Shown here: positions 1-64,000 of the stretch, in pieces
Layout of the letters: each line of letters begins with the position of its first letter
How positions within the stretch are numbered: the first letter of the stretch is position 1
Sequence record: MH243438.1
DNA length: 64,000 nucleotides
Direction: 5' to 3' (one strand)
Source of the DNA: Escherichia phage vB_EcoM_NBG1
The notes under the pieces: generated by a model
Database searches by the model: none
Told to the model about the DNA's origin: nothing
What the model saw: the letters and a program-made list of their open reading frames with translations, nothing else
Program-made: the position numbers and the translations under genes

Positions 1-1028
1 AAGTTGATGAACTGACGCTTAGCATCAATTTGCAATACACGATACACGTCGATAATGTTATAAGAAATATATCGTTGGTGATTGCTTTCACGAAGCTTAG
101 AAATAGGGCCGTCATATTTCAGTTTACCAACGTTCAATTCAAATTCTGAAATGTAATCCAGAGAATACGACGGTTGATTGGTAAAAGAGAATTTTTTGTA
201 AAGGTCAATGTAATCAAGAACAGAGATACCGAACAATGTAATGATTTCACGAGAACCATACATGTTTTCGATAACTTTAACACGAGTTTTACGATGTGGC
301 GATAAACGTTTCGCAGTAGATTCGCCAAAAATATTCTTGATTCGGTTATACACATATGGAATATCAAATGACTCAACGTTCCATCCAGTCAAAATGACAG
401 GAGTTTTCTGTTGCCAGAAGTTGAGATATTCCATCAATAATTCTTTTTCATTATCAAACGGCATATAAACAATTTTGTCGATAATTTCGGATGGAACTTC
501 ATCACCACCTTGTTCTTGAAGCTTAGCAGCGATTTCAATAGACCATTCTTCTACATTACCGTATGGAGAATTCAATAGATCAAATACGTAGAACCTGTCA
601 TCAATTGAGTCATAATGGGTGATAGCATCAATCGGATGTTTTGCTTGTGACGGCTCAGGGAACCCGTCCGGAGATGTTACTTCGATGTCGAAGTTAGCCA
701 CACGAATTTTTGTATGGTCATATTTGATTTCATAGTTATAAGTGTCAGACAAATACGCCAATTTGAAATCGTCCATGCCAAGTGCTTCAAGTCCGATATC
801 TTCCATGCGTTTAATCCATTGGGAAGCATCACGCATATTAGCGAACAGCTTACGAGTACACGGCTTACCGTAGATATCGAAATATTTCGTAGCCTGACTT
901 TCTGGACAATGAGCAAACAGTGATGGTTTATATTCTACTTCACGAGTACGTTCACGGCCATTAGAATCGATGTAACGTTCAAAAATTGAATCACCAATCT
1001 GTTCAACCGTTAAGTAAAATTCTTTCAT
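1..1028 (-). CDS. 43: DNA polymerase gp43, N-terminal ~342 codons (gene continues beyond window edge)
   Basis: Minus-strand ATG at 1026-1028 reads MKEFYLTVEQIGDSIFERYIDSNGRERTREVEY..., matching the T4 gp43 N-terminus; AGGA Shine-Dalgarno upstream; not in ORF track because truncated. Confidence 0.9.
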   Translation of the reverse strand, partial: MKEFYLTVEQIGDSIFERYIDSNGRERTREVEYKPSLFAHCPESQATKYFDIYGKPCTRKLFANMRDASQWIKRMEDIGLEALGMDDFKLAYLSDTYNYEIKYDHTKIRVANFDIEVTSPDGFPEPSQAKHPIDAITHYDSIDDRFYVFDLLNSPYGNVEEWSIEIAAKLQEQGGDEVPSEIIDKIVYMPFDNEKELLMEYLNFWQQKTPVILTGWNVESFDIPYVYNRIKNIFGESTAKRLSPHRKTRVKVIENMYGSREIITLFGISVLDYIDLYKKFSFTNQPSYSLDYISEFELNVGKLKYDGPISKLRESNHQRYISYNIIDVYRVLQIDAKRQFIN

Positions 1029-1109
1029 TTAATTTCCTTTAGACGAGTTATTGTCTTTTGTTTGTTGATGAACTTATTATACTCCAAATGGGACCGAAGT
1101 CCCATTGCT

Positions 1110-1478
1110 TTAATTACCAATTGTATATTTTGCTTTCAGAGTCCAGTCATCTTTCTGTTTAAAAGAGATAACACGGAAGTTATTAGTCAGGCCAAACAGA
1201 TCTTCACGAGCGGAGTCTTCAATAACAATCAAGCCCCAGTCTTCAAGCAACTGAGCAATCGAATCACGTCGTTGGTAGTCTTCACCATTGATATCAACTT
1301 GACGTCCGTCCATACGCAGCATTTCTTTAAAGTGGACGATGTAGTATTTACCTTGCTTTTGGAGGATATGACAGGACTGATAAAGGATTTTATCCTTGTT
1401 ATTAGCGATACCCATACGGGTCAGAGTCTCTTTGACTTTCAGAAAATCTTCAGGGTTCTTCAATTTAATTTCGATCAT
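1110..1478 (-). CDS. regA: RegA translational repressor
   Basis: MIEIKLKNPEDFLKVKETLTRMGIANNKDK... 122 aa from internal Met of track ORF; close match to T4 RegA. Confidence 0.85.
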   Translation of the reverse strand: MIEIKLKNPEDFLKVKETLTRMGIANNKDKILYQSCHILQKQGKYYIVHFKEMLRMDGRQVDINGEDYQRRDSIAQLLEDWGLIVIEDSAREDLFGLTNNFRVISFKQKDDWTLKAKYTIGN

Positions 1479-1480
1479 TT

Positions 1481-2044
1481 TTACCATTCCAATGCTAATT
1501 TTTTAAATTGTTTTTGTTCTTTCACATTTTTTGTAACTTCTTTGAGAAACTCATCAGTGACCATGGCCTTCAGTTCTTTAAGGACTATTGGCAGCTTGTT
1601 ATTTTTTTCAAGGAGCCGCTTATACTCGGTAGCATCATTCATGTTGATTGTGTAATGTTTCATCAACAATTTGATAACTAGTAACTCTGAAGTGTCTTCA
1701 ACCAGTTTAGCCCATTTAGAGAATCGTCGGCCACGCGGAATGGCGGCCATCATGTAGTTGAAGTGTGCTTCATCACTTAATTCAGAACCGACCAAGTTCA
1801 TCATGTAAACTGCGGGCATACATTCTGGAAACTGGGACAATGAGTTTTCAACCATAAATTTTGAGTAGTCAACCTGAGCAATTGACATCGATTTCTTTTC
1901 ATTAATTGCGTTAATGATTTTAAAGAATTCGTTCTCAGGTTTTTCTTTAAACATGTCAGCACATTTTTGAATCGCATCAGCGTCGTTAGACTTCCATGCG
2001 ATTTGGTGCTCGTTAAGTTGGACGTCATCATCAAATAAGTTCAT
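1481..2044 (-). CDS. 62: Clamp loader small subunit gp62
   Basis: 187 aa, position between regA and gene 44 as in T4. Confidence 0.8.
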
Positions 2045-2045
2045 A

Positions 2046-3008
2046 TTATTTCCAAGTCAATTCACAAGTCAATTGAAGAAGCATATACATAACATGTAAT
2101 TCAATATTACTAGCTAGTCCATGAAACTTATTATTTTCACCTGCAATTTCATAAAGCGAAATAATACTTTTACCTGGTGCGACTTTGTCATAACACTCAG
2201 AAACTAATTTATCGATGAACCATGAATAATCAGCGGCATATTTTGGAGCTAATGCACGAAGCTGTTTGATATCTTTATTTTTCATTGCTTCTATGACATC
2301 ATCTACCGTGCCACGATCATTGGTTACAATCGACAAAATACCTGCATCAAGAACACCTTTAGACGAGTACTGGTCTAATTGACCAATTGTACGACGAAAG
2401 TCCGGGAAGTTCTTTTTAACCAGAGCTGCAACAACTTTCATATCAGCGATTTCGATATTTTCGTTCTTACAGATTTCAACCATACGATGAATCATTTTCT
2501 TCATCATTGAGATTTTATCTTCTTCGGTTGGACGTCCGAATTCGATAACTCGACAACGACTACGTAACGGTTCGATAATTCCATCGATGTTGTTGGCAGT
2601 AATAATAATAGAACAGTTACTAGAGAATTCTTCCATGAATGTACGAAGGTGACGTTGTGATTCAGCGAGGCCACTACGGTCAAATTCATCAATAACAATA
2701 ACTTTAGGCTTGCCTTCCATTGAGACTGAACGAGCGAATGCAGTTAATGGACCACGCACAAAATCAATCTTACAATCAGAACCGTTGACGAACATCATTT
2801 CGGCATTGATATCATTACATAATGCTTTTGCTACGGTTGTTTTACCGGTACCAGGAGATGGAGAGTGTAAAATAATATGAGGAAGTTTTCCTTTAGATAC
2901 TAAAGACTTGAATGTTTCATGGTCATACGCAGGCAGAATACATTCGTCAATGGAAGAAGGACGATATTTCTGTTCTAGAATGTGTTCTTTGGAATTGATA
3001 GTAATCAT
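2046..3008 (-). CDS. 44: Clamp loader ATPase gp44 (RFC-like)
   Basis: 320 aa, Walker A GTGKTT, Walker B VIVIDEFD. Confidence 0.9.
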
Positions 3009-3083
3009 GTAATTTTCCTCATTATCATTAAACTGGAGGATTTCTCCTCCATAATCGTATCACAATAAACGTAAAGCTTTGAC

Positions 3084-3770
3084 TTAGAAGTCGTGAGTAG
3101 AATCGGCTTCCATCGCAATAACATAACTTACTTGAGAGCTTTCAAACTTAGCTGCAACTTTATCACCAGCTCCCCACAACATTACTTTATAGTTACCTGG
3201 CTGGATTTTCATATTAGCCATATTGATTACGAAGTTAAAGTTATTAGAACCGTCATAATCAGTAAGAGTCAAAGAATACTTAGGACGAGTTAGTCCGGAA
3301 TCTTCAACTTTATTATAGCCATTGATAACAATTTTACCATCTTTATTTGTAATAGCAATTGTATCAATCTGAAGACCACGTGAAACTCGAAGCAATTGTT
3401 GAAGGTCTTCAGCTTTAATTTCAGTAATCACAGAAGCCACTGGGAATTGAATTGGCTTATTAGGAAAAACAATGGTGCTCTTGTCGGCAGCAGGCCAATA
3501 AACTGTGGAACGTGTATCTGCAATTTTAATATTGCCATCAGTATGCATTGAAATTTCGGCATCATCAGACACTAGACTCAAAATGCTTAAGAAGCTATTC
3601 AAATCATAAAGTGCTACGTCAAAATCAATTTCATCAGAGATATTTGCTTCCGCATAAGTGGTGCCATTAACTGCACGAGTCATAATAAATTTACCTTGAC
3701 TCAGCAGAATGCCAGAGTTAATAGAGGCAAAGTTTTTCAGAATAGCGATAGTATCTTTAGACAGTTTCAT
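3084..3770 (-). CDS. 45: Sliding clamp gp45
   Basis: MKLSKDTIAILKNFASINSG... 228 aa from second Met; near identity to T4 gp45. Confidence 0.9.
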   Translation of the reverse strand: MKLSKDTIAILKNFASINSGILLSQGKFIMTRAVNGTTYAEANISDEIDFDVALYDLNSFLSILSLVSDDAEISMHTDGNIKIADTRSTVYWPAADKSTIVFPNKPIQFPVASVITEIKAEDLQQLLRVSRGLQIDTIAITNKDGKIVINGYNKVEDSGLTRPKYSLTLTDYDGSNNFNFVINMANMKIQPGNYKVMLWGAGDKVAAKFESSQVSYVIAMEADSTHDF

Positions 3771-3812
3771 TTTATTTCCTTTCAAGACAATTCAAAGTTT
3801 ATAACAAATTTA

Positions 3813-4229
3813 TTATGCAGCAACCATCTGCTTTTTAATAGCTTCAGGCAGTGATTCAATATATTCTGGAATTTTAGAAGCAACAATTTCGCCAGCTGCA
3901 ATTAGTTGTTCGTCGGCATCAACACAGTAAAAATCTTCAAGGCGTTCAGAACCGTCTTTATCAAGAACGATTTTAGCACCTGCTTCGATAGAATCTTTAT
4001 AGTGCTTACGCATCAAATGAATCCACATATCAGACACATCGTTATCAATAAAACCATAAATCATAAAACGAGTTTCTTGTGGCAAAGATTGGAGTTTTTT
4101 AGCACTTGCGTCATCACAATGCAGGACCCATGCTTTACGAACACGATTATGGTTATGCGGGTTAGCGTCAGTACGGATAGAAGTAACTTTCAGATCAGCA
4201 GCGGTAAAACCTTTAGCAGTAGTAAACAT
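3813..4229 (-). CDS. rpbA: RNA polymerase-binding protein RpbA (by position and size)
   Basis: 138-aa ORF directly upstream of gene 45 as in T4. Confidence 0.55.
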   Translation of the reverse strand: MFTTAKGFTAADLKVTSIRTDANPHNHNRVRKAWVLHCDDASAKKLQSLPQETRFMIYGFIDNDVSDMWIHLMRKHYKDSIEAGAKIVLDKDGSERLEDFYCVDADEQLIAAGEIVASKIPEYIESLPEAIKKQMVAA

Positions 4230-4241
4230 ATTATTTCTCTC

Positions 4242-4442
4242 TTATTCGTAGAAGTCGGTAACTGTCCATGCGGAATTGCGATTAGACATTATTTTATTAT
4301 ACTCATCTTTAAAAGCAGATTTGAGCATTTGTTCAGTAACAATATGTTCTTCACCTGAAAACGTATTGGTCAAAACATATTTTTTAATTTCAGGGACAAC
4401 GAGAAGATGTTGTCCAGTTGAATACTCCATGTTGTTCTCCAT
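4242..4442 (-). CDS. hypothetical protein (T4 45.2 position)
   Basis: 66-aa ORF, co-oriented, tight spacing. Confidence 0.45.
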   Translation of the reverse strand: MENNMEYSTGQHLLVVPEIKKYVLTNTFSGEEHIVTEQMLKSAFKDEYNKIMSNRNSAWTVTDFYE

Positions 4443-4484
4443 TTAATTTGATGTGGTCATTATAACCACATCGTGTTAAAGCGT

Positions 4485-6173
4485 TTATGAAACAGTCATT
4501 ACAGTAAATCGTCCAACTTTGCTCATCTGAAGATGTTGTCCATAACGTTGAGGGTCATGGTCTCTATGAGAGATAATGAACACATTAGTATTTTGTAAAC
4601 TACCAAGGATGGTATCTATAGCCTTAACAGCTTCAGAATCCACAGCGCCGTCAAAAACTTCATCTAAAATCAGAGTGTTGATTTTAACACCAGAAACCTT
4701 TTCAGCAATATCTCGCCATGTAAACAACAGTGCGATATCGATACGTGCTTTTTCACCTTGACTAAATGAAGCATAACTGAACTCTTCACGGCCACGTGAT
4801 TTTATAGACTCATTGAATTCTTCGTCAATAGAAAACACGTAATCGGCTTCCATGATTTTAAGATAATGGTTAATCTGCTTATTGAACAAAGGCACGTATT
4901 TTTTAATGATAGCACCTTTAATACCAGAATCTTTTAACATATCTGTGATAATACCACGATGGTATTTTTCAAGAACGATGTCTGATTTTGTTTTAATGAT
5001 TTTATCAAGTTCTTTTTGAAGCAAAGCTATCTCATCAGCATGGTCGATAAATTCTGCTGAGGCTTGCTCTATTGCAGCTTTAACTTTCTTAGCTTTATCA
5101 ATAGTGGCAATCATTGCTTGTTTCTTGGTACGAATATCAGATGCAAGGTCCTGTTTAGTCTTAACATTAGCTCTATATTCGTCCACTAGGACACTCAGAT
5201 TATCTCTGTGACAGGTAAGTTGCTCGAATGAGTGATTACATTCATGAAGCTTATCGGTAATCTTAGAGACAATAGGATCACCCTGGTGCAACTGTGATGC
5301 ACAAGTAGGACATGTACCGCCATCATGATACATCTTAATAACTTTGTTATATGAGTCAATTTTAGATTTAATCAAGAATGCTTCTTGTCCTATCTTGTCG
5401 AATGCCTCAGTAGGGTCTTCATCAAGAACGATATTAAGTAGTCGCTCATTAGCTTCTTCGATTTCTGCTTTTAATGAACGAGCTTCTTTGGCTAGGTCGT
5501 CATACATATTCTGTAGACGCGCTACATTATCACCGGATAATTTCTTTTGACGTTCGATATTCTCATTATAAATCTTAATTTGTTGGATAACACCATCTTT
5601 CTTGGCGTCGAGAACTTGCCCCTGGGAATTAAGTTCTCGAACTTGAGACTTATTGATTTTATCCATTTCAGCGAGCGTGCCAACTTCTAAAAGGTCTTCG
5701 ACAAGTTTTCTACGAGCAGGGGTGCTAAGAGCCATGAAAGGGGTATACCCTGCCGTCCCAAGCACAACGATTTGTTTAAAAGACGCGTATGACATTCCGA
5801 TGCTACGTTCAAATTCTTCTTGGAAGTCACGACTGCTGGCAGATTCATCGAGACGAACACCGTCAACGGAGATTTCGAAAATATTGGGCTTTTGGCCACG
5901 TTTAATGAAGTATTTTTTATCATCGAATTCCATCCAAAGCTCAACTAAGAGCTCTTTCTTGTTCGTGCTATTAATGATTTGTCCTTTCTTAACATCACGA
6001 AATGGTTTACCGAAAAGTCCGAAAGTAATGGCTTCTAACATCGTAGATTTACCACCGCCATTTTTACCAGTGATTAATGTCTTTTGGACTTTATCTAATT
6101 GGATATCAATAGGATTCCCACCTACCGACATGATGTTTTGATAACGAACACGATTTAATTTAAATGATTTCAT
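4485..6173 (-). CDS. 46: Recombination nuclease ATPase subunit gp46 (SbcC/Rad50-like)
   Basis: 562 aa, Walker A GKNGGGKST, long coiled-coil middle, C-terminal signature/Walker B LILDEVFDG. Confidence 0.9.
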   Translation of the reverse strand: MKSFKLNRVRYQNIMSVGGNPIDIQLDKVQKTLITGKNGGGKSTMLEAITFGLFGKPFRDVKKGQIINSTNKKELLVELWMEFDDKKYFIKRGQKPNIFEISVDGVRLDESASSRDFQEEFERSIGMSYASFKQIVVLGTAGYTPFMALSTPARRKLVEDLLEVGTLAEMDKINKSQVRELNSQGQVLDAKKDGVIQQIKIYNENIERQKKLSGDNVARLQNMYDDLAKEARSLKAEIEEANERLLNIVLDEDPTEAFDKIGQEAFLIKSKIDSYNKVIKMYHDGGTCPTCASQLHQGDPIVSKITDKLHECNHSFEQLTCHRDNLSVLVDEYRANVKTKQDLASDIRTKKQAMIATIDKAKKVKAAIEQASAEFIDHADEIALLQKELDKIIKTKSDIVLEKYHRGIITDMLKDSGIKGAIIKKYVPLFNKQINHYLKIMEADYVFSIDEEFNESIKSRGREEFSYASFSQGEKARIDIALLFTWRDIAEKVSGVKINTLILDEVFDGAVDSEAVKAIDTILGSLQNTNVFIISHRDHDPQRYGQHLQMSKVGRFTVMTVS

Positions 6174-6424
6174 ATGTATTCTCTTCGAATGAAGTCCTCT
6201 ACATATTTTAACATGTCATCTCTATCAGCAAAATATTCATCTAGTTCTGCATACATAACAACACCTGGTGCGTACTCACAGGTAACATACATTGTTCCAA
6301 AGAAACGAGGAGTTGATTCCTCGTAATTCTCAGTCCATTCAACGATACCAATATAACCGTCACCAATACTAAATTCATGACGATGGATTTCATAATCAGT
6401 CTTCGTCATTATACGCATCCTCAA
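6170..6424 (-). CDS. hypothetical protein (46.1 position)
   Basis: 84-aa ORF overlapping gp46 start by 4 nt. Confidence 0.5.
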   Translation of the reverse strand: MRMRIMTKTDYEIHRHEFSIGDGYIGIVEWTENYEESTPRFFGTMYVTCEYAPGVVMYAELDEYFADRDDMLKYVEDFIRREYI

Positions 6425-6653
6425 TACACGCTTCAGCCATTTTAAGAATAGAGCCGGGAGTATCGTTGTCCATTATATTAAAGCTAAATTCAATAGCCCA
6501 GTCGGTGCAGACATGAACTGCTTTAACTTCATTGCCTTCAACGCGTAATGGCTCAATCCAATACTTGATGGTGTTCTCGAATCCATCATCATCTTTAACG
6601 TCTATTTCAACTTCAAGCCCGAGCCCAGCATTGTTAAATTCATCTAAAGTCAT
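6396..6653 (-). CDS. hypothetical protein (46.2 position)
   Basis: 85-aa acidic ORF between 46.1 and 47. Confidence 0.5.
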   Translation of the reverse strand: MTLDEFNNAGLGLEVEIDVKDDDGFENTIKYWIEPLRVEGNEVKAVHVCTDWAIEFSFNIMDNDTPGSILKMAEACIEDAYNDED

Positions 6654-7669
6654 TGTGTTGCCTCAATATAAAGTTCGTTGGAATATTTGACCAGCGCTTC
6701 TCTGTCTTCGTCTGAGATATCTGGAATCGCGTCAATATATTCTTTAATGATATCTTGAAGTGATTTAATCTCGATTTCCTGGTCATCATCAGATTCAACA
6801 CTGTTATCAACTTTAGAAACCATACGAAGAGAGTGAACTACTTTTTCAAGTTCAGATTCAAACTTAGTCAACTCTGAATCAATTTCTGATACTATAACAC
6901 GTACGGCTAGATTAGTATAATCAGAATAATTAATTTTGCCTTTAAACGGATAAGTGATTCGTCGATGCCATGTTGTTTCATTAGGAATAAATTCCATACG
7001 TTCAACATCAGTGTCAAATACCCAGAATCCGCGCGGGTCGTTCTCGTCACCTGCAGTAAGGGTCCATGGTGTCCCAATATATTTGACGTTAGCAGCTTCA
7101 GAGATTGTGTGGAAGTGGCCAGACCAGACTTGTTTATAGGTCTTTAAGAAATCAGGTTCAAGCCCATGAGACTTCATTCCTTTATAGAAATAAAAGCCAT
7201 TCAGTTCCCAGTGCCCAACACAATACGCTGCGGAAGAAGTCTTGATGTGCTCTAAGATTTCACCTGTATTTTCTTCACACATCCATGGAACGATATCAAT
7301 CAGACATCCGTCAAAATCTACAGTAGTCGGATGCTCGTAAATAGTAAAGTTTTCAAATTGAGTTAACAATTCAGAAACAGTGTTAGGTGTTATTGTATTC
7401 TTAAACGCCATGTCATGGTTTCCTATCGTGACATGAACGTGAATGCCTGCTTTAGAAATCATATCAACGATTTCACGATTGAATTCCATTGTACGATGTG
7501 TTATTGCTTTACGGACGTCAAACCAATCGCCGTACTGAATCCAAGTTTTAATCCCGTGTTTCTTAGAGTATTCAATTGCTTGACGAATACCATCACGTTG
7601 AATATCTTGAACCCATGGGTCGTCTTGTTTGACTCCGATATGGAAGTCGCCTAAGTGCAAAATTTTCAT
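6650..7669 (-). CDS. 47: Recombination nuclease gp47 (SbcD/Mre11-like phosphoesterase)
   Basis: 339 aa, MKILHLGDFHIG and GNHD metallophosphatase motifs. Confidence 0.9.
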   Translation of the reverse strand: MKILHLGDFHIGVKQDDPWVQDIQRDGIRQAIEYSKKHGIKTWIQYGDWFDVRKAITHRTMEFNREIVDMISKAGIHVHVTIGNHDMAFKNTITPNTVSELLTQFENFTIYEHPTTVDFDGCLIDIVPWMCEENTGEILEHIKTSSAAYCVGHWELNGFYFYKGMKSHGLEPDFLKTYKQVWSGHFHTISEAANVKYIGTPWTLTAGDENDPRGFWVFDTDVERMEFIPNETTWHRRITYPFKGKINYSDYTNLAVRVIVSEIDSELTKFESELEKVVHSLRMVSKVDNSVESDDDQEIEIKSLQDIIKEYIDAIPDISDEDREALVKYSNELYIEATQ

Positions 7670-7713
7670 ATTATTTCCTCATTAGTTAATTCATTCTATC
7701 ATCCGTTTATAAA

Positions 7714-7739
7714 GCAAAAAAGGAACTCCGAAGAGTTCC
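7714..7739 (-). terminator. Rho-independent terminator upstream of gene 47
   Basis: Minus-strand hairpin GGAACTC-TTCG-GAGTTCC followed by TTTTTTGC. Confidence 0.55.
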
Positions 7740-7912
7740 TATCCACATAGTACACCGTACAGAGGCTCATTTGAACTTTTAAATCGAATGGGCTTGTATG
7801 TAATAGTTCCTTCGGCTTTAGCTTTATCATAAGACTCTTTAAAACGTCTCATTCTTTCTGCTTTGCCTTTACGGATTTTATCGAAATTTTCAGAAGTCGG
7901 GATGTTCGTCAT
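7739..7912 (-). CDS. small hypothetical protein (57 aa)
   Basis: MTNIPTSENFDKIRKGKAERMRRFKESYDK...; below track cutoff, hand-translated. Confidence 0.3.
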   Translation of the reverse strand: MTNIPTSENFDKIRKGKAERMRRFKESYDKAKAEGTITYKPIRFKSSNEPLYGVLCG

Positions 7913-7951
7913 GCATAAGCACCTCTCAGAAAATGCCTAAATCAATTTCTC

Positions 7952-8173
7952 TCATCGTTTCCACCATTTCTTAACTTGAAATGAATCAACCCACACGAGT
8001 TGTTTTGGGTCTGCCTTTACAATAGGCGGACAAATTTCTGTAATAGAACCGTCGTGATATTCCTTTTCAGAAATTTTAACACAAAGAGGACCTCCCAATT
8101 TAAGGGTGAACCCTGCGTTCAGCTTCAGACGTTTAAACTTTGTTTGAACTAGCGCCATTAATGATGTCCTCAA
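7952..8173 (-). CDS. hypothetical protein
   Basis: 73-aa ORF in 47-55 interval. Confidence 0.35.
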   Translation of the reverse strand: MRTSLMALVQTKFKRLKLNAGFTLKLGGPLCVKISEKEYHDGSITEICPPIVKADPKQLVWVDSFQVKKWWKR

Positions 8174-8456
8174 TAGCCTGACGAGTAGTAACCCACTGGA
8201 TTTTAATTAACTTGTCATTGTATGGTTGTCGTAGAATATCCCGAGATTTCTTAATAGCATATTCGTAAGCTTCGAAGTTGTTTTGAATTGCTGCTTCTTG
8301 AGCATGAGCATAAAGACGGTTTAGTTCAAAACGATTCTTTTTAAGAATCTTTTCGGATTTTTTACGTGCTTCAGCTTCATTTTTCTTTTGGATTTCTTGT
8401 AGCATTTTAGCTACTGCATCTTCTGCTTCTTTATTTTCAATAATCTCGGTAGTCAT
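8133..8456 (-). CDS. hypothetical protein
   Basis: 107-aa charged/helical ORF. Confidence 0.45.
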   Translation of the reverse strand: MTTEIIENKEAEDAVAKMLQEIQKKNEAEARKKSEKILKKNRFELNRLYAHAQEAAIQNNFEAYEYAIKKSRDILRQPYNDKLIKIQWVTTRQAIEDIINGASSNKV

Positions 8457-8457
8457 A

Positions 8458-8751
8458 TTATCTCATTAAATTAAAATAAAAACGTCCATCCTCTTCAATA
8501 CAGAACTCATATTCAACTGGAGTCCCGTTTATCGAAAATGACACGTCATGTGGGTTCAAAGGGTCGATGTCAAAATTAATTTTAAATTCACGACCCAACA
8601 GTTTTACCAAATAAGGGATTGCTTCGTCAAAAGGTTCTTCTAAGTAGTTAGAGATGTCAATTGTCATCCTCATATAAAAAATCCAAACTAGGCGAATCGC
8701 TAACAACTTCCTTCTTTTCAGCCCCAGGAGCTTTATAAGCGGATTCTTCAT
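8458..8751 (-). CDS. hypothetical protein (start probably internal, near 8673)
   Basis: 97-aa ORF whose 5' part overlaps gp55 3' end. Confidence 0.35.
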
Positions 8752-9232
8752 AATGCGTCATTTTATCGTAGATGTCTTGAATAAACGTTTCATCTACCAA
8801 CGCTACCATATCATCGTCATGACTGTCGTAGACATTATGAACGAAGTAACTATATTTCTTTGCAACTTCCTTACGTTCTTTTTTGATACGTTGGACAAAA
8901 GCATTAAAACAAGCTCGAGTTATGTATGCATGTGGGTTATTGTACTTAGTTTCGTCGAAATTATGAAGTCCCTTAATAGAGGCTTCAATCCCATCTGCAA
9001 TCATCTCCTGCTTCCAAGACTGGGTATATCCTGAAAAGTTGAAACGTTTGGACAGGCCTTCGGCGATAAGCATAATTGCTAAACCGATAGTATCATTCTG
9101 ACGAATAATTTTGTTTGGGTCTTTATTATTTAAGAGCTCCTTTTTCCACTCGATTATAGCGGCGAGAAGCTCTTTATTATTCACATAGTTATTTTTAGGT
9201 TTTTGTTCAGTCATAAGTACCTCTTGGCTCAA
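8657..9232 (-). CDS. 55: Late-transcription sigma factor gp55
   Basis: ...[82 protein letters not shown]... close match to T4 gp55; start may be internal Met at 9211. Confidence 0.9.
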
Positions 9233-9286
9233 TTCATAGGTCTATTATATCATAATATTTAGAGACCTATCTTAAAGCACGAGATA

Positions 9287-9556
9287 CTATCGGAGCAAAC
9301 AATAAGCCTGAAACACTTTTTCCATTAAACGTTTGAACTCATGGATATCGATATAAAGCTCAGTAAGACCGGCATTATAAAGAAAATCTAAAAAGTTCTC
9401 ATGTGTTTCGTTATAGTCGCCTTCGTTTAATTGAGATACATGAGTTTCCCAAAAACCAACACCTTTAACGAATGGAAAATACGTGACTTTCATGTATTCG
9501 TCAACATAAAATTCGCCCAGCTTTTCTTCAGTTATACTGATTCGAGTTAATTTCAT
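9287..9556 (-). CDS. hypothetical protein
   Basis: 89-aa ORF. Confidence 0.45.
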   Translation of the reverse strand: MKLTRISITEEKLGEFYVDEYMKVTYFPFVKGVGFWETHVSQLNEGDYNETHENFLDFLYNAGLTELYIDIHEFKRLMEKVFQAYCLLR

Positions 9557-9780
9557 TCTAGTTCCTTTGCTGCTTCAAGAGCAGCATCCAGCGAATCAAA
9601 TTGGTCAACGAAATCAATATTCAACGCATCGTCAACCGTAGCATATAACCACCATTGTTTGAATTCGTATTCTAGAATAAATCCAGGACCTTCAATCTGA
9701 GGAAGACCTAGACTATTTGTACCAACTTCGTAACCAGCTAGACGCAGGTCATTAATCAAAGTTTCTGTTAATACGCTCAT
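9553..9780 (-). CDS. hypothetical protein
   Basis: 75-aa acidic ORF, 4-nt overlap with neighbour. Confidence 0.45.
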   Translation of the reverse strand: MSVLTETLINDLRLAGYEVGTNSLGLPQIEGPGFILEYEFKQWWLYATVDDALNIDFVDQFDSLDAALEAAKELE

Positions 9781-10109
9781 TTTACCGCCTTAACAATTTT
9801 AAGGTCAACGAATTTTTTCTTACGTTGATTTTTCATACGACGGATAGTCTTTTCAGAGATTTCATGTTTCTGATAAGCTTTAGATTCAACACCAAATGCA
9901 GCAACGTCAAATTCAGAAAGAATATATTGTACTAGAATTTCACGAATAGAATTACGTCCAATTTTCTGGTCGTGTTTTTGCATGATTTCATAAAGACGGA
10001 ATTCCCACGCATCAAGAACTTGAGGAGTAACAATATTGCCAGATTCCAGAAGAGCAACAACTTTATCGAAAGCGAAAGAATTAACTACGTTTTTGATTTT
10101 AGTAGACAT
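9777..10109 (-). CDS. hypothetical protein
   Basis: Start reassigned to MSTKIKNVV (10109) because promoter cassette lies inside the longer track ORF; GAGGA Shine-Dalgarno upstream. Confidence 0.5.
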   Translation of the reverse strand: MSTKIKNVVNSFAFDKVVALLESGNIVTPQVLDAWEFRLYEIMQKHDQKIGRNSIREILVQYILSEFDVAAFGVESKAYQKHEISEKTIRRMKNQRKKKFVDLKIVKAVK

Positions 10110-10140
10110 ATTATTTTCCTCGGTTATTTTATTATCCAAC

Positions 10141-10176
10141 GAGAGAATTATACTCATCTCTCAAGAGTTTGTATAC
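10141..10176 (-). promoter_or_regulatory. Early (sigma70-type) promoter inside hairpin cassette
   Basis: Minus strand GTATAC -35, 18-nt spacer, TATAAT -10 sitting in loop of GAGAGA/TCTCTC inverted repeat; cassette repeated near 40919-40977. Confidence 0.5.
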
Positions 10177-10415
10177 TATTTTTTAAGCATGAAAAGTAAG
10201 TAATTTGTATCACGTGGAGTAATATCAACACCCATATCAAAGATGCCTTTATAGATTGGGTATTTGTTTTCGGTTGTATCGAAGCTGAAACTATTTCCAT
10301 CACATCTAACAGTAATAGCATCTGTTAAAATGTCATACTCAATCCTAACAATTGAATCCCCAATTTTAACGTCGAGGTGTTTTTTGAATTTGATAAAATC
10401 TAATTCTTGGGCCAT
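10176..10415 (-). CDS. hypothetical protein
   Basis: 79-aa ORF. Confidence 0.45.
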   Translation of the reverse strand: MAQELDFIKFKKHLDVKIGDSIVRIEYDILTDAITVRCDGNSFSFDTTENKYPIYKGIFDMGVDITPRDTNYLLFMLKK

Positions 10416-10478
10416 GATATTTTCCTCATTTTAAGACGATAGGAAGTCATGTTATTATCTTCCTATCGTTGTACATTA

Positions 10479-10691
10479 TTAACCGAACTTTTTAGCGCCT
10501 TTCCAGCCTTCGTACATAACTGCGCAAGTCAATAGCACGGCATGTTGGCATTCTTTGTATTTGTAAATCCAGAACCAGCGTAAAAAGTCTTCATCCTCAA
10601 CACCGTTGAGTTTCATATTGGCAAAGAATTCGGCACGTTCTTCACGAAGCTTTTGCGATAACATAGATTCAGGATTCATTTTGTGTTCCAC
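10479..10691 (-). CDS. hypothetical protein
   Basis: 70-aa ORF. Confidence 0.45.
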   Translation of the reverse strand: MEHKMNPESMLSQKLREERAEFFANMKLNGVEDEDFLRWFWIYKYKECQHAVLLTCAVMYEGWKGAKKFG

Positions 10692-10903
10692 GCCCCATTT
10701 TCATCGATGAACTTAATCCAGTCATTTACAGACCATTTAGTTGTATCACCCTTTGGATTAACATTTAAAGTATATAATCCCTGCTTAAAAAGCATTCGTT
10801 TGATATTCATAATTTCCTCAACTGTAACGATAACATTCGTTAGCTTTACGTTTGGCTTCAGTATGAGAAGTATTATAATCATACTCTTCTTTACTGTAAA
10901 CAT
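10676..10903 (-). CDS. hypothetical protein (start uncertain)
   Basis: 75-aa ORF; N-terminal part overlaps the next gene, true start may be MNIKRM near 10810. Confidence 0.3.
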   Translation of the reverse strand: MFTVKKSMIIILLILKPNVKLTNVIVTVEEIMNIKRMLFKQGLYTLNVNPKGDTTKWSVNDWIKFIDENGAWNTK

Positions 10904-11138
10904 CTTTTTTCAACTTACGAACTTCTTTGCGGAGTTGTCGATTCATTTCGTTCTTGACTTCAGAATCAACGCCTTTCATACGTTTCCATTTATCTGAGCG
11001 GAAGATGTTTTCAACCATGTCTTTGTGGCTAACACCGTCAGGAGCTTTACGCTTACCAAAATAGTCGTAATCGCGAACTTTCAAATCTTTACGACGATAT
11101 GTTTTACCCATAAGTACCTCAGAGGTTGATTGATACAA
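10818..11138 (-). CDS. hypothetical basic protein
   Basis: 106-aa Lys/Arg-rich ORF. Confidence 0.45.
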   Translation of the reverse strand: MYQSTSEVLMGKTYRRKDLKVRDYDYFGKRKAPDGVSHKDMVENIFRSDKWKRMKGVDSEVKNEMNRQLRKEVRKLKKDVYSKEEYDYNTSHTEAKRKANECYRYS

Positions 11139-11367
11139 CGCGTTTGATAAAATTCACTTCACTTACTGAAAGGTCTTTAAGACCGATTGATTCTAAACGC
11201 TGAGTAAGCGTCAACATCGGGATATAATCCCAATGAGTTTTATTTGCTTGATAAGTACGAACGCCATTAGCAATTTCAACATGCAAATCGGAAATGGTAA
11301 CGAATACCGGACGTTCGTCATTAACTTTAAGGGTTAGAACAACTTTCTTTGAATCTAAACTAATCAT
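11119..11367 (-). CDS. hypothetical protein
   Basis: 82-aa ORF. Confidence 0.45.
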   Translation of the reverse strand: MISLDSKKVVLTLKVNDERPVFVTISDLHVEIANGVRTYQANKTHWDYIPMLTLTQRLESIGLKDLSVSEVNFIKRVVSINL

Positions 11368-11546
11368 GACTTAATTTCCTTCGCAATTGAACAGAAGATA
11401 CCACGGTCACAAAGCATTTCACCAATTTCTGGATATTTGATTGAACGGTACCAAACATCCAGGCTTGAAACTTTGGTTATCTGTATTGCATTACCGTTGA
11501 CAGAATAGTACTGGTCAACCTTAATTTCTTTATCTTCAATTGTCAT
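11364..11546 (-). CDS. hypothetical protein
   Basis: 60-aa ORF with GAGGAAAATAAA-ATG initiation region. Confidence 0.45.
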   Translation of the reverse strand: MTIEDKEIKVDQYYSVNGNAIQITKVSSLDVWYRSIKYPEIGEMLCDRGIFCSIAKEIKS

Positions 11547-11679
11547 TTTATTTTCCTCTATAGTAAGATGGTGTTAATCTTAACATATCTATCGAGGATG
11601 TAAACTGGTTTTATGAAAATATTTTTGATTTGAGAGGGGCACAAGGAGATAGTGAAGTGAAGATTCCAATGGATTATAT

Positions 11680-11716
11680 TAGAAATGAGATAAAGAAGAC
11701 CAGGCGGCACCTGGTC
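11680..11716 (-). terminator. Rho-independent terminator after nrdH-like gene
   Basis: Minus-strand hairpin GACCAGG-TGCCG-CCTGGTC followed by TTCTTTATCTCATTTCT. Confidence 0.45.
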
Positions 11717-12038
11717 AATCTTCTATGATATCGGAGTCATATCCTAATGAAATCAAGGACTTTTTAAACTCTGCAATATTCTTTTGTTTCTTATCATTTA
11801 AAAATATGACAGGATAACGAATATTAAGTGAAGTGAATCCTGCACGTTTAGCAAGAGATACGATTAAAGGACGGTCATATTCAATCTTACCATTATTAGT
11901 GAGGACTTTATAAAATGTATAAGGAGCATTGAGCTCCTTTAAAAGTTTTGTAACAGCATAACATCCTGGACAACGTCCTACTTCTTCAGGGATGCCATAG
12001 ATTTCAATCTTGTTCTTTAAGTTCGAGTTTTGTTCCAC
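11715..12038 (-). CDS. nrdH: Glutaredoxin/NrdH-like redoxin
   Basis: KIEIYGIPEEVGRCPGCYAVTKLLKE... thioredoxin-fold CxxC motif; no in-frame ATG, start provisionally GTG at 12038. Confidence 0.5.
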   Translation of the reverse strand: MEQNSNLKNKIEIYGIPEEVGRCPGCYAVTKLLKELNAPYTFYKVLTNNGKIEYDRPLIVSLAKRAGFTSLNIRYPVIFLNDKKQKNIAEFKKSLISLGYDSDIIED

Positions 12039-12321
12039 GAGAAATAATTCCTTGGTAAGCCCAATAAGGAGGATTAACAGAATCCTCACCAGAGTTTTCT
12101 TCAGGAAAATAAACCTGGATAACAAATCCAGACTCATCAAAGGTAAAATAAACCGTAGGCAGTTCACCTAACAAATCGGCACGAGCGTTGATTTCTTCGA
12201 GGTCTTGTTCACGTCCAGCCCAAAAACTAGGATTTAGATTACATTCGTAAAAATAATAGTCATTACCGAACATATCAAACCCCTTCCAACTCTCTACCAC
12301 ATACCGCTCAAAACTAATCAT
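12004..12321 (-). CDS. hypothetical protein
   Basis: 105-aa ORF. Confidence 0.45.
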   Translation of the reverse strand: MISFERYVVESWKGFDMFGNDYYFYECNLNPSFWAGREQDLEEINARADLLGELPTVYFTFDESGFVIQVYFPEENSGEDSVNPPYWAYQGIISRGTKLELKEQD

Positions 12322-12323
12322 AA

Positions 12324-12539
12324 TTAAGCCTTTTTATCAAGAACAGAATTCAGTTTATTAGTAATTTTGTCCAAACGTTCATTGAATTCGCTGGAGGATA
12401 AACCCTTTTCCGGAGAAATTAAACTAATCACGAAAAATACACCAGTAAAAGGAATAAGAAAAATAGCTCCAACTGCCATAAACAAAAAGAACGTTACAGT
12501 TGTAAGAAAATCAGCTAAACCTTTACGAAATTTGTACAT
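12324..12539 (-). CDS. small membrane protein
   Basis: 71 aa with one hydrophobic helix. Confidence 0.45.
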   Translation of the reverse strand: MYKFRKGLADFLTTVTFFLFMAVGAIFLIPFTGVFFVISLISPEKGLSSSEFNERLDKITNKLNSVLDKKA

Positions 12540-12649
12540 ATTTACCCTTAATTAACTAAGCATTGATAATCATTAAACTATATTGCGAATAAAATTCTGG
12601 ACCAAAACGAAAAATCATATCATTTATAGTATCCATAATGTAATTCAAT

Positions 12650-13120
12650 TTAATCATGTTTCCACACCCCATCGGTATTTGACCAAAGTCGCTGATTATC
12701 TGATCCTCGCCACAGCTTTTTGGTCGGAAGATTTTTCTCATACTTCCCATCAATAATAACATCAACATATTTAAGCATTTCTAGTTGTTTAATATCTTCA
12801 AACTTATATCCTGTCCACAACCAAATGCTTTTACTGGGATAAAGATTTTTAATAGTTTGAACCACAGAGTGAATCACATCTCGGTTATCAGGATAGAGAG
12901 GGTCACCTCCGGTTATAGTCAATCCTTCTATATAATCATTATTCAAACATTCAATTAATTGTTCTAGTGTTTCACCAGTGAATGGAATACCATTTCTAGC
13001 ATTCCATGTTGATTTATTATAACACCCTTCACATTTATGCAAACAACCTGTAACGAAAAGAACGACCCTGCAACCAGGGCCATTCACAAAATCGCAAGGA
13101 TAAAATCTATCATAATTCAT
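12650..13120 (-). CDS. nrdG: Anaerobic ribonucleotide reductase activating protein NrdG (radical SAM)
   Basis: 156 aa, cysteine cluster GCLHKCEGCYN. Confidence 0.9.
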   Translation of the reverse strand: MNYDRFYPCDFVNGPGCRVVLFVTGCLHKCEGCYNKSTWNARNGIPFTGETLEQLIECLNNDYIEGLTITGGDPLYPDNRDVIHSVVQTIKNLYPSKSIWLWTGYKFEDIKQLEMLKYVDVIIDGKYEKNLPTKKLWRGSDNQRLWSNTDGVWKHD

Positions 13121-14934
13121 TGGTGTTTAACCCTATGCATGATTTCTTTATTTTTACCGAGATTAAATCCGCGTTCGTTCGGATTTCCCAAATAGCCGCA
13201 TGTTCTTCTTATTGTGTTCATCTTTTTAGGATCAGTTTCTCCACAGATAGAACAAACAAATCCGTTTTCAGTAGGAGTCATTTCATGAGTACTTCCGCAT
13301 GTAAAACATTTATCTACTGGCATATTAACACCAAAATAATCTAAATGTTGTGCAGCATAATCCCACACGGCCTCAAGACCTTTTAAGTTATTTTTCATAT
13401 CAGGAAGTTCAACATAAGAAATGTGACCACCTGTCGCAATGAAATGATATGGCGCTTCACGAGAAATCTTTTCAAACGGAGTAATATTTTCTTCTACTGA
13501 AACGTGGAAACTGTTAGTGTACCAGCCTTTATCGGTAACATATTTTACACTTCCATATTTTTCTGTATCAAGTTTACAGAAGCGGTAACAAAGGTTTTCA
13601 GCAGGAGTCGAATATAAACTAAAAGCAAATCCAGTTCTTTCAGTCCATTGCTTAAGATGAGCATTCATTTTAGTTAAAATTTCTTGTCCAATATCACGAC
13701 CAACAAGAATATTCAATTCGTGAATACCAATGTATCCTAAAGACACTGAACTTCTACCGTTTTTAAATAACTCAATTATGTCGTCATCAGGTTTAAGACG
13801 AACCCCGAATGCACCTTCTTGGTAAAGAATAGGAGCAACAGTCGCTTTAACTCCTTTTAAGGAACTAATTCTACACATCAAAGCTTCAAAACACAGGTCC
13901 ATTCGTTCGTTAAATAGCTCAACAAATTTCTGTTCATTGAACTGTGTTCCAATATAAGAATCTAACGCAATACGAGGAAGATTCAGTGTTACAACACCAA
14001 GATTATTACGTCCATCAAGAATTTCATTACCAGTCGAATCTTTCCATACGCTCAAGAAACTACGGCAACCCATCGGAGAAACAGGAACTGAAGAACCGGT
14101 AATAGCTTTATTATTCTTAACCGAAATAATGTCAGGATACATTCTTTTGCTTGCACATTCTAACGCAAGTTGTTTAATATCATAGTTTGGATCATCTTTA
14201 TAAAGATTAACACCTTCTTCAACAAACATAACAAGCTTAGGGAAAATAGGAGTTATCCCATCACGACCAAGACCTTTAATACGATTTTTCAGAATTGCTT
14301 TCTGAATCATTCGTTCAGTCCAGTCAGTTCCCGTACCAAATGTAATTGTTACAAAAGGCGTTTGCCCGTTTGAACTAAAAAGAGTATTTACTTCATATTC
14401 ATAAGCTTGGAATGCATCGTATACATCTTTTTCTGTTTTAGATTGAGCATAATTCAACGCATCAGCGATTTGCCATTTTTCTGCATCCTCAATATGTTTT
14501 GCATAGGTGCGTTTAACATAAGGAGAAAGTACTTTATCTACATTAGCAAAAGTCGTTCCGCCGTATTGATGGGAAGCAACTTGTGCAGTAATTTGTGCCA
14601 TAACTGCAGTAGCAACACCAATCGATTTAGGCGTTTCAATTTGAGCATTGCCTAATTTAAATCCGTTCTCAAGCATCCCCTTTAAATCGACTAAACAGCA
14701 ATTAGTAAATGGAAGAGCAGGGGAATAATCAATATCGTGGAAATGGATAATTCCGCTTTCGTGTGCTTTCATAATAAAAGACGGGACCATATTTTTGGCA
14801 ATGTGTTTAGACACAATACCAGCCATAAGGTCCCGTTGAGTTGGAAAAACACGAGAATCTTTATTAGCATTCTCGTTTAAAAGGTCTTTATTAGTTTTAT
14901 GAATCAGTCCTTCAATTTCTTTTTCAATTTTCAT
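13117..14934 (-). CDS. nrdD: Anaerobic ribonucleoside-triphosphate reductase NrdD
   Basis: 605 aa, C-terminal glycyl-radical motif RTCGYLG and Zn-ribbon cysteines; uninterrupted. Confidence 0.95.
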   Translation of the reverse strand: MKIEKEIEGLIHKTNKDLLNENANKDSRVFPTQRDLMAGIVSKHIAKNMVPSFIMKAHESGIIHFHDIDYSPALPFTNCCLVDLKGMLENGFKLGNAQIETPKSIGVATAVMAQITAQVASHQYGGTTFANVDKVLSPYVKRTYAKHIEDAEKWQIADALNYAQSKTEKDVYDAFQAYEYEVNTLFSSNGQTPFVTITFGTGTDWTERMIQKAILKNRIKGLGRDGITPIFPKLVMFVEEGVNLYKDDPNYDIKQLALECASKRMYPDIISVKNNKAITGSSVPVSPMGCRSFLSVWKDSTGNEILDGRNNLGVVTLNLPRIALDSYIGTQFNEQKFVELFNERMDLCFEALMCRISSLKGVKATVAPILYQEGAFGVRLKPDDDIIELFKNGRSSVSLGYIGIHELNILVGRDIGQEILTKMNAHLKQWTERTGFAFSLYSTPAENLCYRFCKLDTEKYGSVKYVTDKGWYTNSFHVSVEENITPFEKISREAPYHFIATGGHISYVELPDMKNNLKGLEAVWDYAAQHLDYFGVNMPVDKCFTCGSTHEMTPTENGFVCSICGETDPKKMNTIRRTCGYLGNPNERGFNLGKNKEIMHRVKHQ

Positions 14935-15404
14935 TTTAAACTCTTTCTAAGCTGCTTTTTGAATGAAGCTATTAATTGTGTTTTAGTATCAGATTCATTA
15001 TATTCAAATCCTCTTTGAAGCATCTCAGCCATCATTTCCTCTTTACCTAGTCTTGAGAACTCTTTAGTTTTGTCTGGAACAAAATTAGGATGGATATTAT
15101 TATCAGAATAATCTTGTTTCAAATAAGCAAGAAGAGCTTCAAGCCATTTGAGGTAGTCGACATCACGACCTTTAAGACCAGAACGGTTGAACTTATGCTT
15201 CATTTGGCCTTCTGCTGCGTTGCACAGATTACAGAGTAACCCACGAACTCTACCTGCTTTTGGCCCGTTTAATTCGTGGTCGTGGTCAAGATGGTTACCT
15301 TGAACATCAGGGTCTAATTCACGGTGGCAAATAGGACACTTACCGTTCTGTGCATCATAAAATTTTTGTTTTTCTTCTTTGTATAATTTGCCAGATAATA
15401 ACAT
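14931..15404 (-). CDS. 49: Endonuclease VII (Holliday junction resolvase) gp49
   Basis: MLLSGKLYKEEKQKFYDAQNGKCPICHRELD... 157 aa, close match to T4 endo VII. Confidence 0.9.
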   Translation of the reverse strand: MLLSGKLYKEEKQKFYDAQNGKCPICHRELDPDVQGNHLDHDHELNGPKAGRVRGLLCNLCNAAEGQMKHKFNRSGLKGRDVDYLKWLEALLAYLKQDYSDNNIHPNFVPDKTKEFSRLGKEEMMAEMLQRGFEYNESDTKTQLIASFKKQLRKSLK

Positions 15405-15440
15405 AATAAACCCTTACCATATTAGATAAGGGTATTTATA
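15405..15440 (-). promoter_or_regulatory. Gene 49 leader: late promoter TATAAATA (15433-15440) overlapping a hairpin next to the start codon
   Basis: Minus strand reads TATAAATACCCTTATCTAATATGGTAAGGGTTTATTATG; inverted repeat ACCCTTA/TAAGGGT. Confidence 0.5.
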
Positions 15441-15442
15441 AT

Positions 15443-15622
15443 TTAATAAATGTTATAAAAGTCACGATGGAAACGTTTGTATTGACGAATCATTCTTTTA
15501 GTAGGACGTGTTACCGAAATGATTGAAGTCCTCATGTTCGGATTGTTTGGAGCACCAATTATAACAAATTTCCAAGATTTTTGGCCGTTTGTTCTTTCGC
15601 CAAAAAATAATGCAGTTTTCAT
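15443..15622 (-). CDS. small basic protein, paralog A (59 aa)
   Basis: Hand-translated MKTALFFGERTNGQKSWKFVIIGAPNNPNMRTSIISVTRPTKRMIRQYKRFHRDFYNIY; paralog of 16047-16244. Confidence 0.45.
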   Translation of the reverse strand: MKTALFFGERTNGQKSWKFVIIGAPNNPNMRTSIISVTRPTKRMIRQYKRFHRDFYNIY

Positions 15623-15631
15623 AATAAGCCC

Positions 15632-16045
15632 TTAACTTAAACGTCTTTCTAAATATTCAATGTATTCCGCTGCGGCTTGCATCAGATTACCTTCATAACC
15701 GTCATTATTTTCTTGACCGGCTAATTTAGCTAAAGCATAAGAAATACGTTCACCTTCGAATTCGCCAAGTCCACCATCACAAACTACTTGGTCAATTTCT
15801 TCGAGTTCATCTATTGAATGGGATTCCCAGAAGCACCAAAGAGAAGTATCACGGTCATAGATGCAAAGTTTCTCACCTGTGTTCAACATCACTTCGTTAA
15901 TGCCATGGTCGCCATAACCATCTTCGGTAGTAGTACCAATTACCTTGATGATTGTTCCTTTCTTTAATTCAGGAAACTTGACTTGTAGTTCTTCATCTTC
16001 TTTAACAATCTTGAACCATTTACCGCGAGTTTCAGAAATATTCAT
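15632..16045 (-). CDS. hypothetical protein (T4 pin/49.x region)
   Basis: Start reassigned to MNISETRGKWFK; hydrophobic N-terminal extension in track ORF judged spurious. Confidence 0.5.
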   Translation of the reverse strand: MNISETRGKWFKIVKEDEELQVKFPELKKGTIIKVIGTTTEDGYGDHGINEVMLNTGEKLCIYDRDTSLWCFWESHSIDELEEIDQVVCDGGLGEFEGERISYALAKLAGQENNDGYEGNLMQAAAEYIEYLERRLS

Positions 16046-16046
16046 A

Positions 16047-16244
16047 TCAATATTCTCTATAAAAGTTACGATGAGAACGTTTAGCTTTGCGAAGCTGACG
16101 TTTAGTAGGACGAACTGTAAATGGTTGTCCAGAGAAAAAATTAGGATCGGTTTTAATAAGCAAATACCAATCATGTTTGCCATTTTTTAATAAACGGTAC
16201 AATAATTTAACTTGCATAATAATCTCTTCCCATTTCCATATCAA
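16047..16244 (-). CDS. small basic protein, paralog B
   Basis: ...NGKHDWYLLIKTDPNFFSGQPFTVRPTKRQLRKAKRSHRNFYREY shares NG-K-W...VxRPTKR...HRxFY with paralog A. Confidence 0.45.
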   Translation of the reverse strand: MIWKWEEIIMQVKLLYRLLKNGKHDWYLLIKTDPNFFSGQPFTVRPTKRQLRKAKRSHRNFYREY

Positions 16245-16345
16245 TTAATTCATTTATTGAAGGTTCATCATAACACGTTTCTTCGTCGTTGTAAACTGTT
16301 TCGACGTCTGGCTCGACCGTCTCCCATCGAGCCGAATACCACGGT

Positions 16346-16702
16346 TTAACCGCGGAGCTTATTGAGCTCTTCATAATCAATCCAGGATTCTAACCCAGAT
16401 GGCAGGTCACATTCGATGTTCCACAGAAGCTCTTCAATGGCTTGTAGACGATTGAGTTCTTCAACGGTAATAGTAACCATTGGTTCAACCGGTTTTGCCT
16501 TTTTAACCATCATGTCATTCATCAGGACGTACAAGTCGTCACGAACAACGGTATCATTCCAACCCCATGATTTGGCTGCATACGCTAATGATGATGGGAG
16601 CACATTTAAAACTTCAATAATAGATGGAGATTCAGGACCAAGCTCAGATACACAAACTTCGTATACATCTTGGAAATCTTTAAGATTTAATGAATATGTC
16701 AT
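16346..16702 (-). CDS. hypothetical protein
   Basis: 118-aa acidic ORF; start codon inside 22-bp repeat. Confidence 0.5.
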   Translation of the reverse strand: MTYSLNLKDFQDVYEVCVSELGPESPSIIEVLNVLPSSLAYAAKSWGWNDTVVRDDLYVLMNDMMVKKAKPVEPMVTITVEELNRLQAIEELLWNIECDLPSGLESWIDYEELNKLRG

Positions 16703-16721
16703 TTAAAATATTCTCGCAGTT
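16700..16721 (-). repeat. 22-bp direct repeat, copy 1 (catttaaaatattctcgcagtt)
   Basis: Identical to 17015-17036; here intergenic between stop of 16721-17017 and start of 16346-16702. Confidence 0.7.
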
Positions 16722-17017
16722 TATTGTTCTACACATGCACAGGAAACTTCGAAATCAGGACCGTCGTACTTCCAGTGATATTCACCAACAGGAATCCAGT
16801 CACCATGCTCGTTTTCTTCATAGTCCTCAGGCTCAAGGCCAACGAATCGCCATTGGACACCGATGATTCTATTACCCATCATTACTCGAAATTCGCCCCA
16901 TGGATTATCAATAGCATACTGAATATCGTTCTTAGCACGAGAGCACATTTCTTGATATAACAAAGTTTCTAATTCGTCCTGGTCATAAGGGCCTGGGAAA
17001 GTTAAATCGATATTCAT
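16721..17017 (-). CDS. hypothetical protein (candidate inserted gene)
   Basis: 98-aa acidic ORF flanked by the 22-bp direct repeats. Confidence 0.5.
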   Translation of the reverse strand: MNIDLTFPGPYDQDELETLLYQEMCSRAKNDIQYAIDNPWGEFRVMMGNRIIGVQWRFVGLEPEDYEENEHGDWIPVGEYHWKYDGPDFEVSCACVEQ

Positions 17018-17277
17018 TTAAAATATTCTCGCAGTTGGTCAAATCCACCAATGTGACTTCCGTCAGGAGCAAACACTTGAGGCATCGTCAATCCAACATG
17101 TGTTTCACGTCCAAGCTTAGCCAGAAGCTCAGCAATTTTCTCATCGTCGAACACACCTTTTTCTGGCATAACATTAATGAATTCGAATGGTTGTTTCTTA
17201 ACAGTCAGCAATCGTTTCGCATTATCACAATAAATGCATTTATGAATAGTAGAGTCATACCCGTACACTTTAAACAT
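17014..17277 (-). CDS. nrdC: Thioredoxin/glutaredoxin NrdC
   Basis: MFKVYGYDSTIHKCIYCDNAKRLLTVKKQPFEFINVMPEKGVFDDEKIAELL... near-identical to T4 NrdC; start at internal Met. Confidence 0.85.
   Translation of the reverse strand: MFKVYGYDSTIHKCIYCDNAKRLLTVKKQPFEFINVMPEKGVFDDEKIAELLAKLGRETHVGLTMPQVFAPDGSHIGGFDQLREYFK
17015..17036 (-). repeat. 22-bp direct repeat, copy 2
   Basis: Identical 22-mer; here it encodes the nrdC C-terminus (LREYFK-stop) and overlaps the next start codon. Confidence 0.7.
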
Positions 17278-17683
17278 TATTTTTCCTTTCATCAATTAAA
17301 TATGCAATGCCAAATACAATACATGTAATAAAACCTGTGATACAGATAGAAACCAACAACACTGTACCAAAGAACCAAATCAAGTTATCTTTAGTAGTTT
17401 GTTTGATATCCATCTCACGAATTTCTATAGCTATCGTATCACCTTTATTCAGAAGCGTATAAAACGATGGCGATACACGTCTGTCAAAAACTCGTCCTTG
17501 CTCATCTTTATAGACTGCAATAAATTCTAATTTAGAATATTTTCCTGTAGATTGACCTGAGATTAGCTCTACTACCTCCACAGGAATTACTTTAGTTTCC
17601 ATGTAAGTATTCTGGCTGTTCCAAATGAATGGAATAATAGCAAAAACTAAAGCTGCGATAAAACAACGAAAGCTATATCTCAT
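17270..17683 (-). CDS. membrane protein
   Basis: 137 aa with N- and C-terminal hydrophobic helices. Confidence 0.5.
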   Translation of the reverse strand: MRYSFRCFIAALVFAIIPFIWNSQNTYMETKVIPVEVVELISGQSTGKYSKLEFIAVYKDEQGRVFDRRVSPSFYTLLNKGDTIAIEIREMDIKQTTKDNLIWFFGTVLLVSICITGFITCIVFGIAYLIDERKNNV

Positions 17684-17988
17684 TATAATGTTCTCTCAAA
17701 TTTGTGGAAGCATTTACGGCATTTCAATTTCAAGTTATCACTGGTCCAGTTAACCAGTTGGACTTGGATAGTTCCACATTCCGGACATGGATGTTTTGCT
17801 GCCGATTTGGCAGCATTTTCACGTCGTTCAACCATTTTCATTATTTCGTTCCATGCTGGAGGAACGAACTCTTCTTCACCATGAATTTTATCTCGCTGAA
17901 CAAATTCAATCTTTGAACTATCATCAATAAACTTAACCAAGTCATGATTAGTGCTCATATCAATATCCTCTAAAAGACGTAGTTTCAT
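17683..17988 (-). CDS. zinc-ribbon protein
   Basis: CPECG...CRKC cysteine pairs; start may be MSTNHD at 17958. Confidence 0.5.
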   Translation of the reverse strand: MKLRLLEDIDMSTNHDLVKFIDDSSKIEFVQRDKIHGEEEFVPPAWNEIMKMVERRENAAKSAAKHPCPECGTIQVQLVNWTSDNLKLKCRKCFHKFERTL

Positions 17989-18938
17989 TATAAAACCTCA
18001 ATGGCATTTCGTAAACCATCCGCTTTCGCATTCAGAGCTTTTAACGATTTAGTTTGTTCTTTAATCTGAGCTTCGACTTCTTTCAGACGAGATTTGAGAT
18101 ATTCACGTTCTTCGGCCATAATATCTACCTTTTCTGCTTTAGGTTCTTTAATAGGCTTAGGCTTATACGTATTAGGGTTCTTCAACTTAATTTGAATGCG
18201 AGAACTGAATAACATCGAACCGTTATCTTCGGTTTCATCATGCATTTCTACCACGTCCATGATTCTTAACATCATGCGAAGTTTATAAGACAGCGAACGA
18301 ACGGTTTTATTGTGCTTCTTAATTTCTTCAGCTTTCATGGTGCCGAGATTACGTGAGTAATAATAAGGAACCTGAATATCAATTGATAATGATGCAGTAC
18401 CATTACCGGTTGGTTTGAACACTGCAGTAACCCAATCTTTAGCATGAACTGTATTTGTACGATCATCGCCGCCTGTGAATAATTTACGAGAATGTTTAAA
18501 AAGCATATTCACTTGGTTATTGAATTCACAAGCAAATTTATCAGCAAATTTAGTTTCAGGAATGGTAGATAACCAATCAGCCAAATGAGTCTTTTTAACA
18601 TCATTAACAATAGTGAATTCAACCAAATCGGTTTTAGATGTCACAGATTTAATAAAGCTCGGCTTCATAAAGTTTTTAATGTTATCGCGAGCTACAGTAG
18701 AAGATAATAAACGAGAACGTTTGAACCATTGAAGCAGTGTCCCTAATGAATGAGAATATGCATTTTGAGTATCTTTACAGATATGATTTTCTTGGCCTAT
18801 GTATGTACCAAAATCTCGAAGAATACCACTTACTACATCTCGGTGTGGAACATCAAATCCTAGTGCACCAGAAGCACGTTGGGCATGAACGTTAGCGATA
18901 AGACCTGCAAAGTATTCAATGTAATGTGAACGTGTCAT
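17988..18938 (-). CDS. hypothetical protein with C-terminal coiled coil (316 aa)
   Basis: ~250-aa globular part then heptad-rich tail EEREYLKSRLKEVEAQIKEQTKSLKALNAKADGLRNAIEVL. Confidence 0.6.
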   Translation of the reverse strand: MTRSHYIEYFAGLIANVHAQRASGALGFDVPHRDVVSGILRDFGTYIGQENHICKDTQNAYSHSLGTLLQWFKRSRLLSSTVARDNIKNFMKPSFIKSVTSKTDLVEFTIVNDVKKTHLADWLSTIPETKFADKFACEFNNQVNMLFKHSRKLFTGGDDRTNTVHAKDWVTAVFKPTGNGTASLSIDIQVPYYYSRNLGTMKAEEIKKHNKTVRSLSYKLRMMLRIMDVVEMHDETEDNGSMLFSSRIQIKLKNPNTYKPKPIKEPKAEKVDIMAEEREYLKSRLKEVEAQIKEQTKSLKALNAKADGLRNAIEVL

Positions 18939-18966
18939 AATATTTTCCTCTCGTTAAGATAAATTC

Positions 18967-18996
18967 ATTATACTCCAACCATCCTTGGTTGTAAAC
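18967..18996 (-). promoter_or_regulatory. Early promoter with spacer hairpin
   Basis: Minus strand GTTTAC -35, 18-nt spacer containing CAACCA-AGGA-TGGTTG hairpin, TATAAT -10. Confidence 0.5.
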
Positions 18997-19000
18997 TATT

Positions 19001-19960
19001 TTATGATTTTAATGCATTCATTGCGTTAAAAAGTTTAGAATACTGCAACTGGAGATTCGTTACAACACTTTGAGCATCACGAAGCTTAGCTTGTGCTTTG
19101 TCAAGTTCAACAGACAGTTGGTCCATAGTGGCCTTGATTTGATTGTAATGGTAATCTTCGGCCGGAAGAAGGTCATTAGAAACATTTAGTTTTACTGCAG
19201 ACAGTTTGCACACATTTGGCAAACCTTTAAACATTGATTTAGCCGAAGTAGAATAAGCACTTAGGACTTCGGCTTGTTCAATTGGGGTCCCAGTAAGCGA
19301 TGCTTCAAACAATGCATTTTCCTTTTTAAGATTTTGATAGTATTCAGAGTCTTTGTGCCACCATGGCGCAGGAACCTTTTTACCAATAGATACACGAGCC
19401 TGGATAGCGATATTGCCCTTATTCTTGATAGGGTCGATAATATTAAGCTCACGAGAATAAATTGCTTTAATCTGGTGAATATTATCACCTAAAACTTCCA
19501 ACGCTTGGTGGAATACACGAGCAACGTTATCATTCTTAGGTTTATACGTGAGAGTGAACTCGTTCTCACTGATAACCATGATTTCCAACTTATCGTAAGT
19601 ATATTTCAAATGTTTCATGTTAATTGCTTGAGGACGAATACGAGAAGCAATGGCCATCAGATTGTTAAGGTTATTCCGGAACTGCTTAGCGAAATATTGT
19701 CCTTCACCGCCAATACAAAAATTACGAAGTTTCTGTTTGGCCAATAAACGGCTGAACTCGCCATTTTTAATGAACTCTTTAACGGGTGTGTTAGTAACGC
19801 ATTCAAATTGAGTAAACTTACGAGAATTAATCCCATAATACGAACAGATTTCCTCAATCTCTTCAGGAGTCTTTACAGGCATACGGATAGGATTAGGTCC
19901 TGGAGTATATGCGTTCGAGGTAAATTCTTTGATAAGTTCTCTACGTGTAATAAAAGCCAT
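19001..19960 (-). CDS. hypothetical protein with C-terminal coiled coil (319 aa)
   Basis: Same architecture as neighbours. Confidence 0.6.
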   Translation of the reverse strand: MAFITRRELIKEFTSNAYTPGPNPIRMPVKTPEEIEEICSYYGINSRKFTQFECVTNTPVKEFIKNGEFSRLLAKQKLRNFCIGGEGQYFAKQFRNNLNNLMAIASRIRPQAINMKHLKYTYDKLEIMVISENEFTLTYKPKNDNVARVFHQALEVLGDNIHQIKAIYSRELNIIDPIKNKGNIAIQARVSIGKKVPAPWWHKDSEYYQNLKKENALFEASLTGTPIEQAEVLSAYSTSAKSMFKGLPNVCKLSAVKLNVSNDLLPAEDYHYNQIKATMDQLSVELDKAQAKLRDAQSVVTNLQLQYSKLFNAMNALKS

Positions 19961-19986
19961 TTTATATTCCTCATGTTGAAAAATTT

Positions 19987-20016
19987 ATTATACTCCAACC
20001 ATCCTTGGTTGTACAT
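19987..20016 (-). promoter_or_regulatory. Early promoter with spacer hairpin (copy of 18967-18996 core)
   Basis: 24 bp identical to 18968-18993 (ttatactccaaccatccttggttgta); -35 variant ATGTAC. Confidence 0.45.
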
Positions 20017-21011
20017 CATTCCTTAAGAAGTTTTACTACTTGAATAAGATTAGCTCGTTCTGTTTTATTTTTACCATTTAAGCCTGCTAATCGTGAGATT
20101 TCATCGTCAGTCTGTTGAATAGTTACATTAAGTTCGTTAATCAAAGCTTCAAAGTATTTGATTTGCTCAGCATGTTTTGATTCAAATTTCTGAACAGGAA
20201 TAACGTCTTGGTTCAGTTCATCAATAAGGTCTTTAAGAGCATCTTCTTGGTTGATATCATATTCAACTTCTTTTATTTCTTCAACGAGCTCGTCTTTATA
20301 TCTAACGTCTTTTAGTCCTGGTGCTGGTCCTGAAATCTCTTCTTTAAGAGTACAAACATATCCAATACGGTATCCAATGCCGTCTCGCTTGATATCAACT
20401 TCGTCGATAAATCCACAATGTTTAAGCCCGGAGCCGATTATGTCAAAATATCCTTGACGTCGTCCTTCAAACGTTACACGAACTACTAAGACAGTTTTAC
20501 CTGCAACCTTTTGAAGCTCACATTTATAAAAGTCAGTTGAACCTGAATAACGTGGATTAGTTTTAAAGTTCATCTGACGATCTAGGCCCATTTGTAAGCG
20601 TGCTGTTACGGCCATAAAACGTGTTTGGTTCTCGTTAAGATGAGCAACAATCCATTTCAAAGGCATTTTACACTGTTCACGGCCGAACAAATCAGTACGT
20701 CCTAAATTACGCAGGATATTGTTAGAGTTAATCATCGACAGAACGTTAAGTTTATTCAGCGCGCTGAAGATTCCATCGGCCATTGATTTTCCGTAACCTT
20801 TACACGCTTTAATAAGTGCTCGCGGTAGATTAGTATAGATTTCAGACGGCATATGAAAATCAAATTTACTAACCAGTAATTGATGAACTTGGATAGCAAT
20901 TTGTTCATAATTAAGTGCTCTGCGATCATTATGGTCTTTAAACCACACTTTAATCTGTGAAGCACATAAACCGTTAATTTCATGTTTTACCGCATCAGAT
21001 GTAATGCTCAT
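20016..21011 (-). CDS. hypothetical protein with C-terminal coiled coil (331 aa)
   Basis: Globular N-terminal part plus acidic coiled-coil tail. Confidence 0.6.
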   Translation of the reverse strand: MSITSDAVKHEINGLCASQIKVWFKDHNDRRALNYEQIAIQVHQLLVSKFDFHMPSEIYTNLPRALIKACKGYGKSMADGIFSALNKLNVLSMINSNNILRNLGRTDLFGREQCKMPLKWIVAHLNENQTRFMAVTARLQMGLDRQMNFKTNPRYSGSTDFYKCELQKVAGKTVLVVRVTFEGRRQGYFDIIGSGLKHCGFIDEVDIKRDGIGYRIGYVCTLKEEISGPAPGLKDVRYKDELVEEIKEVEYDINQEDALKDLIDELNQDVIPVQKFESKHAEQIKYFEALINELNVTIQQTDDEISRLAGLNGKNKTERANLIQVVKLLKE

Positions 21012-21073
21012 AACTATTTCCTCAGATTGAATTGGAACTCAAAACCATTATAACCCGTCCTTGGGTAAAGCGT

Positions 21074-21601
21074 TTATGCGTGAACCGTCTTTAAACGTTC
21101 TTCAAATTTCCGAAGAGTACTAATACGTTCTGCTTTCTGTTTTGTATAGTTTGCAATACGTTCTGAAGTGAGAGCGTATCGTTCGTTTACTGTTTCTTTC
21201 ATGAAGTCAGGGATTTCACGAGAAGCTTTAATTTCATCAAACTTATCGAGTACTGCCTGGTCTTCAGCAATTAAATTTTCGTACATCTCGATATCTTTCT
21301 TGATGAAGTCGATATCTTCCTGGGTTACTTTGGATAAACGAGATGCTTTATCCTTTTTGTACTGCTCGTTAGTTTCACGAGACCAGAATAATGTACGTTT
21401 TTTGTTAGTGTTTTTGTAGACTTCCACAATTCCAACTGAATCGATGATAACAATCCAATTCCAGCGAGATTTGAAAATCTGACCTCCGTCCACGGTAATC
21501 TCGTTACCATAAGCAATGTCATTAAAGAACTTACTTTGTGCTTCAGATTTAAATTTACCGTCGTTATAATTTACCAGGTTGAAAATATCTTTAGCGTTCA
21601 T
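21074..21601 (-). CDS. hypothetical protein
   Basis: 175 aa; GGAGG Shine-Dalgarno. Confidence 0.55.
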   Translation of the reverse strand: MNAKDIFNLVNYNDGKFKSEAQSKFFNDIAYGNEITVDGGQIFKSRWNWIVIIDSVGIVEVYKNTNKKRTLFWSRETNEQYKKDKASRLSKVTQEDIDFIKKDIEMYENLIAEDQAVLDKFDEIKASREIPDFMKETVNERYALTSERIANYTKQKAERISTLRKFEERLKTVHA

Positions 21602-21628
21602 GTTTTACCTCCAGTAGTTGATAGGTCT

Positions 21629-21657
21629 ATAATAACATAACCATAGACCTTGTAAAC
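21629..21657 (-). promoter_or_regulatory. Early promoter with palindrome GGTCTAT...ATAGACC
   Basis: Minus strand GTTTAC, 17-nt spacer, TATTAT. Confidence 0.5.
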
Positions 21658-21659
21658 AA

Positions 21660-21947
21660 CTAAAAGAAACTTTTTTCGGTATTTTTTCCACTGAACCAAA
21701 CAGACTTCGGGATTTTTTGTAATTTTTCAGATTTAAGTTTCTCTTCCTGTTCTTTCTTATATACACCCTTGTCGTACTGGAGCATCTCTATGGCATTCTT
21801 TTGCAAACGATCTAAGGTAATTAAGGCTTTAGTTTTTCCTTTCAAGGAAGAGTCCTGGCGAACCTCCTCACTATATTGCATCGTAGAACTAACCATACGA
21901 TGAGCATACAGTTCGACTGCGGCTTTAATTTTTTGCATAAAATCCAT
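21660..21947 (-). CDS. hypothetical protein
   Basis: 95-aa ORF. Confidence 0.5.
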   Translation of the reverse strand: MDFMQKIKAAVELYAHRMVSSTMQYSEEVRQDSSLKGKTKALITLDRLQKNAIEMLQYDKGVYKKEQEEKLKSEKLQKIPKSVWFSGKNTEKSFF

Positions 21948-22084
21948 AACATATCCTCTTTGATTTGTACATCATTATTTTAAATATTTCTATGCCCTCA
22001 GTAGGTTCCTGGTGTCCTTCTTTGAGGTAAGCCATATGATTATTCATCTTTATGGCTTTTGTTACCTCAGAACTTCCTATAAGC

Positions 22085-23086
22085 TTATTTCAGTAAAGTT
22101 ACTTCAGAGATTTCCTCCCAACCATCTTTATCAGTTGAAATAAAATCTGCTACATAAAGAGCGGTACGTAATGATACATTGCGAAGACGAGATACATTAG
22201 CCTTCATCCAGGACAATGCTTTGTACGTTTCTGCATCCGTCAGGCCACGTTTCTGCATCATGTCAGTAGATAATATTACATCTTCAACTCGAACCATAAT
22301 CTCTTCATTAGAGTGTACTCCAAGGTCGAGATACACTGAACGAGATACTAAAGCTTGAAGGTGTGGAGCAAGTTTCGAACCCCGTTCTAACTCTTTATCG
22401 ATATCAACGTTTGTAATGAAAACGATAGTACCTTCAAACTCAAATTCTTTATCAATACCCTTATCCTCGAGATAAGATGACGCAGTGCTCCAACAAACTT
22501 TGCGTTTATCGCCTGTATCTAATGCTGCTTTAAGAAGGTTCAAGATGTCCATATCTGAGAATACGTCAACGTCGTCGATTAAGAGAACGCTGTCTGCATC
22601 ACGGTTGAGCCAAAGTTGTTCGTAAAGGCCAATACCAGAGATTTTACCATTAATGCTTTTGTATTTGATGAAACCATTACCATTAGCATTATTAAGTGCT
22701 TTATCCAGAGAGTACGTCTTACCAATACCGGCTGCACCTGAAATAATGAGTGAACGAATTTTGCCATCGATAATGCCATTCGTCATCATGTTCATTACTT
22801 TAAAGCGTTTGTTGATACGAGTTTTCATATCTTCAGCGCTTTCAATAACTGCAACTGGTGACGTCTCAACTCCTTCCATTACGATGTCTGATTTGAAGAC
22901 CCATACTCCACGTTCAGAACCATCAATCATAACGAAAATTTTACCATCACCTAAGTGGGAACATTCAGGATTAAGCTTTGCCGGGAACCATGTCTTTGTG
23001 GCGACATAAGAACCAGAGATTTCGTTATTACGATAGATACCTTTTTTGATTTGAACGTTGAACATTTTATTCTCCAATTTACTCAT
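22085..23086 (-). CDS. P-loop NTPase (AAA-like) of unknown function
   Basis: Walker A GAAGIGKT, Walker B VLLIDDVD, sensor-like FITN; ~110-aa N-terminal extra domain. Confidence 0.6.
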   Translation of the reverse strand: MSKLENKMFNVQIKKGIYRNNEISGSYVATKTWFPAKLNPECSHLGDGKIFVMIDGSERGVWVFKSDIVMEGVETSPVAVIESAEDMKTRINKRFKVMNMMTNGIIDGKIRSLIISGAAGIGKTYSLDKALNNANGNGFIKYKSINGKISGIGLYEQLWLNRDADSVLLIDDVDVFSDMDILNLLKAALDTGDKRKVCWSTASSYLEDKGIDKEFEFEGTIVFITNVDIDKELERGSKLAPHLQALVSRSVYLDLGVHSNEEIMVRVEDVILSTDMMQKRGLTDAETYKALSWMKANVSRLRNVSLRTALYVADFISTDKDGWEEISEVTLLK

Positions 23087-23184
23087 TTCGTTTCGATAGG
23101 TCTATAATAACATATCCTAAAAGCATGTACACTACTTTTTTAAAAATATTTTAACCCCCTAAAGGGACCCGAAGGTCCTCGCAT

Positions 23185-23451
23185 TTACTTATCGCACTTA
23201 GCAACATAATTAGGCATATCACAGAATACGGAGCGAGTAACTATTCGTCCCTTTGACCATGCTTCAGTTGCTTGTCCGGCCGTGCTATTAATATAGCTTG
23301 ATTTGATATTCTCAATACCCTGAGAATGTGATGCATTTACCGAACCGTTGGAAGGCCCAGAAGACTGGTTACCACCAGCTCCTGTACCTGTGGTAGCACC
23401 AACAGAGAATGCCATCATTACTGCGAATAAACCAATTACTAATTTTTTCAT
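23185..23451 (-). CDS. small secreted protein
   Basis: 88 aa, N-terminal signal-like MKKLVIGLFAVMMAFSVGA, Gly/Ser-rich. Confidence 0.5.
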   Translation of the reverse strand: MKKLVIGLFAVMMAFSVGATTGTGAGGNQSSGPSNGSVNASHSQGIENIKSSYINSTAGQATEAWSKGRIVTRSVFCDMPNYVAKCDK

Positions 23452-23482
23452 ATTTACCTCAAGTTAAGAGTTATTTATCTAC

Positions 23483-24472
23483 TTATTTATAGTAAGAATT
23501 ATGATTTTCGAGATAGACTTGCTCAAGGAAATCATCCCAGAAACTCATATCTACTTTTTGTTGCATACCGTTCTTAGCGGCTTGTTCTGATGCTTGTTCT
23601 ACCTGGTCAACAATGACTTCCAGGAATTCTTGTACAGTTTTAAACGTATGTTTACCAAGCTTAACATCGAGAATAAATGGAGCATCCTGAAGTGGGTAAA
23701 CCAAGTCACCGGTTTTGTAAATTTCCAATAATTGAAGTCCACCACGACATGCATGACTCAATGCTTTCCAGTCAATACCTTCGTTAGCTTCTGCCTTACG
23801 AGCACGTTCACCATAGTTCTCTTCCAGTTTAACCAGGATGGCATTGAACTCTTTATTGGTTAACGTATCTTGGAATTTACGGTCTAACAGATTATAGAAT
23901 GTTTGCTTACCTGTTTTCTCGTTTTCGGTTTCAATCCACGAAGCAAATTCACCTACAGGCAGAACATTCTTCATATGTGATAAACGAATTACTGCGCCAT
24001 TATCAAAGTATTGTCCCCATTCATTAGAACGTTTAAGGGCTTGACGAAGAACAGCCAGTCGAGAACCCTTGACACCGTATTTAGAAGCTTGCTTACGGAC
24101 ATACCCCAAATAAGATTTCATGTTAGTGGTATAGAAACGAGACCTGTTATCTTGAATATACTTCCACACGTCAGGCAAATCAGATTTAACCACTAGACTT
24201 GGTGGAGTGTGAAGCATATCTAATGCGACAGTTTCACCATCCGCAGCTAGTTTAAAGAAATATTTGAGACTATACAACTCATGGTCCACGTCGTCTTTTG
24301 TGTTCTTAGAAGATGTGTTATTCGTGTTCTTGCTCATGTGTTCTTTAACGTTACCGGTCAAGATATCACGAGCATGAGGGACATAAATTTCTTTAAAATC
24401 GACGTCAGATTCAGGAGTAGACGTTCCATAAAGGTGGCTACCAAAGTAGCCTTTCATAATTGTTTTCATCAT
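23483..24472 (-). CDS. Nucleotidyltransferase-fold protein (Pol-beta superfamily)
   Basis: N-terminal GSHLYGTSTPESDVDF (GS-x9-SDxD) plus downstream acidic residues; ~250-aa helical C-terminal part. Confidence 0.55.
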   Translation of the reverse strand: MMKTIMKGYFGSHLYGTSTPESDVDFKEIYVPHARDILTGNVKEHMSKNTNNTSSKNTKDDVDHELYSLKYFFKLAADGETVALDMLHTPPSLVVKSDLPDVWKYIQDNRSRFYTTNMKSYLGYVRKQASKYGVKGSRLAVLRQALKRSNEWGQYFDNGAVIRLSHMKNVLPVGEFASWIETENEKTGKQTFYNLLDRKFQDTLTNKEFNAILVKLEENYGERARKAEANEGIDWKALSHACRGGLQLLEIYKTGDLVYPLQDAPFILDVKLGKHTFKTVQEFLEVIVDQVEQASEQAAKNGMQQKVDMSFWDDFLEQVYLENHNSYYK

Positions 24473-24942
24473 TTAGCCTTATATTCAAGAGTAGGACAGA
24501 CTTTTTCTTTACGAGCTTTAAGGTATTCGCCTATTAATGATTTCTTACGTTCAATAGGCTCAAGTCCATTTTTAATTCGTTCTTGGTTTTGCGCAATGAG
24601 CTCAATTTCTTTATAATATTTTCTGTCGTTATATTTGTCTAACAGCCAAGACGGACCAATTACCAACCCGGTAGCAATAAAAGCCATGACTGCTACAATT
24701 AAAATGCCCACACCAATTGAGGCCGGAACTAATGTCCATAGACTGCTAAAAACAAAGAATTTAGTTAAAATTTCCTGGCCAATGATTGTGACTGCTGCTA
24801 AAATCGCAAATCCAATAATTGAAGCAGCCAATACCGGGATTAACGTTTTCCAAAAATAAGCACACAACGTTTTCGGACGATTCCATGTACTATTGAACGC
24901 GGCATAAATTTTAAAGTGCCAAGAGTTTTCATTGATAATCAT
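24469..24942 (-). CDS. membrane protein (about 3 TM helices)
   Basis: 157 aa; stop overlaps start of NTase gene by 4 nt. Confidence 0.5.
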   Translation of the reverse strand: MIINENSWHFKIYAAFNSTWNRPKTLCAYFWKTLIPVLAASIIGFAILAAVTIIGQEILTKFFVFSSLWTLVPASIGVGILIVAVMAFIATGLVIGPSWLLDKYNDRKYYKEIELIAQNQERIKNGLEPIERKKSLIGEYLKARKEKVCPTLEYKAK

Positions 24943-24951
24943 AATAATTCC

Positions 24952-25482
24952 TTATTTCAAAGTTGGGATAATAGAATCGAGATAAGCTTTAAGAGCAACT
25001 GCTTCATCTTTGTCTAATGTAATGATATGCTGACGAAGGTCATCAATTTGGCGAATAACTACGACATCACCGTCTTCATAAGAAGGATTAACGCCTAGGA
25101 CTGTTGTATAGTCAGGGCGGTCCTGATTTGTAATAAAAGCATTACGGCATTTAGCCCATTGAAGTTTGGCCTTTTTGGCAGTTTCAGATTCTATGAATTC
25201 TTTCACCTTAGTGACGAATGTTTTCCAATTATTGATAGAAAGGCATTCATCTTCTGTTTCGATATTAACCCCACTATAAAGACCGTGATAAAAACGAACT
25301 TGAAGGTCTTCATCAATGTTAATTACAGATGCATGGCCGGGCGGATTGAGTTTCAAAATCTTGTCCAGTTCCATAGGAAGAATAGTAACAGCATCATCTT
25401 CTTGTGTCAGAACGTAAGCATAACCACGTTTTTCGATACATAAATCGCCAAACAACTCGGTTGTTTCAATTACAGTTTTCAT
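24952..25482 (-). CDS. hypothetical protein
   Basis: Track ORF begins at TTG; likely ATG start MKTVIETTELF at 25482. Confidence 0.5.
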   Translation of the reverse strand: MKTVIETTELFGDLCIEKRGYAYVLTQEDDAVTILPMELDKILKLNPPGHASVINIDEDLQVRFYHGLYSGVNIETEDECLSINNWKTFVTKVKEFIESETAKKAKLQWAKCRNAFITNQDRPDYTTVLGVNPSYEDGDVVVIRQIDDLRQHIITLDKDEAVALKAYLDSIIPTLK

Positions 25483-25483
25483 A

Positions 25484-25663
25484 TTATTCACCAATTAAAG
25501 TTTCAACAAAATTCACCAAATCATTCAGACAAGCATCAACCTGATTTTCATAAAAGTCTTCGTTATCATTTACTGCATGATAAGCTACATCATTCAAATC
25601 TGAATCGGCTTCACGTAAGTTACGGATAAGTTCCATCAATTTATTAGCTTGTTCACGGGTCAT
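25484..25663 (-). CDS. small hypothetical protein (59 aa)
   Basis: Hand-translated MTREQANKLMELIRNLREADSDLNDVAYHAV... Confidence 0.35.
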   Translation of the reverse strand: MTREQANKLMELIRNLREADSDLNDVAYHAVNDNEDFYENQVDACLNDLVNFVETLIGE

Positions 25664-25827
25664 TTTACCATACTCGTTTCAATAAGATTCACTATGCCGT
25701 TTACCATGTTATAAGTAAACATCGGATAATTGTATTGTACTACAACATAAGAGATAAGCAAAAGTTTCATTTTGTTCTCCGTTCGTTTTGGTAGGACTAC
25801 TATAACATAATCCTACCAAGATGTAAA

Positions 25828-26061
25828 CTACCGATTGTGTTTTAAATGTTGATAAAGTTCTTCAACTTGTTTAGGGTCCAAAACAATTAGGTCATTTTCT
25901 TGACGAAGATAAATCCATCCCTTATCCCCAGGTCCATTTTTACAAAACATCACCACCATATCATCATCTTCAGCGCTTTCAGGTAAAAGTTCAAGTACAC
26001 CGTCTTCAGATTTTCCAGTATAATCGTAAAGCATAATATCCTCACATAATCTCGTTAACAT
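25828..26061 (-). CDS. hypothetical protein
   Basis: 77-aa ORF. Confidence 0.45.
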   Translation of the reverse strand: MLTRLCEDIMLYDYTGKSEDGVLELLPESAEDDDMVVMFCKNGPGDKGWIYLRQENDLIVLDPKQVEELYQHLKHNR

Positions 26062-26221
26062 ACATTTGCAATTCGGAGTGGGCGATGGTCATCTTTTTCA
26101 TAGCTCTGTTAATGTCGATGTCTCCATCTTCGCAACCATGAGCATTTTCCCAATCAGATACCGCATTAGCGTACTCTTCAATCAAAAACATTAACTTTGA
26201 AATCTTTTCTTTACGCGTCAT
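26042..26221 (-). CDS. hypothetical protein (59 aa)
   Basis: Start reassigned to MTRKEK downstream of GAGGAG; longer track ORF would include its own promoter and terminator. Confidence 0.45.
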   Translation of the reverse strand: MTRKEKISKLMFLIEEYANAVSDWENAHGCEDGDIDINRAMKKMTIAHSELQMYVNEIM

Positions 26222-26277
26222 AATGTTCTCCTCTAGTAAGTAAGGACTACTATAACACAACCTGAGGAGAAGTAAAC
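26222..26277 (-). promoter_or_regulatory. Early promoter/Shine-Dalgarno cassette (near-copy of regB cassette)
   Basis: Minus strand GTTTAC-TTCTCCTC...TATAGT...CTAGAGGAGAACATT-ATG. Confidence 0.45.
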
Positions 26278-26285
26278 TGATAGAT

Positions 26286-26316
26286 GCCAAAAAGCCCCAA
26301 CCATAAGGAAGGGGCT
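26286..26316 (-). terminator. Rho-independent terminator downstream of rI
   Basis: Minus-strand hairpin GCCCC/GGGGC with inner CC/GG, then TTTTTGG; ~22-bp arm identical to element at 41863-41884. Confidence 0.55.
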
Positions 26317-26322
26317 AGTAAA

Positions 26323-26625
26323 TTAGATAGATGTAGGCTCTAATTTTATTTTCATGAACTCGGCAAATTGTCTGGCTGTTTTTATGCCTTGTTCATGACA
26401 TTCAAATGCATCATCACAGGGGCTATTTTTGTAATGCTTTGCCATATACTTATAGAATTTTTCAGAATTCTCGACATTTTGAATTTCAAACAAAGTATAT
26501 ACGTTTTTAATCCCTGATTCCATAAAGTTATCAAAATATGGGTCAACATATGCAGTGCCAACAATAGGAGTTGTTACTGCAAAAAACCCCAGCATCACCA
26601 TGACGGCTATCGCTCTTAAGGCCAT
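26323..26625 (-). CDS. rI: Lysis inhibition regulator RI (periplasmic antiholin)
   Basis: MALRAIAVMVMLGFFAV...YVDPYFDNFMESGIKNVY...SPCDDAFECHEQG matches T4 RI. Confidence 0.8.
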   Translation of the reverse strand: MALRAIAVMVMLGFFAVTTPIVGTAYVDPYFDNFMESGIKNVYTLFEIQNVENSEKFYKYMAKHYKNSPCDDAFECHEQGIKTARQFAEFMKIKLEPTSI

Positions 26626-26637
26626 ATAGGCCTCCTG

Positions 26638-26850
26638 TTAATTTTGGCCAGTATTTATTTTTCGCCTTTGGACGGCCTTAACATCTGCGAGGTATTTTTC
26701 CAGCTTGCGCTTGCGTGTATAATCAGCTTTAGAACCAGTTTGACGGATATCCTCGTTTAAATGAGAAATAGAATGTCCTAATTCTCTTCGGATTTCATCC
26801 AATTGGGTTACAGTAAGATTACGAAGTTGTCTTTCGTTTAATTGCTGCAT
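26638..26850 (-). CDS. hypothetical protein (rI-flanking)
   Basis: 70-aa basic ORF. Confidence 0.5.
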
Positions 26851-26874
26851 ATATACCTCTTGGTTAGATATTAG

Positions 26875-26882
26875 TATTTATA
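26875..26882 (-). promoter_or_regulatory. Late promoter TATAAATA
   Basis: Exact octamer on minus strand ~25 nt upstream of ORF 26638-26850, overlapping tk stop codon. Confidence 0.4.
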
Positions 26883-27459
26883 ACAATCCTGTTAAATCAT
26901 TCCAATGCTTCCGGCATAATGACACATATCTATCGGTATCACCAATTTCAATTTGACTGCCATCTGTAATTGGAAGACCGTCTTCCGTGACTCTAGCTAC
27001 CATTGTGGCCTTTTTACCACAATGACAGACACCTTTAAGTTCAACAAGCTTATCGGCAATAGCCATTAATGCTTGAGAACCTTCAAATAGATTACCTTTA
27101 AAATCTGTTCGTAGTCCATATGCCATTACCGGCACATTGTATACGTCAACAATACGACTAAGTTGATACACCTTTTCAGTAGTTAAGAACTGAGCTTCGT
27201 CAACAAATACGCAGTGAATATCCTTTTGTGCTGCAGCCCATTTATAGAATTCAAAGATATCCATGTCTTTTGTAATTATATTGGCGTCCTGACGAATACC
27301 AATACGAGAGACTATTTCACCTTTTGAATCGCGAGTATCAATAGCCGGTTTAAGAACTAATACACCCATGCCACGTTCTTTATAGTTATGTGCGGCAGTA
27401 AGTAATGAAGCAGACTTACCAGCGTTCATAGCGGCATAGGTAAAAATTAAACTAGCCAT
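26878..27459 (-). CDS. tk: Thymidine kinase
   Basis: MASLIFTYAAMNAGKSASLLTAAHNYKERG... 193 aa, close match to T4 Tk. Confidence 0.9.
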   Translation of the reverse strand: MASLIFTYAAMNAGKSASLLTAAHNYKERGMGVLVLKPAIDTRDSKGEIVSRIGIRQDANIITKDMDIFEFYKWAAAQKDIHCVFVDEAQFLTTEKVYQLSRIVDVYNVPVMAYGLRTDFKGNLFEGSQALMAIADKLVELKGVCHCGKKATMVARVTEDGLPITDGSQIEIGDTDRYVSLCRKHWNDLTGLL

Positions 27460-27468
27460 AAGAGTCCC

Positions 27469-27651
27469 TTATAGTGAATTCACGTAGTCAATGAGTTCTT
27501 GTTCTTTCCTGTCAAATGATTCCAACAATGCTTGATATTCTTCGTCCGTCAAAGGAGCATATTCATCATACGCATTGGTGGCTGCTTGCTCATCCAATAG
27601 GTCATGGATAAGTTCAAACAGTTTAGTTTTCTCTTCTTTAGTCAATTTCAT
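27469..27651 (-). CDS. hypothetical protein
   Basis: 60-aa acidic ORF. Confidence 0.45.
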   Translation of the reverse strand: MKLTKEEKTKLFELIHDLLDEQAATNAYDEYAPLTDEEYQALLESFDRKEQELIDYVNSL

Positions 27652-27875
27652 TTAGGTTCACCTTCTTTAACGAAATCTGGGTAAGGGTAAAATCCTGAGT
27701 AAAACCATTCACCTTTATGATTGCTACAACCTTTGTTCGAACAGTAACACCAATAATCAAAATCACAAGCCATTTCGTCATTGCATAAAGCAAAAACTAC
27801 AGGCCATTCGCATTTTTCGCATTTAGCACCTGTAAGAATTTTTGTTTGACTCATAGCCATGTCACCTTTAAGCAA
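27648..27875 (-). CDS. cysteine-rich small protein
   Basis: 75 aa with multiple Cys pairs. Confidence 0.5.
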   Translation of the reverse strand: MLKGDMAMSQTKILTGAKCEKCEWPVVFALCNDEMACDFDYWCYCSNKGCSNHKGEWFYSGFYPYPDFVKEGEPK

Positions 27876-28078
27876 TATTCTTCTACATGTTGTTTACGGC
27901 CTTTCTTATCAATAAAGGTATATTCAACGAATGTTCCGATGTAGTCTTTATCTACATCATGTGGACTATTAATTGGACATTTAGTACGACAAATGCGTTC
28001 CCATTGACGAATAATTACTGCCTTATTCTTTGGATCGTATGGATGTGGATAATGTATATTCATAATAACGGTTCCCAA
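27851..28078 (-). CDS. hypothetical protein
   Basis: 75-aa ORF. Confidence 0.45.
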   Translation of the reverse strand: MGTVIMNIHYPHPYDPKNKAVIIRQWERICRTKCPINSPHDVDKDYIGTFVEYTFIDKKGRKQHVEEYCLKVTWL

Positions 28079-28557
28079 TCAACAATCACAATTTCTAGTT
28101 TAGTAGAATACGTATCTAAAATCTCTTCGATGACATCCCAGTTTCCACCACCAATACCTGCACCAATTCTTGGCATATAAATTACAGGCTTTGTTATCTT
28201 ATTCTTTCCGAATTCATTTAATTCTATTATACAATTCATTAAAGCAGAGTACTCAAAATTAGGTCCCGGCTCAAACTGTGTATAAAGATTAAAGCAATAA
28301 GCTTTATAGGTCTTAAAATATTTTTCATAAACCGAATAAGTCCCGAGTTTAGACTTGTCTCCGAATTCGGTTTGAAGTTTATCGGCTTCTAAAATTTTTG
28401 GATAAGCCTTTGCTAATTGGCCTGCTACACCGGCGCCCATTGTATGAAAACAATTACACCCATGAGCAATATTATTACCTTTAGAAAACAGGGCGACAAT
28501 ATCGCCCTTGATATAGTTTTTAATCACTTGCTGCAAGTCCTCTATTATAAGAGTCAA
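28060..28557 (-). CDS. Macro-domain-like protein (possible ADP-ribose binding/processing)
   Basis: GNNIAHGCNCFHTMGAGVAGQL and MPRIGAGIGGG resemble the two macro-domain glycine-rich motifs. Confidence 0.5.
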   Translation of the reverse strand: MTLIIEDLQQVIKNYIKGDIVALFSKGNNIAHGCNCFHTMGAGVAGQLAKAYPKILEADKLQTEFGDKSKLGTYSVYEKYFKTYKAYCFNLYTQFEPGPNFEYSALMNCIIELNEFGKNKITKPVIYMPRIGAGIGGGNWDVIEEILDTYSTKLEIVIVDWEPLL

Positions 28558-28867
28558 CTAGACGGTCCACCATAGAATTGCATGCTGCCTTATCTTTAGG
28601 TTCCGCCACTGAGCATTCTAATATTTGCCATTTTTTATAGTATCTTTTAATTAAGGTAGACGCCTTGAACCTACTAGACGCCCCATCTTTTTCTCCGTCT
28701 TTATACGCGTATAACAATTTTTGTGAAAAATCTACTTTACACTCTTGACTTTTACCACAATAATCAGACGCCGTTCTGTTTGTATACTCCGTTACATCAG
28801 TATATGTAGTATTAGCAAGAGCGTTAAATGAAACCAAGCTAACTATTAAAGCCAACATTTTGGTCAT
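28520..28867 (-). CDS. secreted protein
   Basis: 115 aa with N-terminal signal-like MTKMLALIVSLVSFNALA and four Cys. Confidence 0.5.
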   Translation of the reverse strand: MTKMLALIVSLVSFNALANTTYTDVTEYTNRTASDYCGKSQECKVDFSQKLLYAYKDGEKDGASSRFKASTLIKRYYKKWQILECSVAEPKDKAACNSMVDRLVDSYNRGLAASD

Positions 28868-29406
28868 TCTTTTATTTCCAGTAGTTTATTTGATTTAAGG
28901 TAATTAGCCTTTTCTAGGACTTCAGAAGCATATTTACTTCCAGCACTTGTCTTCCATCCCGCATTATATGAGGATATAGCTTTTCTTATATCCCCGTTAT
29001 GTATATTTAACCAATAAGAAAATTCGATATAAGCCCATCTGGCTGAATTAGACCGCTTAGATAGCATTTTCTTAATTTGGGCATCAGTCATATTATAACC
29101 AAGCTGGTTAATTCTTGCCCTCATTGTTGGTAGATAATTTTGGAACATTCCATACGCATGGTGACCTTTCTTATCTTTAAGATTAATACCGGCAGATGAT
29201 TCCTGCCATAGTATTGCGGCCATTATGTATCCAAGTCCTTTCTTATGCATATTTTCATGCGTTTTAAATTTTCCGTCCTTAGAAAACTGTTCCCCAAACT
29301 GATAAGCATAATTCAAGTTATCGAGTTGGACATTACTAAAAGTATGCTCGGAGCTATGTGCTGATAACGAAAGAGCAAATAGACCAGCGAGTAGTGCTTT
29401 TCTCAT
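28864..29406 (-). CDS. Periplasmic lytic transglycosylase-like protein (SLT domain)
   Basis: Signal peptide MRKALLAGLFALSLSA; motifs LWQESSAG, GMFQ, SSYNAGW. Confidence 0.6.
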   Translation of the reverse strand: MRKALLAGLFALSLSAHSSEHTFSNVQLDNLNYAYQFGEQFSKDGKFKTHENMHKKGLGYIMAAILWQESSAGINLKDKKGHHAYGMFQNYLPTMRARINQLGYNMTDAQIKKMLSKRSNSARWAYIEFSYWLNIHNGDIRKAISSYNAGWKTSAGSKYASEVLEKANYLKSNKLLEIKE

Positions 29407-29414
29407 GTTTACCT

Positions 29415-29873
29415 CTAGATTTTAATCACTGCTTTAGAAGCTTTTCCTGGTAGTCGTTTACTGTTAATAATAGCCATTCTGCATTGAAGAGTCTTCATTT
29501 TGAATGCCGGATTTTCGCGACAAACTGTAAGTCCTAACCAAAGATTTCCGTCAGTTATTTCTAAACGGCCTGGACGATACTCGACACCTTCGACAAAATC
29601 TTCATCAACATCTGGACGTGCCGGCATTGATAAAAATTCTGCAACTTCTTTAACGTGATTTTTTACTTTATGAAATAATTCAAAAACGTAATTCTCATCT
29701 ATTTCTCTCTGGATGGCACGATCTAAGAGATGTTGAGAATACTTGATATGAAAGCCTGGTAGTCCAAGAGACTTTGCAGCATCTTTTATACCGGCATTTA
29801 TTTTGCGGAACTCCGTTTCAAAGATTCGACGGAGTTTATTACGGCGGATAAAAACTTCCGAATTGATAGTCAT
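29415..29873 (-). CDS. regB: RegB endoribonuclease
   Basis: MTINSEVFIRRNKLRR...LKYSQHLLDRAIQREIDE...RPGRLEITDGNLWLG...QCRMAIINS.RLPGKASKAVIK matches T4 RegB. Confidence 0.85.
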   Translation of the reverse strand: MTINSEVFIRRNKLRRIFETEFRKINAGIKDAAKSLGLPGFHIKYSQHLLDRAIQREIDENYVFELFHKVKNHVKEVAEFLSMPARPDVDEDFVEGVEYRPGRLEITDGNLWLGLTVCRENPAFKMKTLQCRMAIINSKRLPGKASKAVIKI

Positions 29874-29880
29874 TTTGATT

Positions 29881-29930
29881 TCTCCTCTAGTTGACAAGTC
29901 TATAGTAACACAACTAGAGGAGAAGTAAAC
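29881..29930 (-). promoter_or_regulatory. regB early promoter with anti-SD/SD stem
   Basis: Minus strand GTTTAC-TTCTCCTCTAG-TTGTGT-TACTAT-...-CTAGAGGAGA-AATCAAA-ATG; 10-bp perfect inverted repeat. Confidence 0.55.
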
Positions 29931-30229
29931 TACTCTTTGAAAGGAATTAACTTTTTAACTGCTTTAGATACTTCGTCACGAACCTGATGGAAGTTCTTGA
30001 GCTGTTCAAGGCGTTGTTCGTAATACGCAATCTCATCTTCTTCAAGACAATCGTCAGCGTCTTCTTTCAGATATGCCTTGTACTCATTAAAGAGGGCCCA
30101 TAGGCGGTTCTCAAAGTCATCAAGGCTTTGAATTTTCTTGTGCTTCGGAACAAGGCCAAAAGGATTGCTTTCAGTTATGCGTCTAGATGCTTCATAATGA
30201 GTTCCAAAGCCTGATAGGATTTGAGCCAT
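29930..30229 (-). CDS. hypothetical protein
   Basis: 99-aa ORF. Confidence 0.5.
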
Positions 30230-30510
30230 TAGTATTTTTCCTCAGGTCGAAATACTGCACGACATGCCCACATGCTGGCTTCTTTTAGATGTTGCTTAGC
30301 ATACTTAAGAGCCTGTACTGCATCCATATCTTCTTTGGTTTGTTGCTCTGTTTCATTTTCTTTCAAGATATATGCTTCTTCAATCAGAGCATCAAACAAC
30401 AATCCAAGACGGACTTCTGCATCTTTAATAGCGTTCACTTTACCGATTTTATCATCGGTATGCGGCTTGTAGCCTTTGATGTCTTCAATCGACATAAGGA
30501 ATTTCCTCAT
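30229..30510 (-). CDS. hypothetical protein (T4 vs.4 position)
   Basis: 93 aa from internal Met [13 protein letters not shown]; assignment positional only. Confidence 0.4.
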
Positions 30511-30709
30511 CGGTGGCAAGGTCATATTCGACCAATTGGATAGGCTCATTAATACCATATCCACGTACAGTGATATCAGTTGCCGGATAGTTTCCAGTAA
30601 TATCACCCATTCTAAATGCTTCAATGAATGATTGCTCGCCTGAGCAACTAAACCAGGCGGCAAAACATTTTAAAACATCTTCAGACCCTTCTATAATCAA
30701 TTTAGCCAT
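30485..30709 (-). CDS. hypothetical protein
   Basis: 74-aa ORF. Confidence 0.45.
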   Translation of the reverse strand: MAKLIIEGSEDVLKCFAAWFSCSGEQSFIEAFRMGDITGNYPATDITVRGYGINEPIQLVEYDLATDEEIPYVD

Positions 30710-31071
30710 TATAGACTCTCAGTAAAGGTACGAGCGATAACGTCGCGCTGCTGTTCCGGAGTCAGAGAGTTAAAGCGAACTGCATAACCGGATACACGGA
30801 TGGTCAACTGCGGATATTTTTCTGGATGCTTAACTGCATCTTCCAGAGTTTCACGACGCAGAACATTAACGTTCAGGTGTTGACCACCTTCAATTTTAAC
30901 TTTAGGTTGATGTTCAATTTCAATTTCACGGGCATTCAAACCGTAGAAAATTTCCGGGTCTACAATAGCGTCTTCTTTAAAAGTCTTAGAGACAATAATC
31001 CGGGCTTGAGTACCGTCTTCAAAATAAATAGTGCCTTTGTGTGTGCCTTCAAGAATTTGATATGCTTTCAT
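30709..31071 (-). CDS. Autonomous glycyl-radical cofactor (GrcA/YfiD-like; T4 Y06I equivalent)
   Basis: C-terminal [29 protein letters not shown] is the glycyl-radical motif. Confidence 0.8.
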
Positions 31072-31077
31072 ATAACC

Positions 31078-31386
31078 TCAATTAGAAAATAAATTTATCC
31101 AAGTTTTTTCTTTAATCAAAAATGGGTCGGAATTAAACGCCATTAAACTTTGAGTGATTAATCCCTTAAATGGCCCATCAATAAATTCCATTTTGAAATG
31201 TGGAATACTAGTCATCAACCGTGCATTAGGAGCAGTACAAAGAACCTGCTGCCCTGCGAACGGACCTTTAGTCAAACGGTATCGTTTAGGTTTAAAATGG
31301 TAAATCTCGTAATTTTCTACAAGGGCCCTTTTATTGCATACTGGGCTGGTATAACAATATTCAAAAACTTCAATAGTGGTCATCAT
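31078..31386 (-). CDS. hypothetical protein
   Basis: 102-aa ORF. Confidence 0.5.
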   Translation of the reverse strand: MMTTIEVFEYCYTSPVCNKRALVENYEIYHFKPKRYRLTKGPFAGQQVLCTAPNARLMTSIPHFKMEFIDGPFKGLITQSLMAFNSDPFLIKEKTWINLFSN

Positions 31387-31958
31387 TGCATTCCAATCAC
31401 AAAAAATTGAGGACGAGCATTACCGCCGATGCAATATTTGCTTTTGCAACAGTGTTGGACTGTTTTAATATGTACATTGTAAATCTTATCCATATCAGGA
31501 GCTTTAATAGGCTCGTCAATTATATACAGAATACGAGAAAGCGTTAATCCACGGAATTTAGAACCTTCATTGCCAATAAAACTACGAACAGAATCAGTAA
31601 ATAAACGGAATCGAATATCGTCGCTAGAATAACGAGAAAATTCTTTTTCAATGTTGCCAGCAGAAATTTTAGCATAAGCTGAAGTATTAGAAAGAACAAT
31701 AACTGTTCCGCCATCATACAGCCAATTAGCAGCAAAGTTAGTCACAGCAATTGATTTACCTGATTGTCGGCCGCCGTCTAAACGAAGTGTACAGTACTGC
31801 TTGAGTACGTCTTCAAATGGTGGGACGTAACCGTTCTTACAAATTTCTTCTACTCTAGCATCAGAATGGTGTGTAAAAGCATTCATCAGGGATAGATAAG
31901 GTCCAGTTAAAAATGTTCTCATATTATTTCTCTTAAGGTTGGGGCCCTTCCGTGGCAC
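31383..31958 (-). CDS. hypothetical protein with P-loop-like motif
   Basis: 191 aa; GGRQSGKS motif. Confidence 0.45.
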   Translation of the reverse strand: MPRKGPNLKRNNMRTFLTGPYLSLMNAFTHHSDARVEEICKNGYVPPFEDVLKQYCTLRLDGGRQSGKSIAVTNFAANWLYDGGTVIVLSNTSAYAKISAGNIEKEFSRYSSDDIRFRLFTDSVRSFIGNEGSKFRGLTLSRILYIIDEPIKAPDMDKIYNVHIKTVQHCCKSKYCIGGNARPQFFVIGMQ

Positions 31959-32094
31959 ATGTTAGGTCCTTCGACTCGCTATGTAAACCCATTACCGCAT
32001 TGCGCTCGACCTTATTACAGGTTGGAAAAGGTACATCACTCAGAGGACTCGACGTTCATGAGGAGAGGTTGCGTTTCCCTTTATTAGGCAAGAA

Positions 32095-32424
32095 TTATAC
32101 TCTAGGCTTTTGAGCTTGTTTGGTATTGGATTCCCATGCGGCTTTGGTAATTTTGTTAGCGGCATAACCAAAGGCATTAGATAGAACACCTTTAGAGTTG
32201 AATACATCCAATCCAATAAGTACACCGGCTGTGTTAAATTTAGGAGCAAAGTACGCATTAGTTTTAGAAAGAGCTTTTTTCAATTCAGGGTCTTGAACCA
32301 AGCCATCAAAAACGCCTTTACTATTTACTTTGTATGTTACTTTGGGATTTTTACCTTCTTCGATAGCAGCTTTCTGTTCCGCAGATAATGTAACTTCAGT
32401 GATAAACTCCTGATATGTTTTCAT
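32095..32424 (-). CDS. Internal-protein-like capsid protein with N-terminal targeting sequence
   Basis: Starts MKTYQEFITE, the conserved T4 internal-protein targeting sequence. Confidence 0.6.
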   Translation of the reverse strand: MKTYQEFITEVTLSAEQKAAIEEGKNPKVTYKVNSKGVFDGLVQDPELKKALSKTNAYFAPKFNTAGVLIGLDVFNSKGVLSNAFGYAANKITKAAWESNTKQAQKPRV

Positions 32425-32449
32425 TTTGTTCCTATTGTTTTAATTTATG

Positions 32450-32764
32450 TTATTCTTTAGGGAAGTTTTTAGAGTATGCATCATAAAGTTTATTACCAAT
32501 ACGACGGAAGACTTTAGCTGCAAAACGGTTTTCAGGGTTTTTAATCATGATTTGCATCATGTAAGTTCCTGCATCCGAAAGAGCTTCTTCATAGTACCCA
32601 TTAATTTCTTTAAGAGTCCTACGTTTACCACCAGGACCATCAACAGTAATTTTCCATTTACCTGTAGAAGTGCGGCTCGGTGGCTCAACTTGTTCAATCC
32701 AAATATAACCACCTTCAACGCGTTGGTTGGCGGATTCTGCAATAAATTCTTTATACGTTTTCAT
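32450..32764 (-). CDS. Internal-protein-like protein
   Basis: Starts MKTYKEFIAE. Confidence 0.6.
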   Translation of the reverse strand: MKTYKEFIAESANQRVEGGYIWIEQVEPPSRTSTGKWKITVDGPGGKRRTLKEINGYYEEALSDAGTYMMQIMIKNPENRFAAKVFRRIGNKLYDAYSKNFPKE

Positions 32765-32828
32765 TTTTTGTTTCCTTGTTTGTTTTGATAGAGTAATTAT
32801 ACCATATTAATACTTAAGCGTAAACAAT

Positions 32829-33089
32829 TTAAGCTTTACCGCCAGAAATAATTCCGAAGTTGTTAAAATCGTATCCAGTATCGTCAACATCCACTTTAGG
32901 ACTTGCTACAACATAAGCAATTTCACTACGTTTTGCATAGGTGTTGATTTCTTTACCATCGCCACCTAAGAAAGAATACCCATTACGTTTTAATGAGCCA
33001 AAGTCTTCGGCATCACCAATGAAAGCTTTAACTTTAAATTTAGGACATTTGGCATCTGCTTCAATGATAAATTCTTGATACATTTTCAT
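32829..33089 (-). CDS. Internal-protein-like protein
   Basis: Starts MKMYQEFIIE. Confidence 0.55.
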   Translation of the reverse strand: MKMYQEFIIEADAKCPKFKVKAFIGDAEDFGSLKRNGYSFLGGDGKEINTYAKRSEIAYVVASPKVDVDDTGYDFNNFGIISGGKA

Positions 33090-33095
33090 TTTTCC

Positions 33096-33509
33096 TTAGT
33101 AAATTGATTTACCATAGTATTTGTACCAAGTCGGACGTTGAGCAATTTTTTCATCTAAGCGTGCTTGACTTATCGCAATGGACTCTTCGGACGGGATGTA
33201 ATTATTACGAAATTCTACAGGAATGTCGGAAATATCCTGGACTGTCGTGTCCTTGATTTTGAAACCACGTTTCAAACATTCGGCTATTAGCTCGATTTGA
33301 CGTAAACGTAAAAATTCGAGTTTGTCGTAAAAGAATGTTACGTGACCTGTGCCTAAGATAAATGTTGGAGAGATTTTAAAATCTTTTACACGTTTACCAT
33401 TTTGAACATGTTTACGGACTGCACCAAATACGCGTGGTAATTCACGATACTCAGCCATAAGATGTTGGTCGGACAGTTCAGAAACAAGTGTTAAATTGAT
33501 ACGAGTCAT
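33096..33509 (-). CDS. denV: Endonuclease V (pyrimidine-dimer DNA glycosylase)
   Basis: [35 protein letters not shown]... close match to T4 DenV. Confidence 0.9.
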
Positions 33510-33513
33510 AATT

Positions 33514-33566
33514 TCCTCCAAGTAGTTGATAGATGTATAGTATCAAAGTCCTTGGAGGAAGTAAAC
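33514..33566 (-). promoter_or_regulatory. denV early promoter with anti-SD/SD stem
   Basis: Minus strand GTTTAC-TTCCTCCAAG-...TACTAT...-CTTGGAGGAA-ATT-ATG; 10-bp perfect inverted repeat. Confidence 0.55.
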
Positions 33567-33567
33567 A

Positions 33568-33849
33568 CTATTTTTCTGAAGCGCCTGAAATATATTTTTC
33601 AAGACGTTGTTTCATTAGCGAGCCGTTCTTAGCGATTTCTTCTGGTTTATCGCACATACGCAACAAGGCTTCAAGCTTAGCGATATCGCTGGTACGTTCA
33701 AATTTGCGAGTATCTATCTTACTAGCAAGTTCAGAAATACGTGCTAATAGACTTTCGGCTTCAACCAAAGCTGCACCTAACTTAGTTGCAAATGTGTCAG
33801 TAGCTTCATTAAGAATAGATTCTGATAAAAATTCACTATATGTTTTCAT
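33568..33849 (-). CDS. Internal-protein-like protein
   Basis: Starts [10 protein letters not shown] at internal Met of track ORF. Confidence 0.55.
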
Positions 33850-34334
33850 ATATACGCTTTCCAAGTTCCTGTTTTAAATGTTGAGATTACGCGTTTCGCG
33901 CGATTAGGTGTCTGACGATACCATTTAGATTGGGCTAGATTTACTGCCGCTTCATCCCAACGTTTCTGTTGAAGCATACGAAGAGAATTAGTAAAACCGG
34001 CGACGCCTGCTACGCCCATTTGGAAGACCATATTGACCAATGCACATCGACGAACCGCATCTAAAGAATCATATACCGGTTTAAGTTTAGCATTACCCAA
34101 GATTCCGCGAACGGCTTTATCAACGTCTTCATTAAATAGCTTTTCAGCCTCATCAAGGGTAATTGTACCGTTGCATTTACGACCGATCATTCTGTCAAGT
34201 TCAGCTTTAGCTACGGCTAAAGACGGGTTCTTTGTTACTAAATGGCCTATGCCAATCGTCCAAAAGCCTTCAGTGTCTTTGTATAAAGTCAGTCTAAGAC
34301 CTTCGTCATTACGAAGCATTTCAAATATATTCAT
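33846..34334 (-). CDS. e: Lysozyme (endolysin) e
   Basis: [32 protein letters not shown]... near-identical to T4 lysozyme. Confidence 0.9.
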
Positions 34335-34362
34335 AATACCTCCCACGTTTATAGGAGGTATT
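34335..34362 (-). promoter_or_regulatory. Hairpin sequestering the lysozyme Shine-Dalgarno
   Basis: 9-bp stem AATACCTCC/GGAGGTATT; 3' arm abuts ATG; loop TATAAACGTG resembles late-promoter core. Confidence 0.55.
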
Positions 34363-34368
34363 TATTAC

Positions 34369-34827
34369 TTATAGTAGGGTAGTGAGTACCTTATATAACG
34401 ATTTGCCCATCACATATTCCCATTGAGAAGGTTTAATTAAAGCGAATGCATCAAATTCAGGAATCTGTCGTCCGTCTGGGAATGTATGATAGGAATTACA
34501 AACACTGTTTCTGAATTGCTCGTGCTCTACAGGGATGGTATATAGGAACAGATGAATATTCTTATTGTCTGAGTAATGATGTTCACCTAGGTCTTTCAGG
34601 AAGGCAGGGTCGTATTGTGTAAACCCAGTTTCTTCTTCGCATTCACGAATAGCGGCTTCAATAGGAGATTCGCCAGGTTCGACACGGCCTTTAGGAATAT
34701 CCCACCTATGAGCTAATGCACCTTTAGAACGAGAACCAGTTACACGCCCCATGAATAATTCTTTATCTTCGGTAAGGAAAATAATACCGGCTGATAGTTC
34801 TTTCACTTTATTTTTCTTACTCATCAT
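34369..34827 (-). CDS. nudE: Nudix hydrolase
   Basis: Nudix box GRVEPGESPIEAAIRECEEETGF. Confidence 0.8.
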   Translation of the reverse strand: MMSKKNKVKELSAGIIFLTEDKELFMGRVTGSRSKGALAHRWDIPKGRVEPGESPIEAAIRECEEETGFTQYDPAFLKDLGEHHYSDNKNIHLFLYTIPVEHEQFRNSVCNSYHTFPDGRQIPEFDAFALIKPSQWEYVMGKSLYKVLTTLL

Positions 34828-35068
34828 CTCGGTCCCATGATTTGGCCATTAATTCGGACATAAATTCTTCAATGCGCGTTTCTTTAGATGGACTTTCACT
34901 ATTAGAGACCGCAAGTTTGTAATCTGCAATAGGACAGAACATATCAAGGTCCATATTAAGGTCGTCTTTGATTTTTTCTTCTGACACATCTTTATCGTAT
35001 GTGTACAGATAACTATCACATGATTCTGATTTAATGTAAATTGCTATACTCATCTCAAATTCCTGCAT
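34817..35068 (-). CDS. hypothetical protein
   Basis: 83-aa acidic ORF. Confidence 0.45.
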   Translation of the reverse strand: MQEFEMSIAIYIKSESCDSYLYTYDKDVSEEKIKDDLNMDLDMFCPIADYKLAVSNSESPSKETRIEEFMSELMAKSWDRDDE

Positions 35069-35541
35069 TCGGTAATAAAACGTTCAACTTCATTATTCTT
35101 GGCCTTTATCTTGTCTTTACGTTCCTGTAAACTACTTTTAACAAGATTAATAATGATGCCTACAGTACCGCCGCCAATGATGCCGCCAACAACACTTATG
35201 ATAATAGATGCTAATAAGATAGCAATAATATCAACAAAACCGAAAGAACTCACCTTAGTACTAAAAAACCATACCGACGGTACAAATATAATCCATCCTG
35301 TTATCCATTGGCACTTATTGAAAAACTTTTCAAGCTCAGCTTGAGTTGTTCGTATTACTTCATCGATAGGTTGATATCCATTAATGTATCTGTTCACGAT
35401 AATACCTGCTGGCTGGTCGATTTTAAATTCTTGGCAAATATGTTTCACTAAGTAGGATGGACATCCTGTCCAATCTACTGAATAGTATGAAATACCTTCG
35501 TTGCCATCGTCTATATTAGACCAATATGTTTTGTTAATCAT
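35050..35541 (-). CDS. membrane protein with C-terminal FITECR tail
   Basis: 163 aa, two hydrophobic helices, ends ...EVERFITECRNLR. Confidence 0.5.
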   Translation of the reverse strand: MINKTYWSNIDDGNEGISYYSVDWTGCPSYLVKHICQEFKIDQPAGIIVNRYINGYQPIDEVIRTTQAELEKFFNKCQWITGWIIFVPSVWFFSTKVSSFGFVDIIAILLASIIISVVGGIIGGGTVGIIINLVKSSLQERKDKIKAKNNEVERFITECRNLR

Positions 35542-36227
35542 TACCAGCCTTCCATAGGGAATTCCAGATAAACTTGAGCATTGACACGAATTTCATTGGT
35601 AATCTTTTTAACTCGGTCTGTATTACGAGATACACGTCCGAACCAACGCCATCCGTTACTAATTGCACGAGAACCAGTGTGCCATGTTTGCCAATCAAAC
35701 TGAAGAAGAGTACGATCTGGAGCTTCCCATTTCTCTAGTTCACCTTTTTCAATTTTTTCGAGGACTTCTTTGTGCCACTGGCGATAGATAAGTTCGCCAT
35801 CAGGAATCTGACTGAACTCTGCAGTTCCTGTTGCAAAATGAGTAGGACACACGTCAGCGTTAACAAGACCAAGAATATGTTCAGAATGGTAACGAGGGTT
35901 GTCATAGTCAGGTTGTCCTGCAGTAATAAAGTGTTGACCAACTGGAATATCAGGGCGAGGAACATCATCATGGTGGTATCCAGGAATAGCAGGATACCAA
36001 CCAGGCATCAGCATATGAACCCGAGAATCAAATACAACATGTTGATTAGTCCAATCAATTGGGAGATTGGCAATAAAGCTACGAGTGATTGAGCCACCAT
36101 TATCCCAAGCAAAACCCAAATCACAATTAAAGAACATTGGTTCATTTTTGATTCGGTCATTTTGTACGTTATGTGCAAAACTACCAACTGCACGAGCTTG
36201 ACTATTAAAAGTTTTAGAACTATTCAT
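35541..36227 (-). CDS. hypothetical protein (228 aa, His/Trp-rich)
   Basis: No recognised motif. Confidence 0.5.
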   Translation of the reverse strand: MNSSKTFNSQARAVGSFAHNVQNDRIKNEPMFFNCDLGFAWDNGGSITRSFIANLPIDWTNQHVVFDSRVHMLMPGWYPAIPGYHHDDVPRPDIPVGQHFITAGQPDYDNPRYHSEHILGLVNADVCPTHFATGTAEFSQIPDGELIYRQWHKEVLEKIEKGELEKWEAPDRTLLQFDWQTWHTGSRAISNGWRWFGRVSRNTDRVKKITNEIRVNAQVYLEFPMEGW

Positions 36228-36228
36228 A

Positions 36229-36534
36229 TTATTTTCCTCGACATTCTTTAATGAAATTTTCTAGATTGGTAGATTCAATAGCTTTTTTACGAGCTTCTGC
36301 ATGTTCTTCTTCAGACAATTTACATTTATAATTAACCCAGACATTATGGTCGAAACTAGTCGTGGCATATAATAACAATGCTCCAACGAATAGCAAAAAC
36401 GGCGATAAGAATACAAAACCAGGAACACCATCCATATCGTAAGCCTTTTGTAATACTGCAACAGAAAGAGCTGCGTAAAAAGGTGATGCAAATATTGTTA
36501 AAAGACCAATTCGGTTGGTTTCGCCTAATTTCAT
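36229..36534 (-). CDS. membrane protein with C-terminal FIKECR tail
   Basis: 101 aa, two TM helices, ends ...NLENFIKECRGK. Confidence 0.5.
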   Translation of the reverse strand: MKLGETNRIGLLTIFASPFYAALSVAVLQKAYDMDGVPGFVFLSPFLLFVGALLLYATTSFDHNVWVNYKCKLSEEEHAEARKKAIESTNLENFIKECRGK

Positions 36535-36592
36535 AATATTCTCCTCATGTTTTAATAGGACTACTATAATATATCCCTATCAGTTTGTACAC

Positions 36593-36811
36593 TTATTTTG
36601 ACATTTCTTCGATGTCACGACGATACCCATCACGAACTTCACGAAGAGCTTCAAGGCCACACATAGGCTCGATACCAGTAATGTGAACTTGATTAATCTG
36701 ATACTCTACATCTTCTAACTGAGCGAAAACATAACGACGTTCTGCTGCACAACCGGGTTTAGCTTTACCGAAACGTTTATTCAAAGTAGTCATTTTTATA
36801 TCTCCATTCAC
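36593..36811 (-). CDS. hypothetical protein
   Basis: 72-aa ORF. Confidence 0.45.
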   Translation of the reverse strand: MNGDIKMTTLNKRFGKAKPGCAAERRYVFAQLEDVEYQINQVHITGIEPMCGLEALREVRDGYRRDIEEMSK

Positions 36812-36873
36812 TCATTTGTTTTGATAGGTCTATAGTATCAACAACTACAGACCTTGTAAACTGTTTTGTGAAA

Positions 36874-37830
36874 TTATTTGAAAGGTTTTACCATATGAAA
36901 GTTTTGTTTGAAACGCTTGACGTAATCGTCGTGTCCTAAGCTTTGGTACATACTTACTACTTTGCTATAATTTTCCCAAGCGAACTCACGGAACCATCCT
37001 GATGTGATTGATGTACAGACCTTTTCAAGGGCCATCATAAAACTATCACGTGGATGGATTTTAAAGTCGTTAGGAATCTGTGAACGTTCAAGAGCTAATA
37101 CACAAGCTTCTTCATATACACCGGCTAATTTAACCATTTCTGGTAATGATTTGAACTTCTCGCGTGATGTCATAACTTCTGAGCCTTCTTTCATATAAAA
37201 CTTATAAGCAGGCTGGTCAGTTAGTGCAATGGCTTCATGAATAGTATCATGGTCATATGTATAGATGTCATCTTTAAAGAACGCACTTTTAGAAGTGTCA
37301 AGAACTGGGTGAGCATAATTCAAGGTTTCTTTCTGGCGTTTCAGCATAATTTCAGTAAGTTCATCGTTCAGTGTAACACCTTTACCACGAAGATACTGAA
37401 TATGATTCATAGTCTTTAAAAAGAATGGATTATTTTTCTTGAAACGATGAGACATCTTAATTGCAAGACATATCTCGGGAGTTGCCCAGTAAAACCCGTT
37501 CAAACGGTCTTTAGTCAAATTTTTCTTGGCGTATTTTAAAAGGTCATAAGAAGACGTGAAATCTTCAGGAGTGAGTTCACCAACTAATTCACGGACATTA
37601 GTGATTGCCGGAACAATATATGCTTCAAAATGAGTTTCGCGTCCATTATGGAAGCATTTGAAAACTTGGACGTCAGGGTTATCTTGGTGAACGTATACAC
37701 CCATCATTTGATTTTTGAATGCATTCCAAGAACATTGGTCCGCAATAAAATCCCAATCACTATTTTTGATAGCGCTAGAATCAATAAGACCATGATAGTG
37801 AAGTGCACGAGAACCAATAACTAACATCAT
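36874..37830 (-). CDS. hypothetical protein (318 aa)
   Basis: N-terminal GSRALHYHG...DWDF loosely nucleotidyltransferase-like; not convincing. Confidence 0.5.
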   Translation of the reverse strand: MMLVIGSRALHYHGLIDSSAIKNSDWDFIADQCSWNAFKNQMMGVYVHQDNPDVQVFKCFHNGRETHFEAYIVPAITNVRELVGELTPEDFTSSYDLLKYAKKNLTKDRLNGFYWATPEICLAIKMSHRFKKNNPFFLKTMNHIQYLRGKGVTLNDELTEIMLKRQKETLNYAHPVLDTSKSAFFKDDIYTYDHDTIHEAIALTDQPAYKFYMKEGSEVMTSREKFKSLPEMVKLAGVYEEACVLALERSQIPNDFKIHPRDSFMMALEKVCTSITSGWFREFAWENYSKVVSMYQSLGHDDYVKRFKQNFHMVKPFK

Positions 37831-37855
37831 AATAATTTCCTCGAATTTAGATTAC

Positions 37856-38107
37856 TTAAATTTCACGACATGCGATATTATATTCATCCCAGAGGTCATC
37901 ATGTGAAGCCTCTACCAATGGAACGATTGTACCGTTTATGTCTTCATTATAAGGGCAAATTGTACAGTGCGCATCTTCGAATCGGATGCCTTTGTGTTCA
38001 GATTTTTTATAACGCATATCGAATATCTTTGCAAACTTTTCACGAGTAATAGTTTTAGCAACCACTTTGGTTCCGATACTTTCGTAATAAATCATTGTGG
38101 ACTCCAT
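37856..38107 (-). CDS. hypothetical protein
   Basis: 83-aa ORF. Confidence 0.45.
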   Translation of the reverse strand: MESTMIYYESIGTKVVAKTITREKFAKIFDMRYKKSEHKGIRFEDAHCTICPYNEDINGTIVPLVEASHDDLWDEYNIACREI

Positions 38108-38157
38108 TTGTTTTGATAGGACTACTATAACATAGCCCTATCTTGTTGTAAACTGTT

Positions 38158-38355
38158 TTAGCAAGAATAACTAGATGATACCCAGCCTTGAACAGTGATA
38201 CTATTGTGGGATAATGAGATCGCGTCCTGGAGATTCAGACCTGCGTTATCTTCAATCCATAATGTAACTTCTTCGCGTTCTTCTGTTGCAATTTGGAACA
38301 GGTTTTCCAGAGCAGCTACTGCCGTACGTACAGCACAATCTAATTCACGAGACAT
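38158..38355 (-). CDS. small protein, GxWVSSSxxC family member A
   Basis: 65 aa ending QGWVSSSYSC. Confidence 0.5.
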   Translation of the reverse strand: MSRELDCAVRTAVAALENLFQIATEEREEVTLWIEDNAGLNLQDAISLSHNSITVQGWVSSSYSC

Positions 38356-38364
38356 ATTGTTTCC

Positions 38365-38637
38365 TTAGCAAGTGTGAGAAGATGCGACCCAACCACCAGT
38401 TTCGAGGCTCAGGTTGTAGTCGTATTGGTAAACGTCAGCCCATTCAGCATAGCCGTTTTTTGTACAACGTTCAAGATCGGCTTTAAGATGTCCGGGTGAA
38501 TGATAGGTTCCACCCATACCATAAGCTGGATACAAGTCGAATGTTGTGTTTTGTTTATCAGCAATTTCTTTGGCAGCCTCAATAGCTGCATAGATTTTTG
38601 CTACAGCTTCAGCCAGTTCGGTTTGTTCTTTAGACAT
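38365..38637 (-). CDS. small protein, GxWVSSSxxC family member B
   Basis: 90 aa ending GGWVASSHTC. Confidence 0.5.
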   Translation of the reverse strand: MSKEQTELAEAVAKIYAAIEAAKEIADKQNTTFDLYPAYGMGGTYHSPGHLKADLERCTKNGYAEWADVYQYDYNLSLETGGWVASSHTC

Positions 38638-38646
38638 AATGATTCC

Positions 38647-38952
38647 TTAGCACAACGCAGAAGACGAAACCCAAGCACCTTCAGTAATAACGTAACCGTT
38701 ACCTTCACGCTTAACATCGCCACCATTATTTTCAATTTCATCTTTCATCCACTGGGATACGATTTCACCCTTAGGATAATAAGTACGACCACTACCATAA
38801 TCACCTACAGAAAATGATACAGCATATTGGTCTGCGATCTTTGTTGCTTCTTCTTCGATACGTTCAGCTTGATTCAGAAGTTTATAAATTGCATCTGAAG
38901 CGGATTTGGCATCATTAAACTCTGGTACTTTAATTTCAATAATCTTACTCAT
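38647..38952 (-). CDS. small protein, GxWVSSSxxC family member C
   Basis: 101 aa ending GAWVSSSALC. Confidence 0.5.
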   Translation of the reverse strand: MSKIIEIKVPEFNDAKSASDAIYKLLNQAERIEEEATKIADQYAVSFSVGDYGSGRTYYPKGEIVSQWMKDEIENNGGDVKREGNGYVITEGAWVSSSALC

Positions 38953-39308
38953 TTTCTACATTCCTTAATAAAGTTTTCGATTGTTTCATTTTCACGTTTA
39001 GCTAGGAGTTCATTATAACTAATCATTTGAGAAGCGTAAACCTTTTTATTTTTCTTGTTATGGTTTATAAAATCGTAGTAAAAATAGACCACAGTACAAA
39101 ATGATGCGATGGATGCAAAGGCTTGGGTATACCGTAAGTCCTGCCATTGGTCTGTGAATCCACCGGTATTCCCTATAAATCCTAACACAACTCCGTCAAT
39201 AAGAAATCCAACTAATCCAAAGGCAAATCCCATGCCAATACTCATAATAAAAATTAGAATGTTCTCGCCGAGAGAAGGCCGAACAGTTAAGAGTTTAGGT
39301 TTTTGCAT
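38949..39308 (-). CDS. membrane protein with C-terminal FIKECR tail
   Basis: 119 aa, ends ...ETIENFIKECRK. Confidence 0.5.
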   Translation of the reverse strand: MQKPKLLTVRPSLGENILIFIMSIGMGFAFGLVGFLIDGVVLGFIGNTGGFTDQWQDLRYTQAFASIASFCTVVYFYYDFINHNKKNKKVYASQMISYNELLAKRENETIENFIKECRK

Positions 39309-39712
39309 CTTATTTCCTTAACGAATTCCATAGCTTCTTCGTATTCGTACTTTTTAACAGCTTCGTCATACTGAGCTTGGGCTTTTGCGCACTGAACTTT
39401 CCATTCGCGTACTCGAGCTCTATAATGACGTCCTTGGTACCAATATCCCACCCAGTTAATAGGCATTAATAAAAATGGCACAATAAACGACCCGGCTATA
39501 ATAAGTAAAAACACTGCATCAGACGATATAACTTCACTAGAATCTAAAACAGCTCCTATAATCATAAAGATTAAAAATGCTAAAGCTAAAATAGGGCCAA
39601 ATAGTACTTCGTTTGGGATTAATTTACGTTTGTATTCGTATGCCCAGGGCTTAATTGGTTGATAAAGGGTTGGCTTTGACATATTCTCTACATTCCATAA
39701 TAAATTGCTCAA
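39287..39712 (-). CDS. membrane protein with FVKEIRC tail variant
   Basis: 141 aa (or 131 from MSKPTLY), ends ...EEAMEFVKEIRCKNLNS. Confidence 0.5.
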   Translation of the reverse strand: MSNLLWNVENMSKPTLYQPIKPWAYEYKRKLIPNEVLFGPILALAFLIFMIIGAVLDSSEVISSDAVFLLIIAGSFIVPFLLMPINWVGYWYQGRHYRARVREWKVQCAKAQAQYDEAVKKYEYEEAMEFVKEIRCKNLNS

Positions 39713-40253
39713 GGATTAAATTGTTAGTGAAATTAGGACTAACAACCATAGTTTCATAAAGCGCATCAATAGCACTTAAAGCATCAACTCTCTTAAGCAA
39801 AGGCTTGCCTTCATACATAGTTTCAGAATCGACGATTAAAGTGAAGTAGTATTTTTTATTATTGACCAGAACTTCTGTATCAATATAAAACATGTTAGAC
39901 CTCAGAAGCTTATCTCTAAAACCATAATAATCTTTAGAGCGTTCGCTGATATATTCCCATTCAGTGTTTAAACAACAAACAGACCATGTAGGAGCAACGA
40001 AATCGGTGAATCTAATATCATGGTCTGCAACTAGTTTAGCAATAGCTCCGATATCATGAATCATAATACCTGGGGTTAATAAAGATTTTCTGCTATGGCT
40101 AGCCGTTTTCTCAGTAGTCTCATAAGAAGACGACCAGTACCATTTACGTCCAGTTGCAACATATCGTAATGAATCAACTAAAGACGTAGGTGGATTTACC
40201 TTATCTCGGAACTCTTCGAACATTGAGTCAATATCATTATTTTGGTTTCGCAT
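39651..40253 (-). CDS. hypothetical protein with FIMECR near C-terminus
   Basis: Start reassigned to MRNQNNDIDSMFEEF (AAGGAG upstream); ends ...LEQFIMECREYVKANPLSTN. Confidence 0.5.
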   Translation of the reverse strand: MRNQNNDIDSMFEEFRDKVNPPTSLVDSLRYVATGRKWYWSSSYETTEKTASHSRKSLLTPGIMIHDIGAIAKLVADHDIRFTDFVAPTWSVCCLNTEWEYISERSKDYYGFRDKLLRSNMFYIDTEVLVNNKKYYFTLIVDSETMYEGKPLLKRVDALSAIDALYETMVVSPNFTNNLILEQFIMECREYVKANPLSTN

Positions 40254-40272
40254 GTTAACTCCTTTATTATCC

Positions 40273-40294
40273 AAAAGGAGGACCGGAGTCCTCC
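40273..40294 (-). terminator. Hairpin terminator after gene 40303-40896
   Basis: GGAGGAC-CGGA-GTCCTCC with T-rich tracts on both sides. Confidence 0.5.
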
Positions 40295-40302
40295 GTATTA
40301 TT

Positions 40303-40896
40303 TTATTTCAAAGAGTTAATATATTCTTGTACATCAGCAGAAGTGGTTTCGACACCAGCTGGAGTGCCATTGAACGTTTCAACACGAGTCAGAGTGTCTT
40401 CGATATCAACCTTAGTCAGTGCAGCGATTTCAATTACATCATCAGCCGTAGAGATACCAAGGGCATTGGCTGCTCGAGTTTCACGAATGTATTCGAGTTT
40501 GATTGCCAGATTCTGACGAGCATCATCAAGTTCAACCACCTTACGAGCAATTTCAATTCGCATAGCGGCATACCCGTCAGCTTTTGTATTAAGTTGTTCG
40601 GCAGTTCGACGATACAGAAGACCAAGCTTAGCATGCATAGTAACATCTTGTCCTTCAGCCAGGAGCTTACGAATTTCACGTTCCTTAGAAGCGGCTTGCT
40701 TGTTCTTTTCATTAACAAGTTCGCGAATACGTTTTTCTTCATTAATAGATTTAACAGAAGCCGTTTTTAGTTCTTTGATTTGGGTAATCAACTTATCTGC
40801 AGCTGCGTTATACTGTTCTTCGACAGTCAGATTTTTAGCCATAGCAGTACCCAGTTTAGTGCGGATGAATTCAACAAGTTTCTTCAGTGTGTTCAT
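40303..40896 (-). CDS. coiled-coil protein
   Basis: 197 aa from [14 protein letters not shown] (track uses upstream TTG). Confidence 0.5.
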
Positions 40897-40918
40897 ATTA
40901 TTACCTTTCAATTGGTGG

Positions 40919-40977
40919 TTTATTATCCAACGAGAGCATTATACTCTGCTCTCAAGAGTTTGTAAATTATTTTTTAA
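40919..40977 (-). promoter_or_regulatory. Early promoter hairpin cassette (copy of 10128-10186)
   Basis: ~59 bp, 5 differences from the 10.1-kb copy; stem arms GAGAGC/GCTCTC show compensatory change. Confidence 0.5.
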
Positions 40978-41194
40978 TCAAATTGACATAAAACTCGGCG
41001 TCTTCCGGGTGCATGCCTTCGCAGTATTCTTCAACCATGAACTTCTTAACAGCTTCATAAGGACCACTCAGATTAAGCTCAGTTGTCCAGAACTTGGAAT
41101 CTTGGGCTGAATCGATACGAACTTCAGGGTGTCGGTTGCGAATAACTTCTTCGGTGTATTCATAATCAACGACATCAATACTAACTTTAGCCAT
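40967..41194 (-). CDS. hypothetical protein
   Basis: 75-aa ORF. Confidence 0.45.
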   Translation of the reverse strand: MAKVSIDVVDYEYTEEVIRNRHPEVRIDSAQDSKFWTTELNLSGPYEAVKKFMVEEYCEGMHPEDAEFYVNLIKK

Positions 41195-41240
41195 TTTGTT
41201 TTCCTCTTGATTTGATGTGATTACTATAACATAAACTTAC

Positions 41241-41405
41241 TTAGATGTAAATTATTTCAACGTCACCTTTAGCTGCTTTATAACCTTCAGCCCAAGATAC
41301 AACAGAGTTTTTATCCGAGGATTCAAATTCAGGCATTGGACTTTCACCAATATTCACACAGTATGTTTCTTCATTTTCATCGAACCAAATAATTAAAGTA
41401 GTCAT
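41241..41405 (-). CDS. small hypothetical protein (54 aa)
   Basis: Hand-translated MTTLIIWFDENEETYCVNIGESPMPEF... Confidence 0.3.
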   Translation of the reverse strand: MTTLIIWFDENEETYCVNIGESPMPEFESSDKNSVVSWAEGYKAAKGDVEIIYI

Positions 41406-41473
41406 TTTGTTTACTCCTCTGTAGTTGATAAGTCTATAGTATCACCGTCCTTGGTGCTTGTACATCGTTATTT

Positions 41474-41779
41474 TTAATTTTTCCAACTTAACAACTTGTA
41501 GTGTCCTTCATTCATACATGGTTTATCCCAAGAAATACTAATATATGATTCACCGTCAATAGAAGTCGCCGGGTTTTTCTCTACCGTAAGACCTTCACTT
41601 TCCAGCCATTCAATAGTATTTGCGCATAAATCGGAAGAACACCTCATCGGAAACCTGCAAGATTTTTCACCTTTAGCTGCAGTGTTATACATCTTTTCTA
41701 AAATACGCTTTTGCACGTTTTTAAAAATAGTTTCAGCAGATTCTTCAGATTTTTTATTCAGTTCAGTGTAAAGACTCAT
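41474..41779 (-). CDS. hypothetical protein
   Basis: 101-aa ORF. Confidence 0.5.
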   Translation of the reverse strand: MSLYTELNKKSEESAETIFKNVQKRILEKMYNTAAKGEKSCRFPMRCSSDLCANTIEWLESEGLTVEKNPATSIDGESYISISWDKPCMNEGHYKLLSWKN

Positions 41780-41865
41780 AATATTTTCCTCATGTTTTTA
41801 TAGGTCTATAGTAACACATCTAGGGAAGAAGTAAACAACTTTATGAAATATTTTTATGCCCTAGA

Positions 41866-41896
41866 TGCCAAAAAGCCCCAACCTTTCGGAAGGGGC
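41866..41896 (-). terminator. Rho-independent terminator closing the tRNA transcription unit
   Basis: Hairpin GCCCC..CC-TTTC-GG..GGGGC followed by TTTTTGG; sequence copy of terminator at 26286-26316. Confidence 0.55.
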
Positions 41897-41939
41897 TATG
41901 CCTTGCGGCAACCTTGTCGGGGTTCCACCTGCTAAGGCA

Positions 41940-42205
41940 AGTGTTTGTACGAAACGCCGGGATTCGAACCCGGTTATTAAGCAGTTGACGCTACTCAATA
42001 TTTTTAAAAGGCCATATCTCGACCATATCCGAACGTTCCGTCAAAAACGCTACTCGGCTTACGGCAAATATATTTCCTCGAATCGATAATTCTGTGCGCC
42101 GTTTCTGCTGTGATGTAAGGGGATATTAACAAATCGTAAAGATTTATTAAGACCAGTCCTTACTCAGGGAACATCAGTCCGACGACTTACCGGTAGCGAC
42201 CCGGC
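41940..42205 (-). ncRNA. candidate small stable RNA(s) with tRNA-like 3' domain
   Basis: Perfect T-arm ACCGGG-TTCGAAT-CCCGG followed by acceptor-like CGTTTCG able to pair with upstream CGGAACG; no canonical cloverleaf found. Confidence 0.3.
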
Positions 42206-42208
42206 TTC

Positions 42209-42553
42209 TTATTTTGGCATATCATCAATTTGCTCTCGACGCCGACGCCATAGATTAATCGCTTCATTGGCACATTCTGCGTTTGGTATATGACGGCAGT
42301 AATATAATGATTCGCGTTTCTGGAACCGATGTTGCAACGGGATTTCGTTTAAAAGGTCTTTACGGTCAAAGTATTCAAAACTAGTTAACCCAGAACGGTT
42401 TTTAATGAACTTCCAATGGCCGAATTCATTTTGAACATAGATGTAATCTGCATGTTGGTATAACAAATTAATCAATCGGTCTGAAATAACTGTATCATTT
42501 TCGTTAAAATAAAACGTTAAATCATGAACTACCAAATAAATATTGCCTTTCAT
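42209..42553 (-). CDS. hypothetical protein abutting tRNA-Arg
   Basis: 114 aa from MKGNIYLVVHDL; longer track ORF would overlap the tRNA. Confidence 0.45.
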   Translation of the reverse strand: MKGNIYLVVHDLTFYFNENDTVISDRLINLLYQHADYIYVQNEFGHWKFIKNRSGLTSFEYFDRKDLLNEIPLQHRFQKRESLYYCRHIPNAECANEAINLWRRRREQIDDMPK

Positions 42554-42571
42554 ATTTTCCTCACTTAAAGT

Positions 42572-42648
42572 TGGCCGAGACAGAAGGATTCTAACCTTCA
42601 ACCTACGGATTAGAATTCCGTTGCTCTATACAATTGAGCTATGCCTCG
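42572..42648 (-). tRNA. tRNA-Arg (anticodon UCU)
   Basis: 77-nt cloverleaf folded by hand with 7-bp acceptor stem, GCTC/GAGC D-stem, anticodon loop AUUCUAA, T-arm GAAGG-TTAGAAT-CCTTC, encoded CCA. Confidence 0.7.
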
Positions 42649-42654
42649 AATATA

Positions 42655-42728
42655 TGACCCAGACCAGATTCGAACTGGTAACCTTTCCCTTATGAGGGGA
42701 CTGCTGCTAACCATTGAGCTACAGGGCC
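42655..42728 (-). tRNA. tRNA with CAU anticodon (Met or Ile2 type)
   Basis: 74 nt, anticodon loop CUCAUAA, T-arm ACCAG-TTCGAAT-CTGGT; one acceptor mismatch and unclear D-stem in my reading. Confidence 0.6.
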
Positions 42729-42805
42729 TAAATAACTTTCTATTATGAAAGGCACTTTAGAGCACCTTTGGTAATAGAGGGTAGATTAATAATAACACAT
42801 AATTC

Positions 42806-43321
42806 TTAAAGCAAATCAATCATTTTAACAGTCGGCAAAACAATTTCTTCTTCAATATAAGCGAATTCAACACGTTCAACTACACGCAAGAAATCATAGT
42901 CGTAGTATTCGGAAGCATAGCCAAGAATATCAATAAGTCCTTGAGATATCTCATCGCCTTTCACAAAGAACAGGTCGAATACGCGGGCTTCGTCTTCTTC
43001 AGATTTATCACCAAGGTCTACTTCGATACCAAAGACCTTTTTAATAAATTCCGGTTGGAGTTGGTCTGAGAACAGTCCTTCAACCAAGTATTCATAGATT
43101 AAAAGCGAGCAATCACTGAATGGTGTATTACCACAATAACGTTCGGCTTTAGTGCTAGAATGACGACTCTTAAATTTCTTCAAGAGATATTTAAACTGTT
43201 GGAGCTCATGCTCTTCTACACCAAATAATGTTTTGGTTTTATAGTTGTCGCCGTCATTTTCCCAAGTAGTGACATCAATTACGTAACCCTTAGGAATTGT
43301 ACTGCCTAAACAAATATTCAT
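42806..43321 (-). CDS. hypothetical protein
   Basis: 171-aa acidic ORF. Confidence 0.5.
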   Translation of the reverse strand: MNICLGSTIPKGYVIDVTTWENDGDNYKTKTLFGVEEHELQQFKYLLKKFKSRHSSTKAERYCGNTPFSDCSLLIYEYLVEGLFSDQLQPEFIKKVFGIEVDLGDKSEEDEARVFDLFFVKGDEISQGLIDILGYASEYYDYDFLRVVERVEFAYIEEEIVLPTVKMIDLL

Positions 43322-43325
43322 TTAC

Positions 43326-43616
43326 TCACCGTACCATATTAATGTAATTATATTCAATGCAACGTAATTTCAAAGGATTCTTGAAAATATCATATTCAAG
43401 AGGGCCTTTTTCTGTTTCAATAAAGAAATCAAAGTTAACTGTGTTAAATTTATCGTCTTCACAAAATAATTTAACCTGTGAAGATGAACGGTCGATATAA
43501 ACCTTTTCAACCTCAAAGTTGGTCAGAATACCGTAGTCATCGACTAGTGCTTTAGCTGCACGTTGATCGCTTTCGTATCCGTTCTCAATAGATGACACTT
43601 TAGCATAAAGAATCAT
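43326..43616 (-). CDS. hypothetical protein
   Basis: 96-aa ORF. Confidence 0.5.
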   Translation of the reverse strand: MILYAKVSSIENGYESDQRAAKALVDDYGILTNFEVEKVYIDRSSSQVKLFCEDDKFNTVNFDFFIETEKGPLEYDIFKNPLKLRCIEYNYINMVR

Positions 43617-43993
43617 GAGTGTTCCACCACTTCAAAGGTATGAGCATCAACAATATGATACCAGTCAAAATTTTCTTCTGCGTTTTTATAAATTTCACGA
43701 AGAGCCTCAACAGTTTTTCCTGTAGCAACAAGGTCGTCAATACCGCCAAGAGGATAACAGTCGTAACCAGCAAACAGAAGGAAATTAACAGTTTCTGTAG
43801 GTTCTGGATGCAGAACACCGTTATCGTCTACCACTTCAAAGAAAGTGTAAGAAGGAGTACAAGTTTTAATCCAAGCCCATGCTTGAGCTGCTGAATCAAA
43901 TGGTCTGCGTATCAAACGACAATCAGGGTCTTTAGAAGGATTTGCTTCAAAATCAGCATATACGTGATATTTCATTTTACTCACCTTTTGCAA
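43613..43993 (-). CDS. hypothetical protein
   Basis: 126 aa; start may be MKYHVY at 43975. Confidence 0.5.
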   Translation of the reverse strand: MQKVSKMKYHVYADFEANPSKDPDCRLIRRPFDSAAQAWAWIKTCTPSYTFFEVVDDNGVLHPEPTETVNFLLFAGYDCYPLGGIDDLVATGKTVEALREIYKNAEENFDWYHIVDAHTFEVVEHS

Positions 43994-44183
43994 TTTTATC
44001 CATAACGATAGCGATTAAACCGATTAGAAATGCTACTACCAATGAGATAGAATTTTCTGTTGTTGTCAGTAGTCCACAAATGAATCCTACAAACATCGAA
44101 AAACTAAAAGCCATTGAAGCAATTACTACAGCAACATTACGAATCAGTTCAGCGCGTTTCATTTTATTTCTCCATTTACTCAT
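43977..44183 (-). CDS. small membrane protein
   Basis: 68 aa, one or two hydrophobic helices. Confidence 0.45.
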   Translation of the reverse strand: MSKWRNKMKRAELIRNVAVVIASMAFSFSMFVGFICGLLTTTENSISLVVAFLIGLIAIVMDKIAKGE

Positions 44184-44232
44184 TTGTTTTGATAGGACTA
44201 CTATAACATAGTCCTATCAGCATGTAAACTAC

Positions 44233-44520
44233 TTACAGAAGAGTTTTTGCAATAATTTTAAGCTGAGCTACAGAAATATGCTTAGCTTTAAACAGTGCAG
44301 TCTCTTCGGCCGGAGAGATAACAATAGTAGCGCCGTCTTTCTTAGCAGACCATCCATCCCCTAAGTAAACAGTACCTTTTACTTCTTCACCGTCAACCAG
44401 ACTAATCATTGGTTTACCCTCACGTCCTTTATTTGCTTTAATAACTTCGGAAGTAAGGGTTGCTTCGGTCAGAGTAGAAACGTTAGCAACAGGTGATATA
44501 AATTCTTTATAGGTTTTCAT
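44233..44520 (-). CDS. ipI: Internal protein I-like
   Basis: 95 aa starting MKTYKEFIS; positioned upstream of 57B as T4 ipI. Confidence 0.6.
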   Translation of the reverse strand: MKTYKEFISPVANVSTLTEATLTSEVIKANKGREGKPMISLVDGEEVKGTVYLGDGWSAKKDGATIVISPAEETALFKAKHISVAQLKIIAKTLL

Positions 44521-44597
44521 TTTATTTCCTTGAGGTTGTTTATTTGATAGGATGATAGTAACACACCATCATCCTTATGTAAACTGTTTTGTGAAAA

Positions 44598-45283
<686 letters not shown>

Positions 45284-45287
45284 TTTA

Positions 45288-46022
45288 TTACCTTAAGATT
45301 GTTTCAATTTTAGAATAAAGCTCTTCTAAAGAGCCGTCGTTTGTAATAACTAAATCGCCTTCTTCAATAGGCAACCCAGCTTCTGTAATATGTTTATCAG
45401 TGGATTCCGTACCAGAGCGAACCACATGAATAACTGTAGCACCCATCGCTCTAGCGGTTTCCATTTCATGGACTTGGCGTGTATCGGTCACAACATAGTA
45501 ATCGAAATCACTTCCAATATAATCCATATAGTTTAATGCAAAAAGTTTAACCCAATACATACGGTCAAATAAATTAACGACAACATCCGTACCGAGGGCT
45601 TGCATAAGACGGCGGATTGACCATGTGTCGTTGATATTATTTATAGCTTCACGCAGGGCTTCATATGGTTTAATATCTAGATACGAATATCCACCTTCTA
45701 ACGATGATAATACTTTAACATTATTAATCGGTAAATATTGACTTTGCAAATAAATTAGCGCTTCTTCCAATAATTCAATAACATCCAACTTATTGAGATT
45801 TAATGGTGTTTCACGGTCGTATCCAATGCCTTCAAAGTATTCGTATTTCAACTCTGTGAATACATCAGGATTTTCAGCATGTTTACGCCCCCAGGCTATT
45901 GCTAGAGCGTCTTTAATCGGATACGCCAATTGGTATTTTACGGATTTAAAGTTTGAATTGATGTAATCAGCAGTGGTGTCTTTACCACTACGTTTGATGC
46001 CACTTAAAAAGATTAGCTCCAT
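45288..46022 (-). CDS. 1: Deoxynucleoside monophosphate kinase gp1
   Basis: MELIFLSGIKRSGKDTTADYI... P-loop; close match to T4 gp1. Confidence 0.9.
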   Translation of the reverse strand: MELIFLSGIKRSGKDTTADYINSNFKSVKYQLAYPIKDALAIAWGRKHAENPDVFTELKYEYFEGIGYDRETPLNLNKLDVIELLEEALIYLQSQYLPINNVKVLSSLEGGYSYLDIKPYEALREAINNINDTWSIRRLMQALGTDVVVNLFDRMYWVKLFALNYMDYIGSDFDYYVVTDTRQVHEMETARAMGATVIHVVRSGTESTDKHITEAGLPIEEGDLVITNDGSLEELYSKIETILR

Positions 46023-46076
46023 AGGTTTTTCCTCATATAATTTATGAGTGATTATAACATACGGAGCTAGAAGCGA

Positions 46077-46667
46077 TTAACGCAAGGAAGGGTGTCTAGA
46101 AATGGATTTAGATTCGACTGCTTGACGTGGTTGTTGAGATACAATGACTTCACCATCCTTTTCTATCGTCATATACGCATAGTGAATAGTTGCTACGCAC
46201 GTAACGGCAGGGTCAGAGTCTTCGGTGTAACTAAATTCAATTTCACTCAAATCAGAAATCCATGGTTTATAGAAATTCGCCGTCAAAACTACTTCTGTCT
46301 TATTGTTATTTAAAATGTGCAAAGTAACAAACTCAGGACCATCGGAGTGGGCCGTATTATGTCCGGTTATATAGTTATTAGTGCTGAGCATCCATTTATA
46401 CATGTTCAACCAGGACGTCATGTCTTCATCAACTATAAATCGTACAATAAAAGGGTCATATTCAAATGTGGTGCCTGCACGCATTGCACGTCCTAACCCC
46501 ATCGTGCCTGTCACAGTTTCAACAACAGGAATTCTCACACCTGGCAATGGAGCTGTTTGGGCATTGAGCACAAAACCTGAAGTTCGTGTACTATCTGGGA
46601 TATCCACAACAAAGTTTGTTATATTTGTTTGGTTAAAAATCTGTCTCGTTGGACGAGTCATAAGCAC
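46077..46667 (-). CDS. 3: Tail completion/sheath stabiliser gp3
   Basis: Position between genes 1 and 2; start may be a few codons internal. Confidence 0.6.
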   Translation of the reverse strand: MLMTRPTRQIFNQTNITNFVVDIPDSTRTSGFVLNAQTAPLPGVRIPVVETVTGTMGLGRAMRAGTTFEYDPFIVRFIVDEDMTSWLNMYKWMLSTNNYITGHNTAHSDGPEFVTLHILNNNKTEVVLTANFYKPWISDLSEIEFSYTEDSDPAVTCVATIHYAYMTIEKDGEVIVSQQPRQAVESKSISRHPSLR

Positions 46668-46763
46668 CTCAAAAACGCTTTAATAAAAATGCAGTATAAT
46701 GGTTTTAGGTCTCTTCCATTAATCCGGTTCAACAGAATATCAGAAGAACGGAAGAGAATAGAA

Positions 46764-47585
46764 TTAAGATTTCCAAACAGTATTCGCGGAGAAACGTTTT
46801 CCTTTTGACATAAACTGCTGAGTAGGTAACATGATTATGTTAGCCCAGTCTTTAGGAGCTATTTCTGTTATTGTTCCTCTAATGTGGCCTGGCAGGTATG
46901 CTTTAATCATTTTGTCAGCACCTTGAAATCCTTTCACCTTGCTCCAGTCTATCTTCAACTTTGTGTTATTAGTAATAGTGGTTGTGCTAGCATATTGCTT
47001 CAGCAATTCTTCAAGAAACTGTTGTCGTGCTTTAGGTGGGATGTAGTGCAAGTTTAACCCATACATCAAATTATGTTTACCTAATCCTAAATAAATAATC
47101 AAAGGATATCTGTCCCAGTATGGCAGAGTATCTTTATGTTTAGCATCATACACGTAAGTATAAATTTTGCCTGGCGTAGGCTTGACTACTTTATGGCCTT
47201 TTACACTTTTCTTAATTGTTTCAACAAACCACTTAGATGATTTGTTGTTTACTGCTGCGCCTTCATTTCTAATCTTTTCTCGTATTGAACTGCGAAACGA
47301 GTTTATCATCAGAAGTTGACGTTCTTGCTTATTGAGTTTATTTTTAGGTTTAGATTCAAGCGTTTCAATTTTCTGTGCAGTCTTAATAGATGATGCATAT
47401 CTAGACATTGCAGATGTAAATGACGAGTATTTTATTCCTTTTGATTCTGCAAATGCTTTTGCAGTGATTCCTTTCTCTTTAGCTTTCTTGTATTCTAATC
47501 CTATCTCAATCCATTTTCTTTCATTCATAGACTGAGCAATCTTAGGGGCTTGTACGCCTTCAGATATAATTTGGAATATGCTCAT
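46764..47585 (-). CDS. 2: DNA end protector gp2
   Basis: 273 aa, position and size as T4 gp2. Confidence 0.7.
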
Positions 47586-47587
47586 AA

Positions 47588-48040
47588 TTACCCCTTGTAT
47601 CCGAGTTTTCTAAGACCATCTTCGGTTAGAACTCGAAATTTTATATTTCTCTTTTCAGCAACAGCTGAGGCAGCTTTCCATTTGTCACAGTTCACAGACC
47701 AGGTATATATTTCATTCATATAACGTTTCTTTGCTGCGGTAGTAAGATTTGCAGGCTTAATAGGTGGTTGAGTTTCTTTCTTTGGTTTTATTTCTACAAA
47801 GAACTCTTGACCTGATGCATCTTTCATCCATATGTCCATATAGTATCGACGTTTCTTACCTTCTGCGTTACAGAAATATGGAATTACTGCTGTTTCACTA
47901 CCCCATGCAATAATTTCTGGATTTTTATCCAACCATTCGAAAAAGAATTTTTCCCAGTTTGAACGATACGTTATTTTGGTATGGTCTCCACGGTATTTTT
48001 TTAAATTTTTTGGGACCCATTTACCAGAGTAGGCCATGTT
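47588..48040 (-). CDS. 4: Head completion protein gp4
   Basis: [18 protein letters not shown]... 150 aa from internal Met; near-identical to T4 gp4. Confidence 0.85.
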
Positions 48041-48048
48041 GTCCTCCT

Positions 48049-48056
48049 TATAAATA
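48049..48056 (+). promoter_or_regulatory. Late promoter TATAAATA for gene 53
   Basis: Exact octamer ~43 nt upstream of gene 53 start. Confidence 0.6.
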
Positions 48057-48063
48057 GTATTAT

Positions 48064-48071
48064 TATTTATA
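48064..48071 (-). promoter_or_regulatory. Late promoter TATAAATA for gene 4 (divergent)
   Basis: Exact octamer on minus strand ~24 nt upstream of gene 4 start. Confidence 0.55.
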
Positions 48072-48098
48072 CCAATTTCATATTGGAAGGAGACTATC

Positions 48099-48674
48099 TT
48101 GTTATTTACATTCTTCGACCCAATAGGATATAGTGCTAAAACAGTTGATAAGAATGCACCTACTATTCCTATGACAGACATATTTCGTAACTATAAAGAG
48201 TACTTTAAGCGTGTTGCTGCCAATTATAGATTACGTTCTTATTATATTAAAGGCTCTCCACGTCCTGAAGAACTAGCTAATATCATTTATGGCAACCCGC
48301 AATTATACTGGGTTCTTTTGATGTGCAACGATAACTACGACCCGTATTATGGTTGGATTACATCTCAGGAAGCAGCGTATCAAGCTTCTATTCAGAAATA
48401 TGCTAATGCCGGTGGAGACCAAATTCTTTACCATATTAACGAGAACCGTGAGAAATTTTACAATTTAGTTTCATATCCAGACGAGCCTTTAGTGTGGTAC
48501 GATAAAGGTGATGAAGCTCGTAAGTATCCGCAATATAAAGGACCTTTAGCTGCAGTAGATATTTATGAAGCGGCTGTATTAGATAACGAAAAACTTCGTA
48601 AAATAAAAATTGTTGCAAAAGAAGATATAAACTCGTTTATTACTGATTTGATTCGTGAGATGGAGATTGCATAA
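48099..48674 (+). CDS. 53: Baseplate wedge protein gp53
   Basis: MLFTFFDPIGYSAKTVDKNAPTIPMTDIF...; apparent TTG initiation codon. Confidence 0.85.
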   Translation: MLFTFFDPIGYSAKTVDKNAPTIPMTDIFRNYKEYFKRVAANYRLRSYYIKGSPRPEELANIIYGNPQLYWVLLMCNDNYDPYYGWITSQEAAYQASIQKYANAGGDQILYHINENREKFYNLVSYPDEPLVWYDKGDEARKYPQYKGPLAAVDIYEAAVLDNEKLRKIKIVAKEDINSFITDLIREMEIA

Positions 48675-50407
48675 TGGAAATGATTAGCAGTAGCCTTAAT
48701 TGGTTCGTGGGTGTTGTCGAGGACAGAATGGACCCATTAAAACAAGGGCGAGTTCGAGTGCGAGTGGTTGGACTTCATCCCGCACAGAGAGTACAAGGCG
48801 ATGTGCAGGGTATTCCTACAGAAAAACTTCCATGGATGACTGTTATTCAACCTATTACGTCTGCATCAATGTCAGGTATTGGTGGTTCTGTTACAGGTCC
48901 TGTTGAAGGAACTCGAGTATATGGTCATTTCTTAGACAAATGGAAAACAAACGGGATTGTACTTGGTACATACGGCGGAATCGTACGTGAAAAGCCTAAT
49001 AGACTTGAAGGTTTTTCAGACCCGACAGGCCAATATCCGCGACGTTTAGGTAATGATACGAACGTATTAAACCAAGGTGGTGAAGCTGGTTATTATTCGA
49101 ACTCTAACGTAATTCAAGATAACAACTTGGATTATGGTATAAACCCAGACGATACAGATTTAGCAAATATTCCAGAAGATGATGACCCTAATTTTACAAT
49201 AACAGAAATGTTACGTCGTGACGAAGGTCTTCGTGATAAAGTGTATTGGGACCATCTCGGATATCCTACCGTAGGTATTGGACACCTTATCGTAATGGAA
49301 AAGACCCGAGATATGTCTCGAATTAATAAATTGTTATCCGATCAAGTAGGGCGTGAAGTAACAGGAAATCCGGGAACTATTACATTAGAAGAAGCAACAG
49401 CGTTATTTGAGAAAGACCTTGCTAAGATGCAGAAAGACATTCGTTCTAATTCTAAAGTAGGTCCTGTTTATGCTAAAATGAACAGGTCTCGTCAAATGGC
49501 ATTAGAAAACATGTGTTTCCAAATGGGCGTTGGTGGTGTAGCAAAATTCAATACTATGCTTAAAGCAATGGCCACAGGCGATTGGAAAACTGCATACAAA
49601 TCTGGACGCGATTCATTATGGTTCCAACAGACTAAAGGACGCGCTTCACGTGTAACAACAATTATTTTAACCGGTAACATGGAATCATACGGTGTTCCTG
49701 TTAAAACTCCGCCTTCACCAGGAGTTGGTGCCGATTTAGTTACTAGAAATACCGATCCAGAAGACCCGGCCGGTCCTCCTGTTCCATTAGATTCACGTAT
49801 CCTTTTTAAAGAACCAGAATCAAGTTATCGTGGTGAGTATCCATACGTTCATGCTATGGAAACAGAAAGTGGTCATATCCAAGAATTTGACGATACTCCA
49901 GGTAATGAACGTTATCGCTTAGTTCATCCAACAGGGTCATATGAGGAAGTTTCTCCATCCGGCCGTCGTACTCGTAAAACTGTAGAAGACCTTTTTGACA
50001 TCACTAATGGCGATGGGAACTTTTTGATTTCTGGCGATAAGCTTGTTAACGTTGGTGCTAATGAAATATATTATAACATGGCAGACCGCCTCCATCAAAT
50101 AGACGGCAATGACACAATCTTTATTCGTGGTAACCAATCTAAAACTGTTGAAGGCGATGGAACTCTTTACGTTAAGGGTAATATCAAAATAGTTGTTGAC
50201 GGAAATGCAGATATTCTTGTTAAAGGTGATGCTAAAACTCAGGTCGAAGGGAATCATGATTACACCGTCAACGGAAACGTTAAATGGACTGTTAATGGTA
50301 ATGTTGATATGACTGTTGCCGGGGATTGGGCAGAAACAATGTCTACAATGAGCTCAGTAGCTTCAGGACAATACACCGTTGACGGATCTCGTATTGATAT
50401 TGGGTAA
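48674..50407 (+). CDS. 5: Baseplate hub/cell-puncturing protein gp5 with lysozyme domain
   Basis: 577 aa; OB-fold N-terminus, lysozyme domain (DEGLRDKVYWDHLGYPTVGIGHL), C-terminal beta-helix repeats. Confidence 0.9.
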   Translation: MEMISSSLNWFVGVVEDRMDPLKQGRVRVRVVGLHPAQRVQGDVQGIPTEKLPWMTVIQPITSASMSGIGGSVTGPVEGTRVYGHFLDKWKTNGIVLGTYGGIVREKPNRLEGFSDPTGQYPRRLGNDTNVLNQGGEAGYYSNSNVIQDNNLDYGINPDDTDLANIPEDDDPNFTITEMLRRDEGLRDKVYWDHLGYPTVGIGHLIVMEKTRDMSRINKLLSDQVGREVTGNPGTITLEEATALFEKDLAKMQKDIRSNSKVGPVYAKMNRSRQMALENMCFQMGVGGVAKFNTMLKAMATGDWKTAYKSGRDSLWFQQTKGRASRVTTIILTGNMESYGVPVKTPPSPGVGADLVTRNTDPEDPAGPPVPLDSRILFKEPESSYRGEYPYVHAMETESGHIQEFDDTPGNERYRLVHPTGSYEEVSPSGRRTRKTVEDLFDITNGDGNFLISGDKLVNVGANEIYYNMADRLHQIDGNDTIFIRGNQSKTVEGDGTLYVKGNIKIVVDGNADILVKGDAKTQVEGNHDYTVNGNVKWTVNGNVDMTVAGDWAETMSTMSSVASGQYTVDGSRIDIG

Positions 50408-50410
50408 TAT

Positions 50411-50926
50411 ATGGCACAAATACTTCCTTTAAATACCGACTTAGGAGAAGACATGGAAGGGGCGTCTATTGACGTCCTTTTTACTCCACAGTTAGAAACA
50501 ACCGAAACTTTGGTGTCAATAAATATAACAGATTATGAACCGACACAAGGCATTACGGTAGATGGTAATCGTTTATATGGAACATATGAAAGTGTGTTTA
50601 GCTTTTCTTCGGACGCATTGAAATACCGATTAAATGATGATTTTGAAACTGCATCTTCATGGGATGATTTACCAAAAGATGAGTCTACACAGTTATATTT
50701 GTGGAGAGCTCCTCAGAATCTTCGTAAAGTGTTTAGTTATACGGTTGAAATGATTTATAACTACCAAGAAGAAAGTTCATCAGGCGGTTCTAGAAGTGAC
50801 TCTGGTACAGAACCTCCACCGGCTCCAGTACAAAAAACTCTTACTAAGGTTTATACAAAAACTATAGTAGGAAATTGGAGCAAATGGGCTCATCAATTAC
50901 GAAACTATGTTTATGTGAGGCCGTGA
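50411..50926 (+). CDS. gp5.1-like protein
   Basis: 171-aa ORF after gene 5. Confidence 0.55.
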
Positions 50927-50928
50927 AA

Positions 50929-51222
50929 ATGTCTGGCTTAAGTTACGACAAGTGCGTTACAACAGGTCATGAAGCATGGCCTCCTACTGTAATAAATGCT
51001 TCCCAATCTAAAGTGTTCACCGGCGGTATTCCTGTTCTTGTGGCAGGAGACCAAATAACACCTCATACAGAAATTAAAAAACCATACGAGACTCATGGAG
51101 GTGTTACTGAACCTCGTACATCTAAAGTATACGTCACCGGTAAAAAGGCCGTTCAAATGGCTGACCCAATTTCATGCGGGGATACTGTTTCTCAGGCCTC
51201 GTCAAAAGTCTTTATAAAATAG
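50929..51222 (+). CDS. 5.4: PAAR-repeat spike-tip protein gp5.4
   Basis: 97 aa from [16 protein letters not shown]...; small Gly/Pro-rich PAAR-like fold. Confidence 0.7.
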
Positions 51223-51230
51223 GAATTAAA

Positions 51231-53204
51231 ATGGCAAACACTCCTGTAAATTATCAATTAACCCGAACAGCGAATGCTATTCCCGAGATTTTTATCGGGG
51301 GCACATTTGCCGAAATCAAACAGAACATTATCGAATGGCTTAATGGGCAGAATGAATTTCTTGATTATGATTTTGAAGGTTCGCGTTTAAACGTATTGTG
51401 TGACCTTTTAGCATATAACACTCTTTACATCCAACAGTTCAGTAATAGTGCAGTGTATGAAAGTTTTATGCGTACTGCAAACTTGCGTAGTTCTGTTGTA
51501 CAAGCGGCTCAAGATAACGGATATCTGCCTTCATCTAAATCAGCGGCACAAACAGAAATTATGCTCACATGTACGGATGCATTAAATAGAAACTATATCA
51601 CCATTCCGCGTGGCACTCGTTTCTTAGCATACGCTAAAGATACTTCTGTTAACCCGTATAACTTTGTTTCTACTGAAGATGTCATTGTAGTTAAAGACAA
51701 AAATAACCAATATTTCCCACGTCTTCGATTAGCTCAGGGTCGTATTGTTCGCACTGAATTAACATTTGATAGATTAAAACCTATCATTATTCGTGATAAG
51801 AATATTGACCGTAATTTGGTTAAGTTGTATGTTGACGGGGCAGAATGGATTAACTGGACTCGTAAGTCGATGGTTCACGCTGGTTCTACGTCAACAATCT
51901 ATTATATGCGTGAAACAGTTGATGGGAACACCGAATTTTATTTTGGTGAAGGCGAAATCTCTATTAACACGTCAGAAGGTGCGTTAACATCTAACTATAT
52001 TGGTGGCCTTAAACCTGTTCAGGGTTCTAAAATCGTAATTGAGTATATTTCTACTAATGGCGCAGATGCTAACGGTGCTGTAGGATTTTCTTATGCTGAT
52101 ACATTAGCTAATATCACGGTAATCGATATTAATGAGAACCCTAGCAATAACCCAGACTTTGTCGGGGCCGATGGTGGCGGTGACCCTGAAGATATTGAAC
52201 GTATCCGCGAATTAGGCACAATTAAACGCGAAACTCAACAACGTTGTGTAACCGCTTCCGACTATGACACATTCGTCTCTGAGCGGTTTGGTTCTATTAT
52301 TCAAGCGGTTCAAACATTCACAGATTCATCTAAACCAGGGTACGCATATATTGCTGCTAAGCCTAAATCTGGATTGTATTTGACTTCTGTCCAACGCGAT
52401 GATATCAAAAACTATTTGAATGATTATAACTTAGGGACTATTACACCTGTTGTTATTTCGCCTGATTATTTGTTTATCAAAATGAATATCAAAGTTACAT
52501 ACGCGTTGAATAAACTCCAAGAATCAGAACAATATCTTGAAGGGCAGATTATTAATAAAATAGACCGTTATTATATTGAAGATGTAGAAATTTTTAACTC
52601 ATCGTTTGCAAAATCTAAAATGCTAACTTATGTCGATGATGCAGATATTTCTATTATTGGTTCTTCAGCTACTATTCAAATGGTTCGCGAAGTACAAAAC
52701 TTCTATAAAACGCCTGAGGCCGGTATTAAATACAATAATCAGATTAAAGATAGATCGATGGAATCTAATATATTCTCGTTTGATTCGCACAGACCTAATC
52801 CAGAAAATGCAAACGAAACTATTAAATATGGTGTTCGCATAGTATCTTCTGACCGTAATGACCGTGGCATAGGTCAAGTTATTATTGGTCCATTTGCAGA
52901 CGGTGATGTTGTTGAAAACGAAAATATACAACCTTATACAGGTAATGATTTTAATAAACTTACTGTTACTGACGGACGAAACAAATACTATTCAATTGGT
53001 GAAGTGAATTATCCTGCCGATTCGATTTATTGGAACATTGCTAAAATTGACCTCACTTCAGACCGTTTTGAAGTTCAAACAATTGAACTTTATTCCGACC
53101 CTGCAGATGATATTATTTTTACAAAGGATGGTTCTTTAATCGTATTCGAAAATGACTTACGTCCTCAGTACTTAACTATAGATTTGGAGCCTATTTCACA
53201 ATGA
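51231..53204 (+). CDS. 6: Baseplate wedge protein gp6
   Basis: MANTPVNYQLTRTANAIPEIFIGGTFAEIKQN... matches T4 gp6 N-terminus. Confidence 0.9.
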   Translation: MANTPVNYQLTRTANAIPEIFIGGTFAEIKQNIIEWLNGQNEFLDYDFEGSRLNVLCDLLAYNTLYIQQFSNSAVYESFMRTANLRSSVVQAAQDNGYLPSSKSAAQTEIMLTCTDALNRNYITIPRGTRFLAYAKDTSVNPYNFVSTEDVIVVKDKNNQYFPRLRLAQGRIVRTELTFDRLKPIIIRDKNIDRNLVKLYVDGAEWINWTRKSMVHAGSTSTIYYMRETVDGNTEFYFGEGEISINTSEGALTSNYIGGLKPVQGSKIVIEYISTNGADANGAVGFSYADTLANITVIDINENPSNNPDFVGADGGGDPEDIERIRELGTIKRETQQRCVTASDYDTFVSERFGSIIQAVQTFTDSSKPGYAYIAAKPKSGLYLTSVQRDDIKNYLNDYNLGTITPVVISPDYLFIKMNIKVTYALNKLQESEQYLEGQIINKIDRYYIEDVEIFNSSFAKSKMLTYVDDADISIIGSSATIQMVREVQNFYKTPEAGIKYNNQIKDRSMESNIFSFDSHRPNPENANETIKYGVRIVSSDRNDRGIGQVIIGPFADGDVVENENIQPYTGNDFNKLTVTDGRNKYYSIGEVNYPADSIYWNIAKIDLTSDRFEVQTIELYSDPADDIIFTKDGSLIVFENDLRPQYLTIDLEPISQ

Positions 53205-56200
53205 CAGTAAAAGCGCCAGCAGTCACAAGTCTCAGAATATCCAAGTTGTCCGCTAACCAAGTTCAAATACGCTGGGATGACGTTGGTGCTAATTTCTACT
53301 ATTTCGTAGAAATCGCTGAGACTAAAACGGCAGACGGGGAAATAATTCCCCCTGCCAGCTACAGATGGATAAATTTAGGATATACTCCTAATAGCAACTG
53401 GTTCGAAAGTAGCTTAGACCCATTAACTTCTTATATTATTCGTGTATCAACTGCCGCCGAAGGCTTCGAGAGATCTGATTGGGTATATACCGAAATATTT
53501 GAATCATTTCAGACTAACGCGTATACATTTCAACATATGATTGAAATGCAATTGGCTAACACTTTTATTAGAGAAAAATTTACAAATAACAACATGGCTT
53601 ATGTCGATTTTAATAACGACACTATAATGGCAGCTCTAATGAATGAATCGTTCCAATTTAGCCCTGCTTATGCGGATATTTCATCTATTAAAAATTTCAT
53701 TATTGGCGAAAATGAGTATCATGAAATTCAAGGTTCGATTCAACAGGTGTGTCATGATATAAACCGTGTTTATTTGATGGAATCCGAAGGAATTCTTTAT
53801 TTGTTTGAACGGTATCAGCCCGTGGTTAAAGTCTCTAATGATAAGGGACAAACCTGGAAATCGGTTAAATTGTTTAATGACCGTGTAGGGTACCCTGTAT
53901 CAAGAACAGTGTATTACCAGACAGATTACACCACGTATGTTCTTGGGTATGATAAGTTATTTTACGGTCGTAAATCAACTGACGTTCGTTGGTCTGCTGA
54001 TGATGTGAGATTTAGTTCTCAAGATATAACATTTGCTAAAATTGGTGACCAGTTAAATTTAGGATTTGACGTAGAAATATTTGGTAACTACGCATCATTA
54101 CCTGCTAACGTATCACGTATTGCAGAAGCTATCGTTTGCAATGACGATTATGTGTACGTCGCTGCTCGAGATAAAGTTCGTTTTATTAAAACTAGTAATG
54201 CCCCTATTGATTCAGACCCGTTATCTCCGACATATTCCGAACGTTTGTTTGAACAAGAAACATTTAACATCACAGGTAACCCTAAGGCAGTTTGCTATAA
54301 AATGGATTCTGTCGGTGGTAAAATATTTGCACTGATTATCGGCGAAGTTGTTAATCTTAACGACGACCCGAGGACCACTCCTATTGTTGATTCTGCTGAT
54401 AAGGGTGTTTACGTTCTAGACCATGATGCTGGCACATTTAAACGTGTGTTTGGTAATACTGAAGAAGAACGTCGTCGTATTGAACCTGGGTACACCAGTA
54501 TGTCTACTGATGGTGTTGAGTTATCTATTTCATCTAGTAATTTTAAATTTCTAGAATCGGATATTGTTGATGACCCAAAAACACAAATCAAGTACGGTTT
54601 AATCGGTGCTGTTAAATATGAGTATCCTCGCGAATGGTTGGCTGATAAACATTATCATATGATGGCATTTATTTCAACTGAAGACTCTCAATGGGAATCG
54701 TTCACTCCTCAACCGATGGAATACTATGCTGAGCCATTCTTTAGTTATTCTAGAAAGTCCGGTACTCGATGTTGGATTAATAACTCAGACAAGGCTGTTG
54801 TAATTTATTCTGATTTACTTTACACTAAGGTTATTGAGAATCATCCACTTAGTTCTTCAGACCGTGAAGTTCATGAATATTGGAAGGACGGTGACTGTAC
54901 AATAGTGATGCCTAACGTAGATTTCACCGGATTTAAAAAATATGCATCCGGCATGATTTTCTATAAATCATCAGGTGAGATTATTTCTTATTATGATTTT
55001 AGTTATCGTGTTAGAGATAATGTTTCTATAATTTGGAAGCCTACTAATATATTCTTAACAGCATCGTTACAAAACCAAGAAAAAGATACCACATGGACTC
55101 CTGTAGAAGAGAACGGTATTGCAGACCCAGATTTACGACCATTGCTCACTACAATGATGCCGGAGTCTTATCTTTTAGATAATACAAACTTCGAAGCATT
55201 CTGCGAGGCTTATATTCAGTATCTTTCTGACGGTTATGGGACTCATTATAACAACCTTTTAAATCTTATTAAAAATCAATATCCGCGAGAAGAACATGCG
55301 TGGGAATATTTATGGTCTGAGATTTATAAACGAAACATTTACTTAAACGCCGAAAAACGCGACTTAGTGTCTCGTTTCTTTGAATCAAGAAGTTATGACT
55401 TCTATTCAACTAAAGGAACTGAAGCATCATATAAATTCTTGTTTAAAGTGCTTTATAACGAAGATGTTGAAATTGAAATTGAATCTAGTTCCGGGACCGA
55501 ATATGATATCATCATTGAATCTGATTCGTTGACAGAAGATTTGGTCGGACAAACCATATACACCGCTACAGGACGTTGTAATGTGACGTATATCGAGAGA
55601 AGTTACTCTAAAGGTAAATTACAATGGACTGTAACAATTCACAACCTCTTAGGTCGTTTAATCCAAGGACAGGAAGTTAAAGCTGAAAGACTCCCTGGTT
55701 TTGAAGGTGAAATTGTTCGTGGTATTAAAGGTAAAGAGCTTTCTCAGAACAACATCGATTACATAAATCGTGGTAGAGCATACTACGTAATGAAGATTAA
55801 ATCTAAACTTCCATCATCTCGTTGGAAATCAGACGTATTACGTTTTGTTCATCCGGTTGGATTTGGATTTATCGCAATTACCCTTCTCACAATGTTTATT
55901 AACACCGGATTAACACTTAAACATGTTGAAACCATTATTAATAAATACAAAAACTATAAGTGGGATTCTGGATTACCGACTAAATATGCAGACCGAGTGG
56001 CTAAATTAGACCCACAAGGAAATGTTGAGTTTGACCCTATTACAGGTAAAGCGATATATGAAATAGGCCCTATGGCTGGTCAAGATTATCCATTGCCTGA
56101 AGATTATAACGCTGAAAACAATAACTCCATATTTCAAGGTCAACTTCCATCGGAACGACGTAAATTGATGAGCCCATTATTTGATGCGTCCGGAACAACA

Positions 56201-56299
56201 TTCTCTAGATTTAGAGATTTGGTTGAACAACGGTTAATCGATAATGTAGGAAATCCAAGAGACCCCGTGAATCCACCACAGGTTAAATTAGATGAATGA
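53201..56299 (+). CDS. 7: Baseplate wedge protein gp7
   Basis: 1032 aa, same length as T4 gp7; 4-nt overlap with gene 6. Confidence 0.85.
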   Translation: MTVKAPAVTSLRISKLSANQVQIRWDDVGANFYYFVEIAETKTADGEIIPPASYRWINLGYTPNSNWFESSLDPLTSYIIRVSTAAEGFERSDWVYTEIFESFQTNAYTFQHMIEMQLANTFIREKFTNNNMAYVDFNNDTIMAALMNESFQFSPAYADISSIKNFIIGENEYHEIQGSIQQVCHDINRVYLMESEGILYLFERYQPVVKVSNDKGQTWKSVKLFNDRVGYPVSRTVYYQTDYTTYVLGYDKLFYGRKSTDVRWSADDVRFSSQDITFAKIGDQLNLGFDVEIFGNYASLPANVSRIAEAIVCNDDYVYVAARDKVRFIKTSNAPIDSDPLSPTYSERLFEQETFNITGNPKAVCYKMDSVGGKIFALIIGEVVNLNDDPRTTPIVDSADKGVYVLDHDAGTFKRVFGNTEEERRRIEPGYTSMSTDGVELSISSSNFKFLESDIVDDPKTQIKYGLIGAVKYEYPREWLADKHYHMMAFISTEDSQWESFTPQPMEYYAEPFFSYSRKSGTRCWINNSDKAVVIYSDLLYTKVIENHPLSSSDREVHEYWKDGDCTIVMPNVDFTGFKKYASGMIFYKSSGEIISYYDFSYRVRDNVSIIWKPTNIFLTASLQNQEKDTTWTPVEENGIADPDLRPLLTTMMPESYLLDNTNFEAFCEAYIQYLSDGYGTHYNNLLNLIKNQYPREEHAWEYLWSEIYKRNIYLNAEKRDLVSRFFESRSYDFYSTKGTEASYKFLFKVLYNEDVEIEIESSSGTEYDIIIESDSLTEDLVGQTIYTATGRCNVTYIERSYSKGKLQWTVTIHNLLGRLIQGQEVKAERLPGFEGEIVRGIKGKELSQNNIDYINRGRAYYVMKIKSKLPSSRWKSDVLRFVHPVGFGFIAITLLTMFINTGLTLKHVETIINKYKNYKWDSGLPTKYADRVAKLDPQGNVEFDPITGKAIYEIGPMAGQDYPLPEDYNAENNNSIFQGQLPSERRKLMSPLFDASGTTFSRFRDLVEQRLIDNVGNPRDPVNPPQVKLDE

Positions 56300-57296
56300 T
56301 TCAAGTGTTATCTATCGTGCAATAGTTACATCAAAATTTAGAACAGAGAAAATGCTGAATTTTTATAATTCAGTTGGGGATGGAGATGATAAGAACTCCA
56401 TTTATATTACGTTTGGACGTTCAGAGCCTTGGGCGTCAAATGAAAATGAGGTGGGCTTCGCCCCACCTTATCCTACAGATTCTGTTCTTGGTGTTACTGA
56501 TATGTGGACCCATATGATGGGTACCGTTAAAGTTTTACCTTCAATGTTAGATTCTGTTATTCCTAGACGTGATTGGGGAGATGTGCGATATCCAGACCCT
56601 TACACGTTTAGAATTAACGATATAGTCGCATGTAATACTGCTCCGTACAACGCGACAGAAGTTGGAGCTGGTTGGTTAATTTACCGTTGTTTAGATGTCC
56701 CTGACGTAGGGCTCTGTTCAATAGAATCTTTAGATAATAAAGATGAATGTCTTAAATTAGGTGGTAAATGGACCCCGTCTGTTCGTTCTATGTCTCCTCC
56801 TGAAGGCAGAGGCGATGCTAATGGGGTTATCGAAACCGGTGATGGATATATTTGGGAATACCTTTATGAGATTCCTGCCGATGTGTCAATTAACCGTTGC
56901 ACTAACGAATATCTTGTAGTTCCATGGCCGGAAGAAATTAAAGAAGACCCCACCCGTTGGGGATATGAAAATAACTTAACTTGGCAACAAGATGACTACG
57001 GTTTGATTTACCGTGTTAAAGCTAATACGATGCGGTTTAAAGCATATTTTGATTCTGTTTATTTCCCTGAGGCAGCTTTGCCTGGTAACAAGGGTTTTAG
57101 ACAGATATCAATTATCGCAAACCCGTTAGAAGCTAAGAAAAATCCAAATGACCCTAATGTTAAAGCAGAAAAGGATTATTACGACCCTAGAGACCTGCAA
57201 CGTCATTCCGGTGAAATGATTTATATGGAAAACCGACCACCTGTTATTATGGCAATGGACCAAACAGAAGAAATTAACATTTTGTTTATGTTTTAA
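56292..57296 (+). CDS. 8: Baseplate wedge protein gp8
   Basis: 334 aa, same length as T4 gp8. Confidence 0.85.
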   Translation: MNDSSVIYRAIVTSKFRTEKMLNFYNSVGDGDDKNSIYITFGRSEPWASNENEVGFAPPYPTDSVLGVTDMWTHMMGTVKVLPSMLDSVIPRRDWGDVRYPDPYTFRINDIVACNTAPYNATEVGAGWLIYRCLDVPDVGLCSIESLDNKDECLKLGGKWTPSVRSMSPPEGRGDANGVIETGDGYIWEYLYEIPADVSINRCTNEYLVVPWPEEIKEDPTRWGYENNLTWQQDDYGLIYRVKANTMRFKAYFDSVYFPEAALPGNKGFRQISIIANPLEAKKNPNDPNVKAEKDYYDPRDLQRHSGEMIYMENRPPVIMAMDQTEEINILFMF

Positions 57297-57299
57297 TTA

Positions 57300-57324
57300 G
57301 GGAGCCTTCGGGCTCCCATTTTTG
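57300..57324 (+). terminator. Rho-independent terminator after gene 8
   Basis: GGGAGCC-TTCG-GGCTCCC followed by ATTTTTG. Confidence 0.65.
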
Positions 57325-57328
57325 TATC

Positions 57329-57336
57329 TATAAATA
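57329..57336 (+). promoter_or_regulatory. Late promoter TATAAATA for gene 9
   Basis: Exact octamer 33 nt upstream of gene 9 ATG. Confidence 0.6.
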
Positions 57337-57368
57337 GAATATAATATCGGACAACAAAAGGCAGAATT

Positions 57369-58241
57369 ATGGCATTTTTTAAGCAAACTCCTAAACAATT
57401 AATCGATACCGGCGAAATTGGTAATGCCTCAACAGGTGATATCTTATTCGACGGTGGTAATAAAATAAATGACGATATCAACGCTATTTACAATGCATTT
57501 GGCGATCAACGTAAAATGGCCGTAGCAGATGGAACCGGACCTACAGGTCAAACTATTCATGCCACAGGTTATTATCAAAAAGGAAAGGCGGTCGATTATC
57601 AAACTCCTATTAAACCAGGCACTATGCATGATATTGATGCTTCTGATGGTGGTGTGATTGTTATTATTGACCGTCCTGAATTAGGTGACTCTGTAGAATT
57701 CATAAACTCTAATGGGTCTATTTCTGTTAACAATCCTTTAAGTATCCAAGTAACCGATGGTTCGATTAAAGGTGTTCTTAATAATCTTGTTATTTCAACC
57801 CCTTATACCCATGTTGTTCTTCGTTGTGTTGAACTTAATGGGCCAACTTCAGTATGGAATTATTCTACTGATAGCATGTTTGGGCAGAAAGAATCTCCTG
57901 TCGATGGGACTTGGAGTCTTACAGGAAACACAGTTTCTATTCCTCTGTTTTATCGCACAGATTATAACATGGCTAAATTGCTTGTTACATGCCAATCCGC
58001 TGACGGTAGAAAAATAAAAACATGCGAAATAAATATTCTAATAGATACAATTAACTCAGAAGTTCTTTCTACCGAATTTGCAGTAATGCGAGTTGGTAAT
58101 GTAGATGAAACAGACGAGATTGCTAATATTAGCTTTAGTATTATTAACAACTTTGCTACTATGACGATTACATCCGATATTATTGGATTACGTTCAGCAG
58201 TTAAAATTATCTCAACTCAGAAAATTGGGGTCGCTCAATAA
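57369..58241 (+). CDS. 9: Baseplate wedge/long tail fibre socket gp9
   Basis: 290 aa; position and size. Confidence 0.8.
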   Translation: MAFFKQTPKQLIDTGEIGNASTGDILFDGGNKINDDINAIYNAFGDQRKMAVADGTGPTGQTIHATGYYQKGKAVDYQTPIKPGTMHDIDASDGGVIVIIDRPELGDSVEFINSNGSISVNNPLSIQVTDGSIKGVLNNLVISTPYTHVVLRCVELNGPTSVWNYSTDSMFGQKESPVDGTWSLTGNTVSIPLFYRTDYNMAKLLVTCQSADGRKIKTCEINILIDTINSEVLSTEFAVMRVGNVDETDEIANISFSIINNFATMTITSDIIGLRSAVKIISTQKIGVAQ

Positions 58242-60046
58242 TGAAACAAAATATTAAAATTGGTAACGTCGTTGATGACGGACAAGGCGATTACCTTCGT
58301 CGAGGTGGTGAAAAAATAAATGAGAACTTTGACGAAATCTATTATGAATTAGGTGATGGTGAAGTTCCTTACGCCGCTGGTGCGTGGAAGACTTATGATG
58401 CGGCTGATGGTCTTAATCTTAAGGCCGCTTGGGGTAAATCTTATGCAATTAATACTACTTCTGGACGAGTTTCGGTAAATCTTCCTAAAGGGACAATTGC
58501 AGACTATAATAAAGTTATTCGTGCTCGTGACGTATTTGCAACTTGGAACATTAACCCTGTTACTTTAATTCCGGCAAACGGAGACACGATTAAAGGTTCT
58601 TCATCTCCGGTAGAAATTAACGTTCAGTTCTCTGATTTAGAATTAGTTTATTGTGCTCCTGGACGTTGGGAATACATCAAGAACAAACAAATTGATAAAA
58701 TAGTTAGCTCTGACATTAGTAATGTTGCTCGTAGAGAATATCTGGTTGAAACCCAAGGTCAGACCGATTTCATGGATGTTTTTAATGGAACCTCTTATAA
58801 CGTTAACAACATTCGCGTAAAACATCGTGGCAACGAATTGTATTATGGTGATGTATTCAGTGATAATAGTGATTTTGGTTCTCCAGGCGCTAATCCTGGT
58901 GAACTGGTTGCACTCGATGGATTTAATATTAGATTACGCCAACCATGTAATGTTGGCGACACTGTACAAATTGAGACATTCCTAGACGGTGTTTCTCAGT
59001 GGCGTAGTTCATATACTCGTCGCCAAGTTCGCATTTTAGATAGTAAATTGACTGCTAAAAAGTCTATTGACGGAAGTATTTACGTCACTGATTTGAGTAC
59101 ATTCAGGTCTATTCCATTTACAGCATTTGGTATTAATCCTACGGAACCACCTAACCCGAATTCATTAGAAGTTCGCTTCAATGGTATTCTCCAAGAATTA
59201 GCTGGTACTGTTGGAACTCCTATTTTCCGTTGTGAAGGTGTGGATGCTGATTCTGAAGAGTCATGCGCTAATCTCGGTGGGACATGGACTCAATCGTATA
59301 CAGATTATGCGATTGAATATACTGATAATATCCCTAGCGCAATTCTGTTTGACCGTCAATTTGAAGACCAAGACATTATTACCATCACATGGTTTAATAA
59401 CGATTTAGGAACTCTTCTTGAAATGGAAGAAATCCTTGATGCCACTGACGAGAAATATGTTTCTCAAGGGTCTAACATTGAAATTACTGGCGATGTTGCA
59501 TTAACCGATTTTGATAAAATCGGCTGGCCTAATGTAGAACCTGTTCCTACATATGAACGTGAATTCTCGACTATCTCAGCAATATTTGACACAATTTATC
59601 CTGTTGGGACTATTTACGAAAATGCGGTTAACCCTAATAATCCAGCCACTTATTTAGGTTTTGGTTCGTGGAAAATTTGGGGACAAGGCAAAGTATTAGC
59701 AGGTTGGAATGATGACGCGTCGGATCCTAATTTTGCATTAAATAATAATGACCTTGACATCAATGGTAACCCTACTCATACCGCAGGTGGTACCGTTGGT
59801 GTAACAACCATCACATTAGAAAATGCTGATTTACCAGCTACACAAACCGATGAAAAGGTTCTTATTTCTGATGATAATGGTACAGTAATTATAGGCGGTT
59901 GCCAATATGACCCGGATGAAGAAGGTCCTATTTACACTAAATATCGTGAAGACCATGCAAAGACTAATGGATCTCATGTTCCAGCGCGTTCTATAACTAA
60001 TATTCAGCCATCTATAACTGTATACCGTTGGGTAAGGATTGCATAA
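58241..60046 (+). CDS. 10: Baseplate wedge protein gp10
   Basis: 601 aa; position and size. Confidence 0.8.
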
Positions 60047-60705
60047 TGACTGTACTTAATACAAAGGCGGGAGTTATTTCCCGTCATGCTGATTTTTTGA
60101 ATTACAGAAAAAATCCAGATCAAATTGATGTTTTAAACAACCAAGCTGTAGGTTCCGTGACTATTTCTCAGTTAGCTCGCGGTTTTTATGATGCTAACGT
60201 AGAATCTGCAATAAATGATGTCCATAATATGGCACGAGCTGATATTGGTACTGTTGTCACAAACACTTCAGGCATATCGCCTGAAGGTACAGCACAAGTT
60301 GATTATTGGACTTTTTCTGGTGATGTTCTCGACGATACTTTGGCCCCTGGAACGCCGGTCGTTATTAACGTATTTGGACTTGCGGTTAAAGCAACAATCG
60401 GTATGACTGATAACGAATTAACGGCACAAGTTCGTATAGCTTTACAAGAAGCCATTGCTAATCAAATCGCTATTTCTTCTTATAAAGACCATCCGTCCGA
60501 AGGTAATAAACTTCAGGTGACATATTTAGATAACCAACGTCATGTGTTGCCAACATATGCTTCGTTTGGTGTAACAATTTCGCAAGAAATTTTGTCTGAA
60601 GCAAAATCCGGATACGGAACATGGAATTTATTGGGTGCCCAAACGGTTACTCTTGATAACCATAATACTCCTACCGTTTTCTACCACTTTGTGAGAGCCT
60701 CATGA
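60046..60705 (+). CDS. 11: Baseplate wedge/short tail fibre connector gp11
   Basis: [22 protein letters not shown]... 219 aa from internal Met; matches T4 gp11. Confidence 0.85.
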
Positions 60706-62285
60706 GTAATAACAATACATACCAACACGTTTCAAACGAATCCATTTACGTTGAATTCGACCCTACGGGGTCGAATTTTCCAGATACAGTCACTAATGTC
60801 CAAGCCGCATTAGCTGCTATTTCTCCTTCAGGTGTTAATGGTGTACCGGAAGCAACAACTACTACACCAGGAATTATTCAAATAGCTACTCCACAAGAAG
60901 TTATTGATGGATTAGATAATAGTAAAGCTGTTACTCCGGCATCACTGAATGCTCGTCTACAATATCCTAATGCAACCGAAACTCAATATGGCTTAACTCG
61001 TTATGCTACTGAAGATGAAGCAGTAACAGGAACTATTGACGATGCATCAATTACTCCGCTTAAATTGAATCAAAAAATAGACGATGTATTTCAGACAAAA
61101 GTGTCAACAGAAGCAACAAATGGTGTAATTAAAATTTCAACTTCTGCTGCGGCATTAGCTGGTTCTGATGATACAACGGCAATGACCCCGTTAAAAACAC
61201 AACAATTAGCAATTAAACTTATTTCACAAATTGCTCCAAATAATAGTGACGCCACCGAATCTATTACCGGTGTTGTTCGTTTGGCTACAGTTGCTCAAGC
61301 ACAACAAGGCACCCTGCGTGAAGGCTATGCAATTTCACCTTATACCTTTATGAATTCAGTAGCATCAGAAACTAATAAAGGTGTCGTTAAACTAGGGACA
61401 CAGACTGAAGTAAATAGTAACAACTCTTCAGTTGTAGTGACCGGCGCAACATTAAACGGACGTGGTGCTACAACTTCTTTACGTGGAGTTGTTCGTTTAA
61501 CTACACAAGCGGGTAGCCAATCAGGTGGTGATGGTTCTTCTGCCCTTGCTTGGAATGCTGATGTTATCCACCAACGAGGCGGACAAACTATTAATGGCAC
61601 GCTTCGCATTAATAATACGTTGACGGTTGGTTCTGGTGGCGCTAATATAACGGGTAATGTCAATATGACCGGTGGTTATATTCAAGGCAATCGTATTGTG
61701 ACTCAAAATGAATTAGACCGAATTCTTCCAGTTGGCGCTATTACAATGTGGGCTGCAGATAGTTTACCGAGTTCTGACTGGCGCTTCTGTCACGGTGGGA
61801 CCGTTTCTGCTTCAGAATGTCCGGTATATGCTTCCAGAATTGGGACACGATATGGCGGTAGTTCTTCTAACCCAGGCTTGCCTGATATGCGTGGATTATT
61901 TGTTCGTGGCTCAGGTCGTGGCTCTCACTTAACAAATCCAAATGTTAATGGTAATGACCAGTTTGGTAAGCCTAGATTAGGTGTAGGTTGTACTGGTGGA
62001 TATGTTGGTGAAGTACAGAAACAACAGATGTCTTATCATAAACACGCTGGCGGATTTGGTGAGCATGATGATTCTGGAGCATTTGGTAATACCCGTAGAT
62101 CAAATTTTGTTGGTACACGTAAAGGACTTGACTGGGATAACCGTTCATACTTCACCAATGACGGATACGAAATTGACCCGGCATCACAACGAAATTCCAA
62201 ATATACATTAAATCGTCCTGAATTAATTGGAAATGAAACACGTCCATGGAACATTTCTTTAAACTATATTATTAAGGTAAAATAA
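60702..62285 (+). CDS. 12: Short tail fibre gp12
   Basis: 527 aa, same length as T4 gp12. Confidence 0.85.
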
Positions 62286-63733
62286 TGACTGATATAACTC
62301 TGGTAGATTTACCATATGTTGACGGTCCGCCAGACGCGGGTCAGAGTCGTATTGAATGGATTAAAAACGATGAAGAAATAACAGGCGCTGACACAAAATA
62401 CGGTTCTGAAGGTGTAATGAACCGTCCTATTGTTGAAGTTCAACGTAACGTAGAAGCGTTAGATGTTAATATTAAAACTATAGCATCTTCTTTGAATACG
62501 GCCAATGAAGATATCAAAGTTATTCAAGGTATTTTAGATGTTTCTGGGGATGTTGATGCTCTTGCACAGATAGGTCAGAACACCCAAGATATCGATGTCA
62601 TTAAAGTCACAGTTCAAACCCATGCTAGTGAATTGAATGATTTGAATGAACATATTGATGCGAATACTGATGATATTGGTGTTTATAATCAGGAAACAGA
62701 TTCAGTTTATAGAACGGTTCGTAACGACCTGCTTTGGATTAAAAATGAATTAGGACAATATACTGGTCAAGATATTAATGGGGTTCCTACTCCAGGAAAT
62801 GATAGCACTGGTATGAAACGCCGTATTATGACTAATAGCTCCGTAATTGTTGACCATGGCGTTCGATTAACTGATTTAGAAACTAAATTTGCTGATTCTG
62901 ATGTTGGCTCTTTAACTATTGAAGTCGAACACTTGCGCGAAGAAATGGGGCCTCGTACTTCTTTCACTACCCCGGTGTTTAGTCGTCTTTCCAGTATTGA
63001 TTTAACTTTGTCGCGTCAAAATGCTGACTTGGATGGCATTAAACAGTCTATTGGGTATCCTAATACGACTTCTATTATTACTACCACTAATGCAAATAGT
63101 TCAGCAATAAATGACATTAATCTTGAGCTCAATCAATCAGGTGGTATTAAACCTCGTTTGACTACGGTAGAAACTGCCATTGGCGCTGATGATTTGCCTA
63201 CTACAATCCAAGGACGTATTAAACTCAATACTGATGCTATCGGAGCATTGAACACTGTTGTCGGCTCTGATTCTTCGTCAGGACTGCGTTTTAATGTGTC
63301 ATGGTTAAATAACGTAGTCGGTGTTGACGCTTCAGGTGGGAAACCGGAACCAGACGGCTCTTTGCTTTATCGTACTCGAGAGCTTGAAGGAACTATCAGT
63401 GGGATGAGTAATGACATTCAGAACATTCAAACTGATGTTGGGACTAATAGCACAGGAATTAAGGGTTCTGTAAACACATTAAATACTCTTATAAATGGCA
63501 CCAACCCAAATGGTTCGACTGTTGAAGAACGCGGTATATTGCCTACAGTTAAAAGTCATGATACGACAATTAATGGTTTAACTTCTAGAATTGCTACTCT
63601 TGAAACTGATTTGGCCGCTGCAGAAGCTGAAATCCAAACTCTTAAGGAAGCTGGATATATTGAAGATGCTCCTTCAGACGGTAAATTCTATGTTCGCAAA
63701 GATGGTGCATGGGTTGAACTTCCTACAGCTTAA
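62285..63733 (+). CDS. wac: Fibritin (whisker) wac
   Basis: 482 aa coiled-coil-rich; ends ...GYIEDAPSDGKFYVRKDGAWVELPTA (foldon-like). Confidence 0.85.
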   Translation: MTDITLVDLPYVDGPPDAGQSRIEWIKNDEEITGADTKYGSEGVMNRPIVEVQRNVEALDVNIKTIASSLNTANEDIKVIQGILDVSGDVDALAQIGQNTQDIDVIKVTVQTHASELNDLNEHIDANTDDIGVYNQETDSVYRTVRNDLLWIKNELGQYTGQDINGVPTPGNDSTGMKRRIMTNSSVIVDHGVRLTDLETKFADSDVGSLTIEVEHLREEMGPRTSFTTPVFSRLSSIDLTLSRQNADLDGIKQSIGYPNTTSIITTTNANSSAINDINLELNQSGGIKPRLTTVETAIGADDLPTTIQGRIKLNTDAIGALNTVVGSDSSSGLRFNVSWLNNVVGVDASGGKPEPDGSLLYRTRELEGTISGMSNDIQNIQTDVGTNSTGIKGSVNTLNTLINGTNPNGSTVEERGILPTVKSHDTTINGLTSRIATLETDLAAAEAEIQTLKEAGYIEDAPSDGKFYVRKDGAWVELPTA

Positions 63734-63739
63734 TGAAAA

Positions 63740-63753
63740 GGGCCTTCGGGCCC
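63740..63753 (+). other. Stable stem-loop (UUCG tetraloop) after wac
   Basis: GGGCC-TTCG-GGCCC; no clear U-tract. Confidence 0.4.
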
Positions 63754-63765
63754 TAAAGGATTTAT

Positions 63766-64000
63766 ATGTCAGGTTATAATGCACAAAACCCTAAAGAATT
63801 AAAGGACGTAATATTACGTCGTTTAGGCGCTCCTATTGTAAATGTTGAATTAACTACAGACCAAATTTATGATTGTATTTCACGAGCGTTAGAACTTTAT
63901 GGCGAATACCATTTTGACGGGTTGAATAAAGGTTTCCATGTATTTTTTGTTGATGACGAAGAAAAATACCGTCACGGCGTATTTGATATGCGTGGTTCTA
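63766..64000 (+). CDS. 13: Neck protein gp13, N-terminal part (continues beyond window)
   Basis: [57 protein letters not shown]... matches T4 gp13 N-terminus. Confidence 0.85.

Follow-up and report, generated by a model that had tools for sequence, protein, structure and literature searches.

Early promoters embedded in hairpin-forming cassettes on one strand of a Mosigvirus genome, and their likeness to PeSL elements of T-even phages

Many intergenic regions of Escherichia phage vB_EcoM_NBG1 hold an early promoter within an inverted repeat, which raises the question of whether these palindromes are accidental and, if they are not, whether they act in DNA or in RNA. The window analyzed here is a stretch of 64,000 nucleotides (MH243438.1) from this Mosigvirus (RB69-like, T-even), which shares 95-97% identity with several coliphages. 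A regular expression for the T4-type early promoter (.T[GT]TAC-N17-18-TA[TC][ATC][AG]T) matched 24 times on the minus strand and not once on the plus strand of the whole window, compared to 1.6 ± 1.1 matches per strand expected from a first-order Markov model. The preliminary description had proposed a minus-strand array of early promoters, each embedded in a palindrome; all 14 of its sites match this pattern, and the core GATAGGACTACTATAACA that it saw at many of them occurs eight times at ≤3 mismatches, versus 0.1 expected. A generic sigma-70 scan revealed no enrichment (47 vs 45; 59 vs 47), the enrichment being restricted to the T4-specific GTTTAC form. In total, 21 intergenic promoters were found, 18 inside 18960-44595, including four previously unlisted ones with -35 starts at 40967, 32825, 20016 and 18996, and three outside this range (18016, 11605 and 10176). 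A Shine-Dalgarno sequence with an annotated start codon lies 14-30 nt downstream of each. The array thus consists of genuine T4-type early promoters, about 20 strong ones on one strand, as confirmed by these counts. The earlier proposal that nearly every small gene is its own transcription unit was overstated, since the 18 promoters serve a range of ~60 annotated genes, about one per 3-4 genes.

In the proposed architecture, a cassette runs from an A/T-rich upstream element through a GTTTAC -35, a 17-18 nt spacer, a TAnnnT -10 and a conserved start region (ATCAA...) to a GGAG-type Shine-Dalgarno sequence that fits the RegB consensus. Two classes of pairing were distinguished, with arms on either side of the -10 (class A) or with the spacer paired to the Shine-Dalgarno sequence (class B). 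The cassettes, named below by the first position of the -35 where no gene name is given, are as follows (z, folding z-score).

44518..44584, minus strand: ipI cassette, -35 at 44579-44584, -10 at 44555-44560; class A, arms 44564-44575 / 44549-44560 (AGGATGATGGTG / TACTATCATCCT), z -4.5, -15.4 kcal/mol; the arms of the T4 orthologue differ (GATGAGGTA / TACCTCATC).
44160..44229, minus strand: trna.4 cassette, -10 at 44200-44205; class A, arms 44208-44219 / 44190-44201 (TGATAGGACTAT / GTAGTCCTATCA), z -5.3, -17.7 kcal/mol; contains the core motif; indel junction versus LF82-8 at 44173-44175.
41777..41836, minus strand: cassette of ORF 41474-41779; no significant embedded hairpin, z -0.8; -35 preceded at ~30 nt by a true intrinsic terminator (AGCCCCTTCC..GGTTGGGGCTTTTT); breakpoints versus L001, L002 and L004 at 41842-41870.
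41403..41465, minus strand: cassette of ORF 41241-41405, ATGTAC -35 variant; no hairpin, z -0.85; breakpoint versus L001 at 41481.
41192..41252, minus strand: cassette of the frd.3-like ORF 40967-41194, ATTTAC -35; no hairpin, z +1.4.
40894..40967, minus strand: e.6 cassette, -10 at 40938-40943; class A (GAGAGCA / TGCTCTC), z -2.9; paralogue of the 10176 cassette; insertion junction versus SA79RD at 40958-40972.
38093..38153, minus strand: cassette of ORF 37856-38095; class A, arms 38132-38142 / 38115-38125 (GATAGGGCTAT / GTAGTCCTATC, one G·U pair), z -5.9, -16 kcal/mol.
36791..36861, minus strand: cassette of ORF 36593-36793; class A, arms 36844-36854 / 36826-36836 (AGGTCTGTAGT / ACTATAGACCT, one G·U pair), z -3.75.
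36532..36592, minus strand: cassette of ORF 36229-36534, GTGTAC -35; degenerate class A, z -1.35; the LF82-8 copy has an intact hairpin (ATAGGACTA / TAGTCCTAT).
33507..33566, minus strand: denV cassette; class B, spacer 33551-33560 (TTCCTCCAAG) paired with the Shine-Dalgarno region 33513-33522 (CTTGGAGGAA), z -6.2, -19 kcal/mol.
32762..32825, minus strand: cassette of ORF 32450-32764; no hairpin, z +0.2.
29871..29930, minus strand: regB cassette; class B, spacer 29911-29924 (TTCTCCTCTAGTTG) paired with 29880-29893 (CAACTAGAGGAGAA), Shine-Dalgarno sequence included, z -5.0, -21.4 kcal/mol.
26219..26277, minus strand: mobD.2a cassette; weaker class B (TTCTCCTC / GAGGAGAA), z -1.3; intrinsic terminator directly upstream of the -35; breakpoint versus LF82-8 at 26288-26316.
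25768..25828, minus strand: mobD.2 cassette; class A, arms 25807-25819 / 25788-25800 (TTGGTAGGATTAT / GTAGTCCTACCAA), z -3.9, -18.3 kcal/mol; no arm similarity to the T4 orthologue (AGTTGACAAGATTA / TAATCTTGTCAACT there).
23063..23132, minus strand: nrdC.10 cassette, GTGTAC -35; no embedded hairpin, z +0.3; terminator-like hairpin with T-run upstream at 23153-23169.
21599..21657, minus strand: nrdC.8 cassette; class A, arms 21640-21650 / 21623-21633 (AGGTCTATGGT / ATTATAGACCT), z -2.5; the T4 and WG01 orthologues mask the Shine-Dalgarno sequence instead.
19958..20016, minus strand: nrdC.5 cassette, ATGTAC -35; small hairpin (AACCA / TGGTT) entirely inside the spacer.
18936..18996, minus strand: nrdC.3 cassette; no hairpin across the -10, z +0.1; spacer identical to that of the 20016 cassette.
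11544..11605, minus strand, outside the range: partial Shine-Dalgarno-masking stem (TCCTCGATAG / CTATAGAGGA), spacer-downstream duplex -10.8 kcal/mol; probably also class B.
10107..10176, minus strand, outside the range: z -1.4; compensatory change in the arms relative to the 40967 paralogue (GAGAGA / TCTCTC).

Folding z-scores divide these promoters into nine with strong hairpins (44584, 44229, 40967, 38153, 36861, 33566, 29930, 25828 and 21657; z -2.5 to -6.2, all ≤ -2.5; -13 to -21 kcal/mol), three with weak ones (36592, 26277 and 10176) and others at which no hairpin was detected (41836, 41465, 41252, 32825, 23132 and 18996). Many promoters do sit in inverted repeats overlapping the -10, but not each of them as first described: among the 14 sites listed, eight have a strong hairpin, two a weak one and four none. 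In the whole set of 21, a hairpin is missing at eight or nine promoters and is therefore needed neither for promoter function nor for every gene.

The pairing is specific to each promoter. The duplexes between a spacer and its own downstream sequence average -10.9 kcal/mol, compared to -7.7 ± 0.7 kcal/mol when partners are permuted among promoters, and none of 10,000 permutations equaled the natural pairing in the window; the same comparison is also significant in T4, LF82-8, WG01 and one Klebsiella T4-like phage. Among 12 distinct regB and denV lineages, self pairing reaches -19.0 kcal/mol versus -12.1 ± 0.9 kcal/mol for cross pairing (0/20,000). Tested in fixed register, the complete set of 45 non-redundant promoters whose spacers are 18 nt long gave 54.2% paired, compared to 48.8 ± 1.3 in shuffles and 32-48% with slid partners, the unfiltered signal being modest (54% versus 49%), and a covariation score of 0.264 versus 0.192 (0/500). 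The arms themselves vary while staying complementary. Paralogous cassettes have unrelated arms (GATAGGACTA, AGGTCTAT, AGGATGAT, GAGAGC), and the orthologous T4 promoters of ipI, trna.4, mobD.2, denV and regB have arms different from those in the window; the pairing is kept with different arms in denV orthologues, and in five lineages of regB with differing variable arm parts. RNAalifold, applied to regB and denV sequences aligned together, found no consensus structure, since their arms are out of register. The hairpins are thus selected rather than accidental. Furthermore, stems found by a scoring that weighs G·U and A·C alike contain them at 20:3 (p = 5e-4, stable across thresholds), a ratio that drops to 23:10 (p = 0.035) once chance matches from IMG/VR, a viral contig collection, are added. 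This bias points to sense-strand RNA as the acting form.

Which RNA could fold in this way follows from the position of the arms. With a predicted start site ~7 nt past the -10, the 5′ arm, together with most of the 3′ arm in class A, lies upstream of it, so that the hairpin is out of reach of transcripts begun at the cassette itself and can form only in read-through RNA from upstream promoters. The earlier idea that each unit carries its own structured element is not supported on this point. In other denV lineages the 5′ arm has moved past the -10 and still precedes the start site. The class B members regB, denV and mobD.2a show the predicted consequence: the unpaired probability of the Shine-Dalgarno core is 0.00 in read-through RNA versus 0.65 in the own transcript for regB, 0.00 versus 0.47 for denV and 0.20 versus 0.68 for mobD.2a. 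The corresponding predictions are 0.20 versus 0.52 for the 11605 cassette and 0.01 versus 0.57 for nrdC.5. For class A hairpins, the predicted Shine-Dalgarno accessibility was unaltered.

The cassettes also coincide with sites of gene gain and loss. About eight of 11 indel junctions versus three close relatives fall on cassettes, and in LF82-8 the gene between two cassettes (36581-36854, with the 36861 cassette as one edge of the missing segment) is replaced by a single hybrid cassette. Breakpoints of whole-gene indels tend to be intergenic anyway, which qualifies this co-location.

We consider it likely that the cassettes are PeSL-type (promoter-early plus stem-loop) elements of T-even phages whose hairpin acts in read-through sense RNA. 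Start-site positions, read-through and all effects on translation, decay and termination are what we infer in this model. Only the spacer and 6-8 nt past the -10 would be free of promoter constraint, and about half of the cassettes would have evolved complementarity there, with the cassette's own start between the arms. In class B, read-through RNA would be untranslatable and shielded from RegB at that gene, whereas RNA from the own early promoter would leave the Shine-Dalgarno sequence free; if so, translation would be confined to the immediate-early period. In class A, where the Shine-Dalgarno sequence stays free, the hairpin would most likely be an intercistronic insulator on read-through RNA, either as an attenuator, as the PeSL authors propose, or as a 3′ barrier guarding the upstream cistron once the downstream leader has been cleaved by RegB or RNase E. 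The class A role is the weakest link of this explanation, given the lack of a U-run and the unaltered Shine-Dalgarno accessibility. As repeated units of ~60-90 bp, the cassettes may also serve as recombination sites for the gain and loss of gene modules.

The original PeSL proposal, that the hairpins are rho-independent terminators or attenuators stopping upstream transcription while the cassette restarts expression, is a serious but less probable alternative. The SA79RD record annotates the same intergenic palindromes as 'rho-independent terminator (WebGeSTer)', and an RB49 PeSL stem-loop is reported to cut lacZ expression as strongly as rrnB T1 (PMC2839356). True terminators lie just upstream of three promoters with a weak hairpin or none (41836, 26277 and 23132), which suggests that the two devices may be interchangeable, but this complementarity (3/11 versus 0/9) is not significant. 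Moreover, no T-run or U-run follows any embedded hairpin, so they are not canonical terminators, and a terminator scan of the region detected none of them although it found other terminators. The stems, of 10-14 bp, have mixed or AT-rich sequences, and the class B geometry, with the Shine-Dalgarno sequence as 3′ arm and a loop of 17-30 nt, is unlike that of a terminator.

Action in DNA, as the operator through which a dimeric regulator would silence early promoters or as cruciform or recombination sites (for instance endonuclease VII substrates driving cassette shuffling), seems very unlikely. It would suit the fixed place of the symmetry axis on the -10 in the main class, the breakpoints at cassettes, the reported PeSL mini-circles (PMC2839356) and the incompletely understood shut-off of T4 early promoters (PMC3014915, PMC2988021). 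However, the arms differ wholly between copies and therefore offer no common recognition sequence, the sense-strand preference for G·T over A·C mismatches (20:3) would serve no purpose in duplex recognition or in a cruciform of both strands, and class B pairing is with the Shine-Dalgarno sequence at a distance of 17-30 nt; for recombination, repeated sequence suffices and a palindrome is unnecessary. Hardly credible at all is chance, be it in AT-rich intergenic DNA or through a partly palindromic promoter consensus spread by duplication. Some sites do have stems of merely 4-5 bp, several clear paralogous cassettes share >30 nt and the core motif recurs eight times, but promoter chimeras pair far worse than natural combinations in five genomes, dinucleotide shuffles seldom match the natural energies, diverged arms remain complementary and a hairpin is absent from most chance matches to the pattern in unrelated viral contigs. 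Over all promoters the pairing lies far beyond chance, and a chance origin is contradicted by the permutations.

Among known systems, canonical intrinsic terminators likewise place an RNA hairpin in the intergenic region past a stop codon, but the window hairpins have no U-tract, are less GC-rich and hold the -10 in loop or stem; canonical terminators do occur elsewhere in the window, at 40277-40294 and upstream of 41836, 26277 and 23132. REP-type intercistronic stabilizer hairpins block 3′-5′ exonucleases in polycistronic mRNA. The window hairpins share with them a stable intercistronic stem-loop without U-run and, ~20 nt downstream, a likely site of endonuclease cleavage (RegB GGAG), but show no sequence kinship, are promoter-linked in fixed register on the -10, and would be stabilizers only putatively.

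The T4 genes e, soc, 49 and I-TevI each have their late promoter inside a hairpin by which longer early transcripts sequester the ribosome-binding site, and RNA secondary structure shields GGAG from RegB (PMC3014915); gene e of the window phage retains this sequestering hairpin. Class B shares the promoter between the arms, the Shine-Dalgarno sequence in the 3′ arm and the masking of upstream-initiated RNA as opposed to promoter-proximal RNA without 5′ arm. Those T4 promoters are late (gp55), whereas the internal promoter here is early sigma-70, and translation is delayed there, whereas class B would instead confine it to the immediate-early period. By analogy, this logic, experimentally shown in T4, would extend only to the class B cassettes of regB, denV and mobD.2a.

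The PeSL pointer of the preliminary description proved to be the right comparison, namely with the cassettes of RB49/phi1 (Arbiol et al. 2010, PMC2839356) and of T4/PST and KVP40/nt-1 (Comeau et al. 2014, PMC4122927). PeSL stem-loops are reported to overlap the -10 or to lie between it and the -35 in most cases, and one terminated transcription in a lacZ assay (PMC2839356). Those cassettes have in common with the ones found here a strong sigma-70-type early promoter with AT-rich upstream region, a stem-loop between -35 and -10 or over the -10, a 3′ end formed by Shine-Dalgarno sequence and ATG, clustering before small ORFs in hyperplastic regions and coincidence with indels that separate close relatives; the window promoters also fit the T4/PST form TTTACW-N17-TAYWAT. 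The differences are the Mosigvirus lineage, the polyG/polyC stems of RB49 compared to mixed-sequence stems without U-run here, and PST/T4 stem-loops just upstream of the promoter (PMC4122927), whereas many in the window and in T4, as analyzed here, span the -10. The Shine-Dalgarno-masking subclass, the G·U strand bias and the start between the arms are not described in the portions of the PeSL reports consulted. Overall, the cassettes match the published PeSL kind and are not a new kind of element.

Over 36000-45000 and 19000-43900, more than 100 coliphages match at least 80% of the length at 95-97% identity, among them vB_Eco_F31, mobillu, APCEc01 and mar005P1, all belonging to Mosigvirus (RB69-like Tevenvirinae). 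Comparison with an annotated close relative (L001) identified the gene block as nrdC.x - mobD - tk - vs/regB - denV - e - tRNA - ipI, which comprises ~60 genes and two tRNAs, on the minus strand throughout. A search with Rfam covariance models reached the gathering score at the two tRNAs only and matched none of the promoter cassettes described here.

42575-42728, minus strand: a pair of tRNA genes, corresponding to the tRNA-Arg and tRNA-Met of related records

Scanning of both strands with a T4-specific early-promoter pattern (.T[GT]TAC-N17-18-TA[TC][ATC][AG]T) revealed 24 matches on the minus strand and none on the plus strand, against an expectation of 1.6 +/- 1.1. This pattern replaced a generic sigma-70 scan of the window, which is too permissive and gave no enrichment; the signal is therefore specific to the T4 early-promoter form. 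The matches include all 14 promoter positions of the preliminary description, whose proposed core GATAGGACTACTATAACA occurs eight times with at most three mismatches (0.1 expected). The T4 RefSeq record holds no promoter features for comparison. Named by the first base of the -35, the intergenic promoters number 18 within 18960-44595, each followed by a Shine-Dalgarno sequence and an annotated start codon, and three beyond this range (18016, 11605 and 10176); two matches fall inside ORFs (39041 and 31305). The ORF-internal site at 39012-39041 (minus strand) is a perfect early-promoter-like GTTTAC-N18-TATAAT located exactly at an indel junction relative to phage LF82-8, and may be a remnant cassette. 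Near-identical paralogous cassettes lie 30 kb apart at 40915-40967 and 10124-10176 (minus strand; aaactcttgagagNNgagTATAATNctctcgttggataataaa). One and the same 18-nt spacer, aaccaaggatggttggag, which contains a small hairpin in its entirety, recurs in the promoters at 18967-18996 and 19987-20016 (minus strand); the genes behind them, nrdC.3-like and nrdC.5-like, are neighbours and similar in size (316 and 319 aa).

The cassettes are intergenic, with A-rich DNA 5' of the -35; the Shine-Dalgarno sequence and ATG that follow immediately belong to ORFs that are mostly small and variable. The cassettes thus share the AT-rich upstream region, the sigma-70-type early promoter and the hyperplastic setting of promoter-early stem-loop (PeSL) cassettes; the hyperplastic region extends here from nrdC to ipI and takes in tk, vs, e and the tRNA genes. 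The Shine-Dalgarno sequences of most leaders are of the GGAGAAnAAAA type, which fits the RegB/S1 consensus (PMC1702504).

Hairpins embedded in the promoters were graded at 18 promoters by z against dinucleotide-shuffle controls, with z <= -2.5 taken as strong.

Strong hairpin, 9/18 (z -2.5 to -6.2), minus strand: 44584, 44229, 40967, 38153, 36861, 33566, 29930, 25828, 21657
Weak hairpin, 3/18, minus strand: 36592, 26277, 10176
No hairpin, 6/18, minus strand: 41836, 41465, 41252, 32825, 23132, 18996

The preliminary description had placed each promoter in a palindrome, which holds for about half of them; its own 14 sites comprise eight strong, two weak and four without a hairpin. Its observation thus stands fully for the promoters and in part for the palindromes, and its interpretation is partly supported, the reading of nearly every small accessory gene as a separate transcription unit being overstated. 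An inverted-repeat search was uninformative for these hairpins, its output being dominated by AT-rich near-palindromes. When each spacer was duplexed with the post-spacer segment (-10 to just before ATG) of every promoter, pairing with its own segment averaged -10.9 kcal/mol versus -7.7 +/- 0.7 after permutation, a value that none of 10,000 permutations attained. The palindromes thus do not stem from a shared consensus. The arms differ among copies and match within each: GATAGGACTA/TAGTCCTATC, AGGTCTAT/ATAGACCT, AGGATGAT/ATCATCCT, GAGAGC/GCTCTC and TTCTCCTCTAGTTG/CAACTAGAGGAGAA. A compensatory pair distinguishes the paralogous cassettes 40967 (GAGAGC/GCTCTC) and 10176 (GAGAGA/TCTCTC).

The same permutation test on homologous regions was also significant in T4, the Mosigvirus LF82-8 and the Dhakavirus WG01 (0/5,000 each); in a Klebsiella T4-like phage, 5/5,000 permutations reached the self value. 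The feature is thus kept across genera with compensatory change, and orthologous promoters have different arms, as three comparisons with T4 show.

Hairpin arms (5'/3') of orthologous promoters in the window and in T4
ipI promoter: window AGGATGAT/ATCATCCT; T4 GATGAGGTA/TACCTCATC
mobD.2 promoter: window TTGGTAGGATTA/TAGTCCTACCAA; T4 AGTTGACAAGATTA/TAATCTTGTCAACT
denV promoter: window TTCCTCCAAG/CTTGGAGGAA; T4 TCTCCTGTAG/CTACAGGAGA

With the axis fixed on the first two -10 bases, the complete, unselected set of 45 non-redundant promoters of these genomes whose spacer is 18 nt long showed 54.2% paired cells versus 48.8 +/- 1.3 after shuffling and 32-48% when partners were slid, and a covariation score of 0.264 versus 0.192 that was reached in 0/500 shuffles; the size of the effect is modest, since the set also contains promoters that lack a hairpin or pair in a different register. 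For regB and denV, loci were taken from IMG/VR via the RegB and DenV proteins, and 12 lineages of the two gave a self energy of -19.0 versus a cross energy of -12.1 +/- 0.9 kcal/mol (0/20,000). Pairing at both genes is kept by compensatory change among relatives, as in masking-type elements. RNAalifold predicted no pairs for 13 mixed regB and denV leaders because MAFFT leaves the arms out of register, and it was replaced by these self-versus-cross duplex energies. A pattern scan of IMG/VR, with many chance matches from unrelated phages, served as a rough contrast only.

Which molecule folds can be judged from the mismatches. In an a priori set of T4-like sequences (five genomes and the regB/denV loci), stems were located under equal penalties for G·T and A·C; among 43 distinct stems there were 20 G·T and 3 A·C positions (p = 5e-4), a result robust to score thresholds and end trimming, and adding the heterogeneous IMG/VR pattern matches lowers the ratio to 23:10 (p = 0.035). 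A sense-strand G·T is an A·C on the opposite strand, so the bias favours the sense-strand single-stranded form, that is, RNA. Palindromes at promoters might instead be operators for a DNA-binding dimer, which would have a half-site common to all copies; the arms are unrelated among copies, and this together with the 20:3 bias disfavours an operator. The same bias argues, at the level of sequence, against a two-strand cruciform. Hairpins within the open-complex bubble were rejected, as the stems reach far beyond -11 to +2, and RNase III sites were rejected on general grounds, as stems of 10-14 bp are too short.

A further reading is termination; the related SA79RD record labels these palindromes as rho-independent terminators (WebGeSTer). 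Terminator scans of the window found other terminators and reported no promoter-embedded hairpin. The 3' flank of these hairpins is ATCAAAAC or ATCAACTAC, with a T-run in none, so that the GC-rich hairpin followed by a U-run is missing; judged by these features, the embedded hairpins are not canonical terminators. True terminators occur just upstream of the -35 at three promoters with a weak or no hairpin (41836, 26277 and 23132).

~41860-41895 and ~26300-26335, minus strand: a paralogous pair of canonical terminators, AGCCCCTTCC..GGTTGGGGCTTTTTGG, ~30 nt 5' of the -35 of 41836 and 26277
23153-23169, minus strand: terminator-like hairpin and T-run, upstream of promoter 23132

The distribution hints that embedded hairpin and upstream terminator may replace each other (3/11 versus 0/9, not significant). 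Between e.5 and e.6, the GC-rich perfect palindrome GGAGGACCGGAGTCCTCC (40277-40294) has T-runs on both strands and looks like a bidirectional terminator. In four phage contigs of ~350 kb (L167, L168, L172 and L173), a GC hairpin with a T-run behind it encloses the TTGAC -35 of the denV promoter, ~40-75 nt before the denV ATG (GGGTTGACTTCGGTCAGCCCTTTTT..TATAAT); this is the PeSL arrangement of RB49, in which the -35 is overlapped by a true terminator.

Returning to a sense-strand RNA hairpin, sigma-70 promoters usually start transcription ~7 nt after the -10. With this start assumed, the 5' arm always lies 5' of the start, as does most of the 3' arm in class A, where the arms flank the -10; the cassette's own start would thus fall between the arms, and the hairpin would form only in read-through RNA from an upstream promoter. 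Promoter function leaves only the spacer and the 6-8 nt following the -10 unconstrained in the cassette, which accounts for the location of the arms. No map of transcription starts or 3' ends in T4-like phages came up in literature searches. The class A loop is (TG)TTATA or similar, and predicted Shine-Dalgarno accessibility is unchanged in this class. Class B is marked by pairing between spacer and Shine-Dalgarno sequence; the predicted unpaired probability of the Shine-Dalgarno core is 0.00 in read-through versus 0.47 in own-promoter RNA for denV (33566), 0.00 versus 0.65 for regB (29930), and 0.20 versus 0.68 for mobD.2a (26277); predicted masking is alike but less clear at 11605 and 20016. 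By prediction, therefore, upstream-initiated RNA of denV, regB and mobD.2a would be masked and promoter-proximal RNA free.

The mask is present in at least five regB and at least seven denV lineages among the IMG/VR loci. Its Shine-Dalgarno part is constant, and its extensions are lineage-specific and complementary: CTAGTTG/CAACTAG, CTTGACTG/CAGTTAAG, CTTTATG/CATAAAG, TGTAAG/CTTACA, GTTTG/CAAAC and TGTG/CACA. Further denV lineages carry the 5' arm after the -10 rather than in the spacer, still upstream of the start. These models suggest that a conserved subclass masks the Shine-Dalgarno sequences of regB and denV. Class is not fixed among orthologous promoters: nrdC.8 belongs to class A in the window, whereas its T4 and WG01 counterparts mask the Shine-Dalgarno sequence. 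Gene e (lysozyme) retains the classical T4 hairpin masking its ribosome-binding site at 34333-34358 (minus strand), formed by ATACCTCC ... GGGAGGTAT around the Shine-Dalgarno sequence; immediately 5' of it stands AATAAATA, which resembles a late promoter.

Alignment to L001, L002 (a second close relative) and LF82-8 placed about 8 of the 11 junctions in 18-46 kb on cassettes, which make up ~6% of this region, although intergenic junctions would tend to be expected for whole-gene indels regardless.

Junctions on cassettes: 23179; 26288-26316; 36580 and 36855; 39041; 40958-40972; 41481; 41842-41870; 44173

LF82-8 has one hybrid cassette in place of 36581-36854, a segment that holds one small ORF with a cassette on either side. 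A chimeric cassette at 37150-37228 of LF82-8 matches the window's trna.4 cassette in promoter and hairpin and T4's ipI cassette in its leader atcaaaattaattaggaaaataaa, with the junction at the conserved start-site ATCAAAA, and adjoins an extra internal-protein gene.

The array consists of PeSL cassettes in the RB69-like lineage. Their hairpins show, as far as sequence can tell, the signature of selection on sense-strand RNA, namely G·U bias and compensatory arms; together with a start between the arms, this suggests that the stem-loops tell read-through from locally initiated RNA. Neither feature appears in the consulted PeSL papers (PMC2839356, PMC4122927) and T4 reviews (PMC3014915 among them). 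The functional effects of the cassettes, all of which we infer, would be as follows. The hairpin would be present in RNA initiated upstream (delayed-early read-through) and missing from RNA initiated at the cassette's own promoter (immediate-early); translation and RegB sensitivity of regB, denV, nrdC.8 and similar genes would be limited to immediate-early transcripts; and in the -10-flanking class the hairpin would insulate or stabilise the upstream cistron. That an early promoter between hairpin arms is a general device marking transcript origin across the Tevenvirinae, these gene-level effects included, is a tentative proposal that we consider somewhat improbable. If true, it would give PeSL stem-loops an RNA-level function besides termination. 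A confirmed discrimination between read-through and locally initiated RNA would help explain the difference between immediate-early and delayed-early expression in T-even phages and the strong conservation of the cassettes. The result is also useful for annotation, because such sites are now labelled terminators in at least one record.

Arbiol et al. 2010 (PMC2839356) defined PeSLs in RB49/phi1 by the order AT-rich region, sigma-70-like promoter, stem-loop, Shine-Dalgarno sequence and ATG, the stem-loop being commonest between -35 and -10 or overlapping the -10; the proposed roles were terminator/attenuator, with one lacZ test in support, and recombinational shuffling. Mini-circles arising by recombination of flanking cassettes are a further reported PeSL trait. 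Comeau et al. 2014 (PMC4122927) add PeSLs in T4/PST (TTTACW-N17-TAYWAT) and KVP40/nt-1 and expect them in all T4-like phages. The window array fits this family and differs in lineage and in stem composition, its stems not being polyG/polyC. A stable stem-loop in or beside the promoter characterises PeSLs; of the 18 window promoters graded, 9 have a strong one, 3 a weak one and 6 none, and at three of the latter nine a distinct terminator hairpin lies immediately upstream. Both share the link with insertions, deletions and replacements among close relatives. As the cassette is published for three other T4-like branches, the window mainly extends PeSLs to RB69-like phages; the chief additions are the evidence for sense-strand RNA selection, the start between the arms and the conserved Shine-Dalgarno-masking subclass at regB and denV.

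A second known system is the late promoter within a hairpin that sequesters the ribosome-binding site, at e, soc, 49 and I-TevI, and RNA structure is known to shield GGAG from RegB (PMC3014915). There the promoter is of the late gp55 type, TATAAATA, whereas the internal promoters of the window are early, GTTTAC-N17-18-TAnnnT. Class B cassettes follow the same logic with an early promoter, and the proposed device, if true, would carry the e/soc/49/I-TevI principle beyond these four late genes to a substantial fraction of early genes.

Follow-up and report, generated by a model that had tools for sequence, protein, structure and literature searches.

What does a nucleotidyltransferase (NTase) gene do in the accessory DNA of a T4-like phage, where it directly follows a gene for a small membrane protein? 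We addressed this question for the gene at 23483..24472 on the minus strand of the window, by which we mean the whole 64,000-nucleotide stretch of Escherichia phage vB_EcoM_NBG1 (MH243438.1) analyzed here. The phage is a Tequatrovirus (T4-like) and is about 99% identical to published phages. An earlier sequence-only reading had recognized a Pol-beta-type NTase signature at this locus. It had left the function as not evident from sequence, and named cGAS/DncV-like signaling enzymes, minimal NTases of toxin-antitoxin pairs and counter-defence among the possibilities.

An ortholog of T4 NrdC.11

The window NTase is 77.7% identical to T4 NrdC.11 (NP_049709, annotated as "nucleotidyltransferase") over 336 aligned positions, and its gene lies as in T4: downstream of mobD.1 and upstream of nrdC.10, on the same strand, in the nrdC-tk accessory block. 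This combination of high full-length identity and a shared slot places it in the T4 NrdC.11 group; the flanking MobD.1 and NrdC.10 orthologs are themselves 46.6% and 77% identical to their T4 counterparts. The reading frame specifies 329 aa from its first ATG and 328 aa from a second ATG at 24469, which is the start in most database entries and the basis of the numbering used here; T4 NrdC.11 has 336 aa. A GenBank protein that is 100% identical to it is labeled "putative nucleotidyltransferase".

A 2006 paper described NTase-domain matches for the nrdC.11 orthologs (PMC1524935), and a 2025 biochemical study of the RlaP family named T4 NrdC.11 as an "RlaP of unknown function" (PMC12776372). With these assignments, and a match to the Pfam RlaP model that passes its threshold, more can be said of the function than the sequence-only reading had allowed. 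That reading had set against itself the case of a known, conserved T4 gene of established function. Known and conserved the gene is, whereas an experimentally established function in the phage is the part that does not hold. The proposed placement in a phage accessory region was correct, and this region is a non-essential one: T4 tolerates a deletion from nrdC.11 to mobD.3 (PMC9825161), which fits an accessory role.

Catalytic motif, fold and the long form of RlaP

The protein matches phrog_388 (E=4e-125) and scores 48.7 bits against the RlaP family PF10127, for which the cutoff is 23 (E=1e-12); the match is limited to residues 7-137, corresponding to model positions 23-144 of 249. The PF10127 gathering threshold is also passed by 138 of the 139 clade representatives. 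A plain homolog search gave only phage proteins of 98-100% identity, and the diversity in our conservation alignment (139 homologs, 33-53% identical) comes from a representative-library search. The GS-x9-SDxD signature corresponds to G10-S11 and D22-x-D24, and the further acidic residues previously singled out prove to be D60 and D62 in "DDVDHE" and D84 in "ALDML". Across the alignment G10 is invariant, and conservation reaches at least 90% at S11, D22, D24, D60, D62 and D84; four of these residues (D22, D24, D62 and D84) do not vary among the 22 most distant sequences. The predicted catalytic triad is D22, D24 and D62. A profile-profile comparison with 13 canonical RlaPs using hhalign (probability 94.9%, E=5e-8; residues 1-131 only) places these three residues on the aspartates of the canonical SDYD...LD motif and aligns the GS as well. 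The G[GS], the Dx[DE] and the third carboxylate of the RlaP catalytic motif are, hence, all conserved. PfRlaP and PaRlaP of Pseudomonas belong to the same Pfam family, and their GS...DxD...D motif aligns with that of the window protein.

The AlphaFold (AF2) model of the protein (pLDDT 94.4, pTM 0.86) has the NTase fold, is helical past residue 99 and carries a beta insert at 176-200. Its best fold matches in the PDB are all Pol-beta NTases; PDB sequence searches, whether by the single NTase or by the 139-sequence profile, turned up no homolog of known structure. The family match, the conserved catalytic residues and the model together bear out the Pol-beta-type assignment.

As in PfRlaP and PaRlaP, the NTase domain is followed by a helical domain, yet the profile-profile alignment ends at residue 131. 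Canonical RlaPs, of about 250-290 aa, span the whole 249-position Pfam model; unlike these, the window protein has about 200 clade-specific C-terminal residues, among them the beta insert. Judged by sequence, the NrdC.11 clade represents a long version of RlaP in its own right, of which only the first ~130 residues align with the canonical members. In bacteria the long form is a separate gene neighboring the short one, and the sequence-similarity network of PF10127 assigns T4 NrdC.11 to a different cluster (cluster 5) from that of PfRlaP and PaRlaP (cluster 1a) (PMC12776372).

Organization of the locus

The three genes originally described are all present, tightly packed on the minus strand: a 176-aa soluble protein (24952..25482), a 157-aa membrane protein (24469..24942; phrog_944, E=7e-53) and the NTase. 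They are real genes and not chance open reading frames, given PHROG E-values of about 1e-53 to 1e-125 for the three and their dN/dS against related phages. The latter is 0.04-0.18 for the NTase, denoting strong purifying selection; the membrane protein has values of 0.04-0.43 and the 176-aa protein values of 0.20-0.47. The 176-aa gene starts with the ATG at 25482 and, as reported, precedes the membrane-protein gene, ending 9 nt before the ATG of the latter. The overlap noted between the start of the NTase and the stop of the membrane-protein gene is likewise real (...AAATGATGAAA..., with the TGA at 24471-24469). This stop overlaps the first NTase ATG in an ATGA arrangement (24469..24472, minus strand; ...GCTAAATGATGAAAACA...) and shares a single base with the second ATG, which suggests that the two genes could be translationally coupled.

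The 176-aa protein, previously an unknown, is the ortholog of T4 MobD.1 (y05I), matching PF24449 (E=4e-41) and PF24448 (E=1e-19), which Pfam labels as the N- and C-terminal domains of a "putative transcription factor". Immediately upstream of it, a 59-aa DUF7438 protein is encoded at 25484..25663 on the minus strand (PF24219, E=4e-14); the stop of this gene lies 1 nt before the MobD.1-like ATG, and it is probably the first gene of the transcription unit to which the NTase gene string belongs. Directly downstream of the NTase, and again on the minus strand, is a gene for an 88-aa protein (23185..23451; phrog_2243, E=4e-38) with a signal-peptide-like, hydrophobic N-terminal segment (residues 1-23). 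This predicted secreted protein is an addition relative to T4, in which no homolog of it was found. It is followed by the minus-strand gene for the 333-aa NrdC.10 ortholog (22085..23086; phrog_1250, E=3e-161), a P-loop/AAA-like ATPase with only sub-threshold matches to the Pfam AAA models.

A consensus scan of the minus strand yielded a weak sigma-70/T4-early-like promoter match upstream of the gene string (25799..25827; TTTACA-17-TATAGT with TG) and a weak terminator-like hairpin past the 88-aa gene (23153..23169), which is a possible end of the transcription unit. Such sites are no more frequent than chance (promoter-like, 30 found against 28.7 expected from shuffled sequence; terminator-like, 7 against 5.0; neither significant), and the operon boundaries drawn from them are therefore suggestions. 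Spacing and these sites are consistent with co-transcription of the three genes. Scans of 23483-25482 with Rfam and for tRNAs gave no match, nor did any of five proteins scanned match PADLOC or NCBIfam models at a meaningful level.

The membrane protein and its relation to the NTase

The membrane protein was earlier read as having about three transmembrane segments. A two-segment hairpin is likelier, as by hydropathy the protein has two hydrophobic stretches (29-60 and 62-102) and its AF2 model (pLDDT 80), built on an alignment of database homologs, has two long helices (26-65 and 68-124). The hairpin is flanked by conserved motifs, an N-terminal SWHxKL...P.xLCxYFW and a C-terminal YxKAxKxKxCPxxE; H9, C27, Y29 and K147 are invariant and C149 nearly so. 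The family occurs in 1208 phage records and has no match in Pfam or, by sequence, in the PDB, where a fold search returned only noise (E>2).

In the T4 genome the slot of this gene, upstream of nrdC.11, is taken by the HNH homing endonuclease mobD, and the whole T4 genome has no homolog of the membrane gene. Since T4 thus keeps nrdC.11 without it, pairing with the membrane protein is not obligatory for the NTase. Conversely, ICP1, Aeromonas phage 65 and a Pakpunavirus have the membrane gene without the NTase, and no related membrane gene was found at the loci of bacterial NTase homologs. Of 80 viral loci, 35 have nrdC.10 downstream of the NTase; this gene is absent beside the bacterial homologs. 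We considered synteny as a sign of a functional link and rejected it: outside the T4-like phages neither the membrane gene nor nrdC.10 is conserved close to the NTase, and within them rI and tk are equally conserved, so that the arrangement reflects genome colinearity. The MobD.1 homolog and the membrane protein encoded upstream can be described as co-oriented neighbors of the NTase, with which no functional link is apparent.

As a separate observation, the phrog_944 protein recurs beside phage RNA-repair genes. In T4-like phages its neighbor is the long RlaP; it adjoins an Rnl1-type ligase in a Pakpunavirus, and lies between Rnl1 and a kinase-RlaP pair in the viral contig L067.

RNA-repair context of the homologs

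The genomic setting of more distant homologs offers a pointer to function. A scan of a genome collection with a 22-sequence subset recovered 72 bacterial and archaeal loci with a full-length homolog called as an open reading frame (33-52% identity). At 15 of these (15 of the 67 with enough downstream sequence) a canonical short RlaP lies immediately downstream of the long NTase. RtcB is encoded within 6 kb at seven of the 72 loci, Ro60 at four, RtcA at two and Hen1 at one. Taken together, about 24 of the 72 loci have RtcB, RtcA, Ro60, Hen1 or a short RlaP nearby, and about two thirds have no recognizable RNA-repair neighbor. In this respect, the bacterial homologs share with canonical RlaP a setting in RtcB/RtcA RNA-repair operons. 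A Nitrosospira contig has the order Ro60-RtcB-RtcA-long NTase-short RlaP. Bacterial RtcB/Ro60 operons can thus contain the long and the short form in tandem. The long form, with its RNA-repair neighbors in bacteria and in one viral contig, is what is new in the present analysis.

Among viruses, the NTase of contig L067 is accompanied by an Rnl1 ligase, the phrog_944 membrane protein, a metallophosphoesterase and an AAA_33 kinase, whose gene overlaps the NTase start. In jumbo phages the distribution of RlaP mirrors that of RNA ligases (PMC7824862). The 64-kb window itself has no RNA ligase (Rnl1 or Rnl2) or Pnkp gene; JK45, the closest annotated relative, encodes Pnkp and Rnl1 about 80 kb from the NTase, so that a repair pathway is compatible with the gene content of such a phage.

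A candidate role in phage RNA repair

T4 Pnkp and Rnl1 constitute the first RNA-repair system to have been discovered. We lean, with moderate confidence, toward a role for this long-form RlaP (PF10127) in adding nucleotides during such phage RNA repair. In this scheme, a host anticodon nuclease would cut a tRNA and remove one or more of its nucleotides, in the way that RloC excises the wobble base; phage Pnkp would then heal the ends to 3'-OH and 5'-P. NrdC.11, with D22, D24, D62 and a divalent metal, would extend the RNA 3'-OH by one or two untemplated nucleotides, and the Rnl1 or Rnl2 of the phage would seal the break, with Pnkp and the ligases being supplied from elsewhere in the genome.

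The biochemistry of PfRlaP and PaRlaP provides the precedent. They add 1-2 NMP to RNA 3'-OH ends with a preference for Mn2+, use neither DNA nor protein as acceptor, and raise the aminoacylation that a tRNA short of one anticodon-loop nucleotide reaches after repair; their products end in the 3'-OH needed by 5'-phosphate ligases such as Rnl1 (PMC12776372). Excision of the wobble base by RloC has been proposed as a means to defeat T4 repair (PMC2610378). Counter-defence, earlier raised as one possibility, is the best-supported reading; like the RNA substrate and the addition of one to two nucleotides, it is inferred. As the C-terminal ~200 residues are clade-specific, the choice of substrate may differ from that of canonical RlaP. 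Further, nucleotides added without a template cannot replace a modified wobble base, which makes the in vivo benefit uncertain.

The same family and fold evidence would also serve for an RNA 3'-end NTase with another role, be it repair of the tRNA 3'-CCA after trimming by host toxins or short untemplated tailing of host or phage RNAs that alters their stability at takeover. We regard this as possible, though improbable. It would accord with the low specificity of RlaPs, which label rRNA-, tRNA- and fragment-sized E. coli RNAs using all four NTPs (PMC12776372). The lack of linkage to pseT or rnlA in T4-like genomes and the mixed neighbors at distant viral loci (helicases, PolA, a NUDIX protein, a C5-methylase and NAMPT) would also fit. 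However, PfRlaP and PaRlaP act less readily on the acceptor end than on a 3' end resembling that of an anticodon-loop break (PMC12776372), the bacterial homologs lie near ligases and end-healing enzymes and not decay factors, and CCA repair has a dedicated enzyme family of its own (PMC7824862).

A target other than RNA, whether a small molecule as for aminoglycoside and lincosamide NTases or a host or phage protein AMPylated in the manner of MNT-, DrrA- or GlnE-type enzymes, could also serve host takeover or detoxification, and we hold it to be unlikely. The ANT(4') kanamycin/aminoglycoside nucleotidyltransferases (PDB 1kny, 6un8) do act on small molecules; they and the uncharacterized NTase-like protein 3c18 superimpose on the window protein with TM-scores of only 0.25-0.36 and 8-11% identity, with no sequence-level relationship.

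The adjacency of NTase and membrane protein recalls Hailong, in which HalB (PDB 9dbh) synthesizes oligodeoxyadenylates and is paired with the channel HalA; HalB is a 217-aa protein that primes synthesis on a protein tyrosine (PMC13434031). We consider it very unlikely that the phage pair is such a module, in which an oligonucleotide made by the phage NTase would gate or mimic a system of this type for anti-Hailong activity or superinfection exclusion. HalB goes undetected by the sequence profile even at E<=10, and the membrane protein has neither sequence nor fold likeness to any solved structure, HalA included, being a predicted 157-aa hairpin and not a channel with a cytoplasmic crown. Moreover, the pairing is not obligatory in phages, either gene occurring without the other as described above, it has no counterpart at the bacterial loci, its upstream position tracks general T4-like synteny and PADLOC gave no match. 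The locus thus has neither a HalB-family NTase nor the HalA channel of an obligate pair.

A cGAS/DncV-like cyclic-nucleotide synthase or a minimal toxin-antitoxin NTase is largely refuted and hardly credible: the Pol-beta NTase signature is all that is shared, no Pfam or PADLOC match to CD-NTases, CD-NTase among the best PDB matches or adjacent CBASS-type effector was found, and the protein is not an MNT-HEPN-type NTase of ~100-150 aa beside a HEPN RNase toxin with its Rx4-6H motif.

Implications

The NTase gene is, then, the already known T4 gene nrdC.11, an ordinary accessory gene and not a new signaling, toxin or Hailong-like enzyme. A more speculative and rather doubtful extension of the RNA-repair reading is that the long RlaPs of the NrdC.11 clade have a function of their own and act with partners, the short RlaP in bacteria and the membrane-anchored phrog_944 protein in phages; if true, this would amount to an undescribed membrane-tethered or two-enzyme RNA-repair module. 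The tandem long and short genes, the clade-specific C-terminal half and the membrane protein by phage RNA-repair genes should be useful to later work on the family. Catalogued since 2006 and belonging to a family with recent biochemistry, NrdC.11 is the obvious candidate for the means by which a phage might undo the action of nucleotide-deleting anticodon nucleases such as RloC, and, as it sits in a genetically tractable phage, the idea is directly testable.

A long RlaP in T4-like phages

The nucleotidyltransferase (NTase) encoded on the minus strand from 24472, or from the second ATG at 24469, to 23483 (329 or 328 residues; numbering follows the shorter form) is the ortholog of T4 NrdC.11, with 77.7% identity. 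The sequence-only reading would have been refuted by a known conserved T4-core protein of established function; comparison with the annotated T4 genome returned a known gene whose role is so far predicted. The finding is real and already known, as T4 nrdC.11, an annotated nucleotidyltransferase of the RlaP family. A 100% identical protein of phage vB_EcoM_NBG1 is already in GenBank as 'putative nucleotidyltransferase', and NTase-domain (COG3541) matches of nrdC.11 orthologs were published in 2006 (PMC1524935). T4 survives the loss of nrdC.11-mobD.3 (PMC9825161). In many deposited phage genomes, nrdC.11 orthologs and neighboring nrdC.x genes bear the label 'thioredoxin', apparently carried over from the gene name nrdC during annotation.

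The protein scores 48.7 bits against the RlaP profile PF10127 (gathering threshold 23), the match being limited to residues 7-137. A search of 1.84 billion representative proteins recovered 3199 relatives at E<=0.001 and 736 at E<=1e-30; the best 150 listed are 34-90% identical and mostly full-length. In an alignment of 139 of these 150, 138 of which match PF10127, G10 is invariant, and conservation reaches at least 90% at S11, D22, D24, D60, D62 and D84 and, in the C-terminal part, at Y123, Q127, Y131, R222, D233, K235, H239, R242 and K270. The AlphaFold2 model built on this alignment (pLDDT 94.4, pTM 0.86) combines an N-terminal alpha/beta NTase core with a large helical region and an insert of three beta strands at 176-200. 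PDB fold searches with the model return only Pol-beta NTases, all at a remote level (Foldseek: 3c18, ANT(4')/kanamycin NTase and HalB; E about 1e-3, TM 0.25-0.36), and sequence and profile searches of the PDB found no related solved structure. The model, these fold matches and the PF10127 score bear out the Pol-beta-type NTase fold first recognized from the active-site signature. The fold matches, along with the alignment to short RlaPs given below, also lend indirect support to a probable clustering of the acidic triad in space.

The name RlaP refers to genetic linkage with RNA ligases, and the family was predicted to put back nucleotides missing from damaged RNA before the ends are ligated (Burroughs and Aravind 2016, cited through PMC12776372 and PMC7824862). 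According to a December 2025 preprint, two Pseudomonas RlaPs extend RNA 3'-OH ends by one or two NMPs, donated by any NTP or dATP, with a preference for Mn2+ and for a 3' end mimicking a broken anticodon loop; DNA and protein are not used as acceptors, and a tRNA missing one nucleotide of the anticodon loop is better aminoacylated once repaired (PMC12776372). The preprint also describes a crystal structure of PfRlaP. The same work places T4 NrdC.11 in a separate cluster 5 of the RlaP similarity network, labeled 'RlaP of unknown function' (PMC12776372). Fold-level resemblance hints faintly at a small molecule or a protein as the NTase target, a weak alternative to an RNA substrate.

The gene string and its T4 counterpart

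The window comes from a T4-like phage (Tequatrovirus); its 21000-26000 region shares 98-99% identity with Escherichia phage vB_Eco_F31 and Shigella phage JK45 and matches 815 phage records. The genes concerned are all encoded on the minus strand. In 5' to 3' order on that strand, a 59-residue DUF7438 protein (25663-25484) is followed by a 176-residue protein (25482-24952), a membrane protein of 157 residues (24942-24469), the NTase, and an 88-residue protein with a signal-peptide-like N-terminus (23451-23185); a P-loop ATPase of 333 residues (23086-22085) comes after a 98-nt gap. PHROG matches (E=1e-53 to 1e-161) and dN/dS against related phages (0.04-0.18 for the NTase, 0.04-0.43 for the membrane protein, 0.20-0.47 for the 176-residue protein) indicate that these genes are real. 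The ORFs, together with this evidence, uphold the layout proposed in the sequence-only reading, with its strand corrected to minus, and the junction sequence AAATGATGAAA confirms the overlap it described, the TGA of the membrane gene overlapping the ATG of the NTase. A promoter-like (25827-25799) and a terminator-like (23169-23153) consensus site, both on the minus strand, flank the five-gene string on its 5' and 3' sides; such sites are no commoner in the window than in shuffled sequence, so it is from gene spacing that we infer co-transcription of the five genes.

The 176-residue protein corresponds to T4 MobD.1/y05I (46.6% identity) and matches PF24449 and PF24448, 'putative transcription factor', and the ATPase to T4 NrdC.10 (77%). 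In T4, the free-standing HNH homing endonuclease mobD sits between mobD.1 and nrdC.11 (PMC2988022) and fills the whole slot (region compared: L002, 15436-17209), whereas in the window this slot holds the membrane gene; neither the membrane protein nor the 88-residue protein has a homolog anywhere in the complete T4 genome. In the related contig L014 (4779-7008), mobD and the membrane gene are both present, mobD separating the membrane gene from the NTase. These arrangements would fit a history in which the mobile endonuclease replaced the membrane gene.

The 88-residue protein, lying between nrdC.11 and nrdC.10 (23185-23451, minus strand), belongs to phrog_2243 and has two C-terminal cysteines. 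The NrdC.10 ortholog (22085-23086, minus strand) has only sub-threshold AAA matches in Pfam and no homolog of solved structure; its identity in Acinetobacter phages, 62%, exceeds the 50% of the NTase. Elsewhere on the minus strand are a T4 57B homolog (44601-45056, 85% identity), labeled 'RNA ligase' in the T4 record, a relative of the T4 NrdC.7 membrane protein (17312-17611, 44% identical), and the only two tRNA genes of the 64 kb, Arg(tct) and a CAT-anticodon tRNA (42572-42728); at the corresponding place T4 has a cluster of eight.

The phrog_944 membrane protein

The membrane protein belongs to phrog_944, found in 1208 phage records. None of its 88 detectable database homologs has a Pfam domain, and those with a named source are all phage records or enterobacterial assemblies apparently holding phage sequence. 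The transmembrane (TM) region is poorly conserved and the short N- and C-terminal segments are conserved, with H9, C27, Y29 and K147 invariant and C149 nearly so. It is indeed a membrane protein; the roughly three TM segments first assigned to it give way to a two-TM hairpin, which hydropathy and the AlphaFold helices at 26-65 and 68-124 (pLDDT 80) make more likely. Short beta strands at the two termini of the model (2-4 and 153-155) seem likely to pair with each other; both conserved segments would then lie on the same side of the membrane. No similar solved structure was found.

Of 80 viral loci, 43 have the phrog_944 gene upstream of the NTase. These 43 are T4-like genomes, and the order reflects colinearity, since rI and tk are equally conserved in them. 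Outside them, it is immediately upstream of an Rnl1-type ligase in the Pseudomonas phage YS35, a Pakpunavirus that is not T4-like (L005:4001-5337), and in Aeromonas phage avDM2 (L173:5001-5390) about 4 kb separate it from Rnl1. The IMG/VR contig 3300022221_000194 (L067:991-6311) encodes, in this order, an Rnl1-type ligase, phrog_944, ThyX, a metallophosphoesterase, an AAA_33 kinase and a long NTase, the kinase gene overlapping the NTase start, so that phrog_944 stands after Rnl1 and before the kinase-NTase pair. ICP1 and Aeromonas phage 65 carry it with no repair gene nearby. This recurrence near RNA-repair genes beyond T4-like synteny is suggestive, if thin. The genes on contig L067 form a compact viral RNA-repair cluster.

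Long and short RlaPs in prokaryotes

Scanning one genome per prokaryotic species with DWKA[LVI][SM]HAxR, a motif conserved in the clade's C-terminal part, yielded 80 bacterial and archaeal loci encoding full-length NTase homologs (33-52% identity); their neighbors were called, clustered and annotated with Pfam, the long NTase being called as an ORF in 72. Downstream sequence was long enough for assessment in 67 loci, and in 15 of these a canonical short RlaP (250-290 residues, matching PF10127 over its full length, E down to 1e-81) lies directly downstream on the same strand. Among 126 same-strand neighbors, RlaP leads all families by a wide margin, with 14 members against at most three for any other. 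RtcB occurs within 6 kb of the long NTase in 7 of the 72 loci, Ro60/TROVE in 4, RtcA in 2 and Hen1 in 1; the order on a Nitrosospira contig (L114:1555-7743) is Ro60-RtcB-RtcA-long NTase-short RlaP. Tandems of a long NTase (about 320 residues) and a short RlaP are also seen at loci L097, L101, L107, L110, L120, L132, L135, L149, L156, L160, L161 and L167, and the pair sometimes sits inside Ro60-RtcB-RtcA operons. Such pairs go unmentioned in the RlaP preprint (PMC12776372).

Comparing profiles of the long clade and of 13 of these short RlaPs (94.9% probability, E=5e-8) aligns residues 1-131 only, pairing GS with GS, SDxD with SDYD, and D62 with the invariant 'LD' aspartate. By this comparison the NrdC.11 clade is a distinct long form of RlaP, sharing the catalytic domain and carrying about 200 clade-specific C-terminal residues. 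Bacteria have the long and short forms as adjacent genes in RNA-repair operons. T4, the window and the 80 viral loci have the long form alone. No homolog of the membrane protein, MobD.1 or NrdC.10 was found beside the bacterial NTases. A module in which the long RlaP works with a short RlaP or a membrane-anchored partner is, in our estimate, improbable.

A candidate role in tRNA repair

In the tRNA-repair model, a host anticodon nuclease would cut and trim tRNA, as in excision of the wobble nucleotide by RloC, which its discoverers proposed to defeat T4 repair (PMC2610378). Phage Pnkp would convert the ends to 3'-OH and 5'-P, NrdC.11 would add one or two untemplated nucleotides to the 3'-OH, and Rnl1 would seal the break; the 3'-OH ends of RlaP products suit 5'-phosphate ligases such as Rnl1 (PMC12776372). 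JK45, the annotated phage closest to the window, encodes Pnkp and Rnl1 about 80 kb away, and neither is found in the 64-kb window. Several observations count against the model: the C-terminal half of the NTase is divergent, its gene shows no linkage to repair genes in T4-like phages, obvious repair neighbors are missing from about two thirds of the bacterial homolog loci, and distant viral loci have mixed neighbors. Because we infer the RNA substrate, the short extension and the counter-defense role alike, we favor the four-step model by a narrow measure. The cGAS/DncV-like or minimal toxin-antitoxin NTase suggested by the sequence-only reading found no support in Pfam, PDB fold matches or PADLOC, and we set both aside.

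RlaP biochemistry has recently been described for other members of the family; for the phage enzyme NrdC.11 an activity of this kind is predicted. Under the tRNA-repair model, the hypothesis that it would counter RloC defense is directly testable.

Follow-up and report, generated by a model that had tools for sequence, protein, structure and literature searches.

The locus described here lies within a 64,000-nucleotide stretch of Escherichia phage vB_EcoM_NBG1 (sequence record MH243438.1), referred to below as the window. The phage genome is T4-like, and the window is 99.6% identical to that of Shigella phage JK36 (Mosigvirus). Positions 28060–29406 hold three overlapping minus-strand open reading frames (ORFs), which are syntenic with T4 and are the counterparts of tk.4, vs, and vs.1. 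The gene order tk...tk.4-vs-vs.1-regB is common to the window phage and T4. The features of the locus are the following:

28060..28527, minus strand: macrodomain gene (ortholog of T4 tk.4, also named adfM); 155 aa, GTG start, stand-alone.
28276..28278, minus strand: Gln84 codon of the macrodomain gene; the residue is equivalent in position to catalytic Lys84 of TARG1, Lys80 of DarG, and Gln85 of SCO6735.
28520..28527, minus strand: overlap of the vs stop (TAA) and the macrodomain gene start (GTG), GTGATTAA; direct sequence reading.
28520..28867, minus strand: vs ortholog; 115-aa precursor, annotated as valyl-tRNA synthetase modifier.
28814..28867, minus strand: predicted Sec signal peptide of Vs, MTKMLALIVSLVSFNALA, with cleavage before NTT; heuristic.
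28864..28867, minus strand: vs.1 stop codon and vs start codon sharing the sequence ATGA (translational coupling); direct sequence reading.
28864..29406, minus strand: vs.1 ortholog; 180 aa, GH23 (SLT-type) lytic transglycosylase fold.
29200..29202, minus strand: Glu69 codon of vs.1; this ES-motif glutamate is the candidate catalytic residue and is invariant in 32 homologs.
29353..29406, minus strand: predicted Sec signal peptide of Vs.1, MRKALLAGLFALSLSAHS, with cleavage before SEH; heuristic.

Through tblastn, homologs of the macrodomain gene, vs, and vs.1 were detected in 2800, 795, and 2060 phage records, respectively, and the three ORFs are therefore not chance ORFs. A preliminary description of the region, made from the letters alone, did not recognize them as the long-known T4 genes tk.4, vs, and vs.1, the middle one of which is classically the "valyl-tRNA synthetase modifier." In T4, all three are non-essential under standard conditions. 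The 8-nt overlap between vs and the macrodomain gene is identical in the JK36 annotation; between vs.1 and vs, the overlap is 8 nt long in T4 and 1 nt long in both Acinetobacter phage vB_AbaM_3014 and Klebsiella phage 15882-6-4. The possibility that the three genes form one functional module was considered and dropped, since their distributions differ, vs and the macrodomain gene are separated by other genes in the Klebsiella and Acinetobacter phages, and RB16 keeps vs and vs.1 with no macrodomain gene in that block. Aeromonas, Kuttervirus, and Vibrio phages have Vs.1 homologs without Vs. The three genes are Mosigvirus orthologs of T4 tk.4 (adfM), vs, and vs.1 that are neighbors in an early-region minus-strand block, not parts of one machine. 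A promoter and terminator scan of 26800–31200 returned 11 promoter-like sites, which is not above the 14.5 expected from shuffled sequence, and an Rfam scan of 26000–31000 found no RNA families.

The first gene had been placed at 28060–28557 in the preliminary description. It is a real gene, and the glycine-rich motifs pointed out there (HGCNCFHTMGAGVAGQL and MPRIGAGIGGG) are present, but its start lies 30 nt further downstream, at the GTG at 28527, which yields a 155-aa product as in T4 Tk.4 and in the near-identical JK36 record. The TTG at 28557 gives the longest possible ORF (165 aa) and was rejected, as the T4 Tk.4 and JK36 products both have 155 aa; the first 10 codons of the longer ORF fall within the vs coding region. 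The protein is 84% identical to T4 Tk.4 across 155/155 aa and occupies the same place between tk.3 and vs. The window copy, being from a Mosigvirus, differs from the T4 protein by 25 substitutions, including Gly127 of the GIG(G/K)G loop, where T4 has a lysine.

The macro domain that had been read from these motifs is borne out by profile searches. Pfam Macro (PF01661) matches with 28.5 bits (gathering cut-off 22) over profile positions 2–117 of 118, and solved macrodomains in the PDB are matched with E-values down to 1.4e-10 (BT1257), followed by Poa1p (2e-8) and SCO6735 (6.5e-5), with TARG1 and DarG also among the matches. DarG is the sole match of the protein in PADLOC (2.2e-8) and in NCBIfam (2.1e-7), the latter to the macro part alone: the DarG equivalog NF048014 scores 30.6 bits (cut-off 250) and is covered at model positions 4–146 of 338. 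While the protein belongs to the same macrodomain class as the DarG antitoxin macrodomain and human TARG1, it differs from DarG in lacking the C-terminal DarT-binding domain (155 aa versus the 338-position DarG model). A heuristic reading of its N-terminus revealed no Sec-type layout of n-, h-, and c-regions.

Various inferences could be made from the conserved residues of the family. His22, Asn25, Gln84, Gly122, and Gly124 are invariant in 27 diverse phage homologs. When the family profile was aligned to human TARG1 with hhalign (probability 98.1%; TARG1 sequence checked against PDB 2LGR), Gln84 paired with Lys84 and Gly126 with Asp125, so that the Lys84/Asp125 catalytic dyad of TARG1 is absent from the phage protein. 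TARG1 Lys84, DarG Lys80, and SCO6735 Gln85 share one position (PMC9411070). By transitivity through TARG1, the catalytic Lys80 of DarG is therefore a glutamine here, and because Gln replaces Lys, the mechanism of DarG is not simply transferable. The equivalence with Gln85 of SCO6735 is likewise transitive, via TARG1. The His24/Asn27/Gln85 set and the Gly126/Gly128 loop of that Streptomyces coelicolor enzyme (PDB 5E3B) are matched in spacing by His22/Asn25/Gln84 and Gly122/Gly124 of the phage protein; of these, the C-terminal loop alone was aligned directly to 5E3B. The two proteins share the fold class and would also share the glutamine at the catalytic-lysine position, the H-x-x-N element, and a glycine-rich phosphate loop. 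On the other hand, SCO6735 is distant in sequence (E-value 6.5e-5), is a bacterial housekeeping or DNA-damage gene, and has a longer, mobile loop. SCO6735 loses its activity upon Q85A and N27S substitution and efficiently cleaves thymidine-linked ADPr-DNA (PMC9411070). Going slightly beyond the literature, the invariant glutamine would place the phage macrodomain family mechanistically with SCO6735 rather than with DarG. As the His22/Asn25/Gln84 set is present and both the TARG1 Lys/Asp dyad and the DarG lysine are absent, the SCO6735 mechanism may apply: Asn25 would fix Gln84, Gln84 would position the distal ribose, and a backbone-held water would start cleavage.

The preliminary description had also suggested a counter-defense role against ADP-ribosylating defenses, which agrees with a recent report on T4. 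Deletion of tk.4 sensitizes T4 to DarTG2, and in a HIDEN-SEQ screen tk.4 was the single significant gene, specifically with DarTG2, for which it was named AdfM (anti-DarT factor Macrodomain; bioRxiv 10.1101/2025.11.20.689424). This evidence is genetic, comes from a 2025 preprint, and concerns the T4 protein. PhiKZ AdfM removes ADP-ribose from DarT2-modified TNTC DNA in vitro. The window macrodomain is accordingly best described as a predicted cytoplasmic ADP-ribosyl hydrolase of the ALC1-like/TARG1 class. Its most likely role would be to strip ADP-ribose from thymidines that the host toxin DarT2 has modified in single-stranded phage DNA, and replication could then continue in hosts that carry DarTG2.

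Database names suggest a different substrate. The PHROG of the protein, phrog_335, carries the label "phosphatase," homologs are often named "O-acetyl-ADP-ribose deacetylase" in their source records, T4 tk.4 has been annotated with an "A1pp phosphatase motif" (PMC1524935), and one of the best PDB matches is yeast Poa1p. According to these names, the macrodomain would be a small-molecule enzyme, either an ADP-ribose-1''-phosphate phosphatase (Poa1p-like) or an O-acetyl-ADP-ribose deacetylase, and not a DNA de-ADP-ribosylase. However, such names are homology transfers rather than tested functions, and the Poa1p match spans residues 14–89 only, the C-terminal part being weak (E-value 0.06). For the T4 ortholog, no phenotype other than DarTG2 sensitivity has been reported, and SCO6735, with the same Gln signature, is an efficient ADPr-DNA hydrolase. 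A small-molecule role is thus very unlikely.

T4-like phages themselves encode ADP-ribosyltransferases (Alt/ModA/ModB), and the macrodomain could act on protein or RNA, reversing the marks of these enzymes or those of other host defenses, or it could block DarT by binding without catalysis. TARG1 and SCO6735, both ALC1-like, also act on proteins, and SCO6735 that has lost its catalytic activity can still inhibit DarT through interaction (PMC9411070). Against this, tk.4 was the single significant HIDEN-SEQ hit specifically with DarTG2; action on protein or RNA, or inhibition by binding, is considered unlikely, and DNA de-ADP-ribosylation remains the preferred function of the macrodomain.

The two genes transcribed from the same strand upstream of the macrodomain gene had been described as encoding exported proteins, the one a 115-aa cysteine-containing protein (Vs) and the other a 180-aa protein with SLT motifs (Vs.1). 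Both descriptions hold: both N-termini are signal-peptide-like, as judged by heuristics (n/h/c layout). Vs.1 is 83% identical to T4 Vs.1. Its signal peptide carries two positive charges, the mean Kyte-Doolittle value of the hydrophobic core is 2.42, and the residues at positions −3 to −1 are AHS; the layout is found in all 32 aligned homologs, with variable sequence, and Vs.1 has no lipobox. Vs.1 would therefore be synthesized with a Sec signal peptide, lose it by cleavage, and be released to the periplasm.

The QESSAG, GMFQ, and YNAGW motifs of the ORF correspond to E69-S70, G86-M-F-Q89, and S146-Y-N-A-G150, resembling the ES-GLMQ-AYNAG motif with catalytic glutamate (PMC8517470), and Vs.1 has a lysozyme-like GH23 fold. 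E69, S71, G86, Q89, Y147, N148, G150, and Y159 are invariant in 32 homologs, and E69 lies at the C-terminal end of a helix (residues 59–70) in the Vs.1 model. A marginal SLT match of vs.1 was noted already in 2006 (PMC1524935). Vs.1 of the window scores 18.8 bits against Pfam SLT (PF01464), below the gathering cut-off of 21.3; E-values of 0.01 or less were obtained for 29 of the 32 family members (1.3e-7 for the best). A PDB search with the Vs.1 sequence gave no matches, and one with the family profile gave only non-significant ones (metacaspase, 0.18; EtgA, 1.3; goose-type lysozyme, 1.7); the SLT assignment thus rests on the fold, the motifs, and the Pfam matches of relatives. These features suggest that Vs.1 is a soluble family-1 (GH23) lytic transglycosylase that acts on the murein of the host through a single catalytic acid, Glu69. 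Like Slt70, MltE, MltF, and EtgA, it combines the GH23 fold with ES/GMFQ/SYNAG motifs. Unlike the solved transglycosylases, with which it shares 14–18% identity, it is a minimal, soluble, single-domain protein of 162 mature residues that lacks a lipobox and accessory domains.

A lysozyme-like fold could also belong to a protein that is not an active transglycosylase, such as a goose-type lysozyme, which is a hydrolase, or a protein that binds murein without catalysis. However, all 32 homologs keep the ES, G-x-x-Q, and YNAG residues that characterize SLT enzymes, and they have no invariant aspartate that could serve as a second acid, as in a goose-type lysozyme; such an identity is therefore quite unlikely, and an active lytic transglycosylase is the preferred reading of Vs.1. 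Vs.1 is also distinct from the endolysin, whose gene e lies at 33846–34346; vs.1 belongs to an early gene block. The preliminary description had drawn a host-modifying role from the location of vs.1 outside the lysis cassette. To our knowledge T4-like phages have no lysis cassette, so this argument carries little weight.

Classical annotation makes Vs the tau factor, a protein that binds the valyl-tRNA synthetase (ValRS) of the host. It is 67% identical to T4 Vs over 114 aa, with the same length and position, and matches phrog_1256 at 3e-35. In the predicted signal peptide, a positively charged n-region is followed by a hydrophobic core of 11 residues (mean Kyte-Doolittle 2.73), and positions −3 to −1 read ALA; cleavage would reduce the 12.9 kDa precursor to a mature form of 97 aa (11.0 kDa). 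Every Vs homolog examined, from Tequatrovirus to Pseudotevenvirus RB16 and Acinetobacter Lazarusvirus, has a predicted Sec-type signal peptide of poorly conserved sequence, and four cysteines are conserved among them. The AlphaFold2 (AF2) model is a four-helix bundle with a pLDDT of 85.8 (below 50 for residues 1–13). Foldseek of the model against the PDB gave nothing below E=1, so that the fold is assignable no further than "four-helix bundle." The family is tiny: an exhaustive profile search of 1.8 billion proteins found 7 representatives, all short and phage-like, and no related bacterial family. Vs is translationally coupled to vs.1; it would likewise be made with a signal peptide, and its mature form would be a four-helix bundle of 11 kDa in which the four cysteines are conserved.

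An export signal, together with a place directly after vs.1 even in the Acinetobacter phage, fits poorly with a role on a cytoplasmic synthetase. This tension holds for T4 Vs as well, from which the window protein differs in nothing of substance. A literature search for a connection between the Vs modifier and a signal peptide found no papers. One explanation is that Vs is not a cytoplasmic synthetase modifier but a periplasmic partner of Vs.1, for instance its regulator or inhibitor, and that the ValRS link is secondary or stems from an unexported fraction. The canonical signal peptide in all homologs examined and the retention of the four cysteines point in this direction, as does the location of vs directly downstream of and overlapping vs.1 in the window, T4, the Klebsiella phage, and the Acinetobacter phage. 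The mature mass of 11.0 kDa is also closer than that of the precursor to the mass of the tau factor, which we take to be roughly 10 kDa. T4 Spackle, which restrains the gp5 lysozyme, provides a parallel for the proposed control of Vs.1 by Vs; however, Spackle is not among the fold matches of Vs. The four cysteines could bind zinc in the cytoplasm, and the phages that have Vs.1 without Vs, like the excess of vs.1 over vs records (2060 versus 795), argue against such a partnership. Moreover, classical genetics and biochemistry tie vs to ValRS modification, according to the annotations and to a passage of PMC8076793 that cites this work. A periplasmic partnership is therefore a tentative possibility, on balance doubtful. 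In the form that Vs is an exported four-helix protein whose coupled position after vs.1 reflects such a partnership, for example as an inhibitor that prevents premature wall damage, with the ValRS association being secondary, it is somewhat less likely again.

The overall explanation, that the macrodomain counters DarT2, that Vs.1 is an exported transglycosylase, and that Vs is an exported four-helix protein, all three being orthologs of T4 proteins, is given a probability of about 0.8. Within it, the analysis shows the orthology, the folds, the motifs, and the conserved residues, and the literature supplies the DarTG2 phenotype of T4 tk.4 and the mechanism of SCO6735; the substrate and mechanism of this macrodomain, the enzymatic activity and export of Vs.1, and the export of Vs are inferred. 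The interpretation given in the preliminary description holds, and each part of it had appeared before, in publications or in annotations; the practical value is one of annotation. In hundreds of T4-like genomes, the gene listed as "phosphatase" or as "macro domain protein" would be the anti-DarTG2 factor AdfM, and one labeled "hypothetical" or, wrongly, "endoribonuclease" in several records would be a predicted exported lytic transglycosylase. The conserved export signal of Vs and its linkage to vs.1 bring into question whether it acts on a cytoplasmic synthetase, a point that goes slightly beyond the literature. Neither this nor the glutamine of the macrodomain alters the overall picture of the locus, which is that of an ordinary, well-conserved T4-like early region.

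Shigella phage JK36 (Mosigvirus mar005p1, Straboviridae) shares 99.6% identity with the 2.6 kb surrounding the three genes, and 673 records of T4-like phages match this segment. Every gene in it is encoded on the minus strand. From regB the order runs through vs.1, vs, the macro gene and three small ORFs to tk, as it does in T4 (regB, vs.1, vs, tk.4, tk.3, tk.2, tk.1, tk), and the products are 84% (macro gene product to Tk.4), 67% (Vs) and 83% (Vs.1) identical to those of T4. The preliminary description, a macro-domain protein followed by two signal-peptide proteins, is confirmed as an observation and supported in its interpretation; its content is already known, as these are the T4 tk.4/adfM, vs and vs.1 orthologs of a common phage type. 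The three ORFs and their quoted motifs were found in the sequence, but the macro gene start was misplaced. The longest ORF begins with TTG at 28557 (165 aa) and was rejected in favour of a 155-aa product from a GTG at 28527, the length found for T4 Tk.4 and in the JK36 annotation. The genes are accordingly:

28060-28527, minus strand: macro gene, ortholog of T4 tk.4/adfM
28520-28867, minus strand: vs
28864-29406, minus strand: vs.1

The start of the macro gene overlaps the vs stop (GTGATTAA) and that of vs the vs.1 stop (ATGA), a tight packing that makes translational coupling of the three genes probable. A GC-rich stem-loop of 8 bp followed by a T-run (AGGGCGATATTGTCGCCCT GTTTTCT; 28490-28508, minus strand) lies just past the vs stop, within codons 1-13 of the macro gene. 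It could be due to chance, or be a structure acting on coupling or transcript stability.

The macro gene product matches Pfam Macro over the whole domain (28.5 bits; cut-off 22). Its best relatives in the PDB are Bacteroides BT1257 (1.4e-10), yeast Poa1p (2e-8, confined to the N-terminal half), Streptomyces SCO6735 (6.5e-5), and the human TARG1 and DarG macrodomains, a set of matches that puts it with the ALC1-like/TARG1 class. DarG was the sole match both in a defence-system library (2.2e-8) and in NCBIfam, where the score of 30.6 bits is below the cut-off of 250 because the match is limited to the macro part of a 338-position model. In a T4 transposon screen, tk.4 was the single significant gene required on a DarTG2 host, and T4 was sensitised to DarTG2 by a clean tk.4 knockout; that study gave the gene the name adfM, with removal of ADP-ribose from DNA as its proposed activity (bioRxiv 10.1101/2025.11.20.689424). 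A PhiKZ macrodomain, also named AdfM, strips ADP-ribose from DarT2-modified TNTC DNA in vitro (2026; PMC13309987). The suggested role against ADP-ribosylating defences is therefore right, but already published.

The human TARG1 sequence, confirmed against PDB 2LGR, was aligned to a profile built from 27 diverse homologs related to the phage macrodomain (probability 98.1%). Phage Gln84 occupies the position of the TARG1 catalytic Lys84, and Gly126 that of Asp125, so that an active site of the TARG1 or DarG type had to be rejected. His22, Asn25, Gln84, Gly122 and Gly124 are invariant among the 27 homologs. In SCO6735 the Lys/Asp dyad is likewise missing, and Gln85 takes the place of TARG1 Lys84 and DarG Lys80. 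The Q85A/E mutants of SCO6735 are inactive and N27S is nearly so; the wild-type enzyme is efficient in cleaving thymidine-linked ADP-ribose from DNA and gives protection against DarT (PMC9411070). Thus, of the catalytic residues on which the preliminary description let its assignment depend, those of the TARG1/DarG type are absent but an SCO6735-type set appears to be kept, and the phage family probably belongs to the latter type. The direct alignment to the SCO6735 chain covers only the C-terminal glycine loop, the Gln equivalence being obtained by transitivity. The phage enzyme may share an SCO6735-like mechanism, in which the substrate is positioned and cleavage is started by water.

Vs.1 alone scores 18.8 bits against Pfam SLT, just under the cut-off of 21.3, and PDB sequence searches gave no significant match. 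Among 32 diverse homologs, however, 29 have an SLT match at E<=0.01, the best at 1.3e-7, and the AlphaFold model is confident (pLDDT 89.8). That vs.1 has a marginal SLT match was pointed out already in 2006 (PMC1524935). The SLT signature, ES-GLMQ-AYNAG (PMC8517470), is present as E69-S, G86-M-F-Q89 and S-Y147-N-A-G150, with E69, G86, Q89, Y147, N148 and G150 invariant; the aligned homologs have no invariant aspartate able to serve as the second acid of goose-type lysozymes. At its N-terminus (MRKALLAGLFALSLSAHS/SEH), Vs.1 shows a Sec-type signal peptide layout and no lipobox; a similar segment, poorly conserved in sequence, is present in all homologs. From this sequence and model evidence, we conclude that Vs.1 is a predicted exported soluble lytic transglycosylase, as had been proposed. 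T4 vs.1 is non-essential. A table for one condition of the T4 transposon screen lists a mild depletion of insertions in vs.1, with a log2 fold change of -1.01 (raw p 0.04, adjusted p 1.0; bioRxiv 10.1101/2025.11.20.689424).

The gene in the middle is orthologous to T4 vs, which carries the annotation of valyl-tRNA synthetase (ValRS) modifier. Its family is very small, with 8 clusters in an indexed search and 7 representatives among 1.8 billion proteins in an exhaustive profile search. Residues 15-114 are modelled with confidence as a four-helix bundle (pLDDT 85.8) behind a disordered N-terminus, and a fold search of the PDB with this model found no match. That this protein looks exported and contains cysteine holds across the homologs examined: every one of them has a canonical signal-peptide layout, poorly conserved in sequence next to a well conserved mature part, and Cys37, Cys43, Cys85 and Cys96 are conserved. 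Predicted cleavage after ALA18 would leave a mature protein of 97 residues (11.0 kDa). An exported-looking Vs is hard to reconcile with binding to a cytoplasmic synthetase, and our literature search found no paper discussing a Vs signal peptide. For Vs, the HIDEN-SEQ preprint gives a single phenotype, poor plating of T4 delta-vs on minimal glucose medium, and it states that the role of ValRS modification is unknown. On that medium, vs was the strongest hit of the T4 transposon screen (bioRxiv 10.1101/2025.11.20.689424).

Homologs of the macro gene occur in 2800 phage records (many lineages), of vs in 795 and of vs.1 in 2060. An overlapping vs lies directly downstream of vs.1 in the window, T4, a Klebsiella Jiaodavirus and an Acinetobacter Lazarusvirus (97.5% probability against the Vs profile), while in RB16 one gene separates the two. 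Other genes intervene between vs and the macro gene in the Klebsiella and Acinetobacter phages, the RB16 block contains vs and vs.1 but no macro gene, and Aeromonas, Kuttervirus and Vibrio phages have Vs.1 homologs without Vs. From distribution and gene order, the three genes are probably not one system; the sole linkage conserved over long distances is vs.1-vs. In RB16 (682-1866), vs.1 appears split beside an HNH endonuclease gene, which may reflect disruption by a mobile element:

Parts of vs.1 in phage RB16
1218-1556: N-terminal part, with signal peptide and N-terminal vs.1 motifs
1633-1866: C-terminal fragment, annotated vs.1

Directly after vs, Klebsiella phage 15882-6-4 (2309-2701) and Acinetobacter phage vB_AbaM_3014 (3285-3710) encode an extra small protein (130 and 141 aa), missing from the window and T4, whose signal peptide is followed by W-E as the predicted start of the mature form. 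Two genes further on, the Acinetobacter phage has rI, which sets vs.1-vs within a run of envelope-targeted genes. As in T4, an rI ortholog (lysis-inhibition regulator; 26323-26625, minus strand) lies downstream of the macro gene in the window, at a distance of about 1.4 kb; its product, too, is envelope-targeted and has a hydrophobic N-terminus. At 30229-30495 (minus strand) lies an ortholog of T4 vs.4 (66% identity over 87 aa), whose product has been linked in papers with the anti-CBASS protein Acb2; together with adfM, this makes at least two counter-defence genes in one gene block.

Several genes of JK36, the public record nearest to the window (MK962754; 4465-5007, 5531-5830, 6679-7523 and 1-69), are mislabelled. 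Four ORFs, one of them the vs.1 ortholog, are named 'endoribonuclease' or 'RegB domain', and the counterpart of window 23483-24472, presumably a nucleotidyltransferase from T4 synteny (nrdC.11), is named 'thioredoxin'. These look like annotation-transfer errors.

Two features of this otherwise known locus keep some interest: the Gln-type active site in the AdfM family of phages, and the predicted export signal of Vs together with its linkage to vs.1.

Follow-up and report, generated by a model that had tools for sequence, protein, structure and literature searches.

A helix between the early-promoter spacer and the Shine-Dalgarno sequence of regB in a Mosigvirus genome, and its covariation among T4-type phages

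In infections by T4-type phages the nuclease RegB brings the early phase to a close, and its own synthesis is kept within tight limits. Published limits are the shut-off of its promoter, in T4 a typical active early promoter silenced after 2-3 min, and self-cleavage, RegB cutting the Shine-Dalgarno sequence (SD) of its own gene (PMC3014915). Does the regB leader add a control of its own through the way it folds? The question is raised by a stretch of phage DNA of 64 kb (hereafter the window, meaning the whole of the DNA analysed), for which an earlier note described a regB promoter with an arm between its -35 and -10 hexamers that is complementary to the regB ribosome-binding site. The source DNA belongs to a Mosigvirus, an RB69-like T4-type phage, with 99.8% identity to Shigella phage JK36 (MK962754), and is not that of T4 itself. 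The regB product shares 78% protein identity with T4 RegB, in the conserved gene order vs.3-regB-vs.1-vs. In public records (JK36, MK962754), the homologues of vs.1, vs.3, vs.7 and vs.8 near regB are tagged "endoribonuclease" or "RegB domain-containing", labels that seem to have spread by annotation and not to reflect true paralogy.

The regB intergenic region is a compact cassette in which stop codon, -35 hexamer, anti-SD arm, -10 hexamer, start site, SD arm and ATG follow one another (Table 1). The minus strand from 29930 to 29871 reads GTTTAC-TTCTCCTCTAGTTGTGT-TACTAT-AGACTTGT-CAACTAGAGGAGAA-ATCAAA-ATG, as the earlier note had transcribed it without error, and the order of elements from 29932 to 29871 is TAG, GTTTAC, TTCTCCTCTAGTTG, TGT, TACTAT, AGACTTGT, CAACTAGAGGAGAA, ATCAAA, ATG. 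The nested promoter is of the sigma-70-type early class (GTTTAC-N17-TGT-TACTAT), with a -35/-10 spacing of 17 nt and a TGn extended -10, and fits the PST/T4 early-promoter consensus TTTACW-N17-TAYWAT; the pattern GTTTAC-N17-TAYWRT has four matches against 0.13 expected. The late-promoter motif TATAAATA does not occur within the cassette. A perfect 14-bp helix between TTCTCCTCTAGTTG (29924-29911) and CAACTAGAGGAGAA (29893-29880) links the promoter spacer to the regB SD. The complementarity of 10 nt claimed earlier is real, but its length was understated. The 17-nt hairpin loop holds TGT and TACTAT and also the predicted start site. As an intrinsic terminator the hairpin was rejected: its loop is large, AAUCAAAAUG and no U-tract follows the stem, and the terminator scan gave no match.

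Table 1. Positions of the regB, near-copy and denV cassette features in the window, and stem arms (5'/3') of the regB lineages
Feature	Positions	Strand	Remarks
Stop codon TAG of upstream vs.3-like ORF (29930-30229)	29930..29932	minus	G is the first base of the -35 hexamer
-35 hexamer GTTTAC	29925..29930	minus	T4-type early promoter consensus
5' arm TTCTCCTCTAGTTG (anti-SD arm)	29911..29924	minus	In promoter spacer; transcribed on read-through RNA only
TGn (TGT) and -10 hexamer TACTAT	29902..29910	minus	Located in hairpin loop
Predicted transcription start, about G29895	29894..29896	minus	7 nt past -10; predicted from sigma-70 geometry
3' arm CAACTAGAGGAGAA	29880..29893	minus	Includes regB SD GAGGAGA 29887-29881 and GGAG 29885-29882 (RegB target motif)
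regB coding sequence	29415..29873	minus	152 aa plus stop; ATG 29873-29871
Near-copy cassette before 59-aa ORF	26219..26277	minus	GTTTAC 26277-26272, -10 TATAGT 26254-26249, ATG 26221-26219
Arms of the 26277 near-copy		minus	5' arm TTCTCCTC 26271-26264; 3' arm GAGGAGAA 26233-26226
denV early-promoter cassette, same design	33507..33566	minus	GTTTAC 33566-33561, -10 TACTAT 33542-33537, ATG 33509-33507
Arms of the denV cassette		minus	5' arm TTCCTCCAAG 33560-33551; 3' arm CTTGGAGGAA 33522-33513; 10 bp perfect
regB lineage stem arms			TTTCTCCTCTTTATG/CATAAAGAGGAGAAA
regB lineage stem arms, window lineage			TTCTCCTCTAGTTG/CAACTAGAGGAGAA
regB lineage stem arms, T4 lineage			TTTTCCTCTTGACTG/CAGTTAAGAGGAGAA
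regB lineage stem arms			ATCTCCTTTTAGT/ACTAAAAGGAGAT
regB lineage stem arms			TCTCCTGTAAGT/ACTTACAGGAGA
regB lineage stem arms			ATCTCCTGTAG/CTACAGGAGAT
regB lineage stem arms			ATCCTCATTTG/CAAATGAGGAT
regB lineage stem arms			ATCCTCTCTG/CAGAGAGGAT
regB lineage stem arms			CTCCTCTTG/CAAGAGGAG
regB lineage stem arms			CCTCCTTTT/GAAAGGAGG
regB lineage stem arms			TTCTCCT/AGGAGAA

The 5' arm is confined to the stretch between the -35 and -10 hexamers, and any RNA started at the regB promoter therefore lacks it, in agreement with the earlier proposal of short transcripts without the arm; the start itself, predicted from promoter geometry near G29895, falls 1-2 nt ahead of the 3' arm. Opening the SD window is predicted to cost 15.7 kcal/mol in a 185-nt read-through RNA versus 1.7 kcal/mol in the promoter-initiated RNA, which bears out the expectation that read-through RNA would bury the SD, and the GGAG at 29885-29882 is likewise predicted to be paired in the former and open in the latter. 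Read-through RNA is expected since the terminator scan of the minus strand gave nothing convincing between regB and the promoters upstream of it near 32.8-33.6 kb, and since the stop of the upstream ORF overlaps the -35 hexamer. A strict MotA-box regex, which weaker boxes could escape, returned no middle promoter on the minus strand from 29.9 to 37 kb. Neither 5' ends nor isoforms of regB are reported in the T4 transcriptome and proteome papers PMC6024815 and PMC9697503; from the features above we infer where transcription starts, that read-through RNA exists and in what amount, and how translation is affected.

The best explanation as a whole, to which we give a probability of about 0.6, is that the cassette yields two RNA isoforms differing in translatability. 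The embedded sigma-70-type early promoter would produce an mRNA beginning immediately ahead of the SD arm and without the anti-SD arm, and RegB would be made in the first minutes of infection because the ribosome-binding site is open on this RNA. RNA coming from promoters further upstream would hold both arms, and the 14-bp helix over the SD would block 30S binding, so that read-through transcripts (delayed-early or middle) would give no regB translation. This helix would also make the GGAG inaccessible to RegB/S1. In sum, the nuclease would be synthesised only as long as its own early promoter is briefly active, a design that denV and a subset of other T4-type early-promoter cassettes would share.

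How exceptional is the helix in itself? The 76-nt regB leader RNA folds at -23.2 kcal/mol (z = -2.98), with 2 of 200 shuffles equally stable, and the spacer-leader helix score of 14 (z = 7.1) was reached by none of 200 spacer shuffles. No perfect close inverted repeat (loop 3-40) in the 64-kb window is longer; the runner-up has 11 bp, and three of the six such repeats of at least 10 bp lie within early promoters. In thirty Markov randomisations of the window the longest repeat averaged 10.4 bp and repeats of at least 12 bp numbered 0.10 per window; one of the thirty reached 14 bp, so that length taken by itself is unusual only to a moderate degree. What decides the matter is comparative evidence, namely the placement of the spacer against the SD and the covariation. 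An 11-bp perfect close inverted repeat with a 12-nt loop (ACGATAGGAAG/CTTCCTATCGT, 10436-10469) had no promoter association in the scan. Rfam searched at gathering threshold over the whole window returned just two tRNAs and no known RNA family at the hairpin; these two adjacent tRNA genes (42575-42728, minus) lie where T4 has eight tRNAs.

For the comparison, 97 regB leaders (53 unique) were gathered from IMG/VR, metagenomes and GenBank phages. An SD-covering helix was found in 11 regB lineages with unrelated distal halves, the 5' arm beginning directly after the -35 hexamer; the T4 leader, for instance, keeps the architecture with another distal stem (GTTTAC-TTTTCCTCTTGACTG-...TATAAT...-CAGTTAAGAGGAGAA-TAACATG). 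All stem-bearing lineages have a -10 hexamer within the loop and an upstream stop that adjoins the -35 hexamer, 5-11 nt before the 5' arm, and none of the sampled leaders has the stem without a -10 hexamer in its loop. An alignment-free swap test gave a mean helix score of 11.3 for native spacer/SD combinations versus 6.6 across lineages (permutation P<5e-5, 0 of 20,000 permutations reaching the native sum). A plain MAFFT alignment of 31 leaders put the SD arms out of structural register and was left unused for pair counts, which were made on an alignment whose sole anchors were GGA of the SD core and the complementary TCC of the spacer, with six stemless lineage variants included. There, 68.9% of cells pair versus 55.4% in shuffles (0/500), and the covariation score is 0.322 versus 0.126 in shuffles (0/500) and 0.07-0.13 in slid registers. 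Change on both sides was seen in 11 of the 14 stem pairs, pair 8 alone occurring as CG, GC, UA, UG and AU. Judged from these leader sequences, the regB spacer-SD pairing is under selection.

The stem is not universal. In Jiaodavirus and Karamvirus it is weak, with a separate GGGC..GCCC hairpin over the -10. These leaders (L015, L016, L028 and L048 for the former; L027, L066 and L068 for the latter) carry G+C-rich GGGCCAT..ATGGCCC or AGGGCT..AGCCCT pairings over the -10, nested inside the weakened anti-SD/SD pairing and resembling the GGGG..CCCC stem-loops of RB49. The stem is absent in spite of a promoter in Gaprivervirus, Tegunavirus, Marfavirus and Aeromonas phages and is dispensable, since several promoter-bearing regB lineages lack it; Krischvirus and PspYZU05 have no regB intergenic promoter and no stem either. 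Furthermore, the Dhakavirus regB cassette is essentially the T4 denV cassette, so that part of the regB covariation probably reflects whole-cassette replacement, not stepwise compensation. The replacing cassettes likewise carry spacer/SD pairing. The regB leader of WG01 (L019) and the T4 denV leader (65355-65413) are near-identical cassettes, both arms included (ATCTCCTGTAG...CTACAGGAGA), and the presence of near-identical cassettes before different genes in different genera suggests, from sequence likeness, that whole cassettes are exchanged between intergenic sites.

Repeats of the regB cassette within one genome are also found. The near-copy that had been noticed upstream of a 59-aa ORF exists, although its contiguous stem is just 8 bp; that small ORF is of unassigned function. 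Near-copies of the regB cassette lie at 26277 and 41836 of the window and at 3-6 places per Mosigvirus genome (BLAST), with further BLAST matches in the alc/rnlA intergenic region of Dhakavirus genomes (IME08/WG01). One and the same terminator-like hairpin and tail (…GGGGCTTTTTGGCATCTA…) precedes both the 26277 and the 41836 cassettes (26283-26320 and 41855-41880, minus), and these two repeats are composite terminator-promoter repeats of the promoter-early stem-loop (PeSL) type. The regB cassette has no such upstream terminator hairpin.

The spacer anti-SD design is not special to regB, since denV and other early promoters also have it. The T4 denV arms (TCTCCTGTAG/CTACAGGAGA) follow the same design as those of the window denV with other sequences, and denV leaders from many genomes hold at least four unrelated SD-covering stems across genera. 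In the swap test native denV pairs scored 10.5 versus 7.2 across lineages (permutation P = 0.0037). In some IMG/VR denV leaders (L123 at about 245-300; L112, L121 and L122) the anti-SD arm stands directly after the -10 and not in the spacer, as in TAAGAT-GTCCTCCTA...TAGGAGGAC-AT, where the predicted start falls inside or after the 5' arm; this shifted layout would be a version of the same principle, nearer to the late-promoter layout of T4 gene e.

A scan of the whole T4 genome and the window for GTTTAC-N16-18-TAnnnT followed by a gene returned 54 early promoters. The spacer-leader helix is stronger than at least 98% of spacer shuffles in about 22 of the 54, and the spacer arm covers the SD in roughly 10 (about one fifth): in T4 at regB, denV and the promoters at 166807, 136336, 130310, 123093 and 53943, and in the window at regB, denV (33566) and the 26277 copy. 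The anti-SD words CTCC/CCTC are enriched in early-promoter spacers, both in T4 (7/42 vs 3.9% background, p = 0.001) and in the window (4/18, p = 0.004). In roughly 12 of the 54 the hairpin straddles the -10 and leaves the SD free, and because this class is about equally common, hairpins nested in early promoters may have a more general, SD-independent role. Such hairpins, with the 5' arm in the -35/-10 spacer and the 3' arm immediately past the -10 so that the start site is straddled, were observed on the minus strand of the window at 44190-44219, 25788-25819, ~38120-38153 and ~36830-36861, and in T4 at 57990, 20612, 73939, 65799 and 129918; examples of their arms are TGATAGGACT/AGTCCTATCA and, in T4, AGTTGACAAGATT/AATCTTGTCAACT. 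Hairpin class is mostly kept between orthologous promoters of T4 and the window: regB and denV are SD-covering in both with differing sequences, and trna.4 and the mobD.2-region gene are -10-straddling in both, with nrdC.8 as an exception.

These observations bear on four other explanations. The one that survives best, which we nevertheless consider unlikely, sees in the hairpin a generic stem-loop of a mobile early-promoter cassette that attenuates or terminates upstream transcription, stabilises the 3' end of upstream RNA or serves as a recombination site, and that covers the SD incidentally, the leader being short. PeSLs are promoter-early stem-loop cassettes of T4-type phages (PMC2839356, PMC4122927), dispersed repeats in which a strong early promoter is combined with a stem-loop, an SD and a start codon, and the regB cassette, whose promoter fits their TTTACW-N17-TAYWAT consensus, agrees with most of their description. 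It resembles the RB49 and phi1 subclasses, many of whose stem-loops are found in the -35/-10 interval or across the -10, and one PeSL stem-loop lowered downstream lacZ expression like a strong terminator (PMC2839356). The repetition of the cassette in this genome, its matches to other intergenic regions in other genera and the -10-straddling hairpins that leave the SD untouched favour such a generic role as well. Yet no lineage has a U-tract after the 3' arm, where the sequence is always A-rich and the terminator scan negative. The roles given for PeSL stem-loops are those of terminator, attenuator and recombination site, the sequence is typically GGGG...CCCC, and the PST/T4 description places them upstream of the promoter; spacer-SD pairing and isoform-specific translation are not described for them. 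In addition, regB is a conserved syntenic gene, unlike the ORFans of hyperplastic regions next to which PeSLs are described, although the near-copy at 26277 does precede a small ORF of unassigned function. Above all, the 3' arm of regB and denV covers the SD across lineages despite changing distal sequence, with the class kept between orthologues, and this persistence of SD cover in both genes through sequence turnover argues for selection on pairing with the SD specifically.

Somewhat less probable again is that the helix mainly protects long polycistronic RNAs from RegB/S1 by covering the GGAG of the regB SD, which would spare the downstream vs.1, vs and tk from cleavage-driven destabilisation and make translational silencing the side effect. 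The 11 nt that RegB/S1 requires, GGAGRAYARAA, have to be single-stranded, and T4 RNAs whose GGAG is part of a stable structure resist cleavage (PMC1702504); protection by structure is reported also in PMC3014915, as is the cutting of the regB SD by RegB in T4. Given this need for single-stranded RNA, the regB helix, which is predicted to bury the GGAG, should also hide it from RegB on the long RNA. The denV stem, however, is equally conserved though the T4 denV SD is RegB-resistant in vivo, owing to its 3' sequence context, and because this resistance resides in the sequence, shielding can hardly be a purpose common to the stems, whereas translational occlusion can be. Moreover, the regB SD context of the window, GGAGAAATCAA (29875-29885, minus), has A at position 7, T at position 8 and C at position 9, departs from the 11-nt RegB consensus and may be a poor RegB site anyway. 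The corresponding context is GGAGAATAACA in T4 and GGAGAAATAAA in close relatives (L003-L005). A C at position 9 was never seen in efficiently cleaved T4 RegB sites (PMC1702504), so that self-cleavage by RegB may be weaker in this phage. The known autoregulation (PMC3014915; PMC1702504) concerns the same GGAG-containing SD and likewise limits RegB synthesis to early times, but it acts in trans through a protein on single-stranded RNA, whereas the helix is proposed to act in cis, in an isoform-dependent manner, and would block RegB. Shielding is probably a real side effect for regB, compatible with the two-isoform explanation and not exclusive of it.

A very unlikely explanation is translational coupling, in which ribosomes ending the upstream vs.3-like ORF would open the helix and couple regB translation to that ORF. 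The spacing speaks for it, the upstream stop standing 5-11 nt before the 5' arm in all stem-bearing lineages, as is typical of coupled genes. With a stop codon in the A site, the mRNA entry channel of the ribosome reaches roughly 5-7 nt beyond the stop. A terminating ribosome would by this reckoning cover at most the first 1-3 A-U or G-U pairs of the 14-bp helix, which makes coupling to the upstream ORF unlikely, and the remaining pairs, at least 11, are predicted to be still very stable; as a counterpoint, the helix could be melted at its base by ribosomes that end translation at the upstream stop. A functionless product of chance or of hitch-hiking with a duplicated promoter cassette, for which the 1/30 Markov randomisations with a 14-bp repeat and the duplication of the cassette in the genome might plead, is scarcely credible and is excluded by the covariation, 11 lineages having different, mutually incompatible stems at the same place, with permutation and shuffle controls that never reach native values and the same pattern arising independently at denV.

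The two-isoform explanation has well-documented relatives. Among them are T4 e, soc, 49 and I-TevI, whose SD is hidden in long transcripts and whose translatable RNA comes from a late promoter lying in the 5' strand (PMC3014915). The regB cassette shares with them the phage family, the compact intergenic layout and the principle that a helix covers the SD or AUG of transcripts made from upstream promoters while transcripts from the nested promoter lack the 5' strand, the effect on translation being predicted for regB. Unlike regB, however, these genes have nested promoters that are late (gp55, TATAAATA) and switch the gene on late, whereas the regB nested promoter is of the early sigma-70 type and holds the anti-SD arm inside its own -35/-10 spacer. 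The proposed temporal logic is thus reversed, with translation limited to the immediate-early burst and shut down on read-through RNA made later. In B. subtilis, internal sigma-B promoters free ribosome-binding sites from occluding structures (McCormick et al., 10.1101/2021.03.06.434181); there too promoter choice sets isoform-specific translation, the long sigma-A isoforms being repressed by secondary structure and the internal promoter removing the 5' partner of the structure. That system, however, belongs to a cellular stress regulon and relies on an alternative sigma factor and on extended long-range structures, while regB is a phage gene with a local 14-bp helix and the same host sigma-70 holoenzyme for both isoforms.

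The promoter-in-hairpin type of mechanism is already known, and it is the early-promoter version that differs. Neither regB, denV nor early promoters figure among the promoter-in-hairpin cases of the review PMC3014915, and we found no description of spacer-SD hairpin control for regB, denV or early promoters in the accessible literature, which does not take in several older key papers. The regB arrangement itself is confirmed. Its sequence anatomy, its conservation with covariation and its predicted energetics are established, and the interpretation, drawn from sequence and folding models, is supported by anatomy, energetics and strong comparative evidence. All computationally checkable parts of the earlier note hold, and it is from them that we infer function.

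A conserved, covarying cis-element that silences regB on every read-through RNA would add to the published controls over RegB a third one, not listed before, and would explain why a gene embedded in a long transcription unit is expressed in the first minutes only. The sigma-70 spacer, usually treated as sequence-neutral, would encode an RNA-level function in these phages, the promoter-in-hairpin paradigm of T4 would be extended from late to early promoters with the opposite temporal logic, and PeSL-type stem-loops would gain a concrete, testable function. More tentatively, and at somewhat less than even odds, this may be a family-wide design of the Tevenvirinae, in which a defined subset of early-promoter cassettes carries, within a -35/-10 spacer that is otherwise free of constraint, a sequence that silences the downstream cistron on every read-through RNA. 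Such a design would cover regB and denV and, in T4, the promoters upstream of alc, alt.-3, 30.8, nrdC.8 and ndd.4, and these genes would be translated only from their own immediate-early promoters, with the RegB target site of regB becoming isoform-specific. Long early and middle polycistronic RNAs would be split into translationally insulated units and no trans-acting factor would be needed to set the time window of each protein; this insulation would travel with the promoter, the cassettes being mobile in a PeSL-like way.
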